DNA from: Pseudogymnoascus verrucosus
Lineage: Eukaryota
Strand: one strand, 5' to 3'
DNA: 64,000 bases
Assembly: GCA_001662655.1 (NCBI GenBank)
Contig: KV460207.1
In this document: in pieces, positions 1-64,000 of the stretch
Position numbering within the stretch: position 1 is the stretch's first letter
Layout: every line of letters starts with the position of its first letter
The notes under the pieces: model-generated
The model's input: only the letters and a program-made list of their open reading frames with translations
Told to the model about the DNA's origin: nothing
Databases searched by the model: none
Translations under genes and position numbers: made by a program

Positions 1-3
1 ATC

Positions 4-134
4 TTGGCAACTACTCGAGTACTACTCGAGTACTACTCGAGTAGTACTCGAGTAGTTCAGATTTCTTCGAGTCGAGTACTACTCGAGTAATTACTCGAGT
101 AGTACTCGCAACGAGTAGTACTCGGGCAACACTG
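4..134. mobile_element. Probable right end of a hAT-like DNA transposon/MITE with palindromic subterminal repeats
   Basis: Six exact CTCGAG palindromes (14, 25, 36, 47, 82, 94) in TACTCGAG units spaced 11-12 bp. The array ends in GGCAACACTG (125-134), whose reverse complement CAGTGTTGCC resembles hAT-type termini. The other end is outside the window. Confidence 0.45.
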
Positions 135-412
135 GACTAAAAGAAGCCTTTGATATGTTCTTAATGCGTAAGTTAATATGAGAAAAATCCTACGACACGA
201 GATTGGTATAACCAAGGCACTATGACATAACATTTGTTTTATTGTTCTTCTTTTGATATGGATACTTTTATTGACACAAAGCAACGCATTATTTCTCGAG
301 AAAACATGCGAAGTTAAGTGCTGTACATTTACTTTCATGGCCATAGGCAACCGACAGCAGCCTTTTGAAATGTCTGTAAGTCTATGCTTGGCGCCTTAAA
401 AAAATGACGGGA

Positions 413-1549
413 CTAAAAGATAGAAAGGATATTCGGAGGACTACACTCCAGAGTTAGCTACTTTTCATTGCGGTCACATTAGCCACTCCACATAAGCTTA
501 CCTAGCTACACCCCCGGTAACATTACACGGCTCACTGGTCACGAAGAAAGTGTATCTCTTCGTCGCTTCGCAATGTTTCGATAGCGCCTCAAGGTGGAAA
601 AGCTCTCCAATCGGCATCCCCCAGCCACCAAGCAAGACCTCATGCAGAAAGTAATCCTTCTGCGGAGGATAGCATTCGAAGGAAGGAGCATCGCCTCCAG
701 CCTACACACTAGAATATTAGCACCAACCATGATTTCATAATATAACCAATCAAAGCCAACTATCAAAGAACATACCGCAGCAAAATGATTATCCCATAAG
801 AACTCCAACATCTCCTCGCTCTGCTCTAATCCACTGAGCTGTGGTGGGCCCTCCCTCAATGCATGGAACCTCTTCTTCTCCTCATCGAGCTCTTCAAACG
901 CAGCGAACCACCCCGACCTTATAAGCAAAATATCACCGCGCCTAAACTCAGTACCCTGGAACGCCGCCACCTCCTTCAGCTGCCCCAAAGTAATCGAGCC
1001 CGTTGCAAATGGGTTGTAATCCGGCGACCCGCCCGTCTCTTTCCTCCATCTGTGGAAATCAAGCAATACTCCCCTTCCAACAATCCCCTTCTCGGCCATA
1101 TTATGTATCCCCAACTTATCCCCCGCTCCCTCTCCCACAATCTCTTGTTCTGTAGTGCCATTATAAAACAGCCTCTCCTTCTGGTACCCAAAGTGCCGTA
1201 GCCCATCCCACTGCGAGCTACACTGTGAGTTAAAGCTCCAGGTATCGTCACACACAACGCGAGGCGGAGCTTTCATGTAGACCTCGTGGTGGAAGGCGGC
1301 TCGGGCAAAAAATGGCGGGCAGAAGGAGCCGCGGGGAGTGTTCAAAGACCAATTTAGGGAGATGCGGTGGCCAGTGATGATGTTTTCGCGGGCGGCAAGG
1401 GCGACGAGGGGGGAGGTGAGTAGGTTGAGGGTGCCGAGTTCGTCGGAGGGGCCCCAGAGGCCCCAGGCTGAGTGGCGCGGGTGAGAAGGGGAGAGTGGGA
1501 GGGCGGAGAAGGGGGGAATATCTTTGAGGTTTCCATTTTGGGCTGCCAT
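413..1549 (-). CDS. Putative cyclase / kynurenine-formamidase-like metal-dependent hydrolase (3 exons: 1549-776, 701-502, 440-413; ~333 aa)
   Basis: Motifs AWGLWG..DELGTLNLL, SQWDGLRHF, GIVGRGVLLD, GDILLIRSG. Splicing at GT-AG sites restores the typical C-terminus LHEVLLGGWGMPIGELFHLE...TFFVTSEPCNVTGGVASPPNILSIF*. Confidence 0.85.
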
Positions 1550-2130
1550 TGTAGAGGAAATAAAAAACTCAATGATATAAGTATTGCTAAATATTACTCC
1601 GTGTTGCTGATTTGGTTTGTGGAATTGTTTTGATTTTAGAAACCCTTCAATGAGGGGTAACCCGAGGAAGCCATGTGGGCTGTGGCAGCTTTCACAACAT
1701 GCCCCTCAACCCATCCATGTTACCCCACGGGGAGATACGATTTGGTCGGATCCTCGACGATATTTCCGCAGCAATCCGAAGATACAACCGTACAACGCCC
1801 GTCGCCGGTAATAACATGTACTCTCTTGGCGCTTCTCCATGTTTTGTCCAAGAACCCCGCATTATGGGGGTATTCGGGTGTACTAGTGCAAGATTGGAGA
1901 ATTACTACTTGGCCGTTCCGTGGCAATACTCCGAACATTGGGGAAGTCAAAAGGTTCCCTTTGCCGAAAATAACCTCCTTCTTCATACATTATGGGTACC
2001 TTTTCATTTTCCTTTTCCCGCTTTGAAGTAGAGTTCATTTATAGCCTAGGGGTGCCGTCCATCTCGAAACAAAATCTGACGGATACTATTCTTCACACCT
2101 AAGAACGAATTGTTACAACAAACCGCTACA

Positions 2131-3238
2131 ATGCCAGGCCTACAAAGAATCAAAACTGAGTTGACCGACTTGCTCGGCATCAAGCATCCAATTCTCCTTG
2201 CTGGTACCTTTCCTCTTATCCTCCCTTCATCCCCGTCACGACCCACTAACCTGATTTCCAGGAATGGCACGGACATCCTCCGGTCTCCTCGCCGCCGCCG
2301 TTTCCAACGCTGGCGGCTGTGGTGTAGTAGGCGGCCTGAACTATACCCCAGAACAACTATTCTCCATCCTCAATGACCTCAAGGCAAACCTAAATGACCC
2401 TTCCCTTCCTTTTGGTGTGGATCTCGCCCTTCCTAAAATCGGCGCTGGCGCTCGAAAGACCAACCACGATTATACCCACGGACAGCTCGATGCTCTTATT
2501 GACGTCACCATCAATAGTGGGGCAAAGCTATTCGTGTGCGCTGTGGGAGTCCCACCCAAACATATCGTGGATAAATTGCATGCGAATGGCATTCTGGTTA
2601 TGAATATGGTGGGTGCCCCGAAGCATGCGAGGTATGCGCTTGAGGCAGGGGCAGATATGGTTTGCGCCCAAGGTGGCGAGGGGGGTGGGCACACTGGGGC
2701 GATCGCGACGAGCATTTTAATCCCGGCCGTCGTGGACGCGGTGCAAGGCTACAAATCTCCCATGACGGGCTGTACGCCACTGGTGATAGCCGCTGGCGGA
2801 ATACGCGACGGGCGCTCTCTGGCTGCGGCCCTGATGATGGGTGCAGCCGGCGTATGGGTCGGCACGCGCTTTGTGGCATCTGTGGAGGCGGGATGCTCGG
2901 AGGTGCACAAAGTCGAAGTTACGACTGCGACGTTTGACGACACAGTGCGAACGCTTGTGGTGAGTGGGCGGCCGATGCGGGTTAAGGCAAACGAGTACAT
3001 CAAGGCGTGGGAGAGGCAGCCGGAGAAGATTTTAGAGCTTACGCAGGCCGGAATTGTGCCGTATGAGAAGGATGTTGAAGACGGAGTGGAGGCCGACAGG
3101 CCATTTTTGATGGGGCAAGTTGCCGCGGTGATTGGAGAGATCGAGCCGGCAGGGAAGATTGTGGAGGATATGGTCGATGGGGCTGTTAAGATGCTGTCGA
3201 AAGGATCAAAGTTCATAGGGCTTGGGGCGCGGTTGTAA
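2131..3238 (+). CDS. Nitronate monooxygenase / 2-nitropropane dioxygenase-family (FabK-like) FMN oxidoreductase (exons 2131-2203, 2262-3238)
   Basis: Motifs LTDLLGIKHPILLAGM, LAAAVSNAGG, AQGGEGGGH, IAAGGIRDGR, GVWVGTRF. Ends in -ARL (PTS1). Confidence 0.9.
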
Positions 3239-3491
3239 TTTCTAGCAGTTAGAAGAAAATAAGCCAAGCTATATAAGTGAAGGAAGTTGGGGAGTATTTA
3301 AACGAAGCACTCTGGTTAGTTTATTGCAAATAGATAGATTGTTGGATGCTCAAATTACACAGAAACTACCAAAAACAGGACGCCTAGTTGCTAAATCCCA
3401 TATTCGTGGCAGCACCTCCCGACATAAAATCTTCTCGCCAAAACAGGAGAAAAATGACCCCTCGCTTAGTATTTACTCCTATCTTCCTCCC

Positions 3492-6107
3492 TTAAAAACC
3501 CGCCCTCATATCTTCTCCCTCCCCACTCTCCAGTATACTTCCTCCAAGATACATCCCAAACTGACTCTCCACATTCAGCAGCCCTTTTAACATATCCCAT
3601 CGAATATCGCTTGAGTCAAAGTTAAGATAATCGGGCGACGGTCCGCCCTCCTCGCAGACCGCAGGAGCATCGGTATTTATCCCGGCGATGTCGTTGTTGT
3701 GACTGAGGTCATACATACTAGAATTGACGCAGACAGTTGGCGGGGATAAGTGTAAGAGAGGTACGGCAGTGGAGTGGACGAACGGAGTAAGGTTTGTCAG
3801 GAGTAGTTGGTGTTCTGGGGTTGAGCTGTATGCGTCAGGCTGATGTGCTGAAAGTGGCGGCGATGGTGCATGGTCTGTACCCTCCCATGGTGCCTCTAGG
3901 TTAAAACTGAGCGTGTCGGCGAGAACGTGCAGAACTTCGAGGGACTTCTCTGCAGAAATGTGCCCCTTAGCAGCAGCCCGGAGCCCGCGCCACAGTATTA
4001 TGATATGCTGTGCGAGGGTGGCAGTCTGGGAGTCGGTAGCGTTATTACCATCAGCATTATGCATGACGTCTTCGGGGAGCGTCGAGCGCAACCGGTACGC
4101 AAGCAATAGTACGATGCTAGCACGGACAATATGCGTGCAAACCATGTCATTACAGCGGTGTGAGAAGACGTCTTCCCAATTCTCTGTGCGGGCCACGCGC
4201 TGCATAATACTTGCGGTGAGGGTGGCAATCTCGATGCTTTTCTTAAGGCAGAAGCTGCGCATGGCCCCGGAGAGGGTGCTATCCGTGAAATGGCGGCTGA
4301 AGAGGGCAAGGCGGGCCTGTTGGCCGACAAAGACGAGTTTGAGAGTTGATGGCTCAATGGCCGAGGTTTCGGACGGGTCGCAGAGGCCACCAGGGTACTT
4401 CTGCCAGCACGCAAAGAGTTGAGCGTCAATCCTCTTCATGGTTTCCATGTCACTGTCTTCGTAGTGCGAGAGAGCGCCAAACTGGATGATAGCGTCAAGA
4501 TTGATGACGACGGAGATGGAGGCGCGGAAAAAGTCGAACGATTCTGATGCCGTCGTGCCCTTGTTATCAATTTCATTCGGTAGATCCACGTCGCAGTCTT
4601 CGTCTAGGAGCGAAACGGGTCGCCCACATGTCAGGGCAACGACACGGTCCACTATATAGGCGCCCCAGAAGAGGCGGTTTCGCGACTCGATTTCAACGTT
4701 AAAGAGTTGATGCGGCGATGGCCGCTTGTGGAGGCCGAGGTCCTGTATTATGCGCGAGGTGATGCCTGTGATGACCCAACAGGGGCTCGGGAGAGAGGCA
4801 CCCATCAAATAGACACTCATAAGAAGGCTGATAATTGCATCGTCCAACGTGTAGCGTGCCTTGATCAGCCCTCTGCCATGATATTTTCGGGCGGCCTCAA
4901 AGAACTCCCATCCATTCTTCATCTGACGACCGCTATTGTGTCGGACTTCGGCTAAATCAGACATTTGTGCGCCAACAGCCCAAACCATCATAAGGATGGA
5001 GAAGTCGGCCACAATCTGGTCATGCTCGTAGTGTACAGGAGACCCCGTGTAAATGCGCTGGAACTTTATGAGGATCGAAGGCCAGTACAACATGGGTGTA
5101 TGTGCTTGGACACTGTTTCTGTACACCTCCAGCAGCTTAGCTCCGAGGGGCTGCGGTGGTAGCTGTGACCGCAACTCTGCTGATAAATTTGACTGCACAG
5201 CATCCTGACGGATCGTCTCCAAAGAAGGGCTCCACAACGCCCTTGATGATGGGAGTTCGTATCCTAGCTGTTGCACATATTCACGTACATTGTCTAGGAA
5301 GACCATTTCAGACGTTGCGCCAAAGAAGTGATGCGCCTTCTTCCCATCACCTGTGACATAGGACTGTAGACTCGAGGTGCCGTGGGTGGAGCGTCGCCTT
5401 CTCCGTAAACGGTCCGTATCTATGATCTCAGATGCAGATCCGCTGTCTGAAAGCACATCGGCCGTTCTCTTTGTTCCAGTAATAGAGCAACTTGGTGTCG
5501 GCACTCGAGTTTGAGACCCCTGGCGGGTATGGTTACTTTGGGATCCCGTTCCATTCACGCGTGCCGCACCCGGAATATTTTCAACTCGCTCTGATACTTT
5601 CTTTAAAGTCTGTTCAAGCTCACGAAGGCGCATCCTAATAGGCACGACATAAATACATGGTCTCCCAAGGGATGTTGAAACATGGATTTGAAAAGAACGA
5701 GCCATACTTACTCAGAAATCGCACTTGGTCCAGTGGATCTTGAAGCATCCGCCACCTCACACACAATGCCCGCAGAGACACACGAAGAGCATTGTCCTGT
5801 CCGTGACGTGTCACACTAGATACGAAAGAATCAGTCAACGTTAAGTCCCTTAGGATACCAATCGGCCATTTTCTTGGATGAAAGTTAAAACCTATGACTT
5901 TGCACATACCTTAGTTTTCCTAGTCCGGCACGCGTTACATGCTCTGCTCTCGCGCTGCCTCCTAAAAGGGCGCCTGAAGCGTGGTTGCTGGTTTTCTTCT
6001 GTACTTGGCAATCGAACAGCAGCTGAGACAGCACTAGGGGCAGCAGAAGGAGCATCAGACGGATCGTCAGTAGAGCGAAGATTCGGCACCAAGATTTCTG
6101 CCGCCAT
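3492..6107 (-). CDS. Zn2Cys6 transcription factor with fungal-specific TF (middle homology) domain (exons ~6107-5910, 5815-5712, 5634-3492)
   Basis: The spliced zinc cluster reads CNACRTRKTK|CDTSRTGQCSSCVSAGIVC. Later motifs are IQDLGLH, RNRLFWGAYIVDR..ALTCGRP and DVDLP. Confidence 0.9.
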
Positions 6108-6570
6108 AGCCGGTTCTTGAGGTCTTATGGTAGAAATTCTGCGTCTTGGGCACCCACATGGAAACCAGAGGTGTCCTAGTGTTGAATGAATCGAAACGGG
6201 GATGTGGATTTGGCAGGGAAACGATGAAGTTAGTGACTGCGGAAGGAGACTTCATCTACCGAATATGAAGGCAAAGTTAGTTGTAAGGTCATGACATTAT
6301 TACAGTGAGGTCGAAGACTCAACAGAGCAAGATGCAGGGAAGACGGCTAGTTCTCTAGGGCGTCATACAAAATCTGGGGTCAAAAAGTGGGGAAGGTATC
6401 CTGTAAACGATGCATACGAAGTAATACTGTAAGTGAACTAAGATAAATGCGTCCACTAACTTTGGCTACTATTAACAATCTGCGTGATGTTATTAGTAAA
6501 GAAGGAATTAAGTCTAGAGCAAACCAAGAGCCTCTGAAATCCCATATTTTCGGATATAAATATACCCTTC

Positions 6571-7132
6571 TTTGGACGCCGCCCTTTTAAATGTGTTCCG
6601 GCCCGGCCTATTCGCGAATGTGACATATTCGTAGTGGTTTGGCCGAAACAATGTTAATTGTATGAAACAGGGGGCAAGGTGTCACAACAGCAAGGATAAC
6701 ATAGCTAATAGATTAGTAGTTAAAAATCTGCTGCTTTTCAACTCGTGCGTATGATTATACTATGTATATGAATACTTACATAGGCCTTATTTTTCAGCAT
6801 GATAGTGCTCTTGGCCATTAGGCACATCAGACCTATGACCGACTACAAGAGCTTGGAATACCATGGATAAGATGGCCTGCTTCCTCACCAGACATGGGCC
6901 CAATTGAGGTTATAAGATTTTATGAAGGATTGGCTACAGAATAGGTATCATCCTAACGACCATAGGAGTTGCCATTGACGCGTGTAAAGGAGCACCTCTA
7001 GGGTGGGTTATGGAACTACTCTCGTAGGAGTCAAAGAGGAAGCGGTGTCAGACATTCATTGACGCACAAGGTGACGAGAGGAAGTACTGGATCAGGGCGG
7101 CACTTCCAAACCTACACAGTGAATGAACGTAT
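6571..7132 (+). mobile_element. Degenerate, internally deleted Tc1/mariner (DD34E) transposon relic
   Basis: 6783-6914 translates GLIFQHDSALGH*AHQTYDRLQELGIPWIRWPASSPDMGPIEVI, with D at 6801 and E at 6906 separated by exactly 34 codons. Frameshifted pieces MKDWLQNRY and RCQTFIDAQG..KY follow. Imperfect inverted repeats lie at 6571-6585 and 7094-7110. Confidence 0.8.
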
Positions 7133-7657
7133 ATTACCCCTGTTAAGACTAAGTCCTGTTTTTATTTTCCTCTTTAATGGAGGTACAATGGCGGAACGGT
7201 TGTTCTATCCGGGGGGCGCTAATTCCATATATGGTCGAGACTGGTGAGCAAGGTCCACGGCATTATGAAATTTAGCTGGGTATGTGGAAATAAAAAAGTT
7301 GCCTTGCCGACATCCGCGGATTATCATCCGTGGTAATACTTCGGGAGATTAGTCAGCAAGGAATACTAGCACGGGCTTTCCAAGAGACAAACGTCGCCAT
7401 GGTCGACTTGTTCCATCAACCTAGTGAGTATTGCTTCTGAATAGGCCTCTGACTGACATATGGAACTTGTTATAGAAATGCCTGATATTGTGAAGCTATC
7501 AAGCATTTGCGTCTGAAGATTCTTAAGGAGCGAAGAACCAATGTTATTAGCCTTCCTAGCCTGGTTATGATACGTATTTGGAACTCCAAGCCACATGCTC
7601 TCCCCCAAATGAGCATAAAAGCGTGAACAAAACCGCAATAACTTGTACTCCAATTCT

Positions 7658-9544
7658 CTATGTTGTGTACCGGAATTGCGGGTTCTAAGAAAATAGTTAG
7701 CCTCGATCTACAAAGCCGAATTGGCCAAGGAGAGAGAAGGTGACCGACCTTCCTGTCAGTGAGATCATCCTCATATGCATGGTCAAAGCCTTCTGGAATA
7801 CCAGCCTCGTCACGAATATCGTTATCCCGAACTGCGAGATACCAGTATATGGCAATCAGAGCCATGGTCGCCAGAGCCGTCGCGAGCACGCCGATGAAGG
7901 CAGGAGCGTATGCGGGTGCATCTTGCGGCTTGAAGAGCCTAAGACGTGGTTAATATATGTTGGATTGTTAGATAAATTTGAGAGAGGTAGGACCCACAAT
8001 GGCCCAATGAGATTCCCAACACAATAGCCGATGAAGACACCAGCAGCGTTCAACGTCCTCTTCGTATAACCAGCGCTATTTGCCATGACTACACCGAGGA
8101 GGACCGCATAAGTGCCTCCTAAAGAAGCAATGATATACGCGGCGAAGAGAAGCCCACCCTTGTTGCTTCGCGGAAGCTGCCACTGCAATATACACGAGAC
8201 AACTGTTGGTACTTGACAACATAACATAATAATACATCTCTTGTTCTTGAACTTGTAGGCGGCAAAAGCGGCAGCGAGCTCAATGCAACCCGTGATAAAT
8301 CCAGCTGGAATGGTAAGCAGTAGAGTGTTCAGCGGATTCAAACCAAAGTTTTGCACTATAATTGGCGTGAACGTCGAGTATGGTCCGTTCCCGACCATCA
8401 TCAGCAGCGCGATAAAGAAGTGCAGCCAAAAGCGGACGTCAAGTAGGGTCTCCATGACCTGCTCGCCCTTCCAGTGGGTATTACGCACCCCGGTATTATT
8501 CTCCTGCATGCGCGCCACGGCGATATACCGCTCACGGGGTGTGAAACCTCTTGCTCGGATAGGATCGGGAGGGAGAAAGAAGTATACTACTACAGCCCAT
8601 ATGATCGTGATGGCGCCGGCGACAAGGTACATGTACTTCCACGGGCTCAGCGAACCCTTGATCTGTCCAAGGCCGTAGTTGATTAAGGGTGAGACGACGC
8701 CGGCATAGCCCGTGCAACAGAACCACGCGCCCATGCGTAGTGCTTGCTCCTGCTTGCGGTACCAACCGCCGACGACGATCATGAAGATAGGGGAGACACC
8801 ACCCTCGAGCAAGCCGAGGAGGAAGCGCTGCGCCCAGAGACCTTGGTGATTGGTACATGCGGCGGTGGCCATGAGGCAGATGCCCCATACAAATATTAGG
8901 CCAGCGGCAACGCGTTCAATCGGGTACTTCTGTGCAAGTAGGGAGCAGGGATAAGAGCCGAATAGGAAGCCGATATAGAGGATTGCAGAGCTGAAACTGT
9001 CTATGTTGGTGCTTCGTTAGTCTTGGAAGACTCGCGACGTACTAAGGAGTAATAAGAGGAGGAAGCTTACATCGATTTCCGACGTTGAGATCTAGGTCAG
9101 TTCTGATGCCGAAGATGGCCTTGGAGATGTCAGTTTTCATATACCACGAACTAGATTTTAAATCCTAACTGACTGCTTGCGAGAGCATGGCTTTATCATA
9201 ATACTGTAAGCCATATCTGTTATCCTCAGTCAGCACAAGTTTAAACTGGTGTTTTGAAGAGTTTATTTTAATAGTACTTACGTGAAACACAAAATGGGAA
9301 GGAGCTGCCAGTCCAGTTTCCGGAGAAGCCTTTTTTCCTCCTCAGGGGACCATGCATCATCTCCGTGCTCCTGAGCAAGGACTTTTATGGCCTCATCGTT
9401 GTAAACAGTGTCGGCTGACGTGATCTTCAAGGAGTTAATCACTGCTTGGTCCGCTGCGATGTGGGTTGCAGATAAGGTCTTCTCGATGTCCTCTTTGTGG
9501 GTTGCAGATGAGGTCTTCTCGACGTCCTCCGTTTCGGAAACCAT
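7658..9544 (-). CDS. MFS permease, Dal5/allantoate (anion:cation symporter) family, multi-exon
   Basis: EEKRLLRKLDWQLLP, YGLQYYDKAMLSQA|AIFGIRTDL, RFLLGLLE, WYRKQEQALR, PWKYMYL, NSAGYTKR and C-terminal DLTDRK|NPQFRYTT*. The first four exons splice in frame. Confidence 0.9.
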
Positions 9545-10185
9545 TGTTGCGTCCAAGTTTGTTTCCAACTAGAACACAGTATGTGAGAGTATGTGAGATA
9601 GTATAGAAGAAAGAAAGGGGTCGTGAGTGATCTCTAGCAATGTGGAAAACTATTGCACTGATAATCCGGAGTAGAGTTCTAGATCTGGGTCTCCCAGGTT
9701 GTTTTAAACTCCTAGCACTGCTAAGGAATGCGGGGAAGTTTCCATGGAATTATTCCCCACCTCCACTATGTCCCCGGACTATAGCCCATCCCCACGGGAC
9801 AGCTCCTTCCCCGCAGCTACCCCAGACCAGTAATCGTATTGCCAAGAATCTCCCCAGATTATGAGAGTCTGTGCTGAAATGATGAAAGGCTAGTAACCGC
9901 CAAAGTCGGGATATCCACGGAATTCCGGGGAATTTGGTAAATTCGTAGCTATGTATGTGGCGTTCCATGGCAAGTTTGAGATTGCTCCGTGAAGTGGTCC
10001 ACGGGTGAGCATCCGCGGCTGTTGCCCAAAAGAATCCTGAACTCATGAACTCCTGAACTCCAAAACATCACATCACCAGTCGTACAAGCCATTCATGCGT
10101 CCGGATTTTTAATCCAACATCCTGTAACTGGTCGGCTAGATGAAATTTTGAGCTGTTAATACATACCCATGAGCATACTTTATCT

Positions 10186-10243
10186 TCTGCACACTTTATT
10201 ATCTGCACTTTGTTTCTGCACACTTTATTATCTGCACTTTGTT
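10186..10243. repeat. 29-bp tandem duplication (TCTGCACACTTTATTATCTGCACTTTGTT x2)
   Basis: Read directly from the sequence. Confidence 0.9.
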
Positions 10244-11006
10244 CCTGCAGTCTACCGAACTTTTTGTTCTCGGTGTTCTTCTTCCGATTGTCTAGAAGAG
10301 ATGGAACGATGGTTCAACTCCGTAATGAAACTCCCAGTGGCATCATAACTCTCCTCCCTTCCTAAAAGAAGGAAACCAAAAACAACAAAAATGCTTCTTC
10401 TTCCGATTTTAATACACAGTTTCAAGAATCTAATTGATTTAGCTACGGTTTACCTTACAAAAAAAACCTGTGATCCTCTATGGTGTTTAGAAGACTGGGT
10501 GACTCGTGAGCCGTGTTCTTATATCAAGAATTCTAAATGATGATCTAGAACCAAAGGAAGTAAAGTTTAAGTCTTCTTGGAGAGATCATGTCTATATTTA
10601 CCCAAGTACAGGCCGCTTTTTACAAATTATCTCACGGTATATAACGATCTAGGTAAGGTAGTTAAGTACTCTCTTCTTCGGCCGACGCTTTTCATTGTAT
10701 TCAGTGACCCTGTTGCACGTTAGTTGCTACGATACTTCTAGAGAACCTTTCCTGTAAATTAGCATATTTATCTATTCACTTTAAACATTTGTAGCACGGC
10801 ATAATATGTCGTGCGTTACGAATTGCAAGGGCCGGCTCATCGAACATCCTTTCCTTGGAACAACAGGTAGATACATCATGTATTCTAGTGACATTCAAGA
10901 GAGTTAATAATCGTGCGGCATGTACTCCGTATATGTAGATTTATGAAAGTAAAAGCTATGTATGAGAAAAAACGAGGCAATGTAGTGTCGAGGTAATAAC
11001 TCAACC

Positions 11007-13018
11007 TTAGAGCTCCTCAAGGCGCCCGTTCTTACCCTCATAGGGCCTCCCTGCCTCTCCCTCTGCAGCAACCGCGGCAACAACGACTCTCTCTTGGGGG
11101 GGGCTTTTTCTTAAAACTTTCTCTGTCGAGCTCTTCTTCTTCTGCACATAATCCCTCAAATACTCGTCATCTAAGTAAAACGTCACATCATCTTCTGGAC
11201 TGAACTCTTCTTTCGTAAACCCATTTCCGAGGTATCCCCACCGATTCCCACTCACATACTCAATTTCATAATCCTCATACTTCGGTTCCGCCATGTGGTC
11301 GAAAAACGCTAATCGGCTCCCTGGCCACATCACCAGCGGGCCATCTGTGGTTCCCTGCTTGAACCAACTCGAACACGGATCTACCCACGCCGTGCGCTTC
11401 AAATACATGGCCGCATGCTCTCCAAAATCCTTCGTAGCTCCCTCCTTCGGTGAGAGTCGCCTTATGTGCTCCTTACGCATCTTGCGAATGACTTGGAGGA
11501 AGTGCTTCGTTCCCAGTGTGAGCAGCGGCAGCACAGAGCCCTGTGCAACCGGAGAAAAGGGACCAGAGTACATGAAGTAGTTTGGAACGTTTGGGACGCC
11601 TACTGCAGCATACGAGAGTGGAAGCCCCGTCCATTTCTCTGATATAGATTTCCCGTCGAGGCCGATAATAGGGAACTTCGGGCGGAAGGAGGTGTCGAAG
11701 CCTGTGGCGCAAATGATCACGTCGACTTCAACTTCGGCACCGTCGGCAGTAATGAATCCATTAGGAGTAATGCCGCCAATAGTATCGGTATAGCAGGTCG
11801 TTTTCTCGCCGACGAGGCACTCGAGGTAGCCATTACCGGGCGTAGGGCGACGACAACTGACGTTGAAGTCTTTAGGAATAATCTTGTCGATGAGACCGGG
11901 GTTGTTGCTAAGCTTAATGCACATCTCCTTGTACGAGAACTCGTTCGCTTCGTCCGACTCTTCGGTGTTGCGCAGCACGAGCTTAAATCGCTGATTTAGC
12001 TCCAGCTCAATCATCTTCCTGTATTCTCTGTACTTCTCCGGGTCGTGGGCCCATTCTGCCTTCTGCTCATCTGTGTACTGAAAGTTTGCGCCATTGGGTC
12101 CTGCAAACTTCTGCCCAAAACCTGCTGTGATCCAGGTGGGACTGCGTACCCATGTATACAACTTTGAAACGTCTTTATAGATGGAGGCGACGACTTGGAC
12201 GCCGGAGCTTCCAGACCCTATCACAGCAACGCGCTTGCCCTTGAGGTCATAGCCCGTCTCATAACGCGCTGTGTGAAACATCTTTCCCTTGAACGTATTG
12301 AGTCCTGGGATTGTTGGCCATTTCCATGCACTGCATTCTCATATTAGTTTGCTTCTCAAATAGCATGGAAATGCAACACATACTTCAGAAATCCCGTGCC
12401 GTTCAATAATAAATCTGCATCCTCATGCCATTCCTTTACCACATTTCCCGCCTGATCTTTCTGCGCCAGGCTAATAATCCACCTTGACCTTTCTTCCTTC
12501 CACACGGCCTCCTTCACTTCCGTGCGCAGCGTAATATACTTATACATATCCTCCTTTGTCGCAATCATCTTCATATATTCCCAAATCTCCTTCGAGCCCG
12601 AGTAATAGCTTGTCCAATTTGGATTTGGGCACCAGGCAAACTGATAGCTAGCACTGGGAATATCACATGCACACCCGGGGTAGCGATTCTCAAACCATGT
12701 CCCACCAACATCCGAATTCTTTTCAAAAACCGCAAACTCCACGTTGAGTTGTGGGAGCGTTTGCACGGCATGATGCAGAAAATCAATGCCGGCGGCGCCG
12801 GCGCCGATGACCACGACTTTGAAGGGTTCAGCAGGAGGCTCATTGATCATGAGCTCGTTAATGCGGTAGCCGTTCTCAGAAACGGCATCATAGGAGGGGT
12901 GGTAGGCTGGGCGTTGCTTGGACGATGGGTGAGCTTCTGTGGTGTTGCTGCCAATGCGTAGGCCTTCCGGACGCACGAAAGTTGAAGAGTTGACTTCAAA
13001 GTCGCTGTAGTCTCCCAT
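11007..13018 (-). CDS. Flavin-containing monooxygenase, Baeyer-Villiger (StcW/MoxY-like) type (exons 13018-12384, 12330-11007; ~652 aa)
   Basis: GAGAAG FAD motif, GGTWFENRYPGCACD, FKGKMFHTARY fingerprint, GSGSSG NADPH motif, ATGFD, CSSWFK. Confidence 0.9.
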
Positions 13019-13696
13019 TTTCAAGGATGGATATAAAAATTGCAGGACAAAAAATGAAGAGCGCTAGTGGTAAAATGTGAAAAGCACGTAAGTTAAGGGA
13101 GAAGATATATAATCAAAGTGGCGTCTATTAAGATAAAGACCAGGCCTATGGTGATTCAACTTGCTACCTTGGGCAAGATGATTTGATGCTATAGATTGCC
13201 TCTTTTCTGCCGAGGCATATCCGACAACAGCTTAAAGAATAACCTCCAAGGTTACCGCAACAAGAAGGGTATTCAGATAGACTCCGGGCCGCGATCCGTT
13301 CCCTCCGGACTGGGGCCGCAACAGAAGAAAAGTGCTTCCAGCGGCTGTGGGTAACGGAAGTTCATCGGTTCGTGAACGTTTTGAGTCCAAATGTGGAATG
13401 TGGGTGAAACGACCATGGTGGCACGCGGGGTAGGTAACCGGGGTTACACATTGTGTAAATCGTTGTATTATATCCGTGGAAACCACGGAGGAGAATCCAC
13501 AGTTCAGGGTTTACTAATAATACAGCTTAGATATTAATGATTTTGGTGGAACAACACCAATAATAAACACTAAAGATAAATGAGTCGTATTTGCTTGAAA
13601 CTTGACTGTGTTATATGATTCCATATCTGCCGCAGCGCCTCGAATATTAAAAGTGTTTGCCTTATTTTATGGCAGATGGGAGCAGATCAAAACTTC

Positions 13697-14681
13697 TCAC
13701 AGCTTTGTTGCCGCACTCTCGATAGACAAAAGCGCCCTCCCGTTATTCAACACCTCCTGTCCTTCTACGCTCGTCCTAAACAACACCTCCTGCAACCCAT
13801 TCTCTCTCCCCATTTTCCACATCTCTACTAACAGCGTGTCTCCCGGATACACAACCTTCTTAAACCTAGCCTGAAACTCCCTCAATCTTCTCCCATCTCC
13901 TCCTGCAAATGTACTCACCACCGCGTGTGCGCTCATGTTCCACGTACAAAGCCCATGCAAAATAATCCCCTTAAATCCCGCTTTCTTCGCCACCACACCA
14001 TCACAGTGTAAAGGATTATAATCCCCATTCAGTCGATATAAATGCGCCGTCTCTTTGGTTGTAACTTGCGTATATACCGCGTCTGACTGCCGCTTCGGTG
14101 GCACATATACCGTCTCCTTCTCTTTTTTCGGGCCGCCCCAGCCGCCTTGCCCAACAGCAAAGCTTTGTCGTAGAATGCGGCAGTACTTTGTGCCAGTGAG
14201 GGTATCCACGAGCACTGCTTCGGTCTCAGTAATCATTCCTGCGGGTCCCTTGTCTGCGACGCCGAGACAGGTAATCTGCAGCTCAAATGCGTGGTCGGTG
14301 GAAGAGGCGGGGAGTGGTTGGAATATTTGGATGTGGCGCTGGCCATCAAGGACGCGGGTTTGGTCAACGGGGGGGACACCTGGGATGGCAGGGGTGCGTG
14401 TTGTGGTATAATAGTCGATAATGCTTTGGTAGGAGCCTTTGAATTGCAGGATCACTGGGTATGTAGGGAACGACTGGAAGTCTGGGTGGAGCTCCTGAGG
14501 ATTTGTTAGATTGCGAGATTTTTTAGGACACCTAGGAGGTAAGACAAACATTTAGAAACTGTGACTCGTAGGCTTTGCATCCGATGCTCGTGGAAAAAAG
14601 GAGGGAGTCGCGCTTGTTCCATGAGCAAGGGACACTAGGGAACTTGAATCCTGCGCCAGGCAGCTTCACAGGTGAGGCCAT
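13697..14681 (-). CDS. MaoC-type (R)-specific enoyl-CoA hydratase 2 / peroxisomal dehydratase (exons 14681-14550, 14494-13697; ~309 aa)
   Basis: Hydratase-2 motif YRLNGDYNPLHCD, plus ILHGLCT and ARF..VVYPGDTL. Ends in -TKL (PTS1-like). Confidence 0.9.
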
Positions 14682-15397
14682 TTTTTTTGTCTTGCTGTAT
14701 GATGATAAATTATGGAAAAGGGGTGATATTTTAAAATAAATAGAGCAGAATCGTCGTATATTTCTAAAATTGATCAAAGGTTTAATGATAATTTGGATTG
14801 TAGCCAGGTGTATCCTCTTCGCAGTCATGCTAGTGTAGAATGCTCGATTACTAGTTTCCCTCCTACCTAACTAGTTATCCCCATGATCAAGGTAGATAAA
14901 GTATCTACTGCCGTCTAATAGCCACAATTCGGTGCAATGTGAGCAATAGAATACCTTCCGGCATCTACTAGATAAGCGGTTTCCGGTTGTTGTGCCGCGG
15001 AAGGCGTTCACACTAGAATGCGGAGAAAGGGCGGGGTGTTGTTGACACTACAGTGCGGGGAAAGCACCACAGCCACGGAAACCCAAGCTAAATCCTCTAA
15101 ATGACAGACCGGCTAAAAACATGAAGGTACTTGATAGGAAAACAACTACAAGCAGTACAAACAGGAAATTTTCAGCGCCAGAACTTTATAGCTTCTTAGA
15201 ATTTTTGATATATGAACTCAGTCATGAAGGAGGGGTGATTATATTTAAAATCAGAAGGTGCTAATATTTGAGAAAATTTTACTGTAGATTGCCAGTAAAA
15301 TTCCTGATTTGAGCTTGACCAACGATTACAAAGATCAATTTCTTCGCAAACAAAGCATCAAGTATGTGCATTTTATATATCTTGACTCATTTCTTTC

Positions 15398-17121
15398 TTA
15401 TGCCGTCTTTGTGGGCCACGTAGTCCTCCTCCTCGCTCTAACGTACAAATTCATGGGCCTAATCAGCTGGAAATCCGGATCATAATCAACAACCCCATGA
15501 CTTTCCTTACTAAACTCGTACCTGTATAGTAGCTCGGAAAACAAGATTTTGACCTCTTGCAGCGCAAAATTAAATCCAATGCATCCTCTTGGCCCTGCTG
15601 CAAATGGGACATAGGCGCACCGATGTCTCTTTTTCACAGCCTCCGTGTCCCACCTTGCAGTATCAAAGCGCAGTGGGTTCTCCCATATGTCGGGGTTAGT
15701 ATGAATTGCATACAACGCAGGGACTAGCACAGCATTGGCGGGCAGGTGCCAGCCGCCGGGGAGGATGACGTCCGTTTTTGTAGTTCGGGCAGGCTGGAAG
15801 GAGGGATTATGGAGGCGCTGGGTCTCCTTGACGAATTTGTCTAGATATTTGAGATTCGCGGCGTATTCGGGGGTCCAGGTGATATCGTTGTTGATGTCCG
15901 AGTCGATTAACTCTTGGAGGAGGCGCTCTTGCTCTCCGGGGTAGGTGATGATGGAGTAGATCATCCAGGAAAGTAGTGCAGAGGTCGTCGTAAAGCCTGC
16001 GGCTGTCATGATGACCATGTTGGGTAATATGAGGTCTTTTGGTAGCTTTCGGCCGTTCTCGTCAATGGCGCGATTGAGGTAATCGACCACACAGGTTGCT
16101 TTCAAGGCAGCATCGGCCATGGGCAGATCAGGTTTGTCGCGGGAGTCTACTGTGTCCATCGCACCTTGTAGCCTAGAGTAGGTCCGCTGTTGCATATCCT
16201 TCAGCCTCTTCGGGTCTCCAAAGGGTAGTGCCCCATACCAATCACCACGGGCCGTCACTTTCTTATTCAAAAGTAGCATATCTGCAATGTCGTGAATTAT
16301 CGGATCGACGGGAGAGTCTGGTTCGTTGAAGTGGCCGAAATCGAGGCCCAAGCAGAACTTTCCGATGGTCTGCGCTGCAAGCTTGTGCATGTATTGATAG
16401 ACGTTCAAAGTTTCACCGGTCGCATCTATCGCATCAAAAACCTTGAATGACCCCCGCACTGTTTGCTCCATAAGAGGAGTATAATGACGGATTGCGTTTG
16501 GGCTAAGTGATGGGGGCAGAAATTTATGATTTTGTTGCCAGGCCTTTGTTTCTGTGTCACCAATGAATATTGCCGTGTTGTCTTTGATCCCCCATAGAGG
16601 ATGGTCGGAAGTAATCTTTTTAGTGAAGTATATGGATTCGCTGAAAAGGTATCCAGCAATCACTGGGTCATCGGTATGATAATTGACCTTGCCCATATTG
16701 ACAGCCTTAACAACGGATCCATATTTCCTCAACAGACGAATAATATTCCCGAGATGGTCCGGAAATATCTCATAGTATGACCCAACGCCTGGAAACCCCT
16801 TGGGTCCAAGTACTTCGCGAACAGGTTGACCATTAATAGTGATTCCTATAGGAGTGGTGGCATCGAAAATGGCCCCCAGGTCTTCTATCGCACCATGTTG
16901 ATCTGTTTGAAAACAGATACCTATATATTATTTTAGCGATAGCTCTGAGCGACGGGGAACTGACAAGTTTAATCCTTACCAGTTGGTTCAATAATGTGAA
17001 ATTCGAGACCAAGATTGGTTTTCAGCGTCTTTAGATCCAGGATTGAATCCACATCAACCTCGCGTGTTGAGGGAGGCGTAACTCCAACCAGATAGAACAC
17101 CCGCGTTCTGTTGACAGTCAT
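15398..17121 (-). CDS. Cytochrome P450, probably CYP540-like, without N-terminal membrane anchor (exons 17121-16980, 16920-15398; ~554 aa)
   Basis: Heme motif FAAGPRGCIG, K-helix ETQR, I-helix AAGFTTTS. The reconstructed N-terminus MTVNRTRVFYLVG...GITINGQPVREVLGPKGFPGVGSYYEIFPDHLGN has no transmembrane helix. The family name is from recall. Confidence 0.9.
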
Positions 17122-17716
17122 GATACTGAATTTGTAGCTTCTTTCCTGTTTCTGAAATATTAAACTGGGTTACAGAATAGAGCTTTAAGAAGATCAATCT
17201 TCTCTGATTATAAAATGCGAGAACGATTTATTAGATTCAAGTGTAGATATGTCCTTGAGATAGATAATAAAATGAAATACCCGTGACGTACATGGATCCC
17301 TTTCACTACCGTGCTACACTTACAGGTATTCACAATTCCCATGCCAAGTGGTCCATAAACTAGTTATACCCTTGGTTATACAAGCACATTTTGCCTCGGA
17401 AAGTTGCCGCGGAAAGTTTTATAGTTCTTGATATGGAGAGTCTAGGTTAGCAGAAACGATATCCCAAGGTACCATGTTTAGTGCATTGGGGTGGAGTCTG
17501 GTACTGTCGTGCCCTGAACTCCGCGGGCTCTTCTCGGCAGGGGCAATTGACCGGGATGATGTACGCTTCACGTGTGGGACTAAAATTATTCAACGTATTA
17601 TGATTCTCATACAATATGCTGCTCAACGACATGACATCCGGGGAGAGCATTATTTATTGCTTGCTCTCGAGGTTACATTGCCATTTTTCATTCATACAGG
17701 ACTACAACAATATACA

Positions 17717-19251
17717 ATGACCACATCGTACACATTGGAAGAAGTGGGCAAACATGTCACTGATAAAGACTGCTGGATTGTTATACACAATAAAGGTAAT
17801 TAGGAGCTATAATAGACTCCATGCTCTGCTAGTTGAATAAGCGGTTCTGACAGCTCATAGTTTACGATGTAACAAGTTACTTCGAACTACATCCTGGTGG
17901 CGCAGAAGTCCTTCAAGAATATGGCGGTCTCGATGCCACGGAGCCATTTGAAGATGCAAGCCACTCTGATAGTGCCTGGGAAACAATGAACTCACTCATA
18001 GTGGGCGAGCTGGCAGAAGAAGTGAGTTGGCAGTTTTTCATTGGAGCTGTTATATAGGATACCAGCTAATTCCTTTTCTTGCAGTACCGACAAGCAGATC
18101 ATGTTTATTACAAAACCACACATGAACACGTTGAAGCCGCTCCTATATTAGCAAAAACTTCGACAGCGAAAAGGATTAAAAGCTTGTTCACCAAAGCTCT
18201 TGCTCTTAGCTTAACGGGAAGCCTTGTTTACTTTGGAAGGCCACTCCTCTCCACCCGTTGGCTGTCAACTGGTCTTCTCACCAATCAACTTCTACGCATC
18301 CGTATCGGGAAAACTTCTACGGACTTTTGGTATGGCTACCTCAGTTCCGTAGCCACAACTTCCCTGCTCGTGATGAGCGCTGGCTATCTCGCCGTGAATA
18401 AACTCAGCAGCGGCGGCGGCCATGGCGGACCCAGCTTGCCCGCTCGCTCAAAGCCCACGTTTAGAACATTGAAGAAGCCCTCGACTATCACGCCACCTGA
18501 AGCACCGATTCTAGCCACTCGTTCGTATCGAAAATTCCCGCTTGTGCACAAGAAAGAGCTCTCACCAAACGTGTATCTACTAGTATTCTCCTTGCCATCG
18601 CCCACGGCTGTCTTACCCCTGCCAACAGGCCAGCATGTCTCCGTGATGGCCGAGATTAACGGTCAGAGTGTCAGCCGCTCATACACACCGATATCAAACT
18701 ATAAAGATCCCGGCGTGATCGAGCTGGTCGTCAAGGTGTACCCGACTGGCCTTCTCACACCGCACCTCGGCAATCTGAACGTCGGCGACGCCGTTGGTTT
18801 CCGTGGGCCGATCGGCGCTATGAAATACAAATCTGGGTTAAGCAAGCGTATTCTCATGATCGCCGGTGGCACCGGCGTAACGCCCATGTATCAAGTCATC
18901 CGGGCAATCTGCGAAGATGAAGCAGATGACACAACAGTGACGCTGCTCTATGCGAACAATAACTTGGAGGATATTCTCATGAAGGAGAAACTGGATGCGT
19001 GGGCGGCGGCGCATCCAGGGAAATTTTCAGTCTCCTACGTTTTAGTAAATCCCCCGAATGGGTGGAAGGATGGGACGGGGTTTGTGTCGAAAGAGATGAT
19101 TCAGCAGAAGTTAGAGGGGGGTCTGGATACAAAGGTCATGCTTTGCGGGCCGCCGGGGATGGTGAAGATTATGAAGACGCATCTTTCTGACATGGGGTTT
19201 CCGGTTCCGGGGGCGATTTCAAAGGCGAGTGATCGTGTGTTTGTATTTTAG
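17717..19251 (+). CDS. Cytochrome b5 - NADH:cytochrome b5 reductase fusion protein (exons 17717-17795, 17861-18021, 18085-19251; ~468 aa)
   Basis: The b5 domain YTLEEVGKH..DCWIVIHNK|VYDVTSYFELHPGG...DATEPFEDASHS splices in frame to a hydrophobic linker. The reductase domain has GQH, RSYTPIS, GGTGVTP and CGPPGM. Confidence 0.9.
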
Positions 19252-19469
19252 CTGGAAGAACCTTTGTCAGATGTTCGGGATGCAATTTGTCACATTGCTA
19301 TAAAACACTATACTTTCTTTGAATTCTATTTTATAGATAGTCTGGTTATATAATCTCCTGTCTCCTGGTAAATTATCGCATTCAGAACTACAAAGCCAAT
19401 TTCATTTACCAATTACTACACTTTCAACATCTTACACTAGAAATGGGACTACTGGCGGGTGACACGCAC

Positions 19470-19527
19470 GGGTGTGATGGGTGCGACGGGTGCGACGGGT
19501 GCGACGGGTGCGACGGGTGCGACGGGT
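19470..19527. repeat. 9-bp minisatellite (GGGTGCGAC)x~6
   Basis: Read directly, upstream of the thiolase gene. Confidence 0.9.
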
Positions 19528-19920
19528 TCTCCATGAGCACGCCCCATGTCCCACATCAACTGGGACCGCCAGACCCGCATTTTACCCCGTACTCTGTACT
19601 CCGCATTTTCGGTCTTGTTGAAGTAACGAGCCAATCAGTCATGGCGACTCTTCCTCATGTGTGTAACCGTCCCTTTACCGCGGGGATGTCAACCGCGGGC
19701 TCGGTATCTATGAGCTCGGCAGAACAATCCAATCTTGACTTCGGCTCTGCCTATGACGGTATCCAGCTGTCCTGGCTGAGATGCGAGCTCATATTCCCAT
19801 CCCCGGAGTGCACATAGTGGAGCATATTTCTCGAGCATGAAGGTCTTGCCTCACCAGTCTCACTTTCGCCAATTGATTAACCTCTTGTTGGATAATACTT
19901 GTGTAGCAACTTTGATAATA

Positions 19921-21350
19921 ATGGCCGCTCTTCAAAAGGTATACGTCGTCGGTGTGGGACTGACCAAATTCGTCAAGCCAAGAGGACTCGTCGACTATCC
20001 CGACCTGGGCTTCGAGGCTGGTGTCAAAGCCCTTTTGGATGCGGGAATAAACTATGATGAGGTCCAGCAAGGCATTGCTTGCTATGTATATGGCGACAGC
20101 ACATGCGGCCAACGTGTTTTCTACCGCTTTGGTGAGCTTGTTCCCGGCGAAACATTTTTATCAAGTGTAGATGCTAATCTACCCTCTTCTCCGTTTCAGG
20201 CATGACCCAAATCCCCATCTATAATGTAAATAACAATTGCTCGACCGGCAGCTCCGGCATCTACCTTGCACGGCAGCTCATCTCCCACAACGCCGCAGAT
20301 TGCATCCTCGTCGTCGGCTTCGAAAAGATGTTCCCCGGCTCCCTCAAGACAAACTTTCCCGACCGAACACCCCCCAATGACCGCACCGTTGCCATGATGC
20401 GCGCCACTCGCGGCTTTTCTGACACCACTCCCCGCGCGCCTCAAACTTTTGGCAATGCTGGCAGAGAGTACATGGAGAAGTACGGCGCGACAGCCGATGA
20501 CTTCGCAGAGATCGCCCGTATCAACCATGCGCATAGCGCGAAGAATCCGTACTCACAGTTCCGCGACGTCTATAGCCTTGAGCAGATCAAGAACTCACCG
20601 ATGGTTCACGCGCCCCTCACAAAGCTTCAGTGCTGCCCGACTTCTGACGGCGGCGCCGCGGCCGTTATTGTATCCGAGAAGTGGCTTGAAGCGCACCCGC
20701 ATCTCAAGAGCCAAGCAATACTCATCGCCGGCCAGCATATGGCAACCGACAGCCCGGCGTTATACTCGCGATCGGCTATCGACCTCGTAGGGATGGAGAT
20801 GACACGCACAGCAGCGCGTGTAGCCATGTCCGAGGCAGGAATTACAGCCGCAGATGTCAAAGTCTGCGAGCTGCACGACTGCTTCTCCGCAAATGAGATG
20901 ATCACTATAGACGGTTTGGGGCTCTCGGCTCCGGGCAAAGCGCACGAGCTTGTTCGCGCCGGCGGAATCACGTTTGGTGGGCAGGTAGTGGTGAATCCGA
21001 GCGGTGGCCTGATTAGCAAGGGACACCCGCTGGGAGCGACGGGACTGGCGCAGTGTGCAGAGCTGTGCTGGCATTTGAGAGGATGGGCAACGAATCGCCA
21101 TGTGGAGGGCGCGAGGTATGCACTGCAGCATAACCTTGGGTTGGGAGGGGCGGCGGTGGTGACAGTGTATAAGAGGGCGGATGGGAAGTTGAATGGGCTG
21201 GTAGAAGATGTGGCGGGGGTTAGTAAGTCAAAGTATAATCCTGCTGTTGAGGCGAGAGAGCCGACGCAGGAGGATGTGGCGACGGTTATTAGTCGAACAA
21301 AATCAAGTGAGTGGATGGTTACAGAGAAGAAAATACAGGCCCAGTTGTAA
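19921..21350 (+). CDS. SCP2/SCPx-type thiolase without SCP2 domain (exons 19921-20131, 20200-21350)
   Basis: [32 protein letters not shown] (catalytic Cys), [32 protein letters not shown]. Ends in -AQL. Confidence 0.92.
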
Positions 21351-21759
21351 GCGGCTCGTATTCAAGAAGGTTGGGTTGCTGAAATGCAGACGGTATTGAT
21401 GTATGTTAGAGTATTTGAAGACTTCATCTACTCTTCTATGTATCAATCACTCTGTAATAGTTAGCTAGTATAGCTTTCGAGGATTCAACTTCTACTAGGT
21501 TGCTACGTACAACGTGATTCGCGTGAGTTGCCAGTATTTTAAATCAATACGATAGTGCATGATTCTTAATAAAGTGTTTTGTGCGTTGAATGTTCAAACA
21601 TTAACACCGCCCACAACGCATTTCACAAGAGGATGGTTAACACTCTGAGAGAATCACAGTATCCTTCGGTCTAGATTCTCCAATCCAGTAACCCATTCAT
21701 CAAGGATTCTTCGAACGCCCTGCCCAGAACATTTGTTTATAAAATTGTCATGAGGATGA

Positions 21760-22896
21760 GGGGGTCATGTGTCTGTACCCTATAGCCGATCCGAATATGG
21801 ATGGTCATCCAGATGGCCTAAAGTAAATATATCCTGGATTTGTTCAAGCAATAGCTAAGCCGGAACCCATTTAACTTTGACCAAGAAATGTCTCGAGCAA
21901 TTTTTCAACTCGATATCTTAGACTATTCCATTACAAATAATGATCTAACGGTTTGGGACCCTTACAGGTCATTTTTACTGCCTGGTTGGATATGGTTGAC
22001 ACCGGCAAAATCGTTGCGAGGTCCTCGCATGTTAGAGGACTGGAGATGGTGACCCATGGAAGCTTCAGCTATATAGCCAAAGCGATCTCCAAGCTGCTGT
22101 GAGTTATTTTGATAATTTGATTCTCAAGATAGAGTGTTTGGTCGAAAACCCATCACTTCAACCGAAGGACAATCCAGAAGACCAAGCAAGGCTTATCGTT
22201 CTTGCGACAGTTAAATTCAACACGCCACGCTCCCAAGATGAAATAGGACTTTTCTCCAACGAGATCTTAGACGGCGCTGGGTTAAAACAGGGTTTCGTCC
22301 GGGATTTCCTCACATCGGTTCGTCGACCAAAAGCGAACATAAAGTACATAGCGCCAGGTCTGCGTCTCCCTACAGAAGCCGACTCCTCGCCGTTCCCACT
22401 TTAGAATCTTGACATCCCTAGAATATGCTCAAACCCCATTCTCCCTATCCTTTTGTTTGTCACAGTCACCAAGTCAACTTCACCTATTTTTGAACATTAC
22501 CATTTCCTAGATCTCACCAGTCTACCATACGGCCTGTAGACATCCTATGTCAACAGAGATGGCAAACACGAGTTTGAAGACGGCTGCAGACTCTTCCTCC
22601 CATTCGAGATTGGTGCCGCCGGATTTGCGCGACTTACAGACGACACGCTTGTCGGCGAAAATCTTGAGAGCGGGCAGGCAAGAAAATGTGGTCGGAGTAA
22701 TGAATTATACCAAACGGGGTATATTCAATATATCCCCTCGCATGAGCCACAGTTAGGAGATATTTTGAATCTATGGCAGATCCTTGTGCAAGCTGGGTTA
22801 TGGGAAGTAGATCAGCAGGGCGTGGTAATTGAGAAGTTCAAAGAGGCAGATACGGACGAGGGGTTTTACAAGTATCTGCTTAACGTGAAATGGTAG
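21760..22896 (+). pseudogene. Degraded copy of a conserved fungal hypothetical protein gene
   Basis: A single protein-like frame runs 22099-22896 (...EDGCRLFLPFEIG...ELYQTG...LNLWQILVQAGLWEVDQQGV.IEKFKEADT...KW*) and is broken by TAG at 22402 and 22537. The upstream piece WDP/LQVIFTAWLDMVDTGKIVA needs a frameshift near 21960. Confidence 0.65.
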
Positions 22897-22925
22897 GTTA
22901 GTTGCCGGCCAACTTCGTAGCTATG

Positions 22926-23681
22926 CTATGAGCCATCCCCTTGCCGGCCATTGTTTATCGCTGGGGCATTTCTATCCATCCACCAATCCACGTATACCAG
23001 TGTATACCTCTCCGTATCCTCCTCCCCGTCAATCAAGTAAATACCTTCGTCCCACTGGCTGCCATCATCCTCACCACCAATAGCATCCACTGCATCCCAC
23101 ACATCCCACTGCATCACCCCCGGAGCCGTCCCATCTGCCTTCCGCCCTTGTGACAGCTGCGTCACCTTCCTCGGACCCCCTCTCTGCCGAGTCTCCTCTT
23201 CGCTCTCCTGGTGAAACCCATATTGCAAAATCCGGAGTATGGGAACAGGCGGCTGCATAGCGAGCATCCTGCGCCAACTCGCCTCAGGCCGACAATACGC
23301 CTCCCAGTCCGCAGGAGTGAAGGCCTCCATCGTTTCCTCGGGCGGTGTCCCCCCCGTCAGATACCGTAGAGGGGGCGCGATATGAAAATTCAAGCTAGGG
23401 CCCGAGCACTCATCATGAAACTTCTCGGCGAGGTCGCCGGTGCGGTTAATGTCGTGGAAGATAGGCCAAAACTTGGCGGCGAGGATGGGGTTCTGTGTCC
23501 ATGGCGTGTCTAAAGGGGCGGGGGCAAGGAAAAGGCGTTGTTTGAGGGGGGGGGATGAGAGGATGGTTTGGTGCCAGGTGCGGGAGATGGCGAGGTTATG
23601 GAGAATGTCGAGGGGTGGAAGGGAGAGGAGGATGGTTTCGAGGAGCTCGAAGGTCGCGAATACGGCTTCCGTGGCTGTCAT
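22926..23681 (-). CDS. F-box-like domain protein (251 aa)
   Basis: N-terminal VFATFELLETILLSLPPLDILHNLAISRTWHQTILSSPPLKQRLFL, plus an ASWRRML..QPP motif typical of expanded fungal F-box families. Confidence 0.75.
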   Translation of the reverse strand: MTATEAVFATFELLETILLSLPPLDILHNLAISRTWHQTILSSPPLKQRLFLAPAPLDTPWTQNPILAAKFWPIFHDINRTGDLAEKFHDECSGPSLNFHIAPPLRYLTGGTPPEETMEAFTPADWEAYCRPEASWRRMLAMQPPVPILRILQYGFHQESEEETRQRGGPRKVTQLSQGRKADGTAPGVMQWDVWDAVDAIGGEDDGSQWDEGIYLIDGEEDTERYTLVYVDWWMDRNAPAINNGRQGDGS

Positions 23682-24610
23682 TTTGGTGTATGGCGACGTT
23701 GGATATCAAATCAAAGGCACCAAGCCTAATGACTTCCAAGTATAGTACAGTAAGTGGACGCTAAGGTGAGACAGTGGATATATGTGAGTAAAGGTTTCAA
23801 TGGACGCGATAGGTAGGGATCGCTGTCGTTGTGGCACAGCAGATGTCAGGAATAACTATTGGAGTTATTTGTTCAGTAAATACGCTTCTAATGTATTAAA
23901 ATATGCATGCGTATTTATTCCTAGAAAGGCAGGCAACAAGTGTAAATCTAGAGTTATTCTATAAGATGATTATTATTTGATATTTTTATATCATTTCTAC
24001 TTTTAGGCAACTACAATCCAAATCGCATTTACATGCATCACAAAAATCACGACAAACCAACAATTTTTAAAAACGACAAAAATCCATTCTTAGATCTCTA
24101 CTCCAACATGAGGGAGGAACCAGATAACTCCTTTGCTCTGCCTTCGCATATACCGGCAGACCCGAATCCCAAATTCCCATCTATTATCCCTTCCCAATCC
24201 TACAAAGAGCACGCGCAGCCCGGCCACCCAACCCATCCCCATCATTGCCCATTTCCCATTCCTTTCGTGCCTCTTCTCATCCCCCGTCATGGTTCTCATT
24301 CGTAACCCAAACCATCCCCCGCCCCAAGTCCCCCTCCTCCGTTGTCCCTACAATTTGCTTCCCCCAAAATCAGAGGGATAGGTATATACAAAGATTCCCA
24401 AACCCAAGAATGGCATGTATAACTCACTCAACATACCATCCCATATGCAACGCTAAAGATTCGACAGATTGGAATAATTTGCCGTCTGCGGTCAAAGATA
24501 ACCAAGGCCGAGAAAAGAAAACCTCGGCCTTATGTTTCCTCCAGGCGACGGACTGAACAAGAATGAACATAAAAAAAAGCTGACGATGCCCTTTCTTTCC
24601 GTCCACCTCA

Positions 24611-25592
24611 TCAGTCCGACAGATCTTGCAGTACCTGGATACTCAGTATCATAACCAGCAGTCCAATCGTCACAATAATCAATAACGCGAAGCCAAACCA
24701 ACCCAGCACCATAGCCGTTACCCCGACCCCGCTCTTGACGCTCCCGTTCGCCAGGTCCTGCGCTATGATACTCGCGGCTACGGAAGCCGTGTGTTGCCAT
24801 AGTACCGAGACTAAGACGAAGATCGAGCCGATGAAGATGATTGCCAGCGAGACTTGAGATACGGGTCGCGATGGAAAGGGCTTGACGTCGACTTCGGAAC
24901 CGTCTTCGTTCTCAGCTGTGTGCCAGCCTGGGAATGTTGCTAGGAGGATGAAGCAGATGAATGCGAATATGATGGCGATGATTCTGACAGTCGAATTAGC
25001 ATGCGGCCATCACACTGTGAGAGTCAAGATGGGAAGTAGACTTACATCAAGTAGGGGAACACAATCATATCCTTAAACTGGCTCGCCAGCCAAATCAAAT
25101 TCAACGGATCCTGATCAATGCTGATCTGGTTCGCCAGACTCGTCGCATTGTTGCTGCAGAGCCACGCTCCACCATCGGGGTTGATGCAGATGCCGAAGAA
25201 GCCTACGCGCGCCTCGAGCTGCGCCCTTCCGACGATTTGCGCGATTTGGGAGTGGACTCCAAAATTTGTCTGTGCTGTTGACGGCGTGGGCGTGTAGGGC
25301 GTGTAGAAGAGGGAGATGAGGAAGATGTTCGGGATGACTGGTGATGATGACGAGCAGCCCGCGAGAAGTAGCGCTGGGTTTGATTAGTCTTGGGACGTGT
25401 TGGATACGACTGGGTGAGACTTACAGAGAAGTATGATTGCGACCACAATCAGTATCATGAGAACATGATGATATCCAATAAACGGTGCGAAGCCTGCAGA
25501 AAGCATGTTAGATCCTGGTCTTGCCCCAGAGAAGCGGAGAGGAAGCGGAAGGACTCACGGGAAATCGATATCGAAAACCGCATCTGTGCCAT
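24611..25592 (-). CDS. FIG1: Fig1-family mating Ca2+ influx / membrane fusion protein, multi-exon
   Basis: Spliced translation gives FIGYHHVLMILIV, LLLAGCSSSSPVIPNIFLISLFY, RVGFFGICINPDGGAWLCSNNA, DQDPLNLIW, VKPFPSRPVS and LWQHTASVAA. Missed by the ORF track because of introns. Confidence 0.88.
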
Positions 25593-27128
25593 CTTGACGG
25601 TTGCCTGTGCTTAAGCACGCTCCAAAGCCAGCTGGCTAGTATTCGAGAATTGACTGCAGTGTCCCCTTTCGTCCTCCTCTATAGAGGGGCGTGGAGAGCA
25701 CAGAGCAGTTGGAGATTCACCAGAGCTTGATCTTGCGTCTTGTTGCTCTCGTCGTCGAGGGATTGTAGATGCCGACGACGGGCAGAGAGGAGCTGAGGAG
25801 TGCGAGCTGGATTGACTGTCTAGATGTGTAGAGGTATCGTTGGTCCTGAGATGGGTGATACAAGTATTATATGTCTCGTGAAGTAGGTGTATCTTCTTTT
25901 CGTTCTTTCGTAGATTGTGTCAGATCGGCGACAAAGCTTGGTCGAAGTGCTGGATGATAACGACGGTATCTGTCTCAGGTGAAGAAATAATGAAGAGCGA
26001 GAAGGTGTATGTTTGTGTTGGGGGAGCAACTCAGCTTGGTCCAATGTCCATATGCTTTAGTGTATGTCTTCCGAGGAATTCAAGAATCAAAGAATAAACG
26101 GTGGTTGGGAGAGATCGGTGGTGATGATGATGTGGTTTCTATTTCCTCACTGCTAAAACTGGGGGTTGCGCCAGCCTCTGTGTTTATCTGTGCATCATGG
26201 CGACAGGGGTGGTTGGGCGGCATGGCAACCGTTGTGGCTAATTTGGGTGCCTGGCCCAAATCCACTCGGTTGATCCCGAAACCCTGGGGTCGAGGGTCTG
26301 GACGGGTTTTTTCACATTTGAGGAACACGGGAGTAAGGTGTATTGTTAAATTATTTGTATTGTTGAGGTTGTGTTCAATTAATATTATCTGTATTCTTCT
26401 TGAAGTCGTTTCTGTCTGATTTCTAGTAATTTGCCCTTTGTTTGGGTATATATGACGTCTGTTATGAACTTGCAGGGATTGTTTACTGCCCAGCCACGCC
26501 GTTTCGAAGCCATGCGACAGACAATCTTAGGCCTCAATAACATTATAGATTCGCTGGCAGATCTCTGGGATCATATACAAATTCTATACGTATCATCATT
26601 CACATAACACAGCAGCGCCAGAAGCCTTGTGGTGTTGTGAAGCCACACTGCATATCGCGTCGTACAGATGCAAATACAGTTGAAACGCCAAGAACTGAGG
26701 TGACCCCCAATGAATACTGTGAAGAATACTGTGAAAATGTCCATTGATCTCAGATACTCGATAGATAAATGTCCCTACGTAAACTTTTTCACAGACATTG
26801 CTACCATGCTCATGCTATACGGCCAAACCGCAAGTGCCGTAGCAGCAGGAAGCGTACAATCTCTCCAAAAATATTCATTGCCAAAATCAGCAATGACCCC
26901 CAAAGCCACTCCACCGCGCCCATGCTGTGGGCAAGCGTGTGAACCAGGTTCCCACCATGAGAATCCCTATCTCGTTTCCTCGCCTATGTCAGGTATCGTC
27001 CACCCTCCGTCTACGCCTCGCTCCTCTAAATGTATAAGCCTGCCTCCCTTTACCTCCTATGTCCCTACTTTCCGTTTGTTGAAGTTTCTATATATCATAT
27101 TAACCGCGTCGATACATAAATCGCTGCC

Positions 27129-29393
27129 TCACTGGAGGAACCCGCTGGGTTGCGCTGGGTACATCCTCTGCCTCTTATTATCCGGGTGCTCGCTCTGGGT
27201 TGCCATGTCGGGCATGTCGGCCAGCTGCCTGCGGTTCCCTACTTGGTTTGGCGCGGGCATTGCCGCCGCCTGTGCTGCTTGTGCTTGCGCTTGGGCCTGT
27301 GCTTGGGCCTGTGCCTGTGCCTGCGCTTGTTGGTATGCGGGGTGGGTTGGTGTTATCGCGTATGCTGCGTTGTTTTGCATCTGCGCAAAGTTTGCCTGGG
27401 CGGCTGAGTTGGGGGATTGCCCTGGCATTTGGTTCGGTGAGGGCCAAGGCCCTGGAGATTTGCCTGGCGAATTCTCGTCTTTGATAGGCTGGGCCGCTGC
27501 GATGTTGGAGATGTTCATGTTTATCGGTTGTTGAGCGTTTGCCATTACTGGCTGGTATGCAGGGTAAACTGCTGGTTGGGGTTGAGCGGGGTGGGCGTAG
27601 TCTTTCTTGAACTGCATGAGATGCTTTTCAAGACTTCGAAACATGCCTTCCTTGGTAAAAGGCTTCGGTAACACATCGTTCATGCCTGTTAAATTTTAGT
27701 AAAAGTTAACATAGAGAGCCCGATTGATATTCTTACCATATCTAAAGTACATATCAATGTCGTCAGCCCTTATGTTAGAAGTCATAGCAATGATAGGTAT
27801 CCTAGGTGCGACCTCGCGGATGCACACGGTTGCGGATATACCATCCAAGTGCGGCATAATGATGTCCATAAGAATAAGATCGAAAGAGTTTGGTGCGGCA
27901 TTCATCTTGTCAACGGCTTCGAGTCCGTGTCGCTTCAACATGTCAGTATCATAGTCAACTCGGGGGTTTGTAGGAAACATACAGCTACATCCACACCGCA
28001 TTGAAAGCTTTGCAAGAACTTGGACCCCACGCGCGCACAGGTCTTATCATCCTCAACCAGTAAAATGCGAGGCTTATGCATTCCCCATCCAGGATCCGTG
28101 AAGCTCTTCTTCCGCCCCGCCGCAGACTTCGATTGCTCCATGTCTGTCTGGTTCTCTGCCAACGGTCCACCCGGGGGAATAGCGTAAGGGATGTTGTTAA
28201 TATGCGCGCTGTTGATCGGATCGATTCCATTGACTTGTCCCACCGGGTATACCATGCTGTCCAAATCGTAATTGCGATTTGCATACGGCAAATTATTTGG
28301 GAGACTGGCCGTGGTTGGCGTCGGCACAACACCGCCGGAGCCTGACTGGTCGTTCGAAGGAGTGGAGTATTCGCTGCGGAAGCTGAAGGGGCCGCCGACT
28401 TGCATCTGCTCTAGGTCCTTGCTGAATAGGTTCTCGGCAGAGAACTCCTGGAGGAGATGCGAAGCCTGCTGTAACGGCGAGGCGGGATGATCATCTGGTC
28501 CTGATCCAACAAGGTCTGAAATACCAATGCCATGGCCATTCGCGTACCCTATAGTCCGGCTGTTCCTCCTTTGCGCATCCATTGTGTGTAAGAAGCTCAT
28601 AACCCGGTGCATTGCTCCGTCGTGGTTCTTTACAACCTTTTGGAGGCCCACAACTTGTGTTAATAACACGGCATGGTTGGTAGTGAGGTCGTCGTATCGA
28701 TCTTGGAGGTTTTGCAGCTGATGCTGGACGGCGCCCAATTGGGTGTTGACCAGGTCAATCTGCTGCGACGGAAAGGACTCGTCGACTGACGTGTTCGTCT
28801 TCCGCGGTGCCGGACCCTTTCGTCTGATGTTGTCCAGGGAATCCTTCTTATTTGCTTGAAACTCGGGATGCTTGAACTCCCATGCCTGTACCTTATTAGT
28901 ATCCTGCTGGGCACCCTCCGAACCTAACATACCCCTTGACCATACGGATTCTGTCCATTATCTTCATTATTCTGCCTAACTTTGTGGAAATCGTACTTGT
29001 TCAACTGGCGGACGAAACTCGCGAAGTTGCTGTGCTTGAAGTGCTTGGGGAGGATGGATTTCGTGAATTTCTCGTTCTGTTTCTAGAGTCAGCGATTGCC
29101 CCGGCTTGTGACTCCCCTCTCCCATATAACTGACTTCTAAGACCACAAAGCTGTCGCCTTCGTTACCCCACCGCACTACTGATTCGTATGAAGGATCCTC
29201 CAGCATTCTGTTTGCGCGTTAGTCATATCCCTCGGCGTTCGCGACTTCTCGTATGGCATTAGAACCTACTTGTACAGCTTCCGCACCTGCGCAACAGTTA
29301 GCCAATGCGACCCCCGCCATCCACCCCAGAATAAAGACTCACAAAATCGCTGGAGTTATTAGACCCAGTCCCTGTTGTTTCGGCTTTCTCCAT
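27129..29393 (-). CDS. SKN7: Skn7/SrrA response regulator (HSF DNA-binding domain + coiled coil + receiver), multi-exon
   Basis: [51 protein letters not shown]. Receiver motifs [17 protein letters not shown] and KPF. Confidence 0.95.
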
Positions 29394-32137
29394 GGTATCG
29401 GTAGCCGGTTGAACAGCCTTATCGACGTCGCTGTCGTCTTCGGGGTACGCCGCCGGTAGCCGGCAGAATCAGGGTCCTGCTTGCCCTTGCTCCTTCGGCG
29501 TTCGACTTTGCGCTGCGCTGGCAAAGAGGGCGATGGTCAGGGCGACTTGACCGAGGGCCAAAGAGGGAGCGAGGGAAGTCGCCTAGGTGGTCGATGCTCT
29601 GCGGGGCTATGGCACGGCTTTATGAAGCAGGCGATACTTCCATGGCGCGCAAATGGAGGAAGGCGCGCGGCGCAGCGGTCGTAAGTGACTCCAGGCGTAA
29701 GGGCTGAAGGGGTAGTTGCTACAGTAATGATCGTTGTTCGATGCTCGACGTGAACGAGCGACAGTTTGGCGTTCAACGTTCGTGTTGTTTAGTAGGGAAG
29801 GTCGTGGGACGAGCAAAGTGGAGTTTTCGTTGGCTTTTAGATGGGGTAGAGGCTGGTGGTGGTGGAGCTTTGGTAGTAGTGGTGGAGTTTTGGGTGATGG
29901 TGGTCCCTAAATGGGTTGTGTGGTGGGGATGATGGGGGGGGTGGTGTAGGGGGGGGTAGGGGGATGGGGGGGGGTAGTGGTGGTGGAAGAGGGATAGAAG
30001 TTCCTGCTAGGTGTACTGGCAACTTTGGGTGTATGGGTGCAATGGAGTGCACCAGTGTGATGCGGTTACTGGCGTTGGCGTTCGCAGGTTTTTGTGGGTA
30101 CGGAATAATAAGATCTACGGAAAACACCACCAAACGATTTCCCTTTTCGTCTCTCAACCGACGCAAGTGGCTACAACCGAGTGGCTACTTCCTTAGACGT
30201 TTATATATCCGTAGGGGGGATATGGCCAGTTTAGTCATATAATGCCCCTAGCCTTTGATAAAAGCTGAGGGAGGGATGGAGTTTAATGGGGCTGAGGATG
30301 AACTGATATAGATAGATACAGGTGCATATAGATAGATATGGGAGATAATACTATTATGAACAGTCGTGTGCATCGGCGCATGCTACTACTGTACTATCTT
30401 ACTCGAGCAGCTGCATTCCATCCCGGCGGCGGCCATAAAATTACGGGGTTGCCGCCCGAGTATTTGCCTTTGTCGTTGTCGGTGTCGGTGTCAGTAGATA
30501 GGCATCCGGCGTTAGATCAATCAGCCGTTGTCTGGCAAACAAACAAACGCGTGATCGTAGTACGTCGTAGTAGTAGACACTTAACACTGAATGCTTAACG
30601 CTGAGTTTTCACATTACACACTTTCAAGACACATCTCCATCTATCCATCCCATCTCCCCACCGGTGCATAATTGCTTCCGCACTATACATACTCTACAGT
30701 GCCTACATCAACGTGCATTGCCACGAACACCCGTCCCCCTGCACTGAGGCGTTTTTTTGTTCTGAGCAATAGTTTCCGGGCAGGCTTGTTGTACTCTATA
30801 CATAGAAACTCTACTGCTACGACTGAGTATGTCGGTACTTGTTGGGACTAGGGTCCTCGATCCTCCGCCACGCCACGATCACATTGTATTGTAGCATGTT
30901 ATGTTAGTAGGATGTCTTAGCAGAGTGGCTTGCTCTGGCTTGCTCTGGCTTGCTCGTACTTCGTAAAAGATGCTTCGTGCTTCGTGAAAACCCTGTGTGA
31001 TGTGTCTACTAACGAGAGTATTCAACGCCACCGGCAACAGCCACAATTATTCACAAATATCCACAGACAACGACCACAGAATCTAGGATCCCTAGGAGCA
31101 ATCTATTCCACATGCTAAAGAGACGCAGAGAATCCTATAACTGCTAGGATGCGATGTACTCAAACCTCATCCCGACCTACGCCGTGCTTCGTATACCCGC
31201 GGACTTCCAGGAGCAATAATCGGCAATAAAGTCCACAGCAGTGGCGTCTAGCCCGGTTGCTTGGCGCTTCCTTGGCGGCATCATCTCTGGCAGAAGTGAT
31301 GGACGCCACCGCCAATCAAGGCGTCCCTCAACAACTCTCAAAATCCTGTGTGTGCCAGTCAGAGATGCGATGTAACTGTGCCTATATTGCAGCTGAAAAT
31401 GTAGTTGGTCTGTTACGGAGTAATGTGCATATAATCGGTATAATTGATCGATCCACGCAAAAACCAAATGACGGCATACTTATACAAAATACTATTCTAT
31501 TACTCTGCTACTCTGCTACAAAACGACTGTACATAGTTACTTACTTTCTTCGCGTCGGTGGTACACACGGCAAAGGGCCGAGCAGCCAAAAAGAGCGGAG
31601 AGCCTCCGGCAACGACAAGGGAACGTATTTCCGCATCCGTCTATCCGCCTCTCAAATCCGTCCATGCCGACTAGGAAGCAGAGTAGTCCCCGTAGTTCTT
31701 ACATAGTGTACTCTAAGTTATGCCGATCACGTTGTTCCACCTCCCAAAACGGGCGTGTTGAACCCTTTTTTGTCGGATCAAGAGACCCTAGAAGCCGAAG
31801 TCGAAACAGAACACTCTGTGTATCATGTTCGCGACTTTTTTTGTTTGGTGTTGTTTCGAAGCCCACAAAATAGCTATTTTCGCTATGGCAACAATCGGCG
31901 TGTGTGGCGTAGTATACCAGCATCATAGCATGGAGTTAATCTTGATGATAAGGAGATTGAGACACCACCCGATGATTAAGCGCCATTGACAGGGGACAAG
32001 GCTACTGTATACTGTATCATCTATCAACCTCCAAATTCCAAACAACCACACTAGCATTCCACCCCACCACCACCCATTATACACACGTACACTCTCCCAA
32101 CAGTTTGTATAACGCCGTATACAAGCCAATTGCCATC

Positions 32138-32995
32138 ATGAACTCCTACGCCGCCCGCAGACTGGCTCTCAATGCCACCCGCCGCCTCACAGCGCGCAGC
32201 TTCCACACCACCCCCCGCGCCTTCGTCAAGGTCGGTGACGCAATCCCCGACCTCAATGTCCTCGTCGAGGGCTCGCCCGGCAACAAGGTCAACATGGCCG
32301 ACGAGCTGAGAATCGGAAAGTCGTTGATCATCGGTGTGCCTGCAGCTTTCAGTATGTGACAAGCTGTCCCTCCCCGCACCGCACCTTCCAGACCGGAGAT
32401 AGTGTCCTGCCAGATGTGGCTTGGCGCGACAGATCTAGACAACATACGCGATAATGGATTGAGAGCTAATGATTGTCAAAAGGCCCGGGCTGCTCCAACT
32501 CCCATATCCCGGGATTCATGAAGCACGCAAAGATTAAGGATGCTGGTAACGTCTTCGTTGTTACCGTTAACGACGCGTTTGTGTATGTTTTCTATCGCGT
32601 GTACTTGGGATATATCTAACGGTTACTAGGACTAAGGCATGGGCCGATAACCTTGACCCAGATGGATCTACTGGGGTAAGCTCCTTCCTAGCTCAATGCT
32701 TCTTGCTGCATGGCCGAGGCTGGCGAGCTATGGACTCGAACTAACTGTTATAGTTCCGCTTCATTGGTGACCCAGCTTGCACTTTCACCAAGGCCCTGAA
32801 TCTCGATTTTGACGGTACCGCTATCTTTGGCAACGAGAGGAGCAAGCGTTACGCCCTCCTGGTTGAGGATGGCAAGGTGAAGCAGGCCTTCGTCGAGCCT
32901 GACAACACTGGCATTGATGGTATGTTGTCCCCTTCCAAGCGTACCTCCAATGCTAACAGATTATAGTCTCTGCTGCTGAAAAGGTTCTGGGATAG
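32138..32995 (+). CDS. Prx5/Ahp1-type peroxiredoxin with likely mitochondrial presequence, multi-exon
   Basis: Arg-rich presequence, then VKVGDAIP, GVPAAFS|PGCSNSHIPG, VNDAFV, RSKRYALLVEDGKV and VSAAEKVLG*. Confidence 0.9.
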
Positions 32996-33455
32996 ATCTT
33001 GGCAGCTATCTTGTTGGTATCAGAGCTAGTTACCAAGAGTAGTCACCTTGCGCCACCAATGCTATGTATGTACTATAACTAGAAGCATAGCAAGTACCTT
33101 TCAAATAAGAACAGTTACCAAACATAAGCTACGAGAGAATCAAGTTCTAAGGGCCAAATATAGCTCCAAATTAACAGGTGTCGTCATGAACAAAAATACA
33201 ATCACGTGACCCAGTAGATTGTGCCACTATCGACGTACCTCACATCTTGGCAAGGCTCCGAAAATCCTCGACGCGACCGTCAGCCTTGCACCACAATCAC
33301 CATCCCACGTCTCGACGCGCCGACTACCGCATCATCCAATCCCTCCTCGTATCACGTCCCTTAGCCCATTGTTATTCGATCGCAATACCAATATCCGCGG
33401 CATTCGGTAAAAAAATCGCGCGATTTGCCTACCAAACACCCCCACCCCCAGAACC

Positions 33456-34855
33456 ATGGCGAGCGACAAAGCCATCACCAACGCCATTTTGGAGACGGTG
33501 CGCGAGCTCTTCAAAACGGATATTGATGCGCTGAGCGTGAATAATGTGCGCAAGATTGTGGAGAAGCAGTTAGATCTCTCCGCCGGCTTTTTGAAGGGCG
33601 ACGCGTGGAAGGCGAAGAGCAAGGAGATTATCACTGGAGAAGTCGTGAGTACTCAATCCGCTGTTAAATCAGACCCTGGGGAGTGGAAACTGATACTTTA
33701 TGGCAGGAGAAACTAGATGAAGGCGCCTCAGCCCCCGAATCCCCAGCTCCAGCGCCGAAACCGAAATCGAAACCCGCACCAGAGCCAAAAGTAGCGAAGA
33801 AACCCGAACCAGTCAAGAAAGGCACCAAGCGCGCTGCCCCAACAAAGGCAGCGGCCCCGAAAAAGAGGCAAAAGAAGGAGGCCACGCCCAGCTCATCGGA
33901 TGAGTTGAGCGAGCCGGAGAGCGAGCCAGAGGAAAGCGAGGAGGAAGCGGAGTTCAGTGATAGCGATGTGAGCGAGGCGCCGAATACGAAGAAACGCGCT
34001 GGAGGTGGACGGGGGAAGAAGGGCAAGAAGGAGGAGACGGAGAGTGAAGAGGAGAGCGAGGCGGAGGAGACGCCTAGTGAGGGTGACAGCGATGCTAGTG
34101 AGGCGCCGAAGAAGAAGAGTGGAAAGCCGAAGGCTAAGGCAAAGGCGGCTCCTAGGCGCGCATCTACTGCTTCCAGGAAATCGAGCGAGAAAGTTGTGTC
34201 TGAGGATGAAGATGAGGAGGCAGCATCTCCGGTGAAACCTAACCCGGTTGTGGTCGCGAAGTCGAAACCGCTGCCTACAGTTGAGAAACCAGAGGCCGAG
34301 GACGACGAAAAGCCAGATACCACCAAGCAGGCAGCCGAGGACTCCGATTCCGACCTCTCAGTTCTCATCGACGAGCCGCCCAAACGCTCCAAGTCAAACT
34401 CCAAATCCGCAAAGCCATCCACATCCAAGACCCCCAAGCCCGCCGCCGCCGTCTCCCCAGCCGACGCTGAGATAAAGACCCTACAATCCCAGCTCGTAAA
34501 GTGCGGGATCCGGAAGATCTGGCAATTTGAGCTGAAAGACTACGGAGACGATAGCAAAGCCAAGATCAAGCACCTGCAGAACATGCTGAAGGAGATGGGG
34601 ATGGAGGGACGGTTTAGCGAGGCGAGAGCGAGGGAGATTAAGGAGATGAGGGAGTTGGCGCAGGATGTAGAGGCGGTGACGGAGGGGGCGAAGTTGTGGG
34701 GGAAGAGGGGGAGGAGGAGTGAGGGGAAGAAGGCGGTTAGTCAAGAGGTGGAGAGTGGGAGTGAGGAGGAAAGTGAAGAGGAGGTTAGGCCCGCGAGGAG
34801 GGCGGCGAGGAAGGATGATTTGGCGTTCTTGGGGGATGAGAGTGAGTCGGATTGA
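33456..34855 (+). CDS. DEK-C/HIRIP3-like acidic-basic chromatin protein (intron ~33645-33706)
   Basis: N-terminal LSVNNVRKIVEKQLDL..GFLK, a long K/E/S low-complexity middle, and C-terminal LVKCGIRKIW...IKHLQNMLKEMGMEGRFS..RAREIKE.RE. Confidence 0.7.
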
Positions 34856-35379
34856 GGGGGATATTCGGCGTTGGATATCCTTCGAGGAAGACACGCCTGG
34901 CTGGGGCCTCGCTACAAATGTGGGAATGTCTATGTGTATTCAAAGCCACTGCGGTTAATGTGCTCACTTTGCTGCTGTATGCGTGGAGTGTATAATCAGC
35001 TTATTATAATACTAGTTATTAGTGCTATTTTGTGGATGCCTAAAAATAAAGTATTACAATAATATTTTTTGGAAGCTCGAATCATTAAACTACGTTTTTA
35101 CTATTTGACAAATACTTGAGCACTCCTATCAACGTCCACCTATAGAAACCCAAATTGACACCAGAAGCAAGGAACTACAGTTAAAAACGATTAATTCTAT
35201 TTACACCGAAACATCTGTATATCCGCAATACCGAACCTAGCAAAACTCAACCCATTCGTATCATCAAACTATAATCGACATATAAAAACACAAAACCAAT
35301 TAGACCAATCCGAGGGTATAACTCCTATGACCAAAAATTTCTTCGCCTCTCACAACATCTAAACTTCCTAAATCCCATC

Positions 35380-37170
35380 TCAGTGGTGCGGCGGCATGTG
35401 CATCTGATACAGATCATGTGGCGGCGGTGGCGACACAGTTGATGAAGCACCATTATATGCGAACGCTGCAGACACAGCAACTGGATCATGCATGGGGGAG
35501 ACCGAGCGTGCGATGGTTGACGGGGTAGTCATCCCCTGATGTACATACTGTCCCGAGGCAGCATATTGTCCAGGAGGCGCGTACGACACAGGTTGTACTG
35601 GGGCGGCGTATTGTCCAGGTGGCGCGTATTGTCCTGTTGAAGAGGGTTGATCTGGGACAACATATTGTCCCTGAGCCGGACATGATGCTGGAACTTGCAG
35701 TGGCTGAGGCGCAGGCTGCCCTGAAGCTGCATACTGTTCTGGAACTGCGGGCTGTACTGGTTGCAGATAGTGACCCACTGGAGCTTGAGCACCATATGGC
35801 GCTGGAGGTTGTCCATATGGCCCAAGAGGAACATAGTGGTGGCCTTGCAGGCCTATCTTTTGCTCTTGGGACATGCCACCCTCCGAGTGGCGCTGTCTTA
35901 GGCCACCAATGAGAGCTACGACGAGGAAGATCGAGATGGTGGTCAAAGTGTACATATACGAATCGGCATGGCCAACAGCCGCGGTGGCCGTGGCGGTCAT
36001 GGAGCGAGACTGGAAGTTGATGATTGATTGGTTGACCAGGGCGAAGAGGAAACGCAGGAATAATGCGGGAATAACAATGAATATCATAAGGAAGGTCCCC
36101 TAGGGATCTGTTAGTTACAGATTCTTCTGCAAGAATGGTGGGAAGAGTATACCTTAGACGGCCGCTTGAATACGGCCACACAAGATAAGATGGCAAGGTA
36201 CATCGAGATGCCAAAAATGTATGCCGAAAAGAAAACAGCCGTATATTTCGAACCGTCATTCGTGATTTGGGAAGCGTTCCCGGCGATGAATTGACCATAA
36301 AGTGCGGCATAGAAGCTGAAGGCTACCAAGGCGAGCACCCAAAGAAGTCCTATTAAGACATTGGAGAAGAAAGCAAGCTTTCCACTCCCATGACTCATAT
36401 CTTCAAGAATAGTGCGCGCGATGATGGCGACTATCATGATATCGCCGATCAGAGAAAAAAGTCGTTCAAAGATGAAGGCAATTACGAAATTCTTATCTGT
36501 ATGGTAGCCCGACTCTACCATTGCGGTTCTGATAGCCACGATGAGTAGATGTCTAAACTCAACAGTCAGTTTAGGTTCAAGATTCAATGGATATCTCACA
36601 AAAGACAGGAAACTTACAAGAACATGCAGAAAGCAGCAAAAAGATATCCAGAGTTTCGCAGCTTGTCTGTTCCCTTCTCTCGGATCCATTTGAACCGCCT
36701 TGTGAGAATCATACACAACACGAGGACAAGGAGGACTATGATGTTCATCGCAAAAAGGGCATTGACTGTTGCGTCCTAGGTCGCTTGTTAGTTGATATCG
36801 AGGAGTTGGGCTTTGAGTTCTGTTTACTCACCTTCCACCTGGAACTAGTCGCCAACCCGACAGTATTGTAGTTTGAATTCTTTGGTCCACCACTACCATA
36901 ATCATAGTTGTAATCGTCACTGCCACCACTCCCACTGCCAGTACCATAGTCATAGTCGCCATAACCGCTGCCACTGCCGCTGCCAGTGCCAGTACCATAA
37001 TCGTAGTCGTTATCACCACTTCCACTTCCACTCCCGCTACCACTTCCAGTACTGTAATCATAGTCGGTATCACCGCTGCCACTGCCAGTGCCAGTGCCAT
37101 AGTCATAGTCTTCATCACCACCACTACTACCTCCACCATAGCTTCCTCCGCTGCCTTTCTTTGGCGCCAT
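35380..37170 (-). CDS. Uncharacterised ~7-TM membrane protein with Gly/Ser/Asp/Tyr-repeat N-terminus and Pro/Gln/Tyr-rich C-tail, multi-exon
   Basis: GT-AG introns near 36779-36834, 36555-36620 and 36100-36150 join the ORF pieces. Seven hydrophobic segments were counted by eye. Confidence 0.7.
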
Positions 37171-37742
37171 TGCAAAGAGGTATATAGGGGATGTCTCGTG
37201 ACAATTCGGATGCTTTTCTCTGGAAAGACTTCACAATTTCGCACCTGGCGCCAAATGGATCTGACAGACAGCGGGCCATTTTCAGACAGGAGGACACCCA
37301 AGAACTTTTAAAGCTGAAAGAGTCCAAGGGGCCAGAACCGTAGGGCTGGTTAGGGTAGATCATCGGCTAGTGAATACCCCGAGCTTATTGCTAGTAAATG
37401 GGTCTACTAGGATTTGACAGCATCCCTAATTGGTGCCAAGCGAGGCGAAGCTCCATGTGCTGCACTGTGATTGAGCACGAACAAATTCAGCCTTGCCGAT
37501 CAAATGCCACACCAACAACTCCTAATTTCGACTCATTTCACATAACCTGTGAAATACTGGATATTACGAGCGGCGCAGCAACTTGTGGAGGCTGTCAGTG
37601 CTACAGTGGATAATTGGAATTGTCTATAACTATTGAGCTTACGGAGCTGGGACATTCGCATCGCCGATTACATCAGGATAAAGATGGAACTATTCGCGTT
37701 ATAGGGCATTCTTGCGACCTACATAGACATCAAGAGATATAA

Positions 37743-38364
37743 CTATGCACTCCACTCAGAACTCTCATACCCGTCAACCAACGCCACATACTCCTCGCCC
37801 GCAGCAACCCATCCCTTGATCCCGCCTGTAAGCGTAGAGCTCTCCATTTCACTCTCCTTACCCTGCTCCTTAATATAATCCTGGAACCACCCCGCTGCAC
37901 GTCCTCCACGGCCGACCGACGAACCTGTCAATTATTAGCTTCCAAGCCCCCATCACCAATACCACTGAGAGTAACTCACCACAATACCAAACGATCGTCT
38001 TGACCCCCGCCGCGGAGAATAGGTTGAACAGTTGCGGAATGTTGGGGTAGAGGGATTGCGCTGGGAGGTTGATGGATCCACGTATCGTTCCGCCCTGGTG
38101 TTGTCAGTTCTATCCAGGATTATCACCCTCATAGAATGATGCAGCCACTCTCATCTTCATGGCAGGAATCCATCGCAAACATACCTTATAATCGTTCCTC
38201 CGCAGGTCAACAAGCACAAAGTCCTTCCCAGGCACCTTGCCCTCGGTCAACCAAGAACGCATCTGCTCCCGCGACACAGGCGTCGCTACCGACTTGGGAG
38301 ATGGGAACGCGGCGTGCCAAGGCTGTTCCTCTGTTGGAGGGGCGGGGGCGCTGGTGTTTGCCAT
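37743..38364 (-). CDS. ACR2: Cdc25/rhodanese-fold arsenate reductase (Acr2/Ych1-like), 3 exons
   Basis: LVDLRRNDYK|GGTIRGSINLPAQS, active site WYC|GSSVGRG (CX5R), LTGGIKGW. Divergent from ACR3. Confidence 0.85.
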
Positions 38365-38531
38365 GGTTGTTGCTCTCAAGGAGGTAGAAGAGAGTCGTGA
38401 AGAAAGATATGGGCGAAGACAGGTATGGAAGCTGCTGGATGAGAAGTGTGAGATTCGACCTACCGAATGCATTCTCCAGCTTCTCACCTGCTTTATAAGC
38501 AACTGGATGCTGTCGTCGATATAAAGTGGCG

Positions 38532-38541
38532 ATCACGTGAT
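38532..38541. promoter_or_regulatory. Palindromic E-box ATCACGTGAT in ACR2-ACR3 bidirectional promoter
   Basis: Perfect 10-bp palindrome with a CACGTG core, the bHLH consensus. Confidence 0.4.
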
Positions 38542-38791
38542 TTTGGATTGACGTGTCGCCCCACTGTTCTGGTAGACAAATGTCACTCTGTTGTGGTGAT
38601 TGGCTTACAGCCGTGGATTTGACTTACAGCGGGTCTGAGACCCTTCTGGGCGATGACATTTTGATAAGATATGAGAATAACTGTTTATGAATTTCTCATA
38701 TAAATATTACAATATGGCATGTTTGTATTTTATTTAGCAGTATTTTGCATATTCCTTTGGTTAAATTCTTATAAAACCCTTGATCGAAGTT

Positions 38792-40128
38792 ATGTCACTC
38801 AACGATACTGAGCCTGCCAGCCAGGAGACCACAAAACGCCACTCGAAAGTCGATGAATTGCCCAGCGATAATGAGAAAACTCCTCCCATAACCACCGACA
38901 AAGATGCAGAAGAGCAACCCACAGCAGACTTCGAAAACAGCCGCCATGCCCCGAAAGAATCAGCCTTCAAGAGCCTCGGCCTCCTCGACCGCTTCCTAGC
39001 AGTCTGGATCTTCCTCGCCATGGCCATCGGTATCATACTCGGCAACTTCGTCGACAACGTCGGTCCAGCATTGCAAAAAGGGACATTCGTCGGGGTATCT
39101 ATACCGATCGGTGCGTATCAATGAACCACATCTGTACTTCTCACTAAGCTAACTCCCAAAAGCCGTCGGCCTGCTTGTAATGATGTACCCCATCCTCTGC
39201 AAAGTCCAATTCGAAACCCTCCACCACGTCTTCCGCGAACGCGAAGTCTGGATCCAAATCCTCTTCAGCATTGTCCTAAACTGGATTGTCGCTCCTCTCG
39301 TCATGGTATGCACGCTACCTTCCTTCTCCTTCCCATTCCTCACAATCCCCTATCGTCACCCACAGCCATTAACCTCATTCACTACAGCTCGCCCTCTCCT
39401 GGGCCTTCCTCCCCGACAAGCCCTCCCTTCGCGAAGGTCTCATCCTCGTCGGCATTGCCCGCTGCATAGCCATGGTCCTAATCTGGACCTCCCTCGTCGG
39501 CGGCTCAACCTCCTACTGCGCCATCCTCGTCGCCATCAACTCTCTCCTGCAGATGGTCCTCTTCGCCCCGCTCGCCATCCTCTACATAACCATCATCAGC
39601 CGCGGCACCGCCTCGCCCATCTCCTACGCCACAGCCGCCCAATCCGTCGCCGTGTTCCTCGGCATCCCCCTCGGTACTGCGATCCTCACGCGCCTCGTAC
39701 TACGACGCGTCTGTGGCGCAAAATGGTACGAGGACGTTTTCGTGCGCTTCATAAGCCCCCTCTCCCTCCTCGGCCTTCTCTTCACGATCCTCGTCCTCTT
39801 CGCCTCCCAAGGACGCAACGTAATCCACCAAATCGTCTCCGTCGTCCGCGTCGCCGCGCCCCTAATCGTTTATTTCGCCCTGATCTTCTTTCTCACGCTG
39901 CTGGCGTGCTACAAATTGGGGTTCGGGTACAAGCTCGCGACGACCCAGGCGTTTACGGCGGCGAGTAATAATTTTGAGTTGGCTATTGCGGTGGCAGTGG
40001 CGGCGTTTGGGCCGGATAGCGAGCAGGCGCTTGCGGCGACGGTGGGGCCGTTGGTGGAAGTGCCGGTGCTTTTGGGGTTGGTGTATGTGGTTAAATGGGT
40101 GGGGAGGAGGAGTGGGTGGAAGGATTAA
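38792..40128 (+). CDS. ACR3: Acr3 arsenite efflux permease, 3 exons
   Basis: LGLLDRFLAVWIFLAM, GLLVMMYPILCKV, NWIVAPLVM, GLILVGIARCIAMVLIW, ASNNFELAIAVA, GPLVEVPVL. Confidence 0.95.
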
Positions 40129-40501
40129 GTGCTGTGTGAGGAATATAGTTAGATAGATGGTGCTGGTAGAGTGTTTGAAGTAAGATATATTAGTTCTCAA
40201 AGTATATTATATAGAATAGAATTTAATCGGATATTTTAGACAGCTTTTATATGATGCATGAAGTAATATAAAAAAATTGATTTGAGTTGATTATGTCCAG
40301 CAAAGTGGTATATATACAGCGCACATCTAAATAACCACGCCTATCTTACCCGCCCCAATTTTATTATAAAATATACCAGCCATCCATCCATGTCTATCCC
40401 GAAACCATGCGATACCAATATATATAACCAAAAAAAATCCATCGCCAATCGACGGAGGTATATGCCCAGCAGCACCAAAAACTATATGGGTATCTCAGCG
40501 T

Positions 40502-42007
40502 TCAAATAATCTTCATCTTGAACCCCGTCTGAATCCAGCGACTCGCAACAAACAGCGTCGTCCCAATCACCATAGCGACACCGCAAAACACCTGCACGCC
40601 CGTGTACTCTCCCTCCATGCGCGTCAACAGAGCTCCCGCGATCGGGTTCCCCGTCAACCCCGCCAAGGAGATGATGAAGTACAGCGTGCCCATGCGGACG
40701 CCGATCTCGCGGACATCCGAAATCTGCGCGACGCACGAGGGGGAGATGGAGACGAATGCGCCAGAGGAGAAGCCGTAGAAGGCGCCGAAGAGGATGATGG
40801 GGATGGCGCCCCGGGAGGGCAGCCAGAGCGCTAGGACGAGGATCGAGGAGAGGGCGGAGGTGGCGATTAGGGCGTTGAAGCGGCCGTAGCGGTCGGCGAA
40901 GATGCCGGGGATGATGCGGCCGAAGATGCTGGGTGGGGTTAGTAGGTATTAAATGGAGAGGGATGGGGAAGCTTACCTGACTGCGTTGACGATGGGGATG
41001 AGGTACACAGCGAGGCTGGGAGACATCCCGTAGTGGATTCCCTGGAGAATGATGAAGTTGAAGGGAATGAAAGTGCCGAAGAAGAAGAAGAAACAGCCGA
41101 GACAGAGCAGCAAGTAAGCTGGTTCGCTCAGGGGTCTAACGAAGTCCATAATCGACCTCTCCCTCTTGATCGGCTTGATGTGCGACCTGATGGTGAGGTT
41201 GGCAACGATGAGCATGCCGAGGAAAACGAAAGCAGTGATGCGCATGGTCCAGGCAAAGCCCACCTTCGGAATCAGCTGCGTGACCATAATTGGGAGAACG
41301 ACGCCGCCGAGCGAGGAGCCAGACGCCGCGATTCCGAATGCTGCAGCACGGTTGCGCAGAAACCAAGTTGGGAGAACGTTCATGGCAGGGTAGAAGATAG
41401 CGGAGGCTCCGATGGCGCTGCACACACCCTGCGAGAGGAAGAACTGGTAGTACTCTGACGACAGCGAGACCATCATCAGGCCAAAGACGTGGCAGACGGA
41501 GCCGAAGAAGAGGAGGTAACGAGGTCCGTAGCAGTCAAAAATATATCCGAAGAGGGGGCCCCCGGCGAACATTAGGAATACCTCCATCGAAGGGATCCAT
41601 GCGATGGTACTCGGTGTGTATTCCTTCAGCTGATGCCCCTGGTAGTAGTCCTGGAAGATACCAATACAGTTTATCCACCCGAAACTGCAGAACATGGCGC
41701 ACCATGCGCCGAGGACGACGAGCCATGCGGCGCGGCCGCCATCGGGGAAGTTTGCCGGATTGGGTCCCCCGGGTGGTAGAGGGTTGTGTGATAGGGCGCG
41801 CGCATTCTTCTCGAGGTCTGCGTTCGAGTGAATTGTCGCAGCGTCTGTGTCGATGGGCCCGCTCTTAGACTGAACCCGTGCGACGGCATCGGTGCCAGTG
41901 ACAGATCCATTATATACTGGCCCAAGATCTCCAGCCTCGATGGCCTTGTCGTTTTCCTTCATGGACGACGACGAAGTCGAAGGTGCTGTGTCGGTATGTG
42001 CTGCCAT
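40502..42007 (-). CDS. MFS monocarboxylate-transporter (MCT/Mch) family protein, one intron ~40930-40976
   Basis: FPDGGRAAWLVVLGAW, FGWINCIGIFQDYY, WF.RNRAAAFGIAASGSSLGGV, ADRYGRFN, IGVRMG. Confidence 0.9.
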
Positions 42008-43387
42008 TGTTGCTTGAGGCACAAGATCGTCAGTTATGCCGTCGGGGTAGAGCAAGCGACGAGGCTCTGATGTTGAAGCAAGGCAAAGAAGTTGAGGCTG
42101 AGGTGGTGAGGCTCAGATGATGCCGTTGCGATGAGTATATATACTCCGCATGTGCTATGTGCTTATGTGCGTTTAACACGGAAACTCCGAGCTTGACCGA
42201 TCGTCCGTGGAAACTCCGCCGGTCTGAGTCACGGTCAGCGGTATATTTTAGGCTTTAAGAGTGGATTTGTCAGTAGTTCACCTCTTGCAGTTCATCTACG
42301 TATTCTAGGTCCAACTCTAGAATCGGTAGGAGGGAGGGGGGCTGCAGGGCATGAAGATTTTATGGCGGCGGCCATGGACATGGTGAGATTTTGAACCCCC
42401 TCATCAACACAAAGGTCCTAGCTCTTTACCCCAAATTGGCCCAGCTCCCTGCCATTGTACCCTGGGAACCCTGGGAATAGAGCGGCCATAGCACCGCGGC
42501 GGCACACCTTGTTGGGTTGGCGTAAAAGCACTGGCTGTACTCTGAGAAAAGACCGAGTCGGACGGCCTTACGAGTGGACGAGCTCGGTCTCAGTAAGGAG
42601 TTAAGGTATGTGAGCGCCGGGTAGGGAGTAGCGCAGCATGGATCTGCAGTGGGGAGTGTTTGAAGCTGGCGGCGGCGAATGAGCGTGGTGTACGACGGTG
42701 TCTAAGGGACGCCAACGTGGAGTTCGTGGGGGATGACCCCTGGGAAGCGAGCACATTCGGCTTTCGCTCTGGGTTCGCTGCAATCCTTCGCTCTTACGGC
42801 TTACTGCCGAACACCGAGTCCGACCAAAGGGGCCTGTCAGAAGGCTTGACTCCTCCTGCAGCTTATAAATCTACGATATGAATCCGTATATGGAGAAATA
42901 GGAAAGTCATTGAAAGGAGTTAATAACACGACTATTATGTAAAGCATCATCATCTGTGTAGAGTGTAGTCGTTTCGTGTACGTATAGTATCTTTCTCTGC
43001 ATATAGTATTTTTTTTTGCGTGCGGTATATTTTTCTGCGTATACTATCTTTATTATTGTATTATTGTTTAGCATTTTTATAGATAGAGTAACCACGGACA
43101 AAATTACTCCATATTACGCGCACGCCTTCACCACGTTCACCACGTTCACCACGTATTACGACATCATGCAGCGACAGGCATCGGGTCGGATTTAGACGGT
43201 TTCCCATGTAAATACGGCAGAGGTGCCGCGACCTTGCATGAGCAAAGATTACCAACGTACTATAGACTCATACTAGACTCATACCACAGTACTAGTTCTA
43301 CTACTGTGTCACTGATCGTACAATATATCCCCCTTTTTAACCCCCGCGCAATAACCAGTAATACACTTCCCTACTACCCACATTCCT

Positions 43388-44635
43388 CTATCTCTTGACA
43401 TCGTCGGCGCTGCTCGCTGCCTCTCCAAACTTAACCTTTCCGTCCTTGCCGACGCTGGCAACGTGGAATCCCGTAGGTGCATCCACCTTTGGCAGCGGCG
43501 CCACCTCCGCCTCAACCAGCGGCTCCCTCGCCAACGTCACCGCATCTTGCACCGACCCTGCCGGACTATCCGCCACCTCATTGACATCCCTCGTCGTCAT
43601 CACATCGCTAATCCGCGACGCCCTCGACGACAATAATAGCGTCGTCGGGCCGTGGAACTGCAAAAACAGTCGGTCGCCCCAGATAGTCCTGCGCGCCGAC
43701 GTCCTCAGAGTGTACGCGAGGTTCGCCACAGTGCGCCACGTCTTCGTCTCGGACATAACGCGGAAGAACTTGACGTTCTGTAGAAGGCGGGTAAATCCGA
43801 GGTCGGGGACCTGAAAGCGGAAGTTGGACGACTTGAAGCGGTAGGGTAGCGGCGGGTGCTCGCTCATGGTGTATGCCACCACGTTGCCGGGATGCGCGAC
43901 GTATTCCTCCCCTGCTTTGAGCGTGACCTGGTAGATCTGGCCCGAGCCGGAGAAGGCAACGAGGCCGCGGCCGCGGATCTGTGAGTTGCCCCAATGCGCG
44001 ATGTTCATTGACGTGTTTGCGCGGGGTGTGACGGAGAGGGTGTGGCCGGTCCATGCAAGAAGCGCGTTCCGCTGTGTAACCATCCAGTCGACGGTGCCAT
44101 TGAGGTGCACGACAACTAGTGATGTGATTGGGGATTTCGTAGAGATGAGAGCTGTGATCGGGCTCGTTGACGTGATGCGCTGGTAAAGAAATGGGATGCC
44201 TAGTGCGGCTCGTCGGAACGGCTCCAGCAGGGAGAGGGTCGATTGTGCCTTTGATTGTTAGCTTCGTTATGTAACTGCTGCATGTTTACACGTACATTTT
44301 CAACCTTCCCACTGACGCCAACTAAGGTGCCCCGCCTTGTGTATAGGCGTTGCGATGCTGATAATGAAACCGAGAGAAGGGAATATGGCGCGCCGATGAC
44401 CTCAAAGCGCGCATCTGTCTAACATTAGTAATAATACGACGTGAATATTGGAGCACATCCTACCTGCTGTGCTTGACGACTCGCTCGGGCTGCTGAACGG
44501 GTCTTCTCCAGTAATTGGCGTGTCTGACGTCGGAGCCGCAGTGATCTGAATCGCTCGGCGTTGGATATGAGGCGCAAGGCGGCGGGCTGGTCGGCAGTGC
44601 CTCGCAGCTCCTGCTAGTGATGTATGCCCGCGCAT
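43388..44635 (-). CDS. AIM24: Mitochondrial Aim24-family protein, multi-exon
   Basis: Arg-rich presequence, [67 protein letters not shown]. Confidence 0.8.
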
Positions 44636-44973
44636 ACTGATATGCTCCTGTCAAATGCTGCGTCGCAATTCGGCTGGATGCTCGTGCTCTCCAACTTTCG
44701 CCAACTTTTGGGAATGGTCGGGTCGGATCGCCAGATAGGCGGTGGGGGGCGGCAATAAATGGGAGCTCCGTCACCCCGTCAACCAGCTACTGGTGTTTGC
44801 CCTTCCCCTTCGCGCTTCCACCGCTACTTGCTTCAATTGCGTTAACGACAACTCGCCCAATTCTTCGACACTCGGCAACCAGCAGCACGGGGAGGGAGGT
44901 TCTTTTGCTTCTTTAATTTAAACGACACCTTTTTACTGTCCTTACTGCATTGCGAAAGCTGCCTATATTGATA

Positions 44974-47229
44974 ATGTCTGTGCGTGTTGTTGCCAGGATA
45001 CGGCCCACTCTGGGCAAGGAGCTCGAGAAGGATACGATTGTGCGAGCGGAAGCCAGCGAAGATGGGAAGCCGATGAACATTGTCCGCATACCGAACCCAA
45101 GGAACGAGGCGGAGGAGTTCAGCTTCGCGTTCAATGGCGTCTACGACCAGAGCACGAGCCAGGAGGAGCTCTTCACGAACGAAGGTAGGTCATTGATGTA
45201 TGAATTTGCTCTATGACCGGTTTTTTAACCGCAGACAGTTTCTCCACATCTCAAAGCCCTATTCCAGGGACTCGATGTCACGATATTCGCATACGGAGTT
45301 ACGGGGACGGGGAAGACGCACACAATGCGTGGTGGCTTGAAGCTCTCGGAGCGTGGTGTCATCCCCAGGCTGCTCAGCGGAATATATAGACGTGGGCGAA
45401 AGGTGGTCAAGGATTCCGGGGGTGAGACCTCGGTCTCCGTGTCGCTGTCTTACTACGAAATCTATAATGACAAGGTCTTCGACCTGCTTGAGTCGCCAGA
45501 TAAGCGCTTGCCGGCTGGACTGCCATTGCGCGAAAAGGATGGGAAGACAATCGTGGTTGGCCTGTCAGAGCGTGAATGCAATGACTTGAAGGACTTCGAG
45601 GGTCTATACATCGAGGCGAACAACAATCGCAGTACAGCTGGCACGAAGCTAAACGCGCAGAGTTCGCGTAGCCATGCAATCTTGATGGTGAAGGTTATTC
45701 AGACAACGGGTGACGAATCGAGGATAAGCACTGCTTCAGCCATTGACTTGGCTGGATCAGAGGATAACCGCCGCACTGAAAACGGGAAGGAGAGGATGGT
45801 GGAGTCTGCTAGCATCAACAAGAGCTTGTTCGTCCTGAGCCAGTGCATTGATGCTATCAGCAGAGGGGACAAGAGAGTCCCATACAGAGAGTCGAAGATG
45901 ACTAGGATCTTGTCGTTAGGTCAGAACAGTGGCATAACTATCATGGTCCTGAATCTGGCTCCGCTTCGAAGCTATCATCTCGATACGCTGAGCAGCTTGA
46001 ACGTTAGTTCCAGGGCCAAGAGGATCGAGGTCCGCGAGATTGAGAATGAAGTGGTTTTCAAACAACATCCGAAATCGATGTCCAGTCTCTCAGGATCGAC
46101 GATCAACCGACAGCCGTTGCGCCCTCTGGCAAACGCACACAATACGAACATAGCGCCAGCTGCTGCTACCACGAAGGCAGGAGACAAACCGATGAAGGCT
46201 TTCTCAGTCTACTCGGATCGTACCAAGCCTACAAAGCCAGCTACGACTGTCACACGGACGAACTCTAAGCGCTTGTCAGACGGCGCCCGTCCTTCAAGAA
46301 CCGCGCGTCCAGCTTTATCCAGTCGAGCACCTGCTCCTGAGCTGTCAACCGCCAAAATTGAAGAGATGGTCGAGCGCAAGGTTTCCGAAATCCTAGCTTC
46401 GCGCGCTGCGCAGACGGCGCCTGCACCCATCCCCGCTGCGGTGAGTGATGAGGTACAGCGCCGCCTGGACGCGCTGGAGCGCAAGATTGAGGAGAGTAAT
46501 GGGGCAGCAGAGGATGCACGGAATGAGGGGCTAAGGTTCCTGTTAATGGCAAAGCAACATAAAGAGCATGGCCAAGATAGCAGCGCGTTGAAGATGTATG
46601 AGATGGCGTTGCCGTATTTTCCAGGCCAGGTGAAGCTGGAGAGGAAGATTGAGGCACTACGCGCAAGAATCAGGGCGAAGAAGGAAGAGGAGCAGCATCA
46701 TCTGATGGCACAGAAGCACCAGAGTCTACCTACGAGCGGACATTTGGCTACAAGACCTATCCAGCAGCTTCCAACCCCAGCGCCATCTTTCGAGGCTGTC
46801 TCCGAGGCGCCAGCGTCGAAGAAGCGCAAGATGAAGGTGCGCCCTGATAACGACGATGATGACTTCAGCGGCTCTATCGTTGCCGATGAAGACTCGTACG
46901 ACGACGATGATAACCTCAGCCACAAGCCTCTTAAGGTCCGCAAATCCAAAGCTCCAAAGCCTTTTGTCTTCACCTTCGGTGACGAAGCAGCGGCCCTCAC
47001 GCCACGCAAGCGCTTCATCCTCGACGCGGTGAACTCGCGTGACATTGGGCAGATTAAGGGGCTCAATGGGATCGGGGCGAAGAAGGCAAGGGATCTACTG
47101 GAGTTCCTGGACTTGCAGGCTGAGGAAGAGGGGGGTAGAATTGAGAGTCTGGGGCAGCTGGTTGGGGTGCCCGGAATGGGTGGGAAGACGGTGGAGAGGA
47201 TGTATGAGGGCGTTGCTGTTGGTGTTTGA
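44974..47229 (+). CDS. Kinesin-10 (KIF22/Kid-like) motor with C-terminal helix-hairpin-helix (intron ~45185-45238)
   Basis: MSVRVVARIRP, P-loop AYGVTGTGKT, SYYEIYND, NAQSSRSH, DLAGSED, VPYRESK. C-terminal LNGIGAKKA and VPGMGGKT HhH motifs. Confidence 0.9.
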
Positions 47230-50200
47230 AAGGGGTGTTGTGTATACCCGGTGCGCGGTTTGGGGATGATTGTTCCCATACGTGCTTGTCTTTTGAGCCG
47301 TTTGGATTAGGGGGCGTTTGCATTTGCATGTGCTAGGAGTTATTGGAAGGGGAGGGGTTTATCTTGGGGGCGTTGTTTGTCTGGTTAGACACGTTTGGAT
47401 TTTAGGCCGTTCAATTGACGATTTGGCTCTTGTGATTCTCATTTTCCGCTTCCCCTCCCGTCCCGTGTCTCTAGAGATCTGTATCATCCCGATCCCGCCT
47501 TACCACTCAATCACCAATCCCAACGGCTATGTTTTCTGCCATTCGATCCCCGTTCCCGCCCACAACCAAACACCGAAACTGACGTCACTCCCTCCTCCAA
47601 AACCCACGGAAGCTATCCCAAAACTGCATTGCTTGCGGATTGACCTTTGGTTCCGAGCCCGCATCCCCCCTCTCCGTTCCAGCCACTGGAGTGGATCCCG
47701 AACCGCCCAATAACACTGTCATGACACACTGGCACCGGCCACACCGAGGCCTGTTTGTGGCTGGTAAGGCGGGCGGGGACCCCTTTTCGCCACATCCAGG
47801 GTCAGGAACGATGAGCTCTCGGTGGCCCCTACCTGATGCACATGCACGAAAACCTAAAATTGCGTATGAACGGGAAGGTACTTGGAGGTACAGCAGTCGA
47901 GTGTCAACTGAAGTGGAGTCGTGAGTGCTAGTAACTGTGGTAAGGTAGGGAGGAAAGCGGAGCGTGTGGCTTGCCCTCTCCACCATATCTATTGCCCCCA
48001 TTCGGCGAGGCCTATCGTTCATCCATCGTACACTTCCTCATATCGAAGGGATCTCCTCGCCTTCCCCGCCCCTCGCCACACTCACCTGCCTCTGATGCCA
48101 ATCATCCTCTTCTGCCTCTCTATCTCCCACCACACCCTCGGTATGCTGTCCGCCCCAGCGCCAAACAAGCTTTCCCTGTCTATCCACCCCGCTGCATATC
48201 CTTTCCTCCTATCTATTAGCGCGCTACGCGGCCCCGGCGGCCACGGCCCTACTCTCTTCTCGGGCATAATTTGCTGCGGCTCAGTAGGATATCTGCACAC
48301 CCCCTCCTCGAGATTATGCTCTAAAGGAGGCGACTGTGCAGAGATAACTGCCCCCATCAACACCAGCCACAGCAACTCCGTCCCGTCCGTCCCATCCCAT
48401 GCCATCCCATGCCATCCCTCCCATCCATCCCATCTCATCCCGTCCCCCAGAATCCCCCAGCATCCCCCCTTAGGCGGTAGTTGTCGCCGATCATACGCCC
48501 CCTTCTCGCACACGTGCCCTCCCTATTCCCATCGACACGGTGGCCACTTTCCCCGTATTCCCCGTCTCCCCCCGTGGCGCTCACCAGTGCCGCTCACCGC
48601 CCGGTCTAGAATCATACAGAGGGAGTCAGTCAAACCGCCATCTGCAGTCACGCAATCCCCTCCTGTCGCACCCAGCGCACCTCCCCTAACCTGTCCCCCT
48701 GAATATTATCTCCGTACTTCGTATCTGCGCGTCTCCACCGCTTTACAGCACGCACCGCAGAAGTTACGGAGAGTGCCGCAAGCGAATTGCGGGGATTTAC
48801 AGTACACACGGATTTGCGGATTTACAGTGCCTAATACGCTGCTCTCTGCCGTTCCTATGCCGTGCCGCTGTCCTGTCCTGCGCACTGTCACCACCGCCCT
48901 ACGCCTTCGCTGCACTGTAAATCCCCCTCTCCCTCTCGCATCTCCCGTACGATAAGCCGTATGATAAGCCGTACGATTACCGCACATACGTCCATGCGTG
49001 CATACTAGTACCCAGCCAGCCAGCGGCTATTACCACGTATGCCGCCTCCAATCGCCCAACTCGTCCTCCAGCCCGTCTCCCCAGCCCTCCGGATCATCGT
49101 AACACCCAGCCCGTGCGTCCGTGCCGCATCACGTCGACACCCTGTAAAGCGTAAACCGAAACAATCGTCCCTCCCCTCCTACCCCCTCCACATCTCCCAC
49201 GTCCCCGCTCCACATCCCGGAACGCAAGGTTTCCGAGACATCCATCCACTCACGACGGAGTCGCCACGCGCGCACACCCCGCACTGCGGCGCCGGCAGCG
49301 GTGTTTGCTATGGTAAGCAGATTCGCGAAGAAAAGGCGGCTGCGGCGATTGGATGGTGGGTCCCCCTCCTAATCTCCGTGCTCTACCTCGCCGAGAGCCA
49401 AAGTTTGTTTCGCGTGAAACCACATGTCCACACCGAGGCTAGGATGTTTGCTCGCTAACCATATGGACTTTTGGTAAAGCATCGGATTTTGGGGATGGGA
49501 AAGTTTTCTCGGCTAGTGGGGGGAAGTGGTAGGTGGGTGAGCTATCGATTTTTGTGCCCGTGCCCGTGCCCGCACCCACTGTACTACCACCACTACCACT
49601 ATCACAGTACCGTTACCGTCCATTGTGCAGTGAGAGACTATTATCTGCAACTTCCCCTCTCGGGGAGGTCGGCGGTCAGTCTCCTTGACACTACTTCCAC
49701 CACAGTGCTTCCACCAGTTGCCATTTACGGCATGTGGTCCCCGTCTACCCTCCCACCCAGAGACACATACACCGTCTCGCCCGCCCTCTAGCGCCTTAGT
49801 AGGTCTTACATCTTACCCACAGAAGCATCGTCGCGCAGTAGGGGCTTCGGCGGGTTCTGCGGCTATCTGCAGGTGCTGCTGGATCAGTCCTCTACGCTAA
49901 TCTGTCTCTCTGCAGTTGTCGCTCCGCTGTTCTGTATGGATGTCTTGGCGCATCGGTGGGGGCCGAAGGGGGCCTATGGATCGGTCTGGATTACTGATCT
50001 GTCGCCAGCAACGTCGTACTCGGACGTTCGGGTGCGAATACGTAGGTCCTGTCACTGATGGATGGGGAGTCGCGAATAGCTGCATGGCATGATGGGCAAG
50101 ATTCACAGTGAGAAATTCACGAACAAACGACGGGCAAAAGTGTAACGCAGTAATGAATGGTTGATAAGCATCACCAATCTTCTCGATTTCAACTCGCTGT

Positions 50201-50955
50201 AAAACTAGCGGCTTAGGTTATTTATTTTCATCTACCCGCATCCATGCATTCAGCTTCAGCCACTCCCATTAGAAGTCTCCGCTCCATCGATAGTATGCCG
50301 CTTCTTCTCCAATCTCCCCGGTTCTCGGTTCACCCGTCGCAACTAAACCCACAGTCGATCGTCCTAAGCCGTCCTCACTCCCCAACCTTTGCCTGCCGTC
50401 CTTCCCCAACTCCATAAAAGGAAATGATCAAATAAAACAAATCACAAACGCGCCTCCTTCCTTGTTGCCCCGCCCCTAGAAAACCGCCCCCTTTTTGCCT
50501 ATTGTCGTCGCCTCTTAGAAAAACGAAGTAAAAAAGGAAAGGCGTAATACGTGTTGCTCGTTCGTTTCATGCAGCCGGTTGTTTCTATGCCCCCGAAATT
50601 GTTGCCGTTTGGTTGCCGCCTAAAAGTAAACCAAAAAAAAAATGAAATAAGCGTGTATGTTTGTTGCCTGTAGAGTCGAGTGTTCGACGGTAAGGGTAAA
50701 AGTGTATGTGCATGAAATGGGGTAATTGTAGGAATTTTTTTGACCGATGCGAGCGAAATCCAAATATGCGCGTTGATTACGCGTGCATGTAGTATACATA
50801 AATCCTGGCTTTTTGTGATGCGCGAAGATGTGTGTGGGGTGATAGGTTGTGAATCGATGAGAGTTTGTCGCCGGAGGTTGTGAACGCCTAGTAACTCCAA
50901 CAAGCCGCAGACAGAGGCACTCAACACCAGCCTTCGTTGATCATGGGTATCATCC

Positions 50956-53550
50956 TTAGAACAACAAGCGGATCTCGCAACCCTCTGCCTCCGTCTCCTC
51001 TCCCTCCGCACCATCATCGTCAATTGTCATCTCCCACTCGCGCTTGACAGCTGCCAGGTTCTTCAACTCAAACACCACATCCTGTCCCTCGCGCATCTCG
51101 CGCACCACCTCGTCATCCATCTCGACCTCAAGGCCACTAGGGAGGACGCGCAGTGAGCGCCGGATGGTAGTAGGGTCGAGGCCCCATTTAGATCCGATTC
51201 CAGCGAGGAAATCGCTCAGCGTGCGTTTGGGAAGGTACACGGCGCGATAGTATGGCTTCTTCGTCGTAGGTGACGCATCACGGTACTGGACGTAGAAGCA
51301 AGCGACTGCCTTCCCTGCGGGCTCCGCTGGTGGGCGGTACGACGAGTCGACACCAAGAGCCTCGATCCAGCCGCTGAGACTCCCCGCATCATCTGTCTTG
51401 GGGATCTTGGTGAGCTGGTCAGGGGGGCTGGCGAGGTGCTGTGGGTTCGATGAGACGTCCGCGCCGAGAATGCCGTGGTAGTCGCCCCACTGCGCAGCTA
51501 CCGGGATGGCGGAGGAACCGAGCATAGCTTGCGAGTGCAGGGAGGTCGAGCTGGGGGATGGGGACACTAGCGATGATGTGCCGGCGGTGGATGCGCTGCG
51601 GACGCTGGTGCGTTGCTGCCAAGCGGCGGTGTCGCGCGAGTCAACCTTTGTGAGGTCCCATTGCTCTCCGGGGAGGGCGACGGGGTGGAGATCCGGGTCG
51701 TCTTGTTCGGCGCCGCGCAGATAGAGGATACTCACTGGGCGGGTGCTAGTGAACATGTCCTGCTGCTGCTGCAGCTTGTAATGAAGATCTTCCTCGACGG
51801 GGATGTGGCCGCCAGCCGAGCTAGCTGAGGACATGGACCAGGTGCGCTTGTGCTTTGGCACCTTCCCAGCTCGCTGGCTCGCAGTGGCCTTTGAAATTGA
51901 GCCAGTGCGCTTGCGCTTCCCAAAGTCCTTCATCCCAGCCTCGGCCTGGGTGATTTGCTGTTTGAGTTTGTCGATCGTCTTCTTCACATGCTGAACGTCA
52001 TTGGATAGCTTGCGCTCCGCTCCGTGGTCGCGGAACAGCTTGACCTTGCAGTACGCCACCTCAGTGGAGCCGGGGACGGCATGTGGCGAGCCCTGGTCCA
52101 GAACTTCAGTCTTGGCGCAGCAGCGAACGGGGATTCCCTTGACACCTTTGGAGTGGCTGAAATCTGTGGAGAGGAAGTTGAAGCGAACTGCCAGGGTGCA
52201 TTCTGCCAGTCCAGCTGCGCCGGGGGTCCAGACGACAGAGAACCCGTCGAACGAGGCCGATTCCAGCTCGACACGCGTACGCTTGTCGTCAGAGTCGGCT
52301 TGCTGAGTCGCCTCGACGTACTCAACAGCTTGCAGCTTTCCTCCGCGCTGGTGGGCCTCGTTGGTGCCACGTCCCTCTTTCCACAGCTGCCAGCAAGATG
52401 CGGGCCTCTGCCGTTGCTGCTCGTCCTCGAACGAGATGCGCACAAACGTGCGGTAGCGGGTGCCCACTGGCACGGGAAGCATTGGTTGCGTGTCCACGAT
52501 TGACACTGAGTACGCCTGGCCCTTGTTCAGGTATGTAATAGGAATCTCGTCGGTGTTCGAAATCATAGCCGTAGGCGCATTGAGCACCACATGAAAACGG
52601 AACTTCTCAGCTGATGATGGCAGCGGCGCAGCGGCATTTATCTCAAATTGCCGTGGCTGGTATGTCATCATAGGCGGCTGCATTGTAGTAACCTCCATCT
52701 GTCTGCCGTTGGCCTGCATCGGCGAGCCATCTTGGTCCATTGTCTCGTAGCCCGTATTGTGGTGCATGAATGCTGCCGGCGCATACGACTGCTGCTGCTG
52801 CTGCTCTTGGCCGGTGGTAGGGGGGTATCCAGTGTAATTGTTCTGAAAACTCTGCGGAGGCAAAGCCTGCTGCTGCTGGTACGGTTGTTGGAAATAGACC
52901 TGTCCAGGATGTACTACACCTCCCTCGCCCGTTTGCATTGACAATGGCGTTCCCACGCCCATCCCAATGCCCATACTGGGTGTATGCAGGTCGCCAGCCT
53001 GGCTGTGGTATAGAGGATTTCCGTTAGCGCCGGGGGTATAGTATGCGGGCATCTGGTTCGCGAATGCCGAGAAGGCATAGGAGTTCGGGTCGAGGAGCGA
53101 GGGCGTGAAGCGCCATGGCTCGTTCTGTGCTCTCGGTGTTGGGTCTAGGTCTTTCATCTCCGCTTGAGTGCGTCCTGGTCTGTATGGGAGTTCAGCAGCT
53201 GCCCACGCGAATGCCATTTTACGCTTCTTATTTTGCCGGGGGCGGGGAAAGGAAATACTTACGACTCTCCCATAAGGTTTGAAGGATCGACAACGGCATC
53301 GAGACTCGAGGGTCCAGACGCCGTCCCGGCGGTTGTGGCACCTACGACATTGCCGAAGTTGGCCTTGAAGTGGGCGTAAAGTTCGTCGCCGGGCTTTTGG
53401 GAAGATACTCTTGACGAAATGTTAGCAATGTTTCAAATGACTGCGTAGAATGCGATCGTGTGGCGGCACAAGCTGTGCAGCTTGCCGACGGTGGGGATCT
53501 GCTTCGGACGGGGGATATCTGGGCGCATTTGCTCACCTATTACGAAACAT
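50956..53550 (-). CDS. Grainyhead/CP2-like transcription factor; short first exon MFRNR at 53550-53537
   Basis: CP2 domain FRFHVVLNAPTAM...ITYLNKGQAY, VRFNFLSTDFSHSKGVKGIPVR, CKVKLFRDHGAERK. Upstream exons MFRNR|VSSQKPGDE were reconstructed from GT-AG sites. Confidence 0.9.
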
Positions 53551-54060
53551 CTGGAGGGAGCCGACGAGGTGAGGAGTCGTAGGAAGGCGCCTATGATCGA
53601 GCGTCTGTCGTCGTCAAGTGCATGTGTGAAGAAGGCCAATGCGAAGAGAAGAGCAGACTTGAAATGATGTGAGCGAGCGAGCGGAAGAATAGTAGGTAAA
53701 ACGAGTGAGTGTTTAAGACGCGGAAGCTCCTTGAAGAACAGAGAGTCTCAGTGATTATGGTGGGTTTGAGAATAAGAAGATTCGCAAGGTCTTCGGTATA
53801 TGTCTCAGTTCAAATGAGTTTCGGGGGTTTCTGCAGATGAGGATAATTATATACCAGCAGTGACGCTATGTATATGTATTGAACTGGGGTGGTGGGGGGG
53901 GGGAAGGGGGGGGTGGTTGAGAGCGGTGATCGTCGGCGTAAAAGGCTCTATTCGATGAGTTTCTCGAAGGATGTGAGAGGATGTATGTATGTGAGATGAT
54001 GGGATAAGAGAGTTTGAGCATGAAGGTGGTATTAGCAGTAGTGAAGTAGTAAGTAGCCAG

Positions 54061-54420
54061 TATGGGTATTGGGGTGTATGGGCTATGGGTTATGGGCTAT
54101 GGGTTATGGGTTATGGGTTTATGGGTTATGGATATGGTAGGGATATGGGTAAGGTGAATCCCAGTTAGCTAGTTTAGGTACTATAGTTAGTGTAGCTTTT
54201 AGCGCGGAGGGACTAACATTTTGGGGGAAGGGAGGGGGGAAGGATGGGAGGGGATGGAAGGGGGGAGTGGGGAGTGGGGAGGGGAGATGGGAATGGGAGG
54301 GGGAGCGGGGAGGGGAGGGATAGTGGGTGGGTGTGTGGATGGGGATGATGGTTCGAGGCATTTACTGTGGTGGTTGTGGTGGTAGTTAGTGGTAGTTAGT
54401 GGTAGTTAGTGGTAGTGATG
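54061..54420. repeat. Cluster of simple repeats: (TATGGGT/C)n, G-rich purine tract, (TAGTGGTAGT)n
   Basis: Read directly in the region upstream of Grainyhead. Confidence 0.8.
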
Positions 54421-57199
54421 ATAGTGGGTGTTTAGCGGTGGCTAGTGGTTGTGTTGAGTGGTGGGTTAGTGGTCCTATGCTGCTAGTAGAGTACTTCAGA
54501 GTACAAAAGGGCCTCAAAAACAGCGATTGGCCAGTGAATGTGCAGAGCGAGCTGTGGGGGGGTTGTTCGGCTATCTTTATGTCTTACTGTTAGAGTCCTC
54601 CACTACTTACAATACCGCGACTTCTTCTAACTGCTCAACATACACACACGTCAGATACAGCACACTACATGCGGAATGCTACCAATGTCTAATGTCTAAT
54701 GTCTAATGTCTGAGATGGTTTGCAGTTTAGGGGCGTAGGTTATGGCCACGGAAATATTACGGATATAGTACTCCGTCTATACGTGTATACCTCCCGTCGT
54801 AGTATGTACTCCTAGTGTGGAGCCCGGATGGACGTGCCTCCTCCATCCCCAAATATTTCTGCATCCCTTAATTCTCGATCCCTCCGACTTTTCTCGATCC
54901 CACTTCTCCCATCTTCGCCCTAAACCGCCCTAATTCCCCTGTGCTACCTCGAACCCGCACTTCCCATATCGTCCCGGAGGAGAAAACAAACATTGCTGCA
55001 CAGCCACCGCCACACTGACCAACGAACGCGAACTGGTATCGTGCCGGTCAGGGGTGGGCCTGTCCCAAGTGGGCCGTTCGGAGCGGACAACAAGGGGCAT
55101 CAATTCTCCCCCTTCCCTTCTCCCCGAACATTCACGGTTACGGTGCTCTAGGTACGCTTCAGTACCGAATGTCCATATACGGCAAGAGGGCCTCGGGATA
55201 CGCGCACACCCCCTAAACTGTTTTCACCGAGGGATGCGGAGAATGAGTATGCAAGAGTGATGGCTAGAACAAACGAATATTTGAGTCTTCACCGAGTGCA
55301 ATCAGCCTCCCGTGCCTCGGTGTGTATGCGTGTATCTGCGTCCGTCTGCTGCTGCCCATATAGAATGCATGCTGTGCGCCACGTACAATCTGAGAGAGTC
55401 GGTTGCACGGCATTTGCTCGCTCATATCTCCTGTAGCACATATGACACCTTTGCTGCAGATGACTTCCAACATGCTTAGATCAAACTTCGGCCACACTCC
55501 GTAGAGTACTCTCGCCAGACAGCTCGTTACATCCACACCCCCCCCCCTCCCTGACGTCGGTTCAGTGCAGAAAGATATCGCGCTTATCATCACTGGAGCA
55601 CAGCTCCATCCATCGCCACAATTGGCTCTCCAATCAACATTGCTGTGGCTTTACCATTACGCCACAGCTCATCACTCGCATTGGAGCGACTTGGCCCTTC
55701 CCCGCACCTGACGCATCGACTTTTCCCTCGTGTCGACGATCGCAAACATACCTCCCCCCACCACTGTCCACTAGTTTTTTCATTTTTCCCAATAAGCACG
55801 CACCTACTCGTCGAGCACAGCCACACGTCGCCCGTTTTGCCACTCGGCCACGACCGACGCCTAGACGACGTCAAAAAGGCCCGGCTATCGTCATAGCTTC
55901 GAGCCTTCGCATCTCGCCCAATATCAGATCTCCCGGCCGTGGGATTGTCGTAGGGTTTTTTTGCACGAGCTTGCCCATCGTGCGTTTGATAGGGCCCAAC
56001 GCCCGCTTTGCGTGTCGCCACCACGACATCACTGTGGCAATTGCATGCACGTGGACCCCTGTGTGGGGCAGCAAATCGTCTTCCTCCCCTCAAATTTCCA
56101 TCCCGGCTCGAATATTCGATATACCGTATAGTACTATCGAGTATCCTACTACTACTGTAGATAGAGTACAACGATCAGCGCAGCTCAGTAGCACAGGCCA
56201 GGATGCACCCGTTGTCCCTTCCGGAATTGATCCTCCATCACGATACCTCGTCGACGCCGCACTACTGTACTGCTGGCAGAAAAAGAGCCGTGCGCCCTGC
56301 AGTCATGCAGCACTGGTGGAGCCCTATGGTCTCCCATGGCCTCCCAGGCCTCCCAGGGCCTTTTCCCATCGTCCCAAATGACGTTCATCACATATTGCAG
56401 ATATTGCAGCTTCGTTAACCGACATCCAACAGTGCCGCCGCTGACCTGGCCGAAGTGAGAACTGACAGCACAGCGCTACCAAGGGTACTATCGACGGTAT
56501 GCCGTGCCGTGACCAGCAGGCTAGTCCGTGGCGGGACTGGATGCCGTGTGAAGCTCTGTCATCCGAGCCGTGGGCAAGCGCACTCAGTAAGGCGTGCAGT
56601 AGGCGTCTACTAGCACGATAATGTACGAACAGTACCTTGCGCGACTATTTCTTCACTCTCTGCTTCGGTGACGAATCTGAGAGTCCCTAAATCCCTAGTC
56701 CCTTCATAGTCCCCTCGTCCCCTAGTCCCTTCGTTAGTCTGAGACATACATAGGCTTTAATTTTGCACCTAAAATCGCACTTAACTCTCACTGGTGCCCT
56801 TAGCCTTAGTCCGGCGAGGGGTGAGGGAAAGTGTGGTGCGAGAGTGTTAAGGAGGGCCGAACTAAGATACGAAGTGTGACGTGTGGTGATGTCATTGATG
56901 GCGTTGATGGCTTGGGAAGCCGTAGTAGCCTACCAATGAGCTCGGTCCTGCATCCGGAAGAACCTAGACAATGACGGAAAAACGATCGGATTGGGTTGCA
57001 GGGTCGTCTCGTGGATGGTATTCGAGGGTGTCCCTGTGTGCTACTGCTTTATGATATCACCGGCGCATGCATGCAGAGATCTATTCATAGAGAGTTCGAT
57101 GGATGAATGGGATCTCGGTGTGACCAGAGCGGAGAGAAGCTCCGTCAAAGATGCCGCGTCCCGGTCTGGCCAAACACCGCCAAAAGTCCATGTCCATGT

Positions 57200-57273
57200 C
57201 ACGTGAACTACGTCATGGCAGCAGCATCAACCGCCTCAATCACGTGATCACAGGGCCTGTCCAAAGCCACGTG
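57200..57273. promoter_or_regulatory. Three clustered CACGTG E-boxes upstream of the OSBP gene
   Basis: CACGTG at 57200, 57241 (ATCACGTGAT) and 57268. Confidence 0.5.
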
Positions 57274-57969
57274 ATCGGTATGCCCCTCTAATCCCTATAA
57301 TCCAACTAGAACAGAATTGCTGCATGTTTGAATCAAAATCCCACCCTTTCCCCTAAATAGAAAAAGTAGCCTTCATAGTAAATTTGACGTGTTTGGTACT
57401 TGCGCATGTCTGGGAATCAGCTCCCCCTGATTCGCAGGCGTCAATCGATCTCGTCGCGCCTTCCATCCCCGTGGTCGATTTATTGGTCCGTACAAGGCCG
57501 CCCGCCGCGATAAGCTCCAACATCTCCCTCTGATCACCTTCTCATCTGTCTGTGGTCGGCTGGTCGTGTGGACATAGCCGACGCGCCGTTAAGTGCGGCT
57601 TCGGTGGCGAGGTTTGTGTTTGATTTCTCTCTTCTGCTTCCTTTTTATTTCATTCCATCTCGTCGTCGTTGGCTTGAAAGAGGTCGTTGTTGTTGTTGTT
57701 CCTGGCGCTTCGAGGTGCAGCTTAGGGTGCGGAAACAACCCCGCGATTTATCGCCCACCGGACTCCAACCGCCCGCCCTACCTATCTTATCTCAACCCAG
57801 ACCAGGCTATAATTGTTCCGTTGAACAAATCTATCAGAACACGCAATATCACCGCTATCGCTGAAACCAAGTCCTCATAGCTGCATACTACTTTGTCGAT
57901 ATACTGAGATACCAAAGTTGCTATCTTCGAGTTGCAAGCTACTTACTACCTCCGCAGAGACAAGCCATC

Positions 57970-59558
57970 ATGGCTTCAACCTCTAGCCCATCCGCCCTCG
58001 AGGCGTCACAAGAGCCCCCTCCGGCTCTAACACCCAACTCTGAGCTTGCAGCTGCTGAGGCGGCCACAGAGAAGCCACCGGATGATAGTTCGAAGCTGCG
58101 CATGTTCTTGGGCATTTTGAGAAAGTACGTCTCCCACCCTTATAACCCACCGAGCCTCGAGGTGGCAGGACTCGCGCCTTTCATCGTACACGATGCTAAC
58201 CACGCTCCCCTCGCAGGTTCATTGGCGTGAAAGACATAGCATCAGTGCGCTTCTCCCTCCCGGCGCAGTTACTAGAGCCTACGCCCAACCTCGAGTACTG
58301 GACGTACCTTGACCGTCCCGAAACCTTCACCGCCATCGGCGACTCCGACGAGCCTCTTGACCGCATGCTCGAGGTCCTACGCTTCTGGTTCACCAAGGAC
58401 CTCAAATACGTCAAGGGAAAGCCCTGCAAGCCATATAACTCGACCCTGGGCGAGTTCTTCAGGGTAATCCACTCTGCGCGCCTGGCAGCCACGGCCTAGC
58501 TAATACTCGACAGTGCAACTGGGAAGTCGCCGAAGCTGCCCCTTCCATCGCGAGCCTCCGCGCCTCCACTCCCTCCAGCTCCAAGTCCTCCGTGAAGTCC
58601 ACAGCGTCGGCCAAATCTACCTCGCCCGCCCCCAAATCCACTGATGAGCCCATCCGCATCTCCTTCCTTACTGAGCAGACCTCTCACCACCCCCCCGTCT
58701 CAGCCTTCTACGTCGAGTGTCCCGCCAAGGGTCTCTCGGCGCGCGGTTTCGACCAGCTCTCCGCAAAGTTCACAGGGACATCTATTAAAGTCACACCCGG
58801 CGAGCATAACCTCGGCATCTTCATTACCCTGCACAAGCGCGATGATGAGCAGTACCAGCTCACGCACCCGGCCGCTCATCTAGGCGGTCTGCTGCGCGGT
58901 GGTCTCAGCGTCAGCGTGGGAGATCAGTGCTATACCACCTGTCCTAAGACACGCATAAAGACTATTCTCCACTACCTTGAGGAAGGCTGGCTAGGCAAGG
59001 CACAAAACCGCGTCGAGGGCGTGGTCTTCAAGTATGACCCCGAGAATGACGATAAGATGCGCATCGCCGATGTGCCAGAGAAGGATGTGCTAGCGCGCAT
59101 TACCGGAAACTGGAAGGAGAAGGTGTTTGTGTCTTTTGCGCCGAATTTCAAGGTCCGTCTAACCCCTCCTACCTCCTCCCCTTAACCTCCCAACTAACAC
59201 TTGGCAGACCCAAATCCCCATCATCGACCTAACACCCCTCACACTCACCCCCAAGATCCTCCCACCCGAGACCTCTCAACTCCCCAACGAATCCCTCCGC
59301 TACTGGTCCGGCGTCACTGAAGCCATCACTTCGCGCCAGTTCGGACGCGCCACAGTTCTCAAGACAGAGATTGAGGAGCGTCAGAGGCGGAAGGCGCGGG
59401 AGCGTGAAGAGGGGGGGATAGAGTGGAGTCCGAGGTTTTTTGTTGGGAGTGTGACGCCGTTGGGACGGCCGGAATTGACGGCGGATGGGGAGGAGGCGCT
59501 GAGGAGGTTGGGGAGGGCGGAGTGGGCGATTGAGGAGAGTAAGGTTACTGCTTCGTAG
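57970..59558 (+). CDS. Short oxysterol-binding-protein-related (Osh) lipid transfer protein, multi-exon
   Basis: SVRFSLPAQLLEP, KPYNSTLGEFF, signature EQTSHHPPVSAF, ESLRYWSGVT, KTEIEERQR. Confidence 0.92.
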
Positions 59559-60038
59559 TGGGCAGTAGTGCGAGATGAGATGAGATTGGATATTTAGGGA
59601 ACTGGTGTGGACTTTTGGTGTGTTCATATAGATAGCATTGGTTGAGTTTGGCATGAAATGAGTGATGATGTTGGACGAGGTGACGGATAGAGAGAGGCAT
59701 ACAGTGATATGGGTAGATACCAGTGAGATTAACCGGCTTTGACCGGCTCTACTAGAGGCGACGGACATCTAGGATGGGGGGGGGGATTGCATACTGCATT
59801 ATATATACCAGGTATCTTAACAGAAAGGGTAATACTGCCAGACTCCGTGGATCATGATGATACAACTTTGCACTACGTGAAATAAATAATATGCTATGAG
59901 ATATGATATATCAATATATATATTGCAGGCCTAAATATGATAACCCTAGATTACACACAACTTCCATTAAGTAATTATTTCCTCCTCTTTCATTTCCCAA
60001 AACGCCTCAACATATTTTCAGTCTATATATCAAATATA

Positions 60039-61601
60039 TCACCCCACTGTCACCGTGGCCGCCACACCGGCTCTCGTAATAGTAAACTGCTCCGTGACCG
60101 TAACAGACCGCGTAACCGTCACCGTCACCGGCCCCTCCTCTTTACCCCCGCTGCCACCCGCGGCAGCAGCAGCAACGGGCACAACAGAGATAATACTCCC
60201 ACTCCCATCCGCAATGGCTACTGCCGTCGGAGTATCAGCAGCCGGAGCAACTGTAGATGGCGCGAAATCAGACACGGCAATGGTGATAGTTGAGACGATA
60301 GTCCTGTGCAAAACCGTCGTCACCTCGTCAGCCTGACCCTCATTAGAATCCGAAGGCTGCGCAGCCGCAGCCGTCACCAGTGCCTCAGCAGCCGTCGTTG
60401 TTGGCACCGCATCCGCTATAGAAGTAGCCTGCACCACCTCCGCCGTCGTGCTCGGCACCACAACAGGCACCGAGCCAATCGTCACACTCAGACTATTCGG
60501 CAATCCCAAAATACTCTCCGCAGTCTCAATATCCGTACACTTCACGACCACGCCCGGGGATTCTGTAAGCGGCATGGCGTAACAGAGCTTTGAATCCGAA
60601 CTGCATCCCTTGAGGGTGTAGCGGCCGTCTACGCAGGTGGCGAACTTGCCATCGATGCAGGCCAATTTGTTTGGGGCACAGATGGATTCGGGCGTCAGCG
60701 TGGCGTACATGTCGTTGAATTCATGGGCTAGGCGGAGGTTTTCGGCGCTCATGCTGGCGGCGTCGGTGGCGGTGGGGGCCTCCGTGGTGGTTGGGAGGGG
60801 GGATGCACTAGTGAAGAAGCTGGGGGTCACAGGCACTACGACTCCCGCGCCTGTGACGGTTATGGCGACAGGTGCGTTTGTGGTTTGTGTTGATAGGGTG
60901 GTGGGTGTCACTGGGTCAGATGAAAAGGTGAATGGTGCCTCTGCGGTAGTTGATATTGCTCCTGGCGTATTCGTTAGAGACTCCTCAAAGGGGAACACCT
61001 GTGTCCCAGTTGTCGGCTTGGAGTCGGCGGATGCGTCTGTGTTAGAATTGGCTGAAACGAGCGTGGTCCTGGAGAAATTTCCGGTTCCTGCGACAATGGA
61101 TCCGCCGGGTATGAATCCACTGAGGTTCGAAATAATGGCGGTTTGAGAAGCGCCTACCGCTGTTTGGGCTGCGTTTGCGCCATCTCCAGCAGCCGTTGCT
61201 GTTAGGGAATTGGAGGTGATAATTGGAGCATCTTGGGCGGTGGTGGCTGTAGTGGACGAAGAGATCAAAGTCGTGCTAGCAAATCCTGATGTGGACAGTG
61301 CGGTTGCTGTCGACGCGGTAGAAAGTTCAGTGCTAGAGCTGGTGGTTGCGGTTGTGGTGTCGACAGGCGTCTGTGTGAGAGCGACGGGAACCACGTCGAT
61401 TGTAGCCGCTGCAGAATCTGCAATACTTGTTGTATTCTTAAATGGAGCAACTTGTCGGAGTTGGCTGTTGATAGTCAGTTTGGCCTAACGAGGTGATAAT
61501 ACGTGAACTTACAGCTTGCGAAAGCTGTCCCGAGGGAGCGGGCCAGCCGCGGCGAGGGACGAACATAGTAGACATACAGAGACAACACTGAAGAAGTGCA
61601 T
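60039..61601 (-). CDS. Secreted Ser/Thr-rich protein with 6-Cys CBM19-like module
   Basis: Signal peptide MHFFSVVSVCLLCSSLAAAGP in exon 1, Thr-rich stretches, and C-x6-C-x7-C-x9-C-x6-C-x14-C (ICAPNKLACIDGKFATCVDGRYTLKGCSSDSKLCYAMP...VKC). Confidence 0.75.
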
Positions 61602-64000
61602 GGTTGTACAGAGATAGGTGTCGAAAATGAAAGTTTAAAAGACAAAAGTACTGGTGTTCAAAATGAGTAAAAACAAATAAGAATGACTGTTGGCGCTGAC
61701 TCTATGAAAAGAGAGACTGGACGGAGAAGGAAAAGAATGAAAACCGCGTGACTAGACGCAACGAAAAGACTGATGGAAACAAGAACTTAGGACTCATGCA
61801 TGCCGGGGGGAAGAGGCTCCCTACTTGTAGGAGCCGACAGCAGCATGTGGAGAATCAGAGGCCGTCAATCGCCGGCCAAGTTTGGTCCACCACAGCTGTA
61901 GCTTCGAAGACGAGTCGAGACCGCGACGTCTCGACTCGATGCATGAAACGGGAGAGTGACGCGCAACGGCCATGTCGTCGGCGACCTCGAACGCGGCGTC
62001 ACGCCGGCAGAGCCAATACCTCGAGCTCGAAGCTCAGAAGGTTGAAACAGCGGCCGCCTACGCCGTCTATTCCTGTCAGCGGCTGTCTGGGTGGTTGCAG
62101 CCGCCAGCGACTTGATTGGCTGAGAGACGACCTCGATGTGTGACAGGGACTTGGACTGGGACTGGACCTCATTAAGAAACGATCAGTGAATCGGAAGTCG
62201 AGTAGCCGCACGAATCAGAGCGAGCATGCCGAAATAAGGACTCGCAATCTTATGGTCGCGTCTATTCCAGCTGTTGTGGGCATAGTATGCGGGTTCGTCC
62301 GGCTGTTTGGGCGCGTAAACATTAAATTGCGGGTGCGGTGACAGGGAGAGATAGGCCCGCCCTTTGGTCAGCATCGCTTCTAGAGCATAGCGACCTCACT
62401 CATTACTCGAGTATACACTTGGAGTATGGTATCTCTATCTCTGTCCGCAATAAGCAGGCAGTGGGACTCGGGCCGGGCTTATTATATCGCTCGTGAAGAC
62501 GACGGTCAGGACGAACGGACGAAGAAAGGCCGAATGCGTCTGAGACCAGGCTGGTTGGGATGGGTTTTGTACGAATACTCCCGACGTTGGGCAGCGACGA
62601 GGGAGATTATTGCCGCATGTCTTCACTGATGCAGAGAACGTTCTTGCCTGGTCTGGGCTGTCTACGTTGTCTAGGTTGTCTAGGCTATCTTCTGCCCTTC
62701 AGCCGGCGCCGCAGTTGCACCATCTTCATAGCAGAAATAGAGAATAGAGGAGTACTTCTGTCTTGGCTGTGTTCTAGGCCTCTTGACATGTGTCGGATTA
62801 TGCGGACCGGAGGCCAGAAGAGGCACTTTTGATTCGTACTGTACTGTACTGTACTGTACAACACATACAGTGCTTTTACTATGCCCAAGGCTGGGAGAGG
62901 GGCTCTTTCGCCATTTCCACGTGTATCGCTCTCTCTCTCTCTCTGCTATCTCTGGTAATTGTAAGTCCATAATTGCAATATAAAAATCGAGATGTTTTCG
63001 TGGAGGTCCTTGCAGGTTGAGGAAGAAATACCGCAGCCTCCTGCATCGTAATGCATGTGGGTGTATGGTTGGGGTACTCAATTGGTACTTTGTGGCCTGT
63101 GTATTTTTCTTAGTAACAGACAGTACCAATCAGGTATCCGGCACACGCCGATGTATGTATGTTCATGCTGGTCAGGACGCCGACCGACACCGTTATCTTA
63201 TCCCGCTGCCATGCCACTACAAACAAAAAAATGTATGTACTTGCAGTGCTGTACTGTACCGCGGAAGCCAATTATCCTCCTCTCTTCCCCTCTACTCGCC
63301 TGCTGTTCGCCTGTTGTTCGCCTGCCCGCCTCCTCCCCCCGCCTGCAATTACGTAGAGTCCTTACCTGAACACTCTTGTTCCATAACCCAAAAACCAAGG
63401 CGCCATGCTTCCCTCCCACAATTTGTCCTAAATCCCACCTCTATTATTCCTGTTCCTACTTCTCTCCCGTAAATCATCCATTCACAGTCTACTCTTTGTA
63501 ATCTTGAATCCTCTTCCCAGGTTTTTATTATATGAATACTCCTCCTTCATCCTCACCGACGCACCGCCGGCTCTCACTCCACTCGGCGTAATTGCTTCAC
63601 GCTTCCTCACAAAAAGCGGCTGACGAGAGAGTTACCTGCCTGTCTGCCCCTCACCACCCCCCTCCCCAACACCACACCCAATCCTGCCCCACCATCCCAC
63701 CACGCCTGCTTTACAGGCCCTTCAGCTTGGAATAACTTGACCAGCATCAGCATCAGCATTGTTTAATATCCATTTATCTCATATATACATCTATCACTAC
63801 AAATAGCCCGCGTCGCCCTTCACCCCGCTCTCGCTGCGTCACCGCCCATTGAGAACAGAGATCTCTCTACCTCGACCTCCAACCTCCTACCAAGCGCAGT
63901 CCGAAGCGCATTCACACCTCCTCGTGCCAGAAGTTCATTCACGCATGAACGTTCACGTCTTCGACTGATTCACCCGAGCCGAACGAGACATATATTGCAC

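What the first reader, a model, noticed from the sequence alone, without database searches (positions are those of the whole stretch)
413..21350. Nine-gene regulator-plus-transporter cluster that looks like a dedicated oxidative acyl-chain degradation pathway
Seen: nine contiguous intact genes (cyclase-family hydrolase, NMO/FabK-like flavoprotein, Zn2Cys6 TF, Dal5-type anion permease, BVMO/FMO, MaoC hydratase, P450, b5/b5R fusion, SCP2-type thiolase), with no PKS, NRPS or terpene synthase. Established: MaoC hydratase-2 acts on (R)-3-hydroxyacyl-CoA, SCP2-type thiolases cleave branched or bulky 3-ketoacyl-CoAs, BVMOs turn ketones into esters/lactones, and Dal5-family members import organic anions. 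Inference: this is a catabolic or detoxification cluster for an unusual carboxylic acid (branched, cyclic, terpenoid or N-containing). A plausible route is import, oxygenation, ring/ester/amide opening and modified beta-oxidation. I do not recognise this full combination as a described pathway. A CoA ligase and a 3-hydroxyacyl-CoA dehydrogenase are absent here and may lie left of the window or be borrowed from core metabolism.
Basis: partly seen in the sequence, partly recalled or inferred. Interest (0 to 1): 0.85.

Follow-up and report, generated by a model that had tools for sequence, protein, structure and literature searches.

The report
P450-driven fatty acid breakdown cluster
A soil fungus keeps a set of genes side by side that most likely degrade or detoxify medium-length fatty acids by a P450 route first described in 2025, here joined to three further enzymes not yet linked to that route.

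Summary
All nine genes are present at 413-21350 and are intact once introns are removed. The window comes from a Pseudogymnoascus species. They match CYP540A2 and CBBR of Aspergillus nidulans (Kojima et al. 2025, PMC12462446). That pair beta-hydroxylates free C7-C12 fatty acids to (R)-3-hydroxy acids. Shared features are head-to-head genes, an extra N-terminal domain of about 86 aa on the P450, and a Ser and a Gln spaced as the published carboxylate-binding residues.

The published third gene, the dehydrogenase bHDH, is absent here. In its place sit an (R)-specific hydratase-2, an SCP2-type thiolase and a type I Baeyer-Villiger monooxygenase (BVMO). Six genes (thiolase, CBBR, P450, hydratase, BVMO, Zn2Cys6 regulator) lie together on an unrelated metagenome contig. 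P450, BVMO and thiolase lie within six consecutive locus tags in three Cladophialophora species. The permease, the FabK-like flavoprotein and the cyclase-family protein are not conserved with them.

Best reading: a new variant of the P450-dependent beta-oxidation cluster. A branched or cyclic substrate is possible but not required. No expression data were available. Interest is moderate, about 0.55.

The parts
413..1549 (-). g1: cyclase-family (PF04199) protein, 333 aa, 3 exons (1549-776, 701-502, 440-413). Peripheral; not conserved with the core.
   Evidence: Pfam 1.9e-12. The only solved relative is an uncharacterised protein, 5ibz, 4.6e-17. Gene model. No match on L001.
2131..3238 (+). g2: NMO-family FMN protein, closest to FabK enoyl reductases, 349 aa, 2 exons, C-terminus ARL. 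Peripheral.
   Evidence: Pfam NMO 1.6e-48. Best solved matches are FabK enoyl-ACP reductases at 7.5e-34, ahead of nitronate monooxygenases at about 1e-17. Gene model. No match on L001.
3492..6107 (-). g3: Zn2Cys6 transcription factor, 814 aa, 3 exons (6107-5910, 5815-5712, 5634-3492).
   Evidence: Fungal_trans 3.1e-22. Six-cysteine motif found at residue 57 of the spliced model. An orthologue of 67-83% identity lies beside the core on L001, in inverted orientation.
7658..9544 (-). g4: MFS permease, 524 aa, 6 exons. Peripheral; subfamily not established.
   Evidence: MFS_1 1.2e-28. Gene model. No solved relative. Only generic MFS clusters in the Atlas. No match on L001.
11007..13018 (-). g5: type I Baeyer-Villiger monooxygenase, 652 aa, 2 exons (13018-12384, 12330-11007).
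   Evidence: FMO-like Pfam hits on both exons. Solved relatives are cyclohexanone, steroid and phenylacetone monooxygenases, 4e-30 to 2e-24. Orthologues: L001 at 76-82% and Cladophialophora bantiana Z519_04017 at 74%.
13697..14681 (-). g6: stand-alone (R)-specific enoyl-CoA hydratase 2 (MaoC), 309 aa, 2 exons, C-terminus TKL.
   Evidence: MaoC 1.3e-26 and MFE-2 hydratase-2 N-terminal domain. Solved relatives: MaoC-like dehydratase 3kh8 at 2.4e-37, human MFE-2 hydratase 1s9c at 3.3e-35, and peroxisomal enoyl-CoA hydratase 2 7mku. L001 orthologue at 74-85%.
15398..17121 (-). g7: CYP540-like soluble P450, 554 aa, 2 exons (17121-16980, 16920-15398), with an N-terminal extension of about 86 aa.
   Evidence: p450 2.3e-57. 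The model is identical at 550 of 554 residues to P0001. The Pfam p450 match starts at residue 87. The N-terminal extension is conserved in 5 of 5 homologues read. Ser421 and Gln532 are 111 residues apart.
17122..17716 (.). 595-bp shared promoter between the head-to-head P450 and CBBR genes. It holds a 13-bp direct repeat TTGCCGCGGAAAG at 17391-17418.
   Evidence: Coordinates. Repeat. The same head-to-head order is seen on L001 and is stated to be usual for CYP540-CBBR clusters.
17717..19251 (+). g8: cytochrome b5 fused to NADH-cytochrome b5 reductase (CBBR-like), 468 aa, 3 exons.
   Evidence: Cyt-b5 8.7e-16. FAD_binding_6 3.8e-28 and NAD_binding_1 2e-31. Gene model. L001 orthologue at 70-80%.
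19921..21350 (+). g9: SCP2-type (type 1) 3-ketoacyl-CoA thiolase, 453 aa, 2 exons, C-terminus AQL. It is a cluster-linked paralogue of the housekeeping enzyme.
   Evidence: Zebrafish SCP2-thiolase type-1 6hrv at 1.1e-113. Pfam thiolase domains. It falls in a clade of 10 'cluster-type' sequences with support 100/99, apart from 13 housekeeping ones. C. bantiana orthologue Z519_04016.

Best explanation
This is a variant of the fungal P450-dependent beta-oxidation cluster, used to degrade or detoxify free medium-chain (or similar) carboxylic acids.

Supported by homology to a characterised system: the soluble CYP540-like P450 (g7) takes electrons from NADH through the b5/b5-reductase fusion (g8). 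It hydroxylates the beta-carbon of a free fatty acid, giving the (R)-3-hydroxy acid.

Inferred: this lineage has no bHDH dehydrogenase at the locus (none was found). Instead it has recruited three enzymes.
- After CoA activation by unlinked enzymes, the (R)-3-hydroxyacyl-CoA is the natural substrate of the (R)-specific hydratase-2 (g6), which interconverts it with 2-enoyl-CoA. It is also a substrate of the general peroxisomal (R)-dehydrogenase.
- The resulting 3-ketoacyl-CoA is cleaved by the dedicated SCP2-type thiolase (g9).
- 3-Oxo acids that escape lose CO2 to give methyl ketones. The BVMO (g5) converts these to acetate esters for hydrolysis.

The Zn2Cys6 factor (g3) is the likely pathway regulator.

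In Pseudogymnoascus an MFS permease (g4), a FabK-like flavoprotein with a peroxisomal-type ARL end (g2) and a cyclase-family protein (g1) sit alongside. They may be local additions or mere neighbours.
For: 1. Match to the known system. The published system has these features (PMC12462446, sections read):
- CYP540A2 and CBBR lie next to each other, mostly head-to-head.
- CBBR has b5 at the N-terminus and the reductase at the C-terminus.
- The P450 is soluble and has an N-terminal 79-aa domain of unknown function.
- Ser431 and Gln542 contact the carboxylate.
- The product is an (R)-3-hydroxy acid.
- A transcription factor lies in the cluster.

The window shows the following:
- The start codons are head-to-head, 595 bp apart.
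- The domain order is b5 then reductase.
- 86 residues precede the Pfam p450 match.
- This extension is conserved in 5 of 5 homologues read, from Cladophialophora, Aspergillus and Sordaria.
- A conserved Ser (in SFQP) and Gln (in FQLIRP) are 111 residues apart in 5 of 5 proteins, equal to 542 minus 431.
- The published cloning primer for CYP540A2 encodes an N-terminus with the same F-Y-L-I-G motif.

2. Conservation of the extended core.
- On metagenome contig L001, 6 of 9 window proteins match, in the order thiolase(-), CBBR(-), P450(+), hydratase(+), BVMO(+), TF(-), at 67-92% identity.
- C. bantiana has thiolase Z519_04016, BVMO Z519_04017 and P450 Z519_04021.
- C. psammophila accessions are EXJ68022 (P450), EXJ68026 (BVMO) and EXJ68027 (thiolase).
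- C. immunda has CLAIMM_03718 (BVMO) and CLAIMM_03722 (P450).
- In 7 of 7 Pseudogymnoascus strains with both tags listed, the P450 and BVMO tags are two apart.

3. The thiolase is a dedicated paralogue. Ten 'cluster-type' sequences form one clade (100/99). They are separate from housekeeping SCP2-thiolases, including those of other Leotiomycetes.

4. Stereochemical fit. Hydratase-2 relatives are the (R)-specific MFE-2 and ECH2 enzymes.

5. Chemical precedents.
- Penicillium roqueforti formed 2-pentanone from hexanoic acid and from ethyl-3-oxohexanoic acid (PMC3985342, abstract).
- Yeasts turn dodecan-2-one into decyl acetate by Baeyer-Villiger oxidation (PMC4192553, abstract).
Against: - No expression or biochemical data exist for this locus.
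- bHDH, a defining member of the published cluster, is absent from all ORFs scanned in 1-27 kb.
- I could not align the window P450 directly with CYP540A2, because its sequence was not among the proteins returned. Family membership and the Ser/Gln mapping rest on conserved motifs, spacing and architecture.
- The window P450 belongs to its own sub-clade. It is 72-85% identical to cluster-bearing taxa and about 57-65% to the other listed homologues, including those of Aspergillus. Its substrate may therefore differ from C7-C12 straight-chain acids.
- The BVMO role is pure inference. BVMO homologues at 66% identity or less are not next to CYP540 homologues in 4 of 4 species where both could be compared: Aspergillus tubingensis, Pycnora praestabilis, Penicillium riverlandense and P. 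paradoxum.
- The paper places its system in the cytosol. The C-terminal endings here (ARL on g2; AQL and TKL on g9 and g6) suggest peroxisomes at most weakly.
- In Cladophialophora the three genes between the BVMO and the P450 are unidentified.
Confidence: 0.55

Rival explanations
1. The cluster degrades an unusual carboxylic acid (2-methyl-branched, isoprenoid, cyclic or otherwise bulky). The P450 and the BVMO remove blocks to beta-oxidation, and the SCP2-thiolase and hydratase-2 handle branched CoA esters, as mammalian MFE-2 and SCPx do.
For: The thiolase matches SCP2-thiolase type 1 at 1.1e-113. It is a separate paralogue kept beside the housekeeping enzyme, which suggests a specialised substrate. 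The P450 is a distinct sub-clade of the CYP540-like family. The nearest solved BVMOs act on cyclic and steroid ketones. The link between SCPx and branched substrates is recalled knowledge.
Against: The only characterised relative of the P450-CBBR pair works on plain C7-C12 acids. The putative carboxylate-binding Ser and Gln are kept. No ring-opening hydrolase, CoA ligase or acyl-CoA oxidase is conserved with the core.
Confidence: 0.2
2. Only P450, CBBR and the transcription factor form a functional unit. The BVMO, hydratase and thiolase are neighbours retained by linkage or by a single shared rearrangement, and serve other pathways.
For: The published clusters consist of P450, CBBR, bHDH and a TF only. 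'Baeyer' and 'MaoC' do not occur in that paper's searchable supplements. More distant BVMO and P450 homologues are unlinked in 4 of 4 species compared. Promoter comparison found no shared conserved motif.
Against: The same genes are co-located in Pseudogymnoascus, on L001 and in three Cladophialophora species. The gene order in Cladophialophora differs (thiolase next to BVMO), so linkage survived rearrangement. The thiolase is a cluster-specific paralogue.
Confidence: 0.12
3. A biosynthetic cluster that makes a fatty-acid-derived signal or metabolite (a 3-hydroxy oxylipin, lactone or ester) by controlled chain shortening.
For: The P450 product class, (R)-3-hydroxy acids, and BVMO esters are plausible end products. 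The cluster has its own regulator and, in this genus, a transporter.
Against: No core synthase was seen in any ORF scanned. The characterised homologous system is induced by its substrate, and its loss raises intracellular decanoic acid, which is a catabolic behaviour.
Confidence: 0.08
4. Degradation of sterol, steroid or bile-acid side chains. The hydratase-2 plus an SCP2-family enzyme shorten the chain as in bacteria and mammals, and the BVMO cleaves the C17 acetyl group.
For: Steroid monooxygenase is among the solved BVMO relatives at 5.8e-26. The MaoC hydratase plus SCP2-family pairing recurs in bacterial cholesterol side-chain papers that surfaced (titles and abstracts only). The SCPx role in bile-acid synthesis is recalled.
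Against: The P450 is CYP540-like with fatty-acid carboxylate contacts, not a sterol hydroxylase type. No ring-degrading genes are present.
Confidence: 0.05

Closest known systems
Aspergillus nidulans CYP540A2-CBBR-bHDH cluster (AN8919, AN8920, AN8921, TF AN8918): P450-dependent beta-oxidation of medium-chain fatty acids (Kojima et al. 2025, PMC12462446)
   Same: - A soluble P450 with an extra N-terminal domain.
- A b5-then-b5-reductase fusion encoded head-to-head with it.
- A transcription factor in the cluster.
- A conserved Ser and Gln at the published spacing.
- Membership of a family spread over many Ascomycota.
   Different: - No bHDH (FadB-type dehydrogenase with YWTD domain) at the locus.
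- Instead there are a hydratase-2, an SCP2-type thiolase and a BVMO, none of which the paper mentions as cluster members.
- The P450 is a separate sub-clade.
- Orthology of the regulator to AN8918 was not tested.
Mammalian peroxisomal branched-chain and bile-acid beta-oxidation (MFE-2/D-bifunctional protein plus SCPx thiolase)
   Same: An (R)-specific hydratase-2 and an SCP2-type thiolase with the same fold families. The solved relatives are human MFE-2 (1s9c) and zebrafish SCP2-thiolase (6hrv).
   Different: Here both are stand-alone proteins without the dehydrogenase or SCP2 domains. They are clustered with a P450 system and a BVMO. Substrate and compartment are unknown.
Subterminal ketone route: methyl ketone to acetate ester by a BVMO, then hydrolysis (bacteria; yeasts, PMC4192553)
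   Same: A type I BVMO that could act on 2-alkanones.
   Different: No esterase is conserved with the core. Here the ketone would come from a 3-oxo acid made by a P450 route rather than from alkane oxidation. This is entirely inferred.
Bacterial steroid side-chain degradation (MaoC-type hydratase with SCP2-family Ltp2/Sal enzymes)
   Same: Pairing of a MaoC hydratase gene with an SCP2-thiolase-family gene.
   Different: By recall, the bacterial Ltp2/Sal proteins are aldolases lacking the thiolase cysteine. The protein here keeps the motifs I recall as the thiolase catalytic Cys and His and is closest to a true SCP2-thiolase.

Membership tests
CYP540-CBBR P450-dependent beta-oxidation cluster | Soluble P450 with an extra N-terminal domain of about 79 aa, absent from other P450s | tested here: met
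   86 residues precede the Pfam p450 match and have no Pfam family. They are conserved in 5 of 5 homologues read.
CYP540-CBBR P450-dependent beta-oxidation cluster | Ser431 and Gln542 equivalents that contact the substrate carboxylate | tested here: inconclusive
   A conserved Ser (SFQP) and Gln (FQLIRP) are 111 residues apart in 5 of 5 proteins, matching 542 minus 431. No direct alignment to CYP540A2 was possible.
CYP540-CBBR P450-dependent beta-oxidation cluster | Natural fusion of N-terminal cytochrome b5 and C-terminal b5 reductase | tested here: met
   PF00173 on exons 1-2. PF00970 and PF00175 on exon 3.
CYP540-CBBR P450-dependent beta-oxidation cluster | P450 and CBBR genes adjacent and head-to-head | tested here: met
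   Start codons at 17121 (-) and 17717 (+). The same arrangement is seen on L001.
CYP540-CBBR P450-dependent beta-oxidation cluster | (R)-beta-hydroxy acid dehydrogenase bHDH (3-hydroxyacyl-CoA dehydrogenase-like domain plus YWTD) in the cluster | tested here: not met
   No 3HCDH or YWTD domain in any ORF scanned across 1-27 kb, nor on L001 in the ORFs scanned.
CYP540-CBBR P450-dependent beta-oxidation cluster | AN8918-like transcription factor | tested here: inconclusive
   A Zn2Cys6 factor is present and conserved on L001. Orthology to AN8918 was not tested.
CYP540-CBBR P450-dependent beta-oxidation cluster | More than 40% identity to a named CYP540 member (nomenclature rule, recalled) | not tested
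   The CYP540A2 sequence was not among the proteins returned. Identity to Aspergillus homologues with the same architecture is 57-65%.
CYP540-CBBR P450-dependent beta-oxidation cluster | (R)-beta-hydroxylation of C7-C12 acids and induction by them | not testable with these tools
   Needs enzyme assays and expression data. No RNA run was listed.
SCP2-thiolase type 1 | Close sequence match to a solved SCP2-thiolase, and the catalytic Cys and HDCF-type His motifs | tested here: met
   6hrv at 1.1e-113 over residues 2-325 of exon 2. [12 protein letters not shown] and GHPLGATG are visible in the model; these motif names are recalled.
Enoyl-CoA hydratase 2 (MaoC, MFE-2 type) | MaoC hot-dog domain with the N-terminal hydratase-2 domain and the G-D-x-N-P-[LIV]-H catalytic motif | tested here: met
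   PF01575 at 1.3e-26 and PF22622 at 1.6e-6. 1s9c at 3.3e-35. GDYNPLH is present. One position of the longer recalled motif differs (N in place of S/T/G/C).
Type I Baeyer-Villiger monooxygenase | Two Rossmann motifs, the fingerprint FxGxxxHxxxW[P/D] and GGxWxxxx[F/Y]P (motifs recalled) | tested here: inconclusive
   The solved relatives at E below 1e-10 are BVMOs or flavin monooxygenases filed beside them. GAGAAG, GSGSSG and GGTWFENRYPG are present. The fingerprint reads FKGKMFHTARY, with Tyr in place of Trp.
Nitronate monooxygenase versus FabK-type enoyl reductase | Best relatives among characterised members | tested here: inconclusive
   Pfam NMO at 1.6e-48. The top seven solved hits are FabK-type (six named enoyl-ACP reductase, one a putative nitroalkane dioxygenase) at 7.5e-34 to 4.8e-24. 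True nitronate monooxygenases score about 1e-17. Activity is unknown.
Cyclase/kynurenine-formamidase family (PF04199) hydrolase | Pfam match and the His-rich metal motif HxGTHxDxPxH (recalled) | tested here: inconclusive
   Pfam 1.9e-12. I do not see the recalled motif in the model; the protein reads SSQWDGLRHFG in the region where I would expect it, placed by eye without an alignment. The only solved relative is uncharacterised.
Dal5/anion:cation symporter permeases | Specific match to that MFS subfamily | tested here: inconclusive
   Only MFS_1, no solved relative, and generic MFS clusters. The resemblance of the C-terminal end to Dal5-type permeases is recalled only.
Fungal secondary-metabolite gene cluster | A core synthase (PKS, NRPS, terpene synthase) | tested here: not met
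   None among 68 ORFs scanned.

The most novel reading that the evidence does not exclude
The cluster encodes a largely oxygenase-driven way of shortening toxic medium-chain acids. Part of the route bypasses CoA chemistry:
- P450 beta-hydroxylation gives the (R)-3-hydroxy acid.
- Oxidation gives the 3-oxo acid.
- Decarboxylation gives a methyl ketone.
- Baeyer-Villiger oxidation gives an acetate ester.
- Hydrolysis gives an alcohol two carbons shorter, plus acetate.

In parallel runs a dedicated (R)-specific CoA branch (hydratase-2 plus its own SCP2-thiolase paralogue). The whole module has moved or been kept as a unit between Leotiomycetes and Chaetothyriales.
Probability: 0.2. Interest if true: 0.75.

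Novelty: new variant of a known kind. Interest (0 to 1): 0.55.

Why it matters
The CYP540-CBBR route was described only in 2025 and leaves open how its (R)-3-hydroxy and 3-oxo products are handled in fungi that lack bHDH. This locus offers a concrete, testable answer. It has an (R)-specific hydratase, a private SCP2-type thiolase and a BVMO kept next to the P450 pair in at least two fungal classes.

If confirmed, it would link P450-dependent beta-oxidation to peroxisome-type (R)-specific enzymes and to methyl-ketone metabolism. It would also supply a soluble enzyme set for making or removing 3-hydroxy acids, methyl ketones and their esters.

Medium-chain acids are toxic to microbial cells, so the module may bear on tolerance in soil- and skin-associated fungi. 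That last point is speculation.

Tried and rejected
- Whole genome: none is held for this window, and the record behind L001 is not held. Neither the left flank nor the far side of L001 could be read.
- Earlier scan notes: nothing by place, by sequence or by words.
- Expression: no RNA holder listed.
- An automatic longest-ORF splice finder gave a wrong model for g1. I replaced it with coordinate-guided junction choice.
- Promoter motifs. An 8-mer survey of seven promoters gave only TATAATCA. CCGCGGGCTC occurs exactly twice in the window, both times in cluster promoters. With one mismatch allowed there are 7 matches against 4.6 expected, and 17 of 100 shuffles did as well. L001 has one 1-mismatch match, against 1.35 expected.
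- Alignment of the two P450|CBBR intergenic regions showed no clear conserved block. I therefore make no claim of a regulator site.
- Literature. Four searches bear on the claim that the extended cluster is not in print. The first combination of cluster terms gave 7 papers, none relevant. Fungal catabolic cluster terms gave 0. CYP540 with methyl ketone and BVMO terms gave only the Kojima paper holding CYP540. 'CYP540' alone gave 33 papers with one functional study.
- Six locus tags gave 0 papers.
- The SDR and Zn-ADH next to the TF on L001 were considered as the missing dehydrogenases. The SDR is closest to acetoin/butanediol dehydrogenases at 4.5e-51, so I treat the pair as unrelated neighbours.
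- A Histoplasma peroxisome proteome paper (PMC13343957, passages) lists a PTS1-bearing 'lipid transfer protein'. I could not tell whether it is the SCP2-thiolase homologue, so I did not use it.
- Kojima Supplementary Table 3 has 10 Pseudogymnoascus rows. I could not map any of them to this window. The column split of the PDF table is uncertain, and one supplementary file (3 pages of pictures) could not be read.

Full report
**What is there**

The first 21.4 kb of the window hold nine genes. ORF listing and Pfam scanning of 22 ORFs gave family matches for 11 of them. These cover a cyclase-family protein, an NMO-family flavoprotein, a Fungal_trans regulator, an MFS permease, an FMO-like monooxygenase in two exons, a MaoC hydratase-2, a P450, a b5-reductase module and a thiolase.

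I built gene models from frame translations and GT..AG junctions chosen by coordinates. All nine read through without internal stops. The models are:

| Gene | Product | Span | Strand | Length |
|---|---|---|---|---|
| g1 | cyclase-family protein | 1549-413 | - | 333 aa |
| g2 | NMO/FabK-like flavoprotein | 2131-3238 | + | 349 aa |
| g3 | Zn2Cys6 factor | 6107-3492 | - | 814 aa |
| g4 | MFS permease | 9544-7658 | - | 524 aa |
| g5 | BVMO | 13018-11007 | - | 652 aa |
| g6 | hydratase-2 | 14681-13697 | - | 309 aa |
| g7 | P450 | 17121-15398 | - | 554 aa |
| g8 | b5/b5-reductase fusion | 17717-19251 | + | 468 aa |
| g9 | thiolase | 19921-21350 | + | 453 aa |

The P450 model is identical at 550 of 554 residues to a deposited Pseudogymnoascus protein, which names the organism's genus. 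The finding's end coordinates are the two outer stop codons.

The rest of the window carries unrelated genes: Fig1, an SBF-family transporter, another MFS, AIM24, a kinesin, a CP2 factor and an oxysterol-binding protein. Eight of 22 ORFs matched a family, and only Fig1 matched among 24 ORFs. No PKS, NRPS or terpene synthase was seen. The one exception is the 'Dal5-type' label of the permease, which I could not substantiate.

**What the enzymes are**

- The thiolase is an SCP2-type (type 1) enzyme. It matches the zebrafish structure 6hrv at 1.1e-113.
- The hydratase is closest to a MaoC-like dehydratase (3kh8), human MFE-2 hydratase-2 and peroxisomal enoyl-CoA hydratase 2 (7mku).
- The monooxygenase is related to type I BVMOs: cyclohexanone, steroid and phenylacetone monooxygenases, at 4e-30 to 2e-24.
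- The NMO-family protein is nearer to FabK enoyl reductases (7.5e-34) than to true nitronate monooxygenases (about 1e-17). It ends in ARL.
- The cyclase-family protein has only an uncharacterised solved relative.
- The nearest solved P450s are CYP4B1, CYP3A and BM3-type enzymes.

**The key identification**

A literature search for b5-reductase fusions with fungal P450s returned Kojima et al. 2025 (PMC12462446). I read its outline, sections 6, 8, 9, 11, 12 and 13, and searched supplementary file 1.

In A. nidulans the soluble P450 CYP540A2 (AN8919) lies next to CBBR (AN8920). CBBR is a natural fusion of cytochrome b5 and b5 reductase, and it passes electrons from NADH to the P450. The pair hydroxylates free C7-C12 fatty acids (weakly C14 and C16) at the beta-carbon, giving (R)-3-hydroxy acids at 98% optical purity.

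The neighbouring AN8921 (bHDH) oxidises these to 3-oxo acids, which an unlinked 3-ketoacid CoA transferase feeds into beta-oxidation. The genes are induced by C8-C10 acids, and deleting CYP540A2 or CBBR raises cellular decanoic acid.

The paper also reports:
- An N-terminal 79-aa domain of unknown function on the P450.
- Ser431 and Gln542 as the residues positioning the carboxylate.
- A transcription factor in the cluster.
- Mostly head-to-head P450 and CBBR genes, in 714 clusters of 662 strains.

**How the window compares**

- g7 and g8 are head-to-head with 595 bp between their start codons.
- g8 has b5 first and the reductase second.
- In g7 the Pfam p450 match begins at residue 87, and the preceding stretch has no family.
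- This stretch is conserved in all five homologues I read, from Cladophialophora, Aspergillus and Sordaria.
- A conserved Ser (in SFQP) and Gln (in FQLIRP) are 111 residues apart in all five, the same as 542 minus 431.
- The cloning primer printed in the paper's supplement encodes an N-terminus with the same F-Y-L-I-G motif.
- I could not align g7 with CYP540A2 itself, because that sequence was not among those returned. Family membership is therefore well supported but not formally shown.
- bHDH is absent from every ORF scanned between 1 and 27 kb.

**Is the larger grouping real?**

A scan of metagenome contigs with BVMO exon 2 gave five loci (142 pattern matches, 6 confirmed). One of them, L001, is a 21-kb stretch of a 128-kb contig.

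A local tblastn of the nine window proteins against L001 found six of them, at 67-92% identity. Their order was thiolase(-), CBBR(-), P450(+), hydratase(+), BVMO(+), then the Zn2Cys6 factor(-). That is the window's order with the regulator inverted and no permease in between. g1, g2 and g4 gave no match. L002 and L004 matched only the BVMO.

Locus tags and accessions from the homology searches and cluster look-up give a second, independent lineage:
- Cladophialophora bantiana: thiolase Z519_04016, BVMO Z519_04017, P450 Z519_04021.
- C. psammophila: P450 EXJ68022, BVMO EXJ68026, thiolase EXJ68027.
- C. immunda: BVMO CLAIMM_03718, P450 CLAIMM_03722.

There the thiolase sits next to the BVMO, so linkage has survived a rearrangement. 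The three genes in between are unknown to me.

Within Pseudogymnoascus, the P450 and BVMO tags are two apart in 7 of 7 strains for which both are listed. This is one genus and not independent support.

Against a general link: in the four species where more distant homologues (66% identity or less) of both proteins could be compared, they are not adjacent. These are A. tubingensis, Pycnora praestabilis, Penicillium riverlandense and P. paradoxum.

A BVMO hit (P0156) and a thiolase hit (P0241) share a longest-contig length of 22,364 bp. That is suggestive only.

**The thiolase is a dedicated paralogue**

The best hits (72-86% identity) are few. Below them lies a plateau of 66-71%, with the 458-aa form the commonest length, from many Pezizomycotina.

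I built a tree of 24 rows:
- the window protein;
- P0241-P0246, P0248 and P0249 (P0247 and P0250 left out);
- P0364;
- 14 further hits picked for taxonomic spread.

About 98 listed hits were left out.

The tree puts the ten high-identity sequences in one clade with support 100/99. They are apart from 13 housekeeping sequences, which include the Leotiomycetes Botrytis, Drepanopeziza, Scytalidium and Oidiodendron. Capronia epimyces branches beside the cluster-type clade, and the root is midpoint only.

Nine of the ten cluster-type proteins end in A-x-L; the tenth, P0246, ends in SV. Twelve of the 14 other sequences end in [AS]RF. Only the window, C. bantiana and C. psammophila members are known to lie in the cluster.

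**Mechanism**

Shown by homology: g7 plus g8 form an NADH-driven fatty-acid hydroxylase. It most likely acts at C3 of a free acid and gives the (R)-alcohol.

Inferred: the (R)-configuration is exactly what hydratase-2 and the fungal peroxisomal pathway use. After CoA activation, g6 can equilibrate the product with 2-enoyl-CoA, and g9 can cleave the 3-ketoacyl-CoA.

Also inferred: free 3-oxo acids readily lose CO2 to give methyl ketones. The BVMO could convert these to acetate esters. The precedents are as follows:
- P. roqueforti formed 2-pentanone from hexanoic acid and ethyl-3-oxohexanoic acid (PMC3985342, abstract).
- Several yeasts form decyl acetate from dodecan-2-one (PMC4192553, abstract).

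No esterase, CoA ligase or dehydrogenase is conserved with the core. g1, g2 and g4 may be local additions in Pseudogymnoascus, or mere neighbours.

**Rivals**

Reasons: the thiolase is SCP2-type and a kept paralogue, and g7 is its own sub-clade.
- A minimal reading is that only P450, CBBR and the TF work together.
- A biosynthetic reading and a steroid side-chain reading are less likely.

All can be separated by substrate assays of g7 plus g8 and by induction tests.

**Novelty**

The P450-CBBR pair is known. Its association with a hydratase-2, an SCP2-thiolase paralogue and a BVMO in place of bHDH was not found in the paper or its searchable supplements: 'Baeyer' and 'MaoC' occur 0 times, and 'thiolase' occurs only in a list of conventional genes. 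It was not found in four literature searches either.

The paper's Supplementary Table 3 lists ten Pseudogymnoascus rows of P450/CBBR clusters. Some may be this locus, scored as P450+CBBR+TF, but I could not map them, and one picture-only supplementary file was unreadable.

I rate this a new variant of a known kind, of moderate interest.

Noticed in passing
window 19468-19527: A 9-bp tandem repeat (ACGGGTGCG, 6.7 copies, 94% matches) lies about 400 bp upstream of the thiolase start codon.
   Followed up: no
window 17391-17418, 17521-17530 and 19693-19702: A 13-bp direct repeat TTGCCGCGGAAAG (2.2 copies) lies in the P450|CBBR shared promoter. The 10-mer CCGCGGGCTC occurs exactly only twice in 64 kb, in that promoter and upstream of the thiolase. 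These may be regulator sites, but the signal is not statistically convincing and is not clearly conserved on L001.
   Followed up: partly
window 9460-9529: A 36-bp repeat (1.9 copies, 94%) lies inside the first exon of the permease gene. It gives a duplicated acidic peptide near the N-terminus.
   Followed up: no
window 10-108: An 11-bp tandem repeat (8.7 copies, 74%) lies at the very start of the window, left of the cyclase-family gene. The ORF at 57-395 (-) has no Pfam match.
   Followed up: no
L001 17548-18378 and 19294-20370: An SDR closest to acetoin/2,3-butanediol dehydrogenases and a zinc alcohol dehydrogenase lie beyond the regulator on the metagenome contig. They are absent from the window.
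   Followed up: partly
BVMO homologues: BVMO orthologues at 67-76% identity occur in many Onygenales (Paracoccidioides, Blastomyces, Histoplasma, Coccidioides, Trichophyton, Ophidiomyces). A cluster-type thiolase at 80% occurs in Malbranchea. The only Onygenales entry among the top 120 P450 hits is Helicocarpus, at 65%. A reduced form of the module may exist in that order.
   Followed up: no
cluster look-up: The named members of the 90%-identity clusters of the P450 and the BVMO come from P. verrucosus and several unnamed Pseudogymnoascus strains. None is labelled P. destructans. This is not evidence of absence.
   Followed up: no
P0373 and P0031: Two deposited gene models look fused. One is a 1190-aa Pseudogymnoascus protein in the P450's 90% cluster. 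The other is an 821-aa Aureobasidium protein carrying p450 plus Fungal_trans domains. The second points to a regulator next to a CYP540-like gene there too.
   Followed up: no
window 24611-25383, 39153-40128, 40973-42112, 43388-44257, 45229-47229, 50956-53421, 58439-59185: The rest of the window holds apparently unrelated genes: Fig1, an SBF-family transporter, another MFS, AIM24, a kinesin, a CP2/grainyhead-type factor and an oxysterol-binding protein.
   Followed up: no

What the first reader, a model, noticed from the sequence alone, without database searches (positions are those of the whole stretch)
15398..19251. Anchor-less P450 head-to-head with its own cytochrome b5/b5-reductase fusion: candidate CPR-independent, NADH-driven P450 system
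Seen: the P450 ATG (17121) and the fusion ATG (17717) diverge across about 595 bp. The fusion joins a heme b5 domain (HPGG), two hydrophobic segments and an FAD/NADH reductase in one spliced frame; the ORF track misses the b5 exons. Established: microsomal fungal P450s normally have an N-terminal TM helix and use NADPH-CPR, while b5 and b5R are usually separate proteins. I recall a report of an Aspergillus nidulans CYP540-family enzyme paired with such a fusion that (R)-beta-hydroxylates medium-chain fatty acids, but I could not verify this here. Inference: this is an equivalent two-component module placed in a larger, different pathway.
Basis: partly seen in the sequence, partly recalled or inferred. 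Interest (0 to 1): 0.8.

Follow-up and report, generated by a model that had tools for sequence, protein, structure and literature searches.

The report
Fungal P450 with fused electron donor
This is a relative of a fungal enzyme pair described in 2025 (a soluble P450 powered by a fused cytochrome b5/b5-reductase), but here it sits among different fat-breakdown genes, which hints at a different, still unknown acid substrate.

Summary
The two head-to-head genes encode a 554-aa anchor-less P450 and a 468-aa cytochrome b5–linker–b5-reductase fusion. Both spliced models equal annotated Pseudogymnoascus proteins. They are 58.8% and 46% identical to Aspergillus nidulans CYP540A2 and CBBR, an NADH-driven (R)-β-hydroxylase of medium-chain fatty acids (PMC12462446). 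The carboxylate-orienting Ser and Gln are kept, and 27 of 36 related loci show the same head-to-head pair.

The context looks new. This P450 falls in a well-supported subclade (100/99). Its cluster lacks the published β-hydroxy-acid dehydrogenase. Instead it holds a Baeyer-Villiger monooxygenase, a stand-alone hydratase-2, an SCP2-type thiolase and a Zn2Cys6 regulator. That order recurs in a metagenome fungus, and BVMO + hydratase + P450 + fusion recur in two Cladophialophora species. The genome also keeps a canonical pair with the dehydrogenase on another contig.

The likely role is NADH-driven β-hydroxylation of a carboxylic acid, perhaps branched or ketone-derived, feeding peroxisomal chain shortening. 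Substrate, expression and binding were not shown. Verdict: new variant of a known system, modest interest.

The parts
15398..17121 (-). CYP540-family P450, 554 aa; exons 17121-16980 and 16920-15398; soluble N-terminal ~80-aa alpha/beta domain; I-helix AGFTTT, Ser421, Cys494, Gln532
17122..17716 (.). Divergent promoter, 595 bp; holds a 26-bp block (about 17391-17416) conserved in L019, with CCTCGG (Far-type site) and CCGCGGAA
17717..19251 (+). CBBR: cytochrome b5 - two-helix linker - NADH b5 reductase, 468 aa; exons 17717-17795, 17861-18021, 18085-19251
13697..14681 (-). Stand-alone MaoC/hydratase-2 (MFE-2 type; hydratase-2 motif present; ends -TKL, Cladophialophora homologues -SRL/-SNL); start approximate
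11007..13018 (-). Baeyer-Villiger monooxygenase-like flavoprotein, 652 aa (FxGxxxHxxxY, two GxGxxG); best solved relatives are cyclohexanone monooxygenases (E 1e-30)
19921..21350 (+). SCP2-type (type-1) thiolase (NNNCSTG, HDCF, GHP motifs; ends -AQL); one intron at about 20131-20198 that contigs of relatives skip
3492..6107 (-). Zn2Cys6-type transcription factor (Fungal_trans; start approximate); 65% identical homologue next to the BVMO in L019
7470..9544 (-). MFS transporter; absent between BVMO and TF in L019, so an optional member; ends approximate
2131..3238 (+). Nitronate-monooxygenase-family flavoprotein ending -ARL; membership of the cluster not shown; start approximate
539..1705 (-). 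Cyclase-family (PF04199) putative metal hydrolase, a possible ester/lactone hydrolase; membership not shown; gene limits approximate

Best explanation
The two genes form a soluble two-component monooxygenase of the CYP540/CBBR kind. NADH reduces the FAD domain, electrons pass to the fused b5 heme and then to the P450, and the P450 hydroxylates the beta-carbon of a free carboxylic acid held by Ser421 and Gln532. This was shown for the A. nidulans homologues and is inferred here (about 0.9 for the redox pairing, about 0.75 for beta-hydroxylation). The pair belongs to a distinct subclade that serves a dedicated catabolic cluster. There the (R)-3-hydroxy acid is not passed to a clustered beta-HDH. 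After CoA activation by an unlinked ligase it is handled by the (R)-specific hydratase-2 and the SCP2-type thiolase, probably in peroxisomes. The BVMO opens a ketone, upstream or downstream, to an ester or lactone. The substrate is most likely a lipid-like acid that ordinary beta-oxidation handles poorly (methyl-branched, or derived from a ring or ketone). All pathway steps are inferred from gene content.
For: Identity to CYP540A2 is 317/539 (58.8%) and to AN8920 CBBR 207/446 (46%), with T363, S431 and Q542 conserved (paper numbering checked on two 557-aa relatives). The paper shows NADH preference, co-purification, and activity falling to 5.5% with CPR. A head-to-head fusion hit appears in 27 of 36 related loci. 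In the tree, the window P450 lies in a 7-row clade (100/99) apart from CYP540A2 and from the genome's own C33 paralogue. L019 keeps thiolase-CBBR-P450-MaoC-BVMO-TF in the same order at 65-85% identity. C. bantiana tags run BVMO 04017, MaoC 04018, P450 04021, CBBR 04022, and C. psammophila has the same four within six consecutive accessions. The only full-length beta-HDH hit in the genome is on C33. The cluster's thiolase and hydratase have other paralogues elsewhere in the genome. Clade-specific I-helix changes are V352M and G354A. An orthologous promoter block is conserved.
Against: No substrate, activity or transcript was observed for this pair. Absence of beta-HDH was checked only in this genome and within about 10 kb in L019. 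Two Cladophialophora genes between MaoC and P450, and the genes beyond CBBR, were not identified. Thiolase linkage rests on the window, its congeners and 1 of 36 loci. BVMO + MaoC linkage is known for only 4 of the 7 clade rows. The active-site motifs (SFQP, FQLIRP) are almost the same as in CYP540A2, which fits an unchanged substrate, and the C33 beta-HDH could act in trans. The cluster has no acyl-CoA ligase or 3-hydroxyacyl-CoA dehydrogenase. Of 8 CBBR residues in the paper's predicted interface, 5 are changed or unaligned. The CCGCGGAA count in the window is not above chance (4 versus 1.9 expected; 15 of 100 shuffles reach it).
Confidence: 0.55

Rival explanations
1. The pair is a redundant isozyme of CYP540A2/CBBR for straight medium-chain fatty acids. 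The product is oxidised by the C33 beta-HDH in trans, and the neighbours are loosely co-regulated lipid-catabolism genes (for example a BVMO for methyl ketones from decarboxylated 3-oxo acids).
For: Identity is 58.8% with the key residues kept. A Far-type CCTCGG site lies in this promoter and in the C33 promoter. The paper notes second, possibly redundant clusters. Distant BVMO-like genes (26-48%) also lie within 10 kb in 5 other loci of 36.
Against: The P450 lies in a separate supported clade with fixed I-helix changes. Homologous BVMO and MaoC stay linked across two fungal classes. The genome already has a canonical cluster.
Confidence: 0.3
2. The cluster is biosynthetic: it tailors a lipid into a secreted lactone or hydroxy acid that the MFS exports.
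For: A P450, a BVMO, a transporter and a pathway-specific regulator are typical of tailoring clusters (general knowledge; gene content).
Against: None of the 42 window ORFs scanned is a PKS, NRPS or terpene synthase (the cluster lies at the contig start, so a core gene beyond it cannot be excluded). Hydratase-2 and SCP2 thiolase are degradative types. L019 adds a crotonase, an SDR and a zinc dehydrogenase.
Confidence: 0.08
3. The fusion is membrane-anchored by its linker helices, or its halves are transcribed apart, and the P450 relies on CPR/NADPH.
For: The linker has two long helices. The genome has CPR-family FAD domains (8 PF00667 matches). Several predicted interface residues differ.
Against: The A. 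nidulans CBBR has more hydrophobic helices yet is soluble, and CPR supports only 5.5% of activity. Full three-domain fusions are annotated in many fungi. The pairing is kept in 27 of 36 loci.
Confidence: 0.05

Closest known systems
Aspergillus nidulans CYP540A2 (AN8919) + CBBR (AN8920), Kojima et al. 2025, PMC12462446
   Same: Domain layout, head-to-head genes, no membrane anchor, ~80-aa N-terminal domain, Thr363/Ser431/Gln542, two-helix linker; 58.8% and 46% identity.
   Different: Separate subclade; no clustered beta-HDH; linked instead to BVMO, hydratase-2 and SCP2 thiolase; Gly-rich stretch replaces the linker's D194/E198; I-helix V to M and G to A.
Canonical P450-CBBR-beta-HDH cluster of the same genome (G000:C33, about 347.5-354.3 kb)
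   Same: Head-to-head pair at 63% and 51% identity; CCTCGG-type site in the promoter.
   Different: Carries the 3HCDH-type beta-HDH; no BVMO, MaoC or thiolase hit in the 26 kb fetched.
Peroxisomal MFE-2 hydratase-2 / SCPx thiolase route
   Same: Same enzyme families: best solved relatives are 3KH8/1S9C and 6HRV.
   Different: Here they are stand-alone extra copies clustered with a P450. A branched-substrate role is documented for vertebrate SCPx (passage), not for these proteins.
CYP102/CYP505 self-sufficient fatty-acid hydroxylases; mammalian Ncb5or
   Different: CYP102/505 are fused to CPR and hydroxylate sub-terminal carbons. Ncb5or has a CS hinge and no known P450 partner.

Membership tests
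CYP540 family | >40% identity to a named member; >55% for subfamily (thresholds recalled) | tested here: met
   58.8% to CYP540A2 (P0256). Subfamily assignment is tentative because CYP540B sequences were not compared.
CYP540/CBBR system | P450 without signal or TM anchor, with an extra N-terminal domain | tested here: met
   Hydropathy maximum 1.03; folded alpha/beta domain at residues 4-76.
CYP540/CBBR system | Single-chain b5-linker-b5R with heme-ligand histidines and FAD/NADH motifs | tested here: met
   H37 and H61, RSYTP, GGTG, CGPP; at gene-model level.
CYP540/CBBR system | Head-to-head adjacency | tested here: met
   27 of 36 related loci.
CYP540/CBBR system | Carboxylate-orienting Ser431 and Gln542 | tested here: met
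   S421 and Q532; contexts match the mutagenesis primers.
CYP540/CBBR system | Predicted salt-bridge interface residues | tested here: inconclusive
   P450 keeps 8 of 12; CBBR keeps E34 and R205 and has E57D, with 5 of 8 changed or unaligned. The reference interface is itself a prediction.
CYP540/CBBR system | NADH-dependent P450 reduction and (R)-beta-hydroxylation | not testable with these tools
   Needs purified proteins.
Published MCFA cluster (P450-CBBR-beta-HDH) | Clustered beta-HDH gene | tested here: not met
   No match on C2; the only full-length match of 6 is on C33.
Published MCFA cluster (P450-CBBR-beta-HDH) | Induction by C8-C10 fatty acids | not testable with these tools
   No RNA holder was listed.

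The most novel reading that the evidence does not exclude
A conserved, undescribed fungal catabolic pathway. A BVMO cleaves a branched or cyclic ketone (for example an isoprenoid ketone). A specialised soluble CYP540/CBBR then beta-hydroxylates the resulting branched acid, possibly at a position that blocks normal beta-oxidation. Hydratase-2 and an SCP2 thiolase finish chain shortening without beta-HDH. This would give an NADH-only P450 with new substrate scope.
Probability: 0.25. Interest if true: 0.6.

Novelty: new variant of a known kind. Interest (0 to 1): 0.36.

Why it matters
The electron-transfer design is known since 2025, so that part is not news. If the cluster reading holds, the CBBR-driven P450 module has been recruited into a second pathway in cold-soil and black-yeast fungi. 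It would offer a soluble, NADH-driven P450 with possibly different acid specificity. It would also give a natural variant for testing the paper's proposal that the CBBR linker loop gates the P450 pocket, since this fusion lacks the acidic loop residues.

Tried and rejected
- Complex prediction (P450 + CBBR 1-215 + 2 hemes): no verdict, score 0.00 in both runs; not evidence either way.
- RNA: no RNA holder listed among 24 runs. Four runs were laid. Three guessed-RNA runs of relatives covered only the thiolase region, and one unlabelled run showed no joints, so the P450 and CBBR junctions are untested.
- Fold of the N-terminal domain: its element order (beta-beta-alpha-beta-beta-alpha-beta) resembles a beta-grasp (recalled), but this is unconfirmed. 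Whole-model fold searches returned only P450s; Atlas, Pfam and PDB sequence searches gave nothing usable.
- Extending L019 beyond 10 kb was not possible, so NMO and cyclase membership stays open.
- Earlier scan notes were not available.
- Literature: six locus tags gave 0 papers; BVMO + sterol carrier protein + MaoC + gene cluster + fungus gave 0; a five-term Cladophialophora search gave 0; a CBBR search gave only the 2025 paper. The library lacks most subscription journals.
- The 1029-1190-aa database 'fusions' (P0283, P0284, P0301) were rejected as merged gene models, because the window has separate stops and starts.
- A Ltp2-type retro-aldolase role for the thiolase was judged unlikely: it is far closer to type-1 SCP2-thiolase (E 5e-141 versus 1e-26).
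- CCGCGGAA enrichment is not significant in the window and is modest in L019 (4 versus 0.78; 2 of 100 shuffles).

Full report
OBSERVATION. The coordinates are right. The P450 starts at 17121 on the minus strand and the fusion at 17717 on the plus strand, 595 bp apart. Both models equal stored proteins annotated in Pseudogymnoascus (P0121, P0297). Pfam finds b5, FAD and NAD domains in the fusion and P450 residues 87-527 in the other protein. The P450 N-terminus is not a membrane helix: hydropathy maximum 1.03, and a confident alpha/beta domain in AlphaFold2. The fusion linker has two helices that are less hydrophobic than those of the soluble A. nidulans protein.

WHAT IS KNOWN. Kojima et al. 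2025 (PMC12462446) is the key paper. I read parts 1-4 of 9 of the text (abstract to start of methods), passages, part 1 of 7 of supplement 1 and term searches of the supplements. Supplement 4 is a scan and figure content was not visible. The paper shows that CBBR passes electrons from NADH to CYP540A2, co-purifies with it, and drives (R)-beta-hydroxylation of C7-C12 acids; CPR gives 5.5% of activity. It reports 714 clusters in 662 strains, mostly head-to-head. Its table has 10 Pseudogymnoascus rows, 7 with beta-HDH, and no occurrence of 'Cladophialophora'. I obtained AN8919 and AN8920 as P0256 and P0241. The window proteins are 58.8% and 46% identical and keep Thr363, Ser431 and Gln542. A metagenome scan gave 36 loci from 87 pattern matches. 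Of these, 27 show the fusion head-to-head and 16 show beta-HDH (several loci are near-duplicates). Of the 9 without a fusion hit, 6 have under 1 kb upstream, 2 are P450 fragments and 1 is a distant P450. The headline is therefore already known.

WHAT DIFFERS. The window cluster has no beta-HDH; the only full-length match in the genome sits beside a second pair on C33. The neighbours are a hydratase-2, a BVMO, an MFS transporter, a Zn2Cys6 factor, an NMO-family gene and a cyclase-family gene on one side, and an SCP2-type thiolase on the other. L019 keeps thiolase, CBBR, P450, MaoC, BVMO and regulator in the same order at 65-85% identity, and continues with a zinc dehydrogenase, an SDR and a crotonase. 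It is the only one of the 36 loci with MaoC or thiolase. In C. bantiana the tags are 04017 (BVMO), 04018 (MaoC), 04021 (P450) and 04022 (CBBR). C. psammophila has the same four within six accessions, and C. immunda has BVMO, P450 and CBBR within seven. CBBR, BVMO and MaoC hits also share a 225,370-bp contig length in JGI data, which suggests but does not prove one contig. A 39-row IQ-TREE analysis (one locus, L045, dropped for in-frame stops; midpoint root for drawing only) puts the window P450 with these relatives in a 7-row clade at 100/99. Its sister group contains beta-HDH-linked P450s, including C33, and CYP540A2 lies elsewhere. Linkage to BVMO + MaoC is known for 4 of the 7 rows. Comparing 7 clade sequences with 53 others gave 21 diagnostic columns, including V352M and G354A beside the I-helix AGxTT motif.

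INTERFACE. Of the paper's predicted contacts, losses are often paired: R179Q with E63S, K192N with D35L, and K30D/R36T with E83A. R195-E34 and R491-E57(D) are kept. This was not tested statistically. K183 is kept without E63, a 99%-identical relative keeps K192, and the linker's D194/E198 are replaced by a Gly-rich stretch while their P450 partners remain.

REGULATION. A 26-bp block with CCTCGG and CCGCGGAA is conserved between the window and L019 divergent promoters, and CCGCGGAA recurs at the orthologous hydratase promoters. CCTCGG is the Far/CTF1 fatty-acid element (PMC5068947, passages). Counts in the window are not above chance, so these are candidate sites only.

MECHANISM. Shown here: gene structure, family membership, conserved catalytic residues and conserved neighbourhood. 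Inferred from the homologue: NADH to FAD to b5 to P450, and beta-hydroxylation of a free acid. Inferred from gene content: an (R)-specific hydratase-2 (specificity recalled) matches the (R) product and could take the place of beta-HDH after CoA activation. The SCP2 thiolase cleaves the 3-oxoacyl-CoA; in vertebrates this type acts on the branched cholesterol side chain (PMC7682436, passages). The BVMO converts a ketone to an ester or lactone. C-termini -TKL, -AQL and -ARL resemble peroxisomal signals (consensus recalled). No ligase or CoA-linked dehydrogenase is clustered, so the route needs outside genes. The substrate is unknown; branched or ketone-derived acids are my best guess. The main rival is a redundant medium-chain isozyme (0.3).

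VERDICT. A genuine CYP540/CBBR pair, a known system. It belongs to a subclade with a different conserved cluster that I did not find described (searches; listings only). Rated a new variant of a known kind, interest 0.36.

Noticed in passing
G000:C33:347546-354268 (L017, L018): A second, canonical P450-CBBR-beta-HDH cluster in the same genome (63% and 51% identical to the window pair).
   Followed up: partly
window 16890-17121 (P450 residues 1-80): The unexplained CYP540 N-terminal domain has a beta-grasp-like order of elements in the AlphaFold2 model; not confirmed by a fold search of the domain alone.
   Followed up: partly
window 11007-13018: Close BVMO homologues (about 67-76%) occur widely in Onygenales; whether they sit near CYP540 pairs was not checked.
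   Followed up: no
L039:2495-2977, L040:10001-10483: A 161-aa P450 fragment at 79% identity with no fusion upstream; possibly a decayed copy of this subclade.
   Followed up: no
window 19594-21365: Contigs from three runs of relatives (about 96% identical) cover only the thiolase gene and skip its 68-nt intron.
   Followed up: partly
window 15398-19251: Patchy distribution (Pseudogymnoascus and Chaetothyriales at about 70% P450 identity) could reflect horizontal transfer or differential loss; not tested.
   Followed up: no
window about 19480-19530: Short tandem repeat (9-bp unit, about five copies) between the fusion and the thiolase.
   Followed up: no
PMC12462446 supplement 1: The paper's residue numbers fit a 557-aa protein, 8 longer than the 549-aa AN8919 record, although its legend says 'shorter'.
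   Followed up: yes
window 22036-61484: The rest of the window looks like housekeeping genes: Fig1, an HSF-type factor, bile-acid symporter family, MFS, AIM24, kinesin, CP2 factor, oxysterol-binding protein.
   Followed up: no
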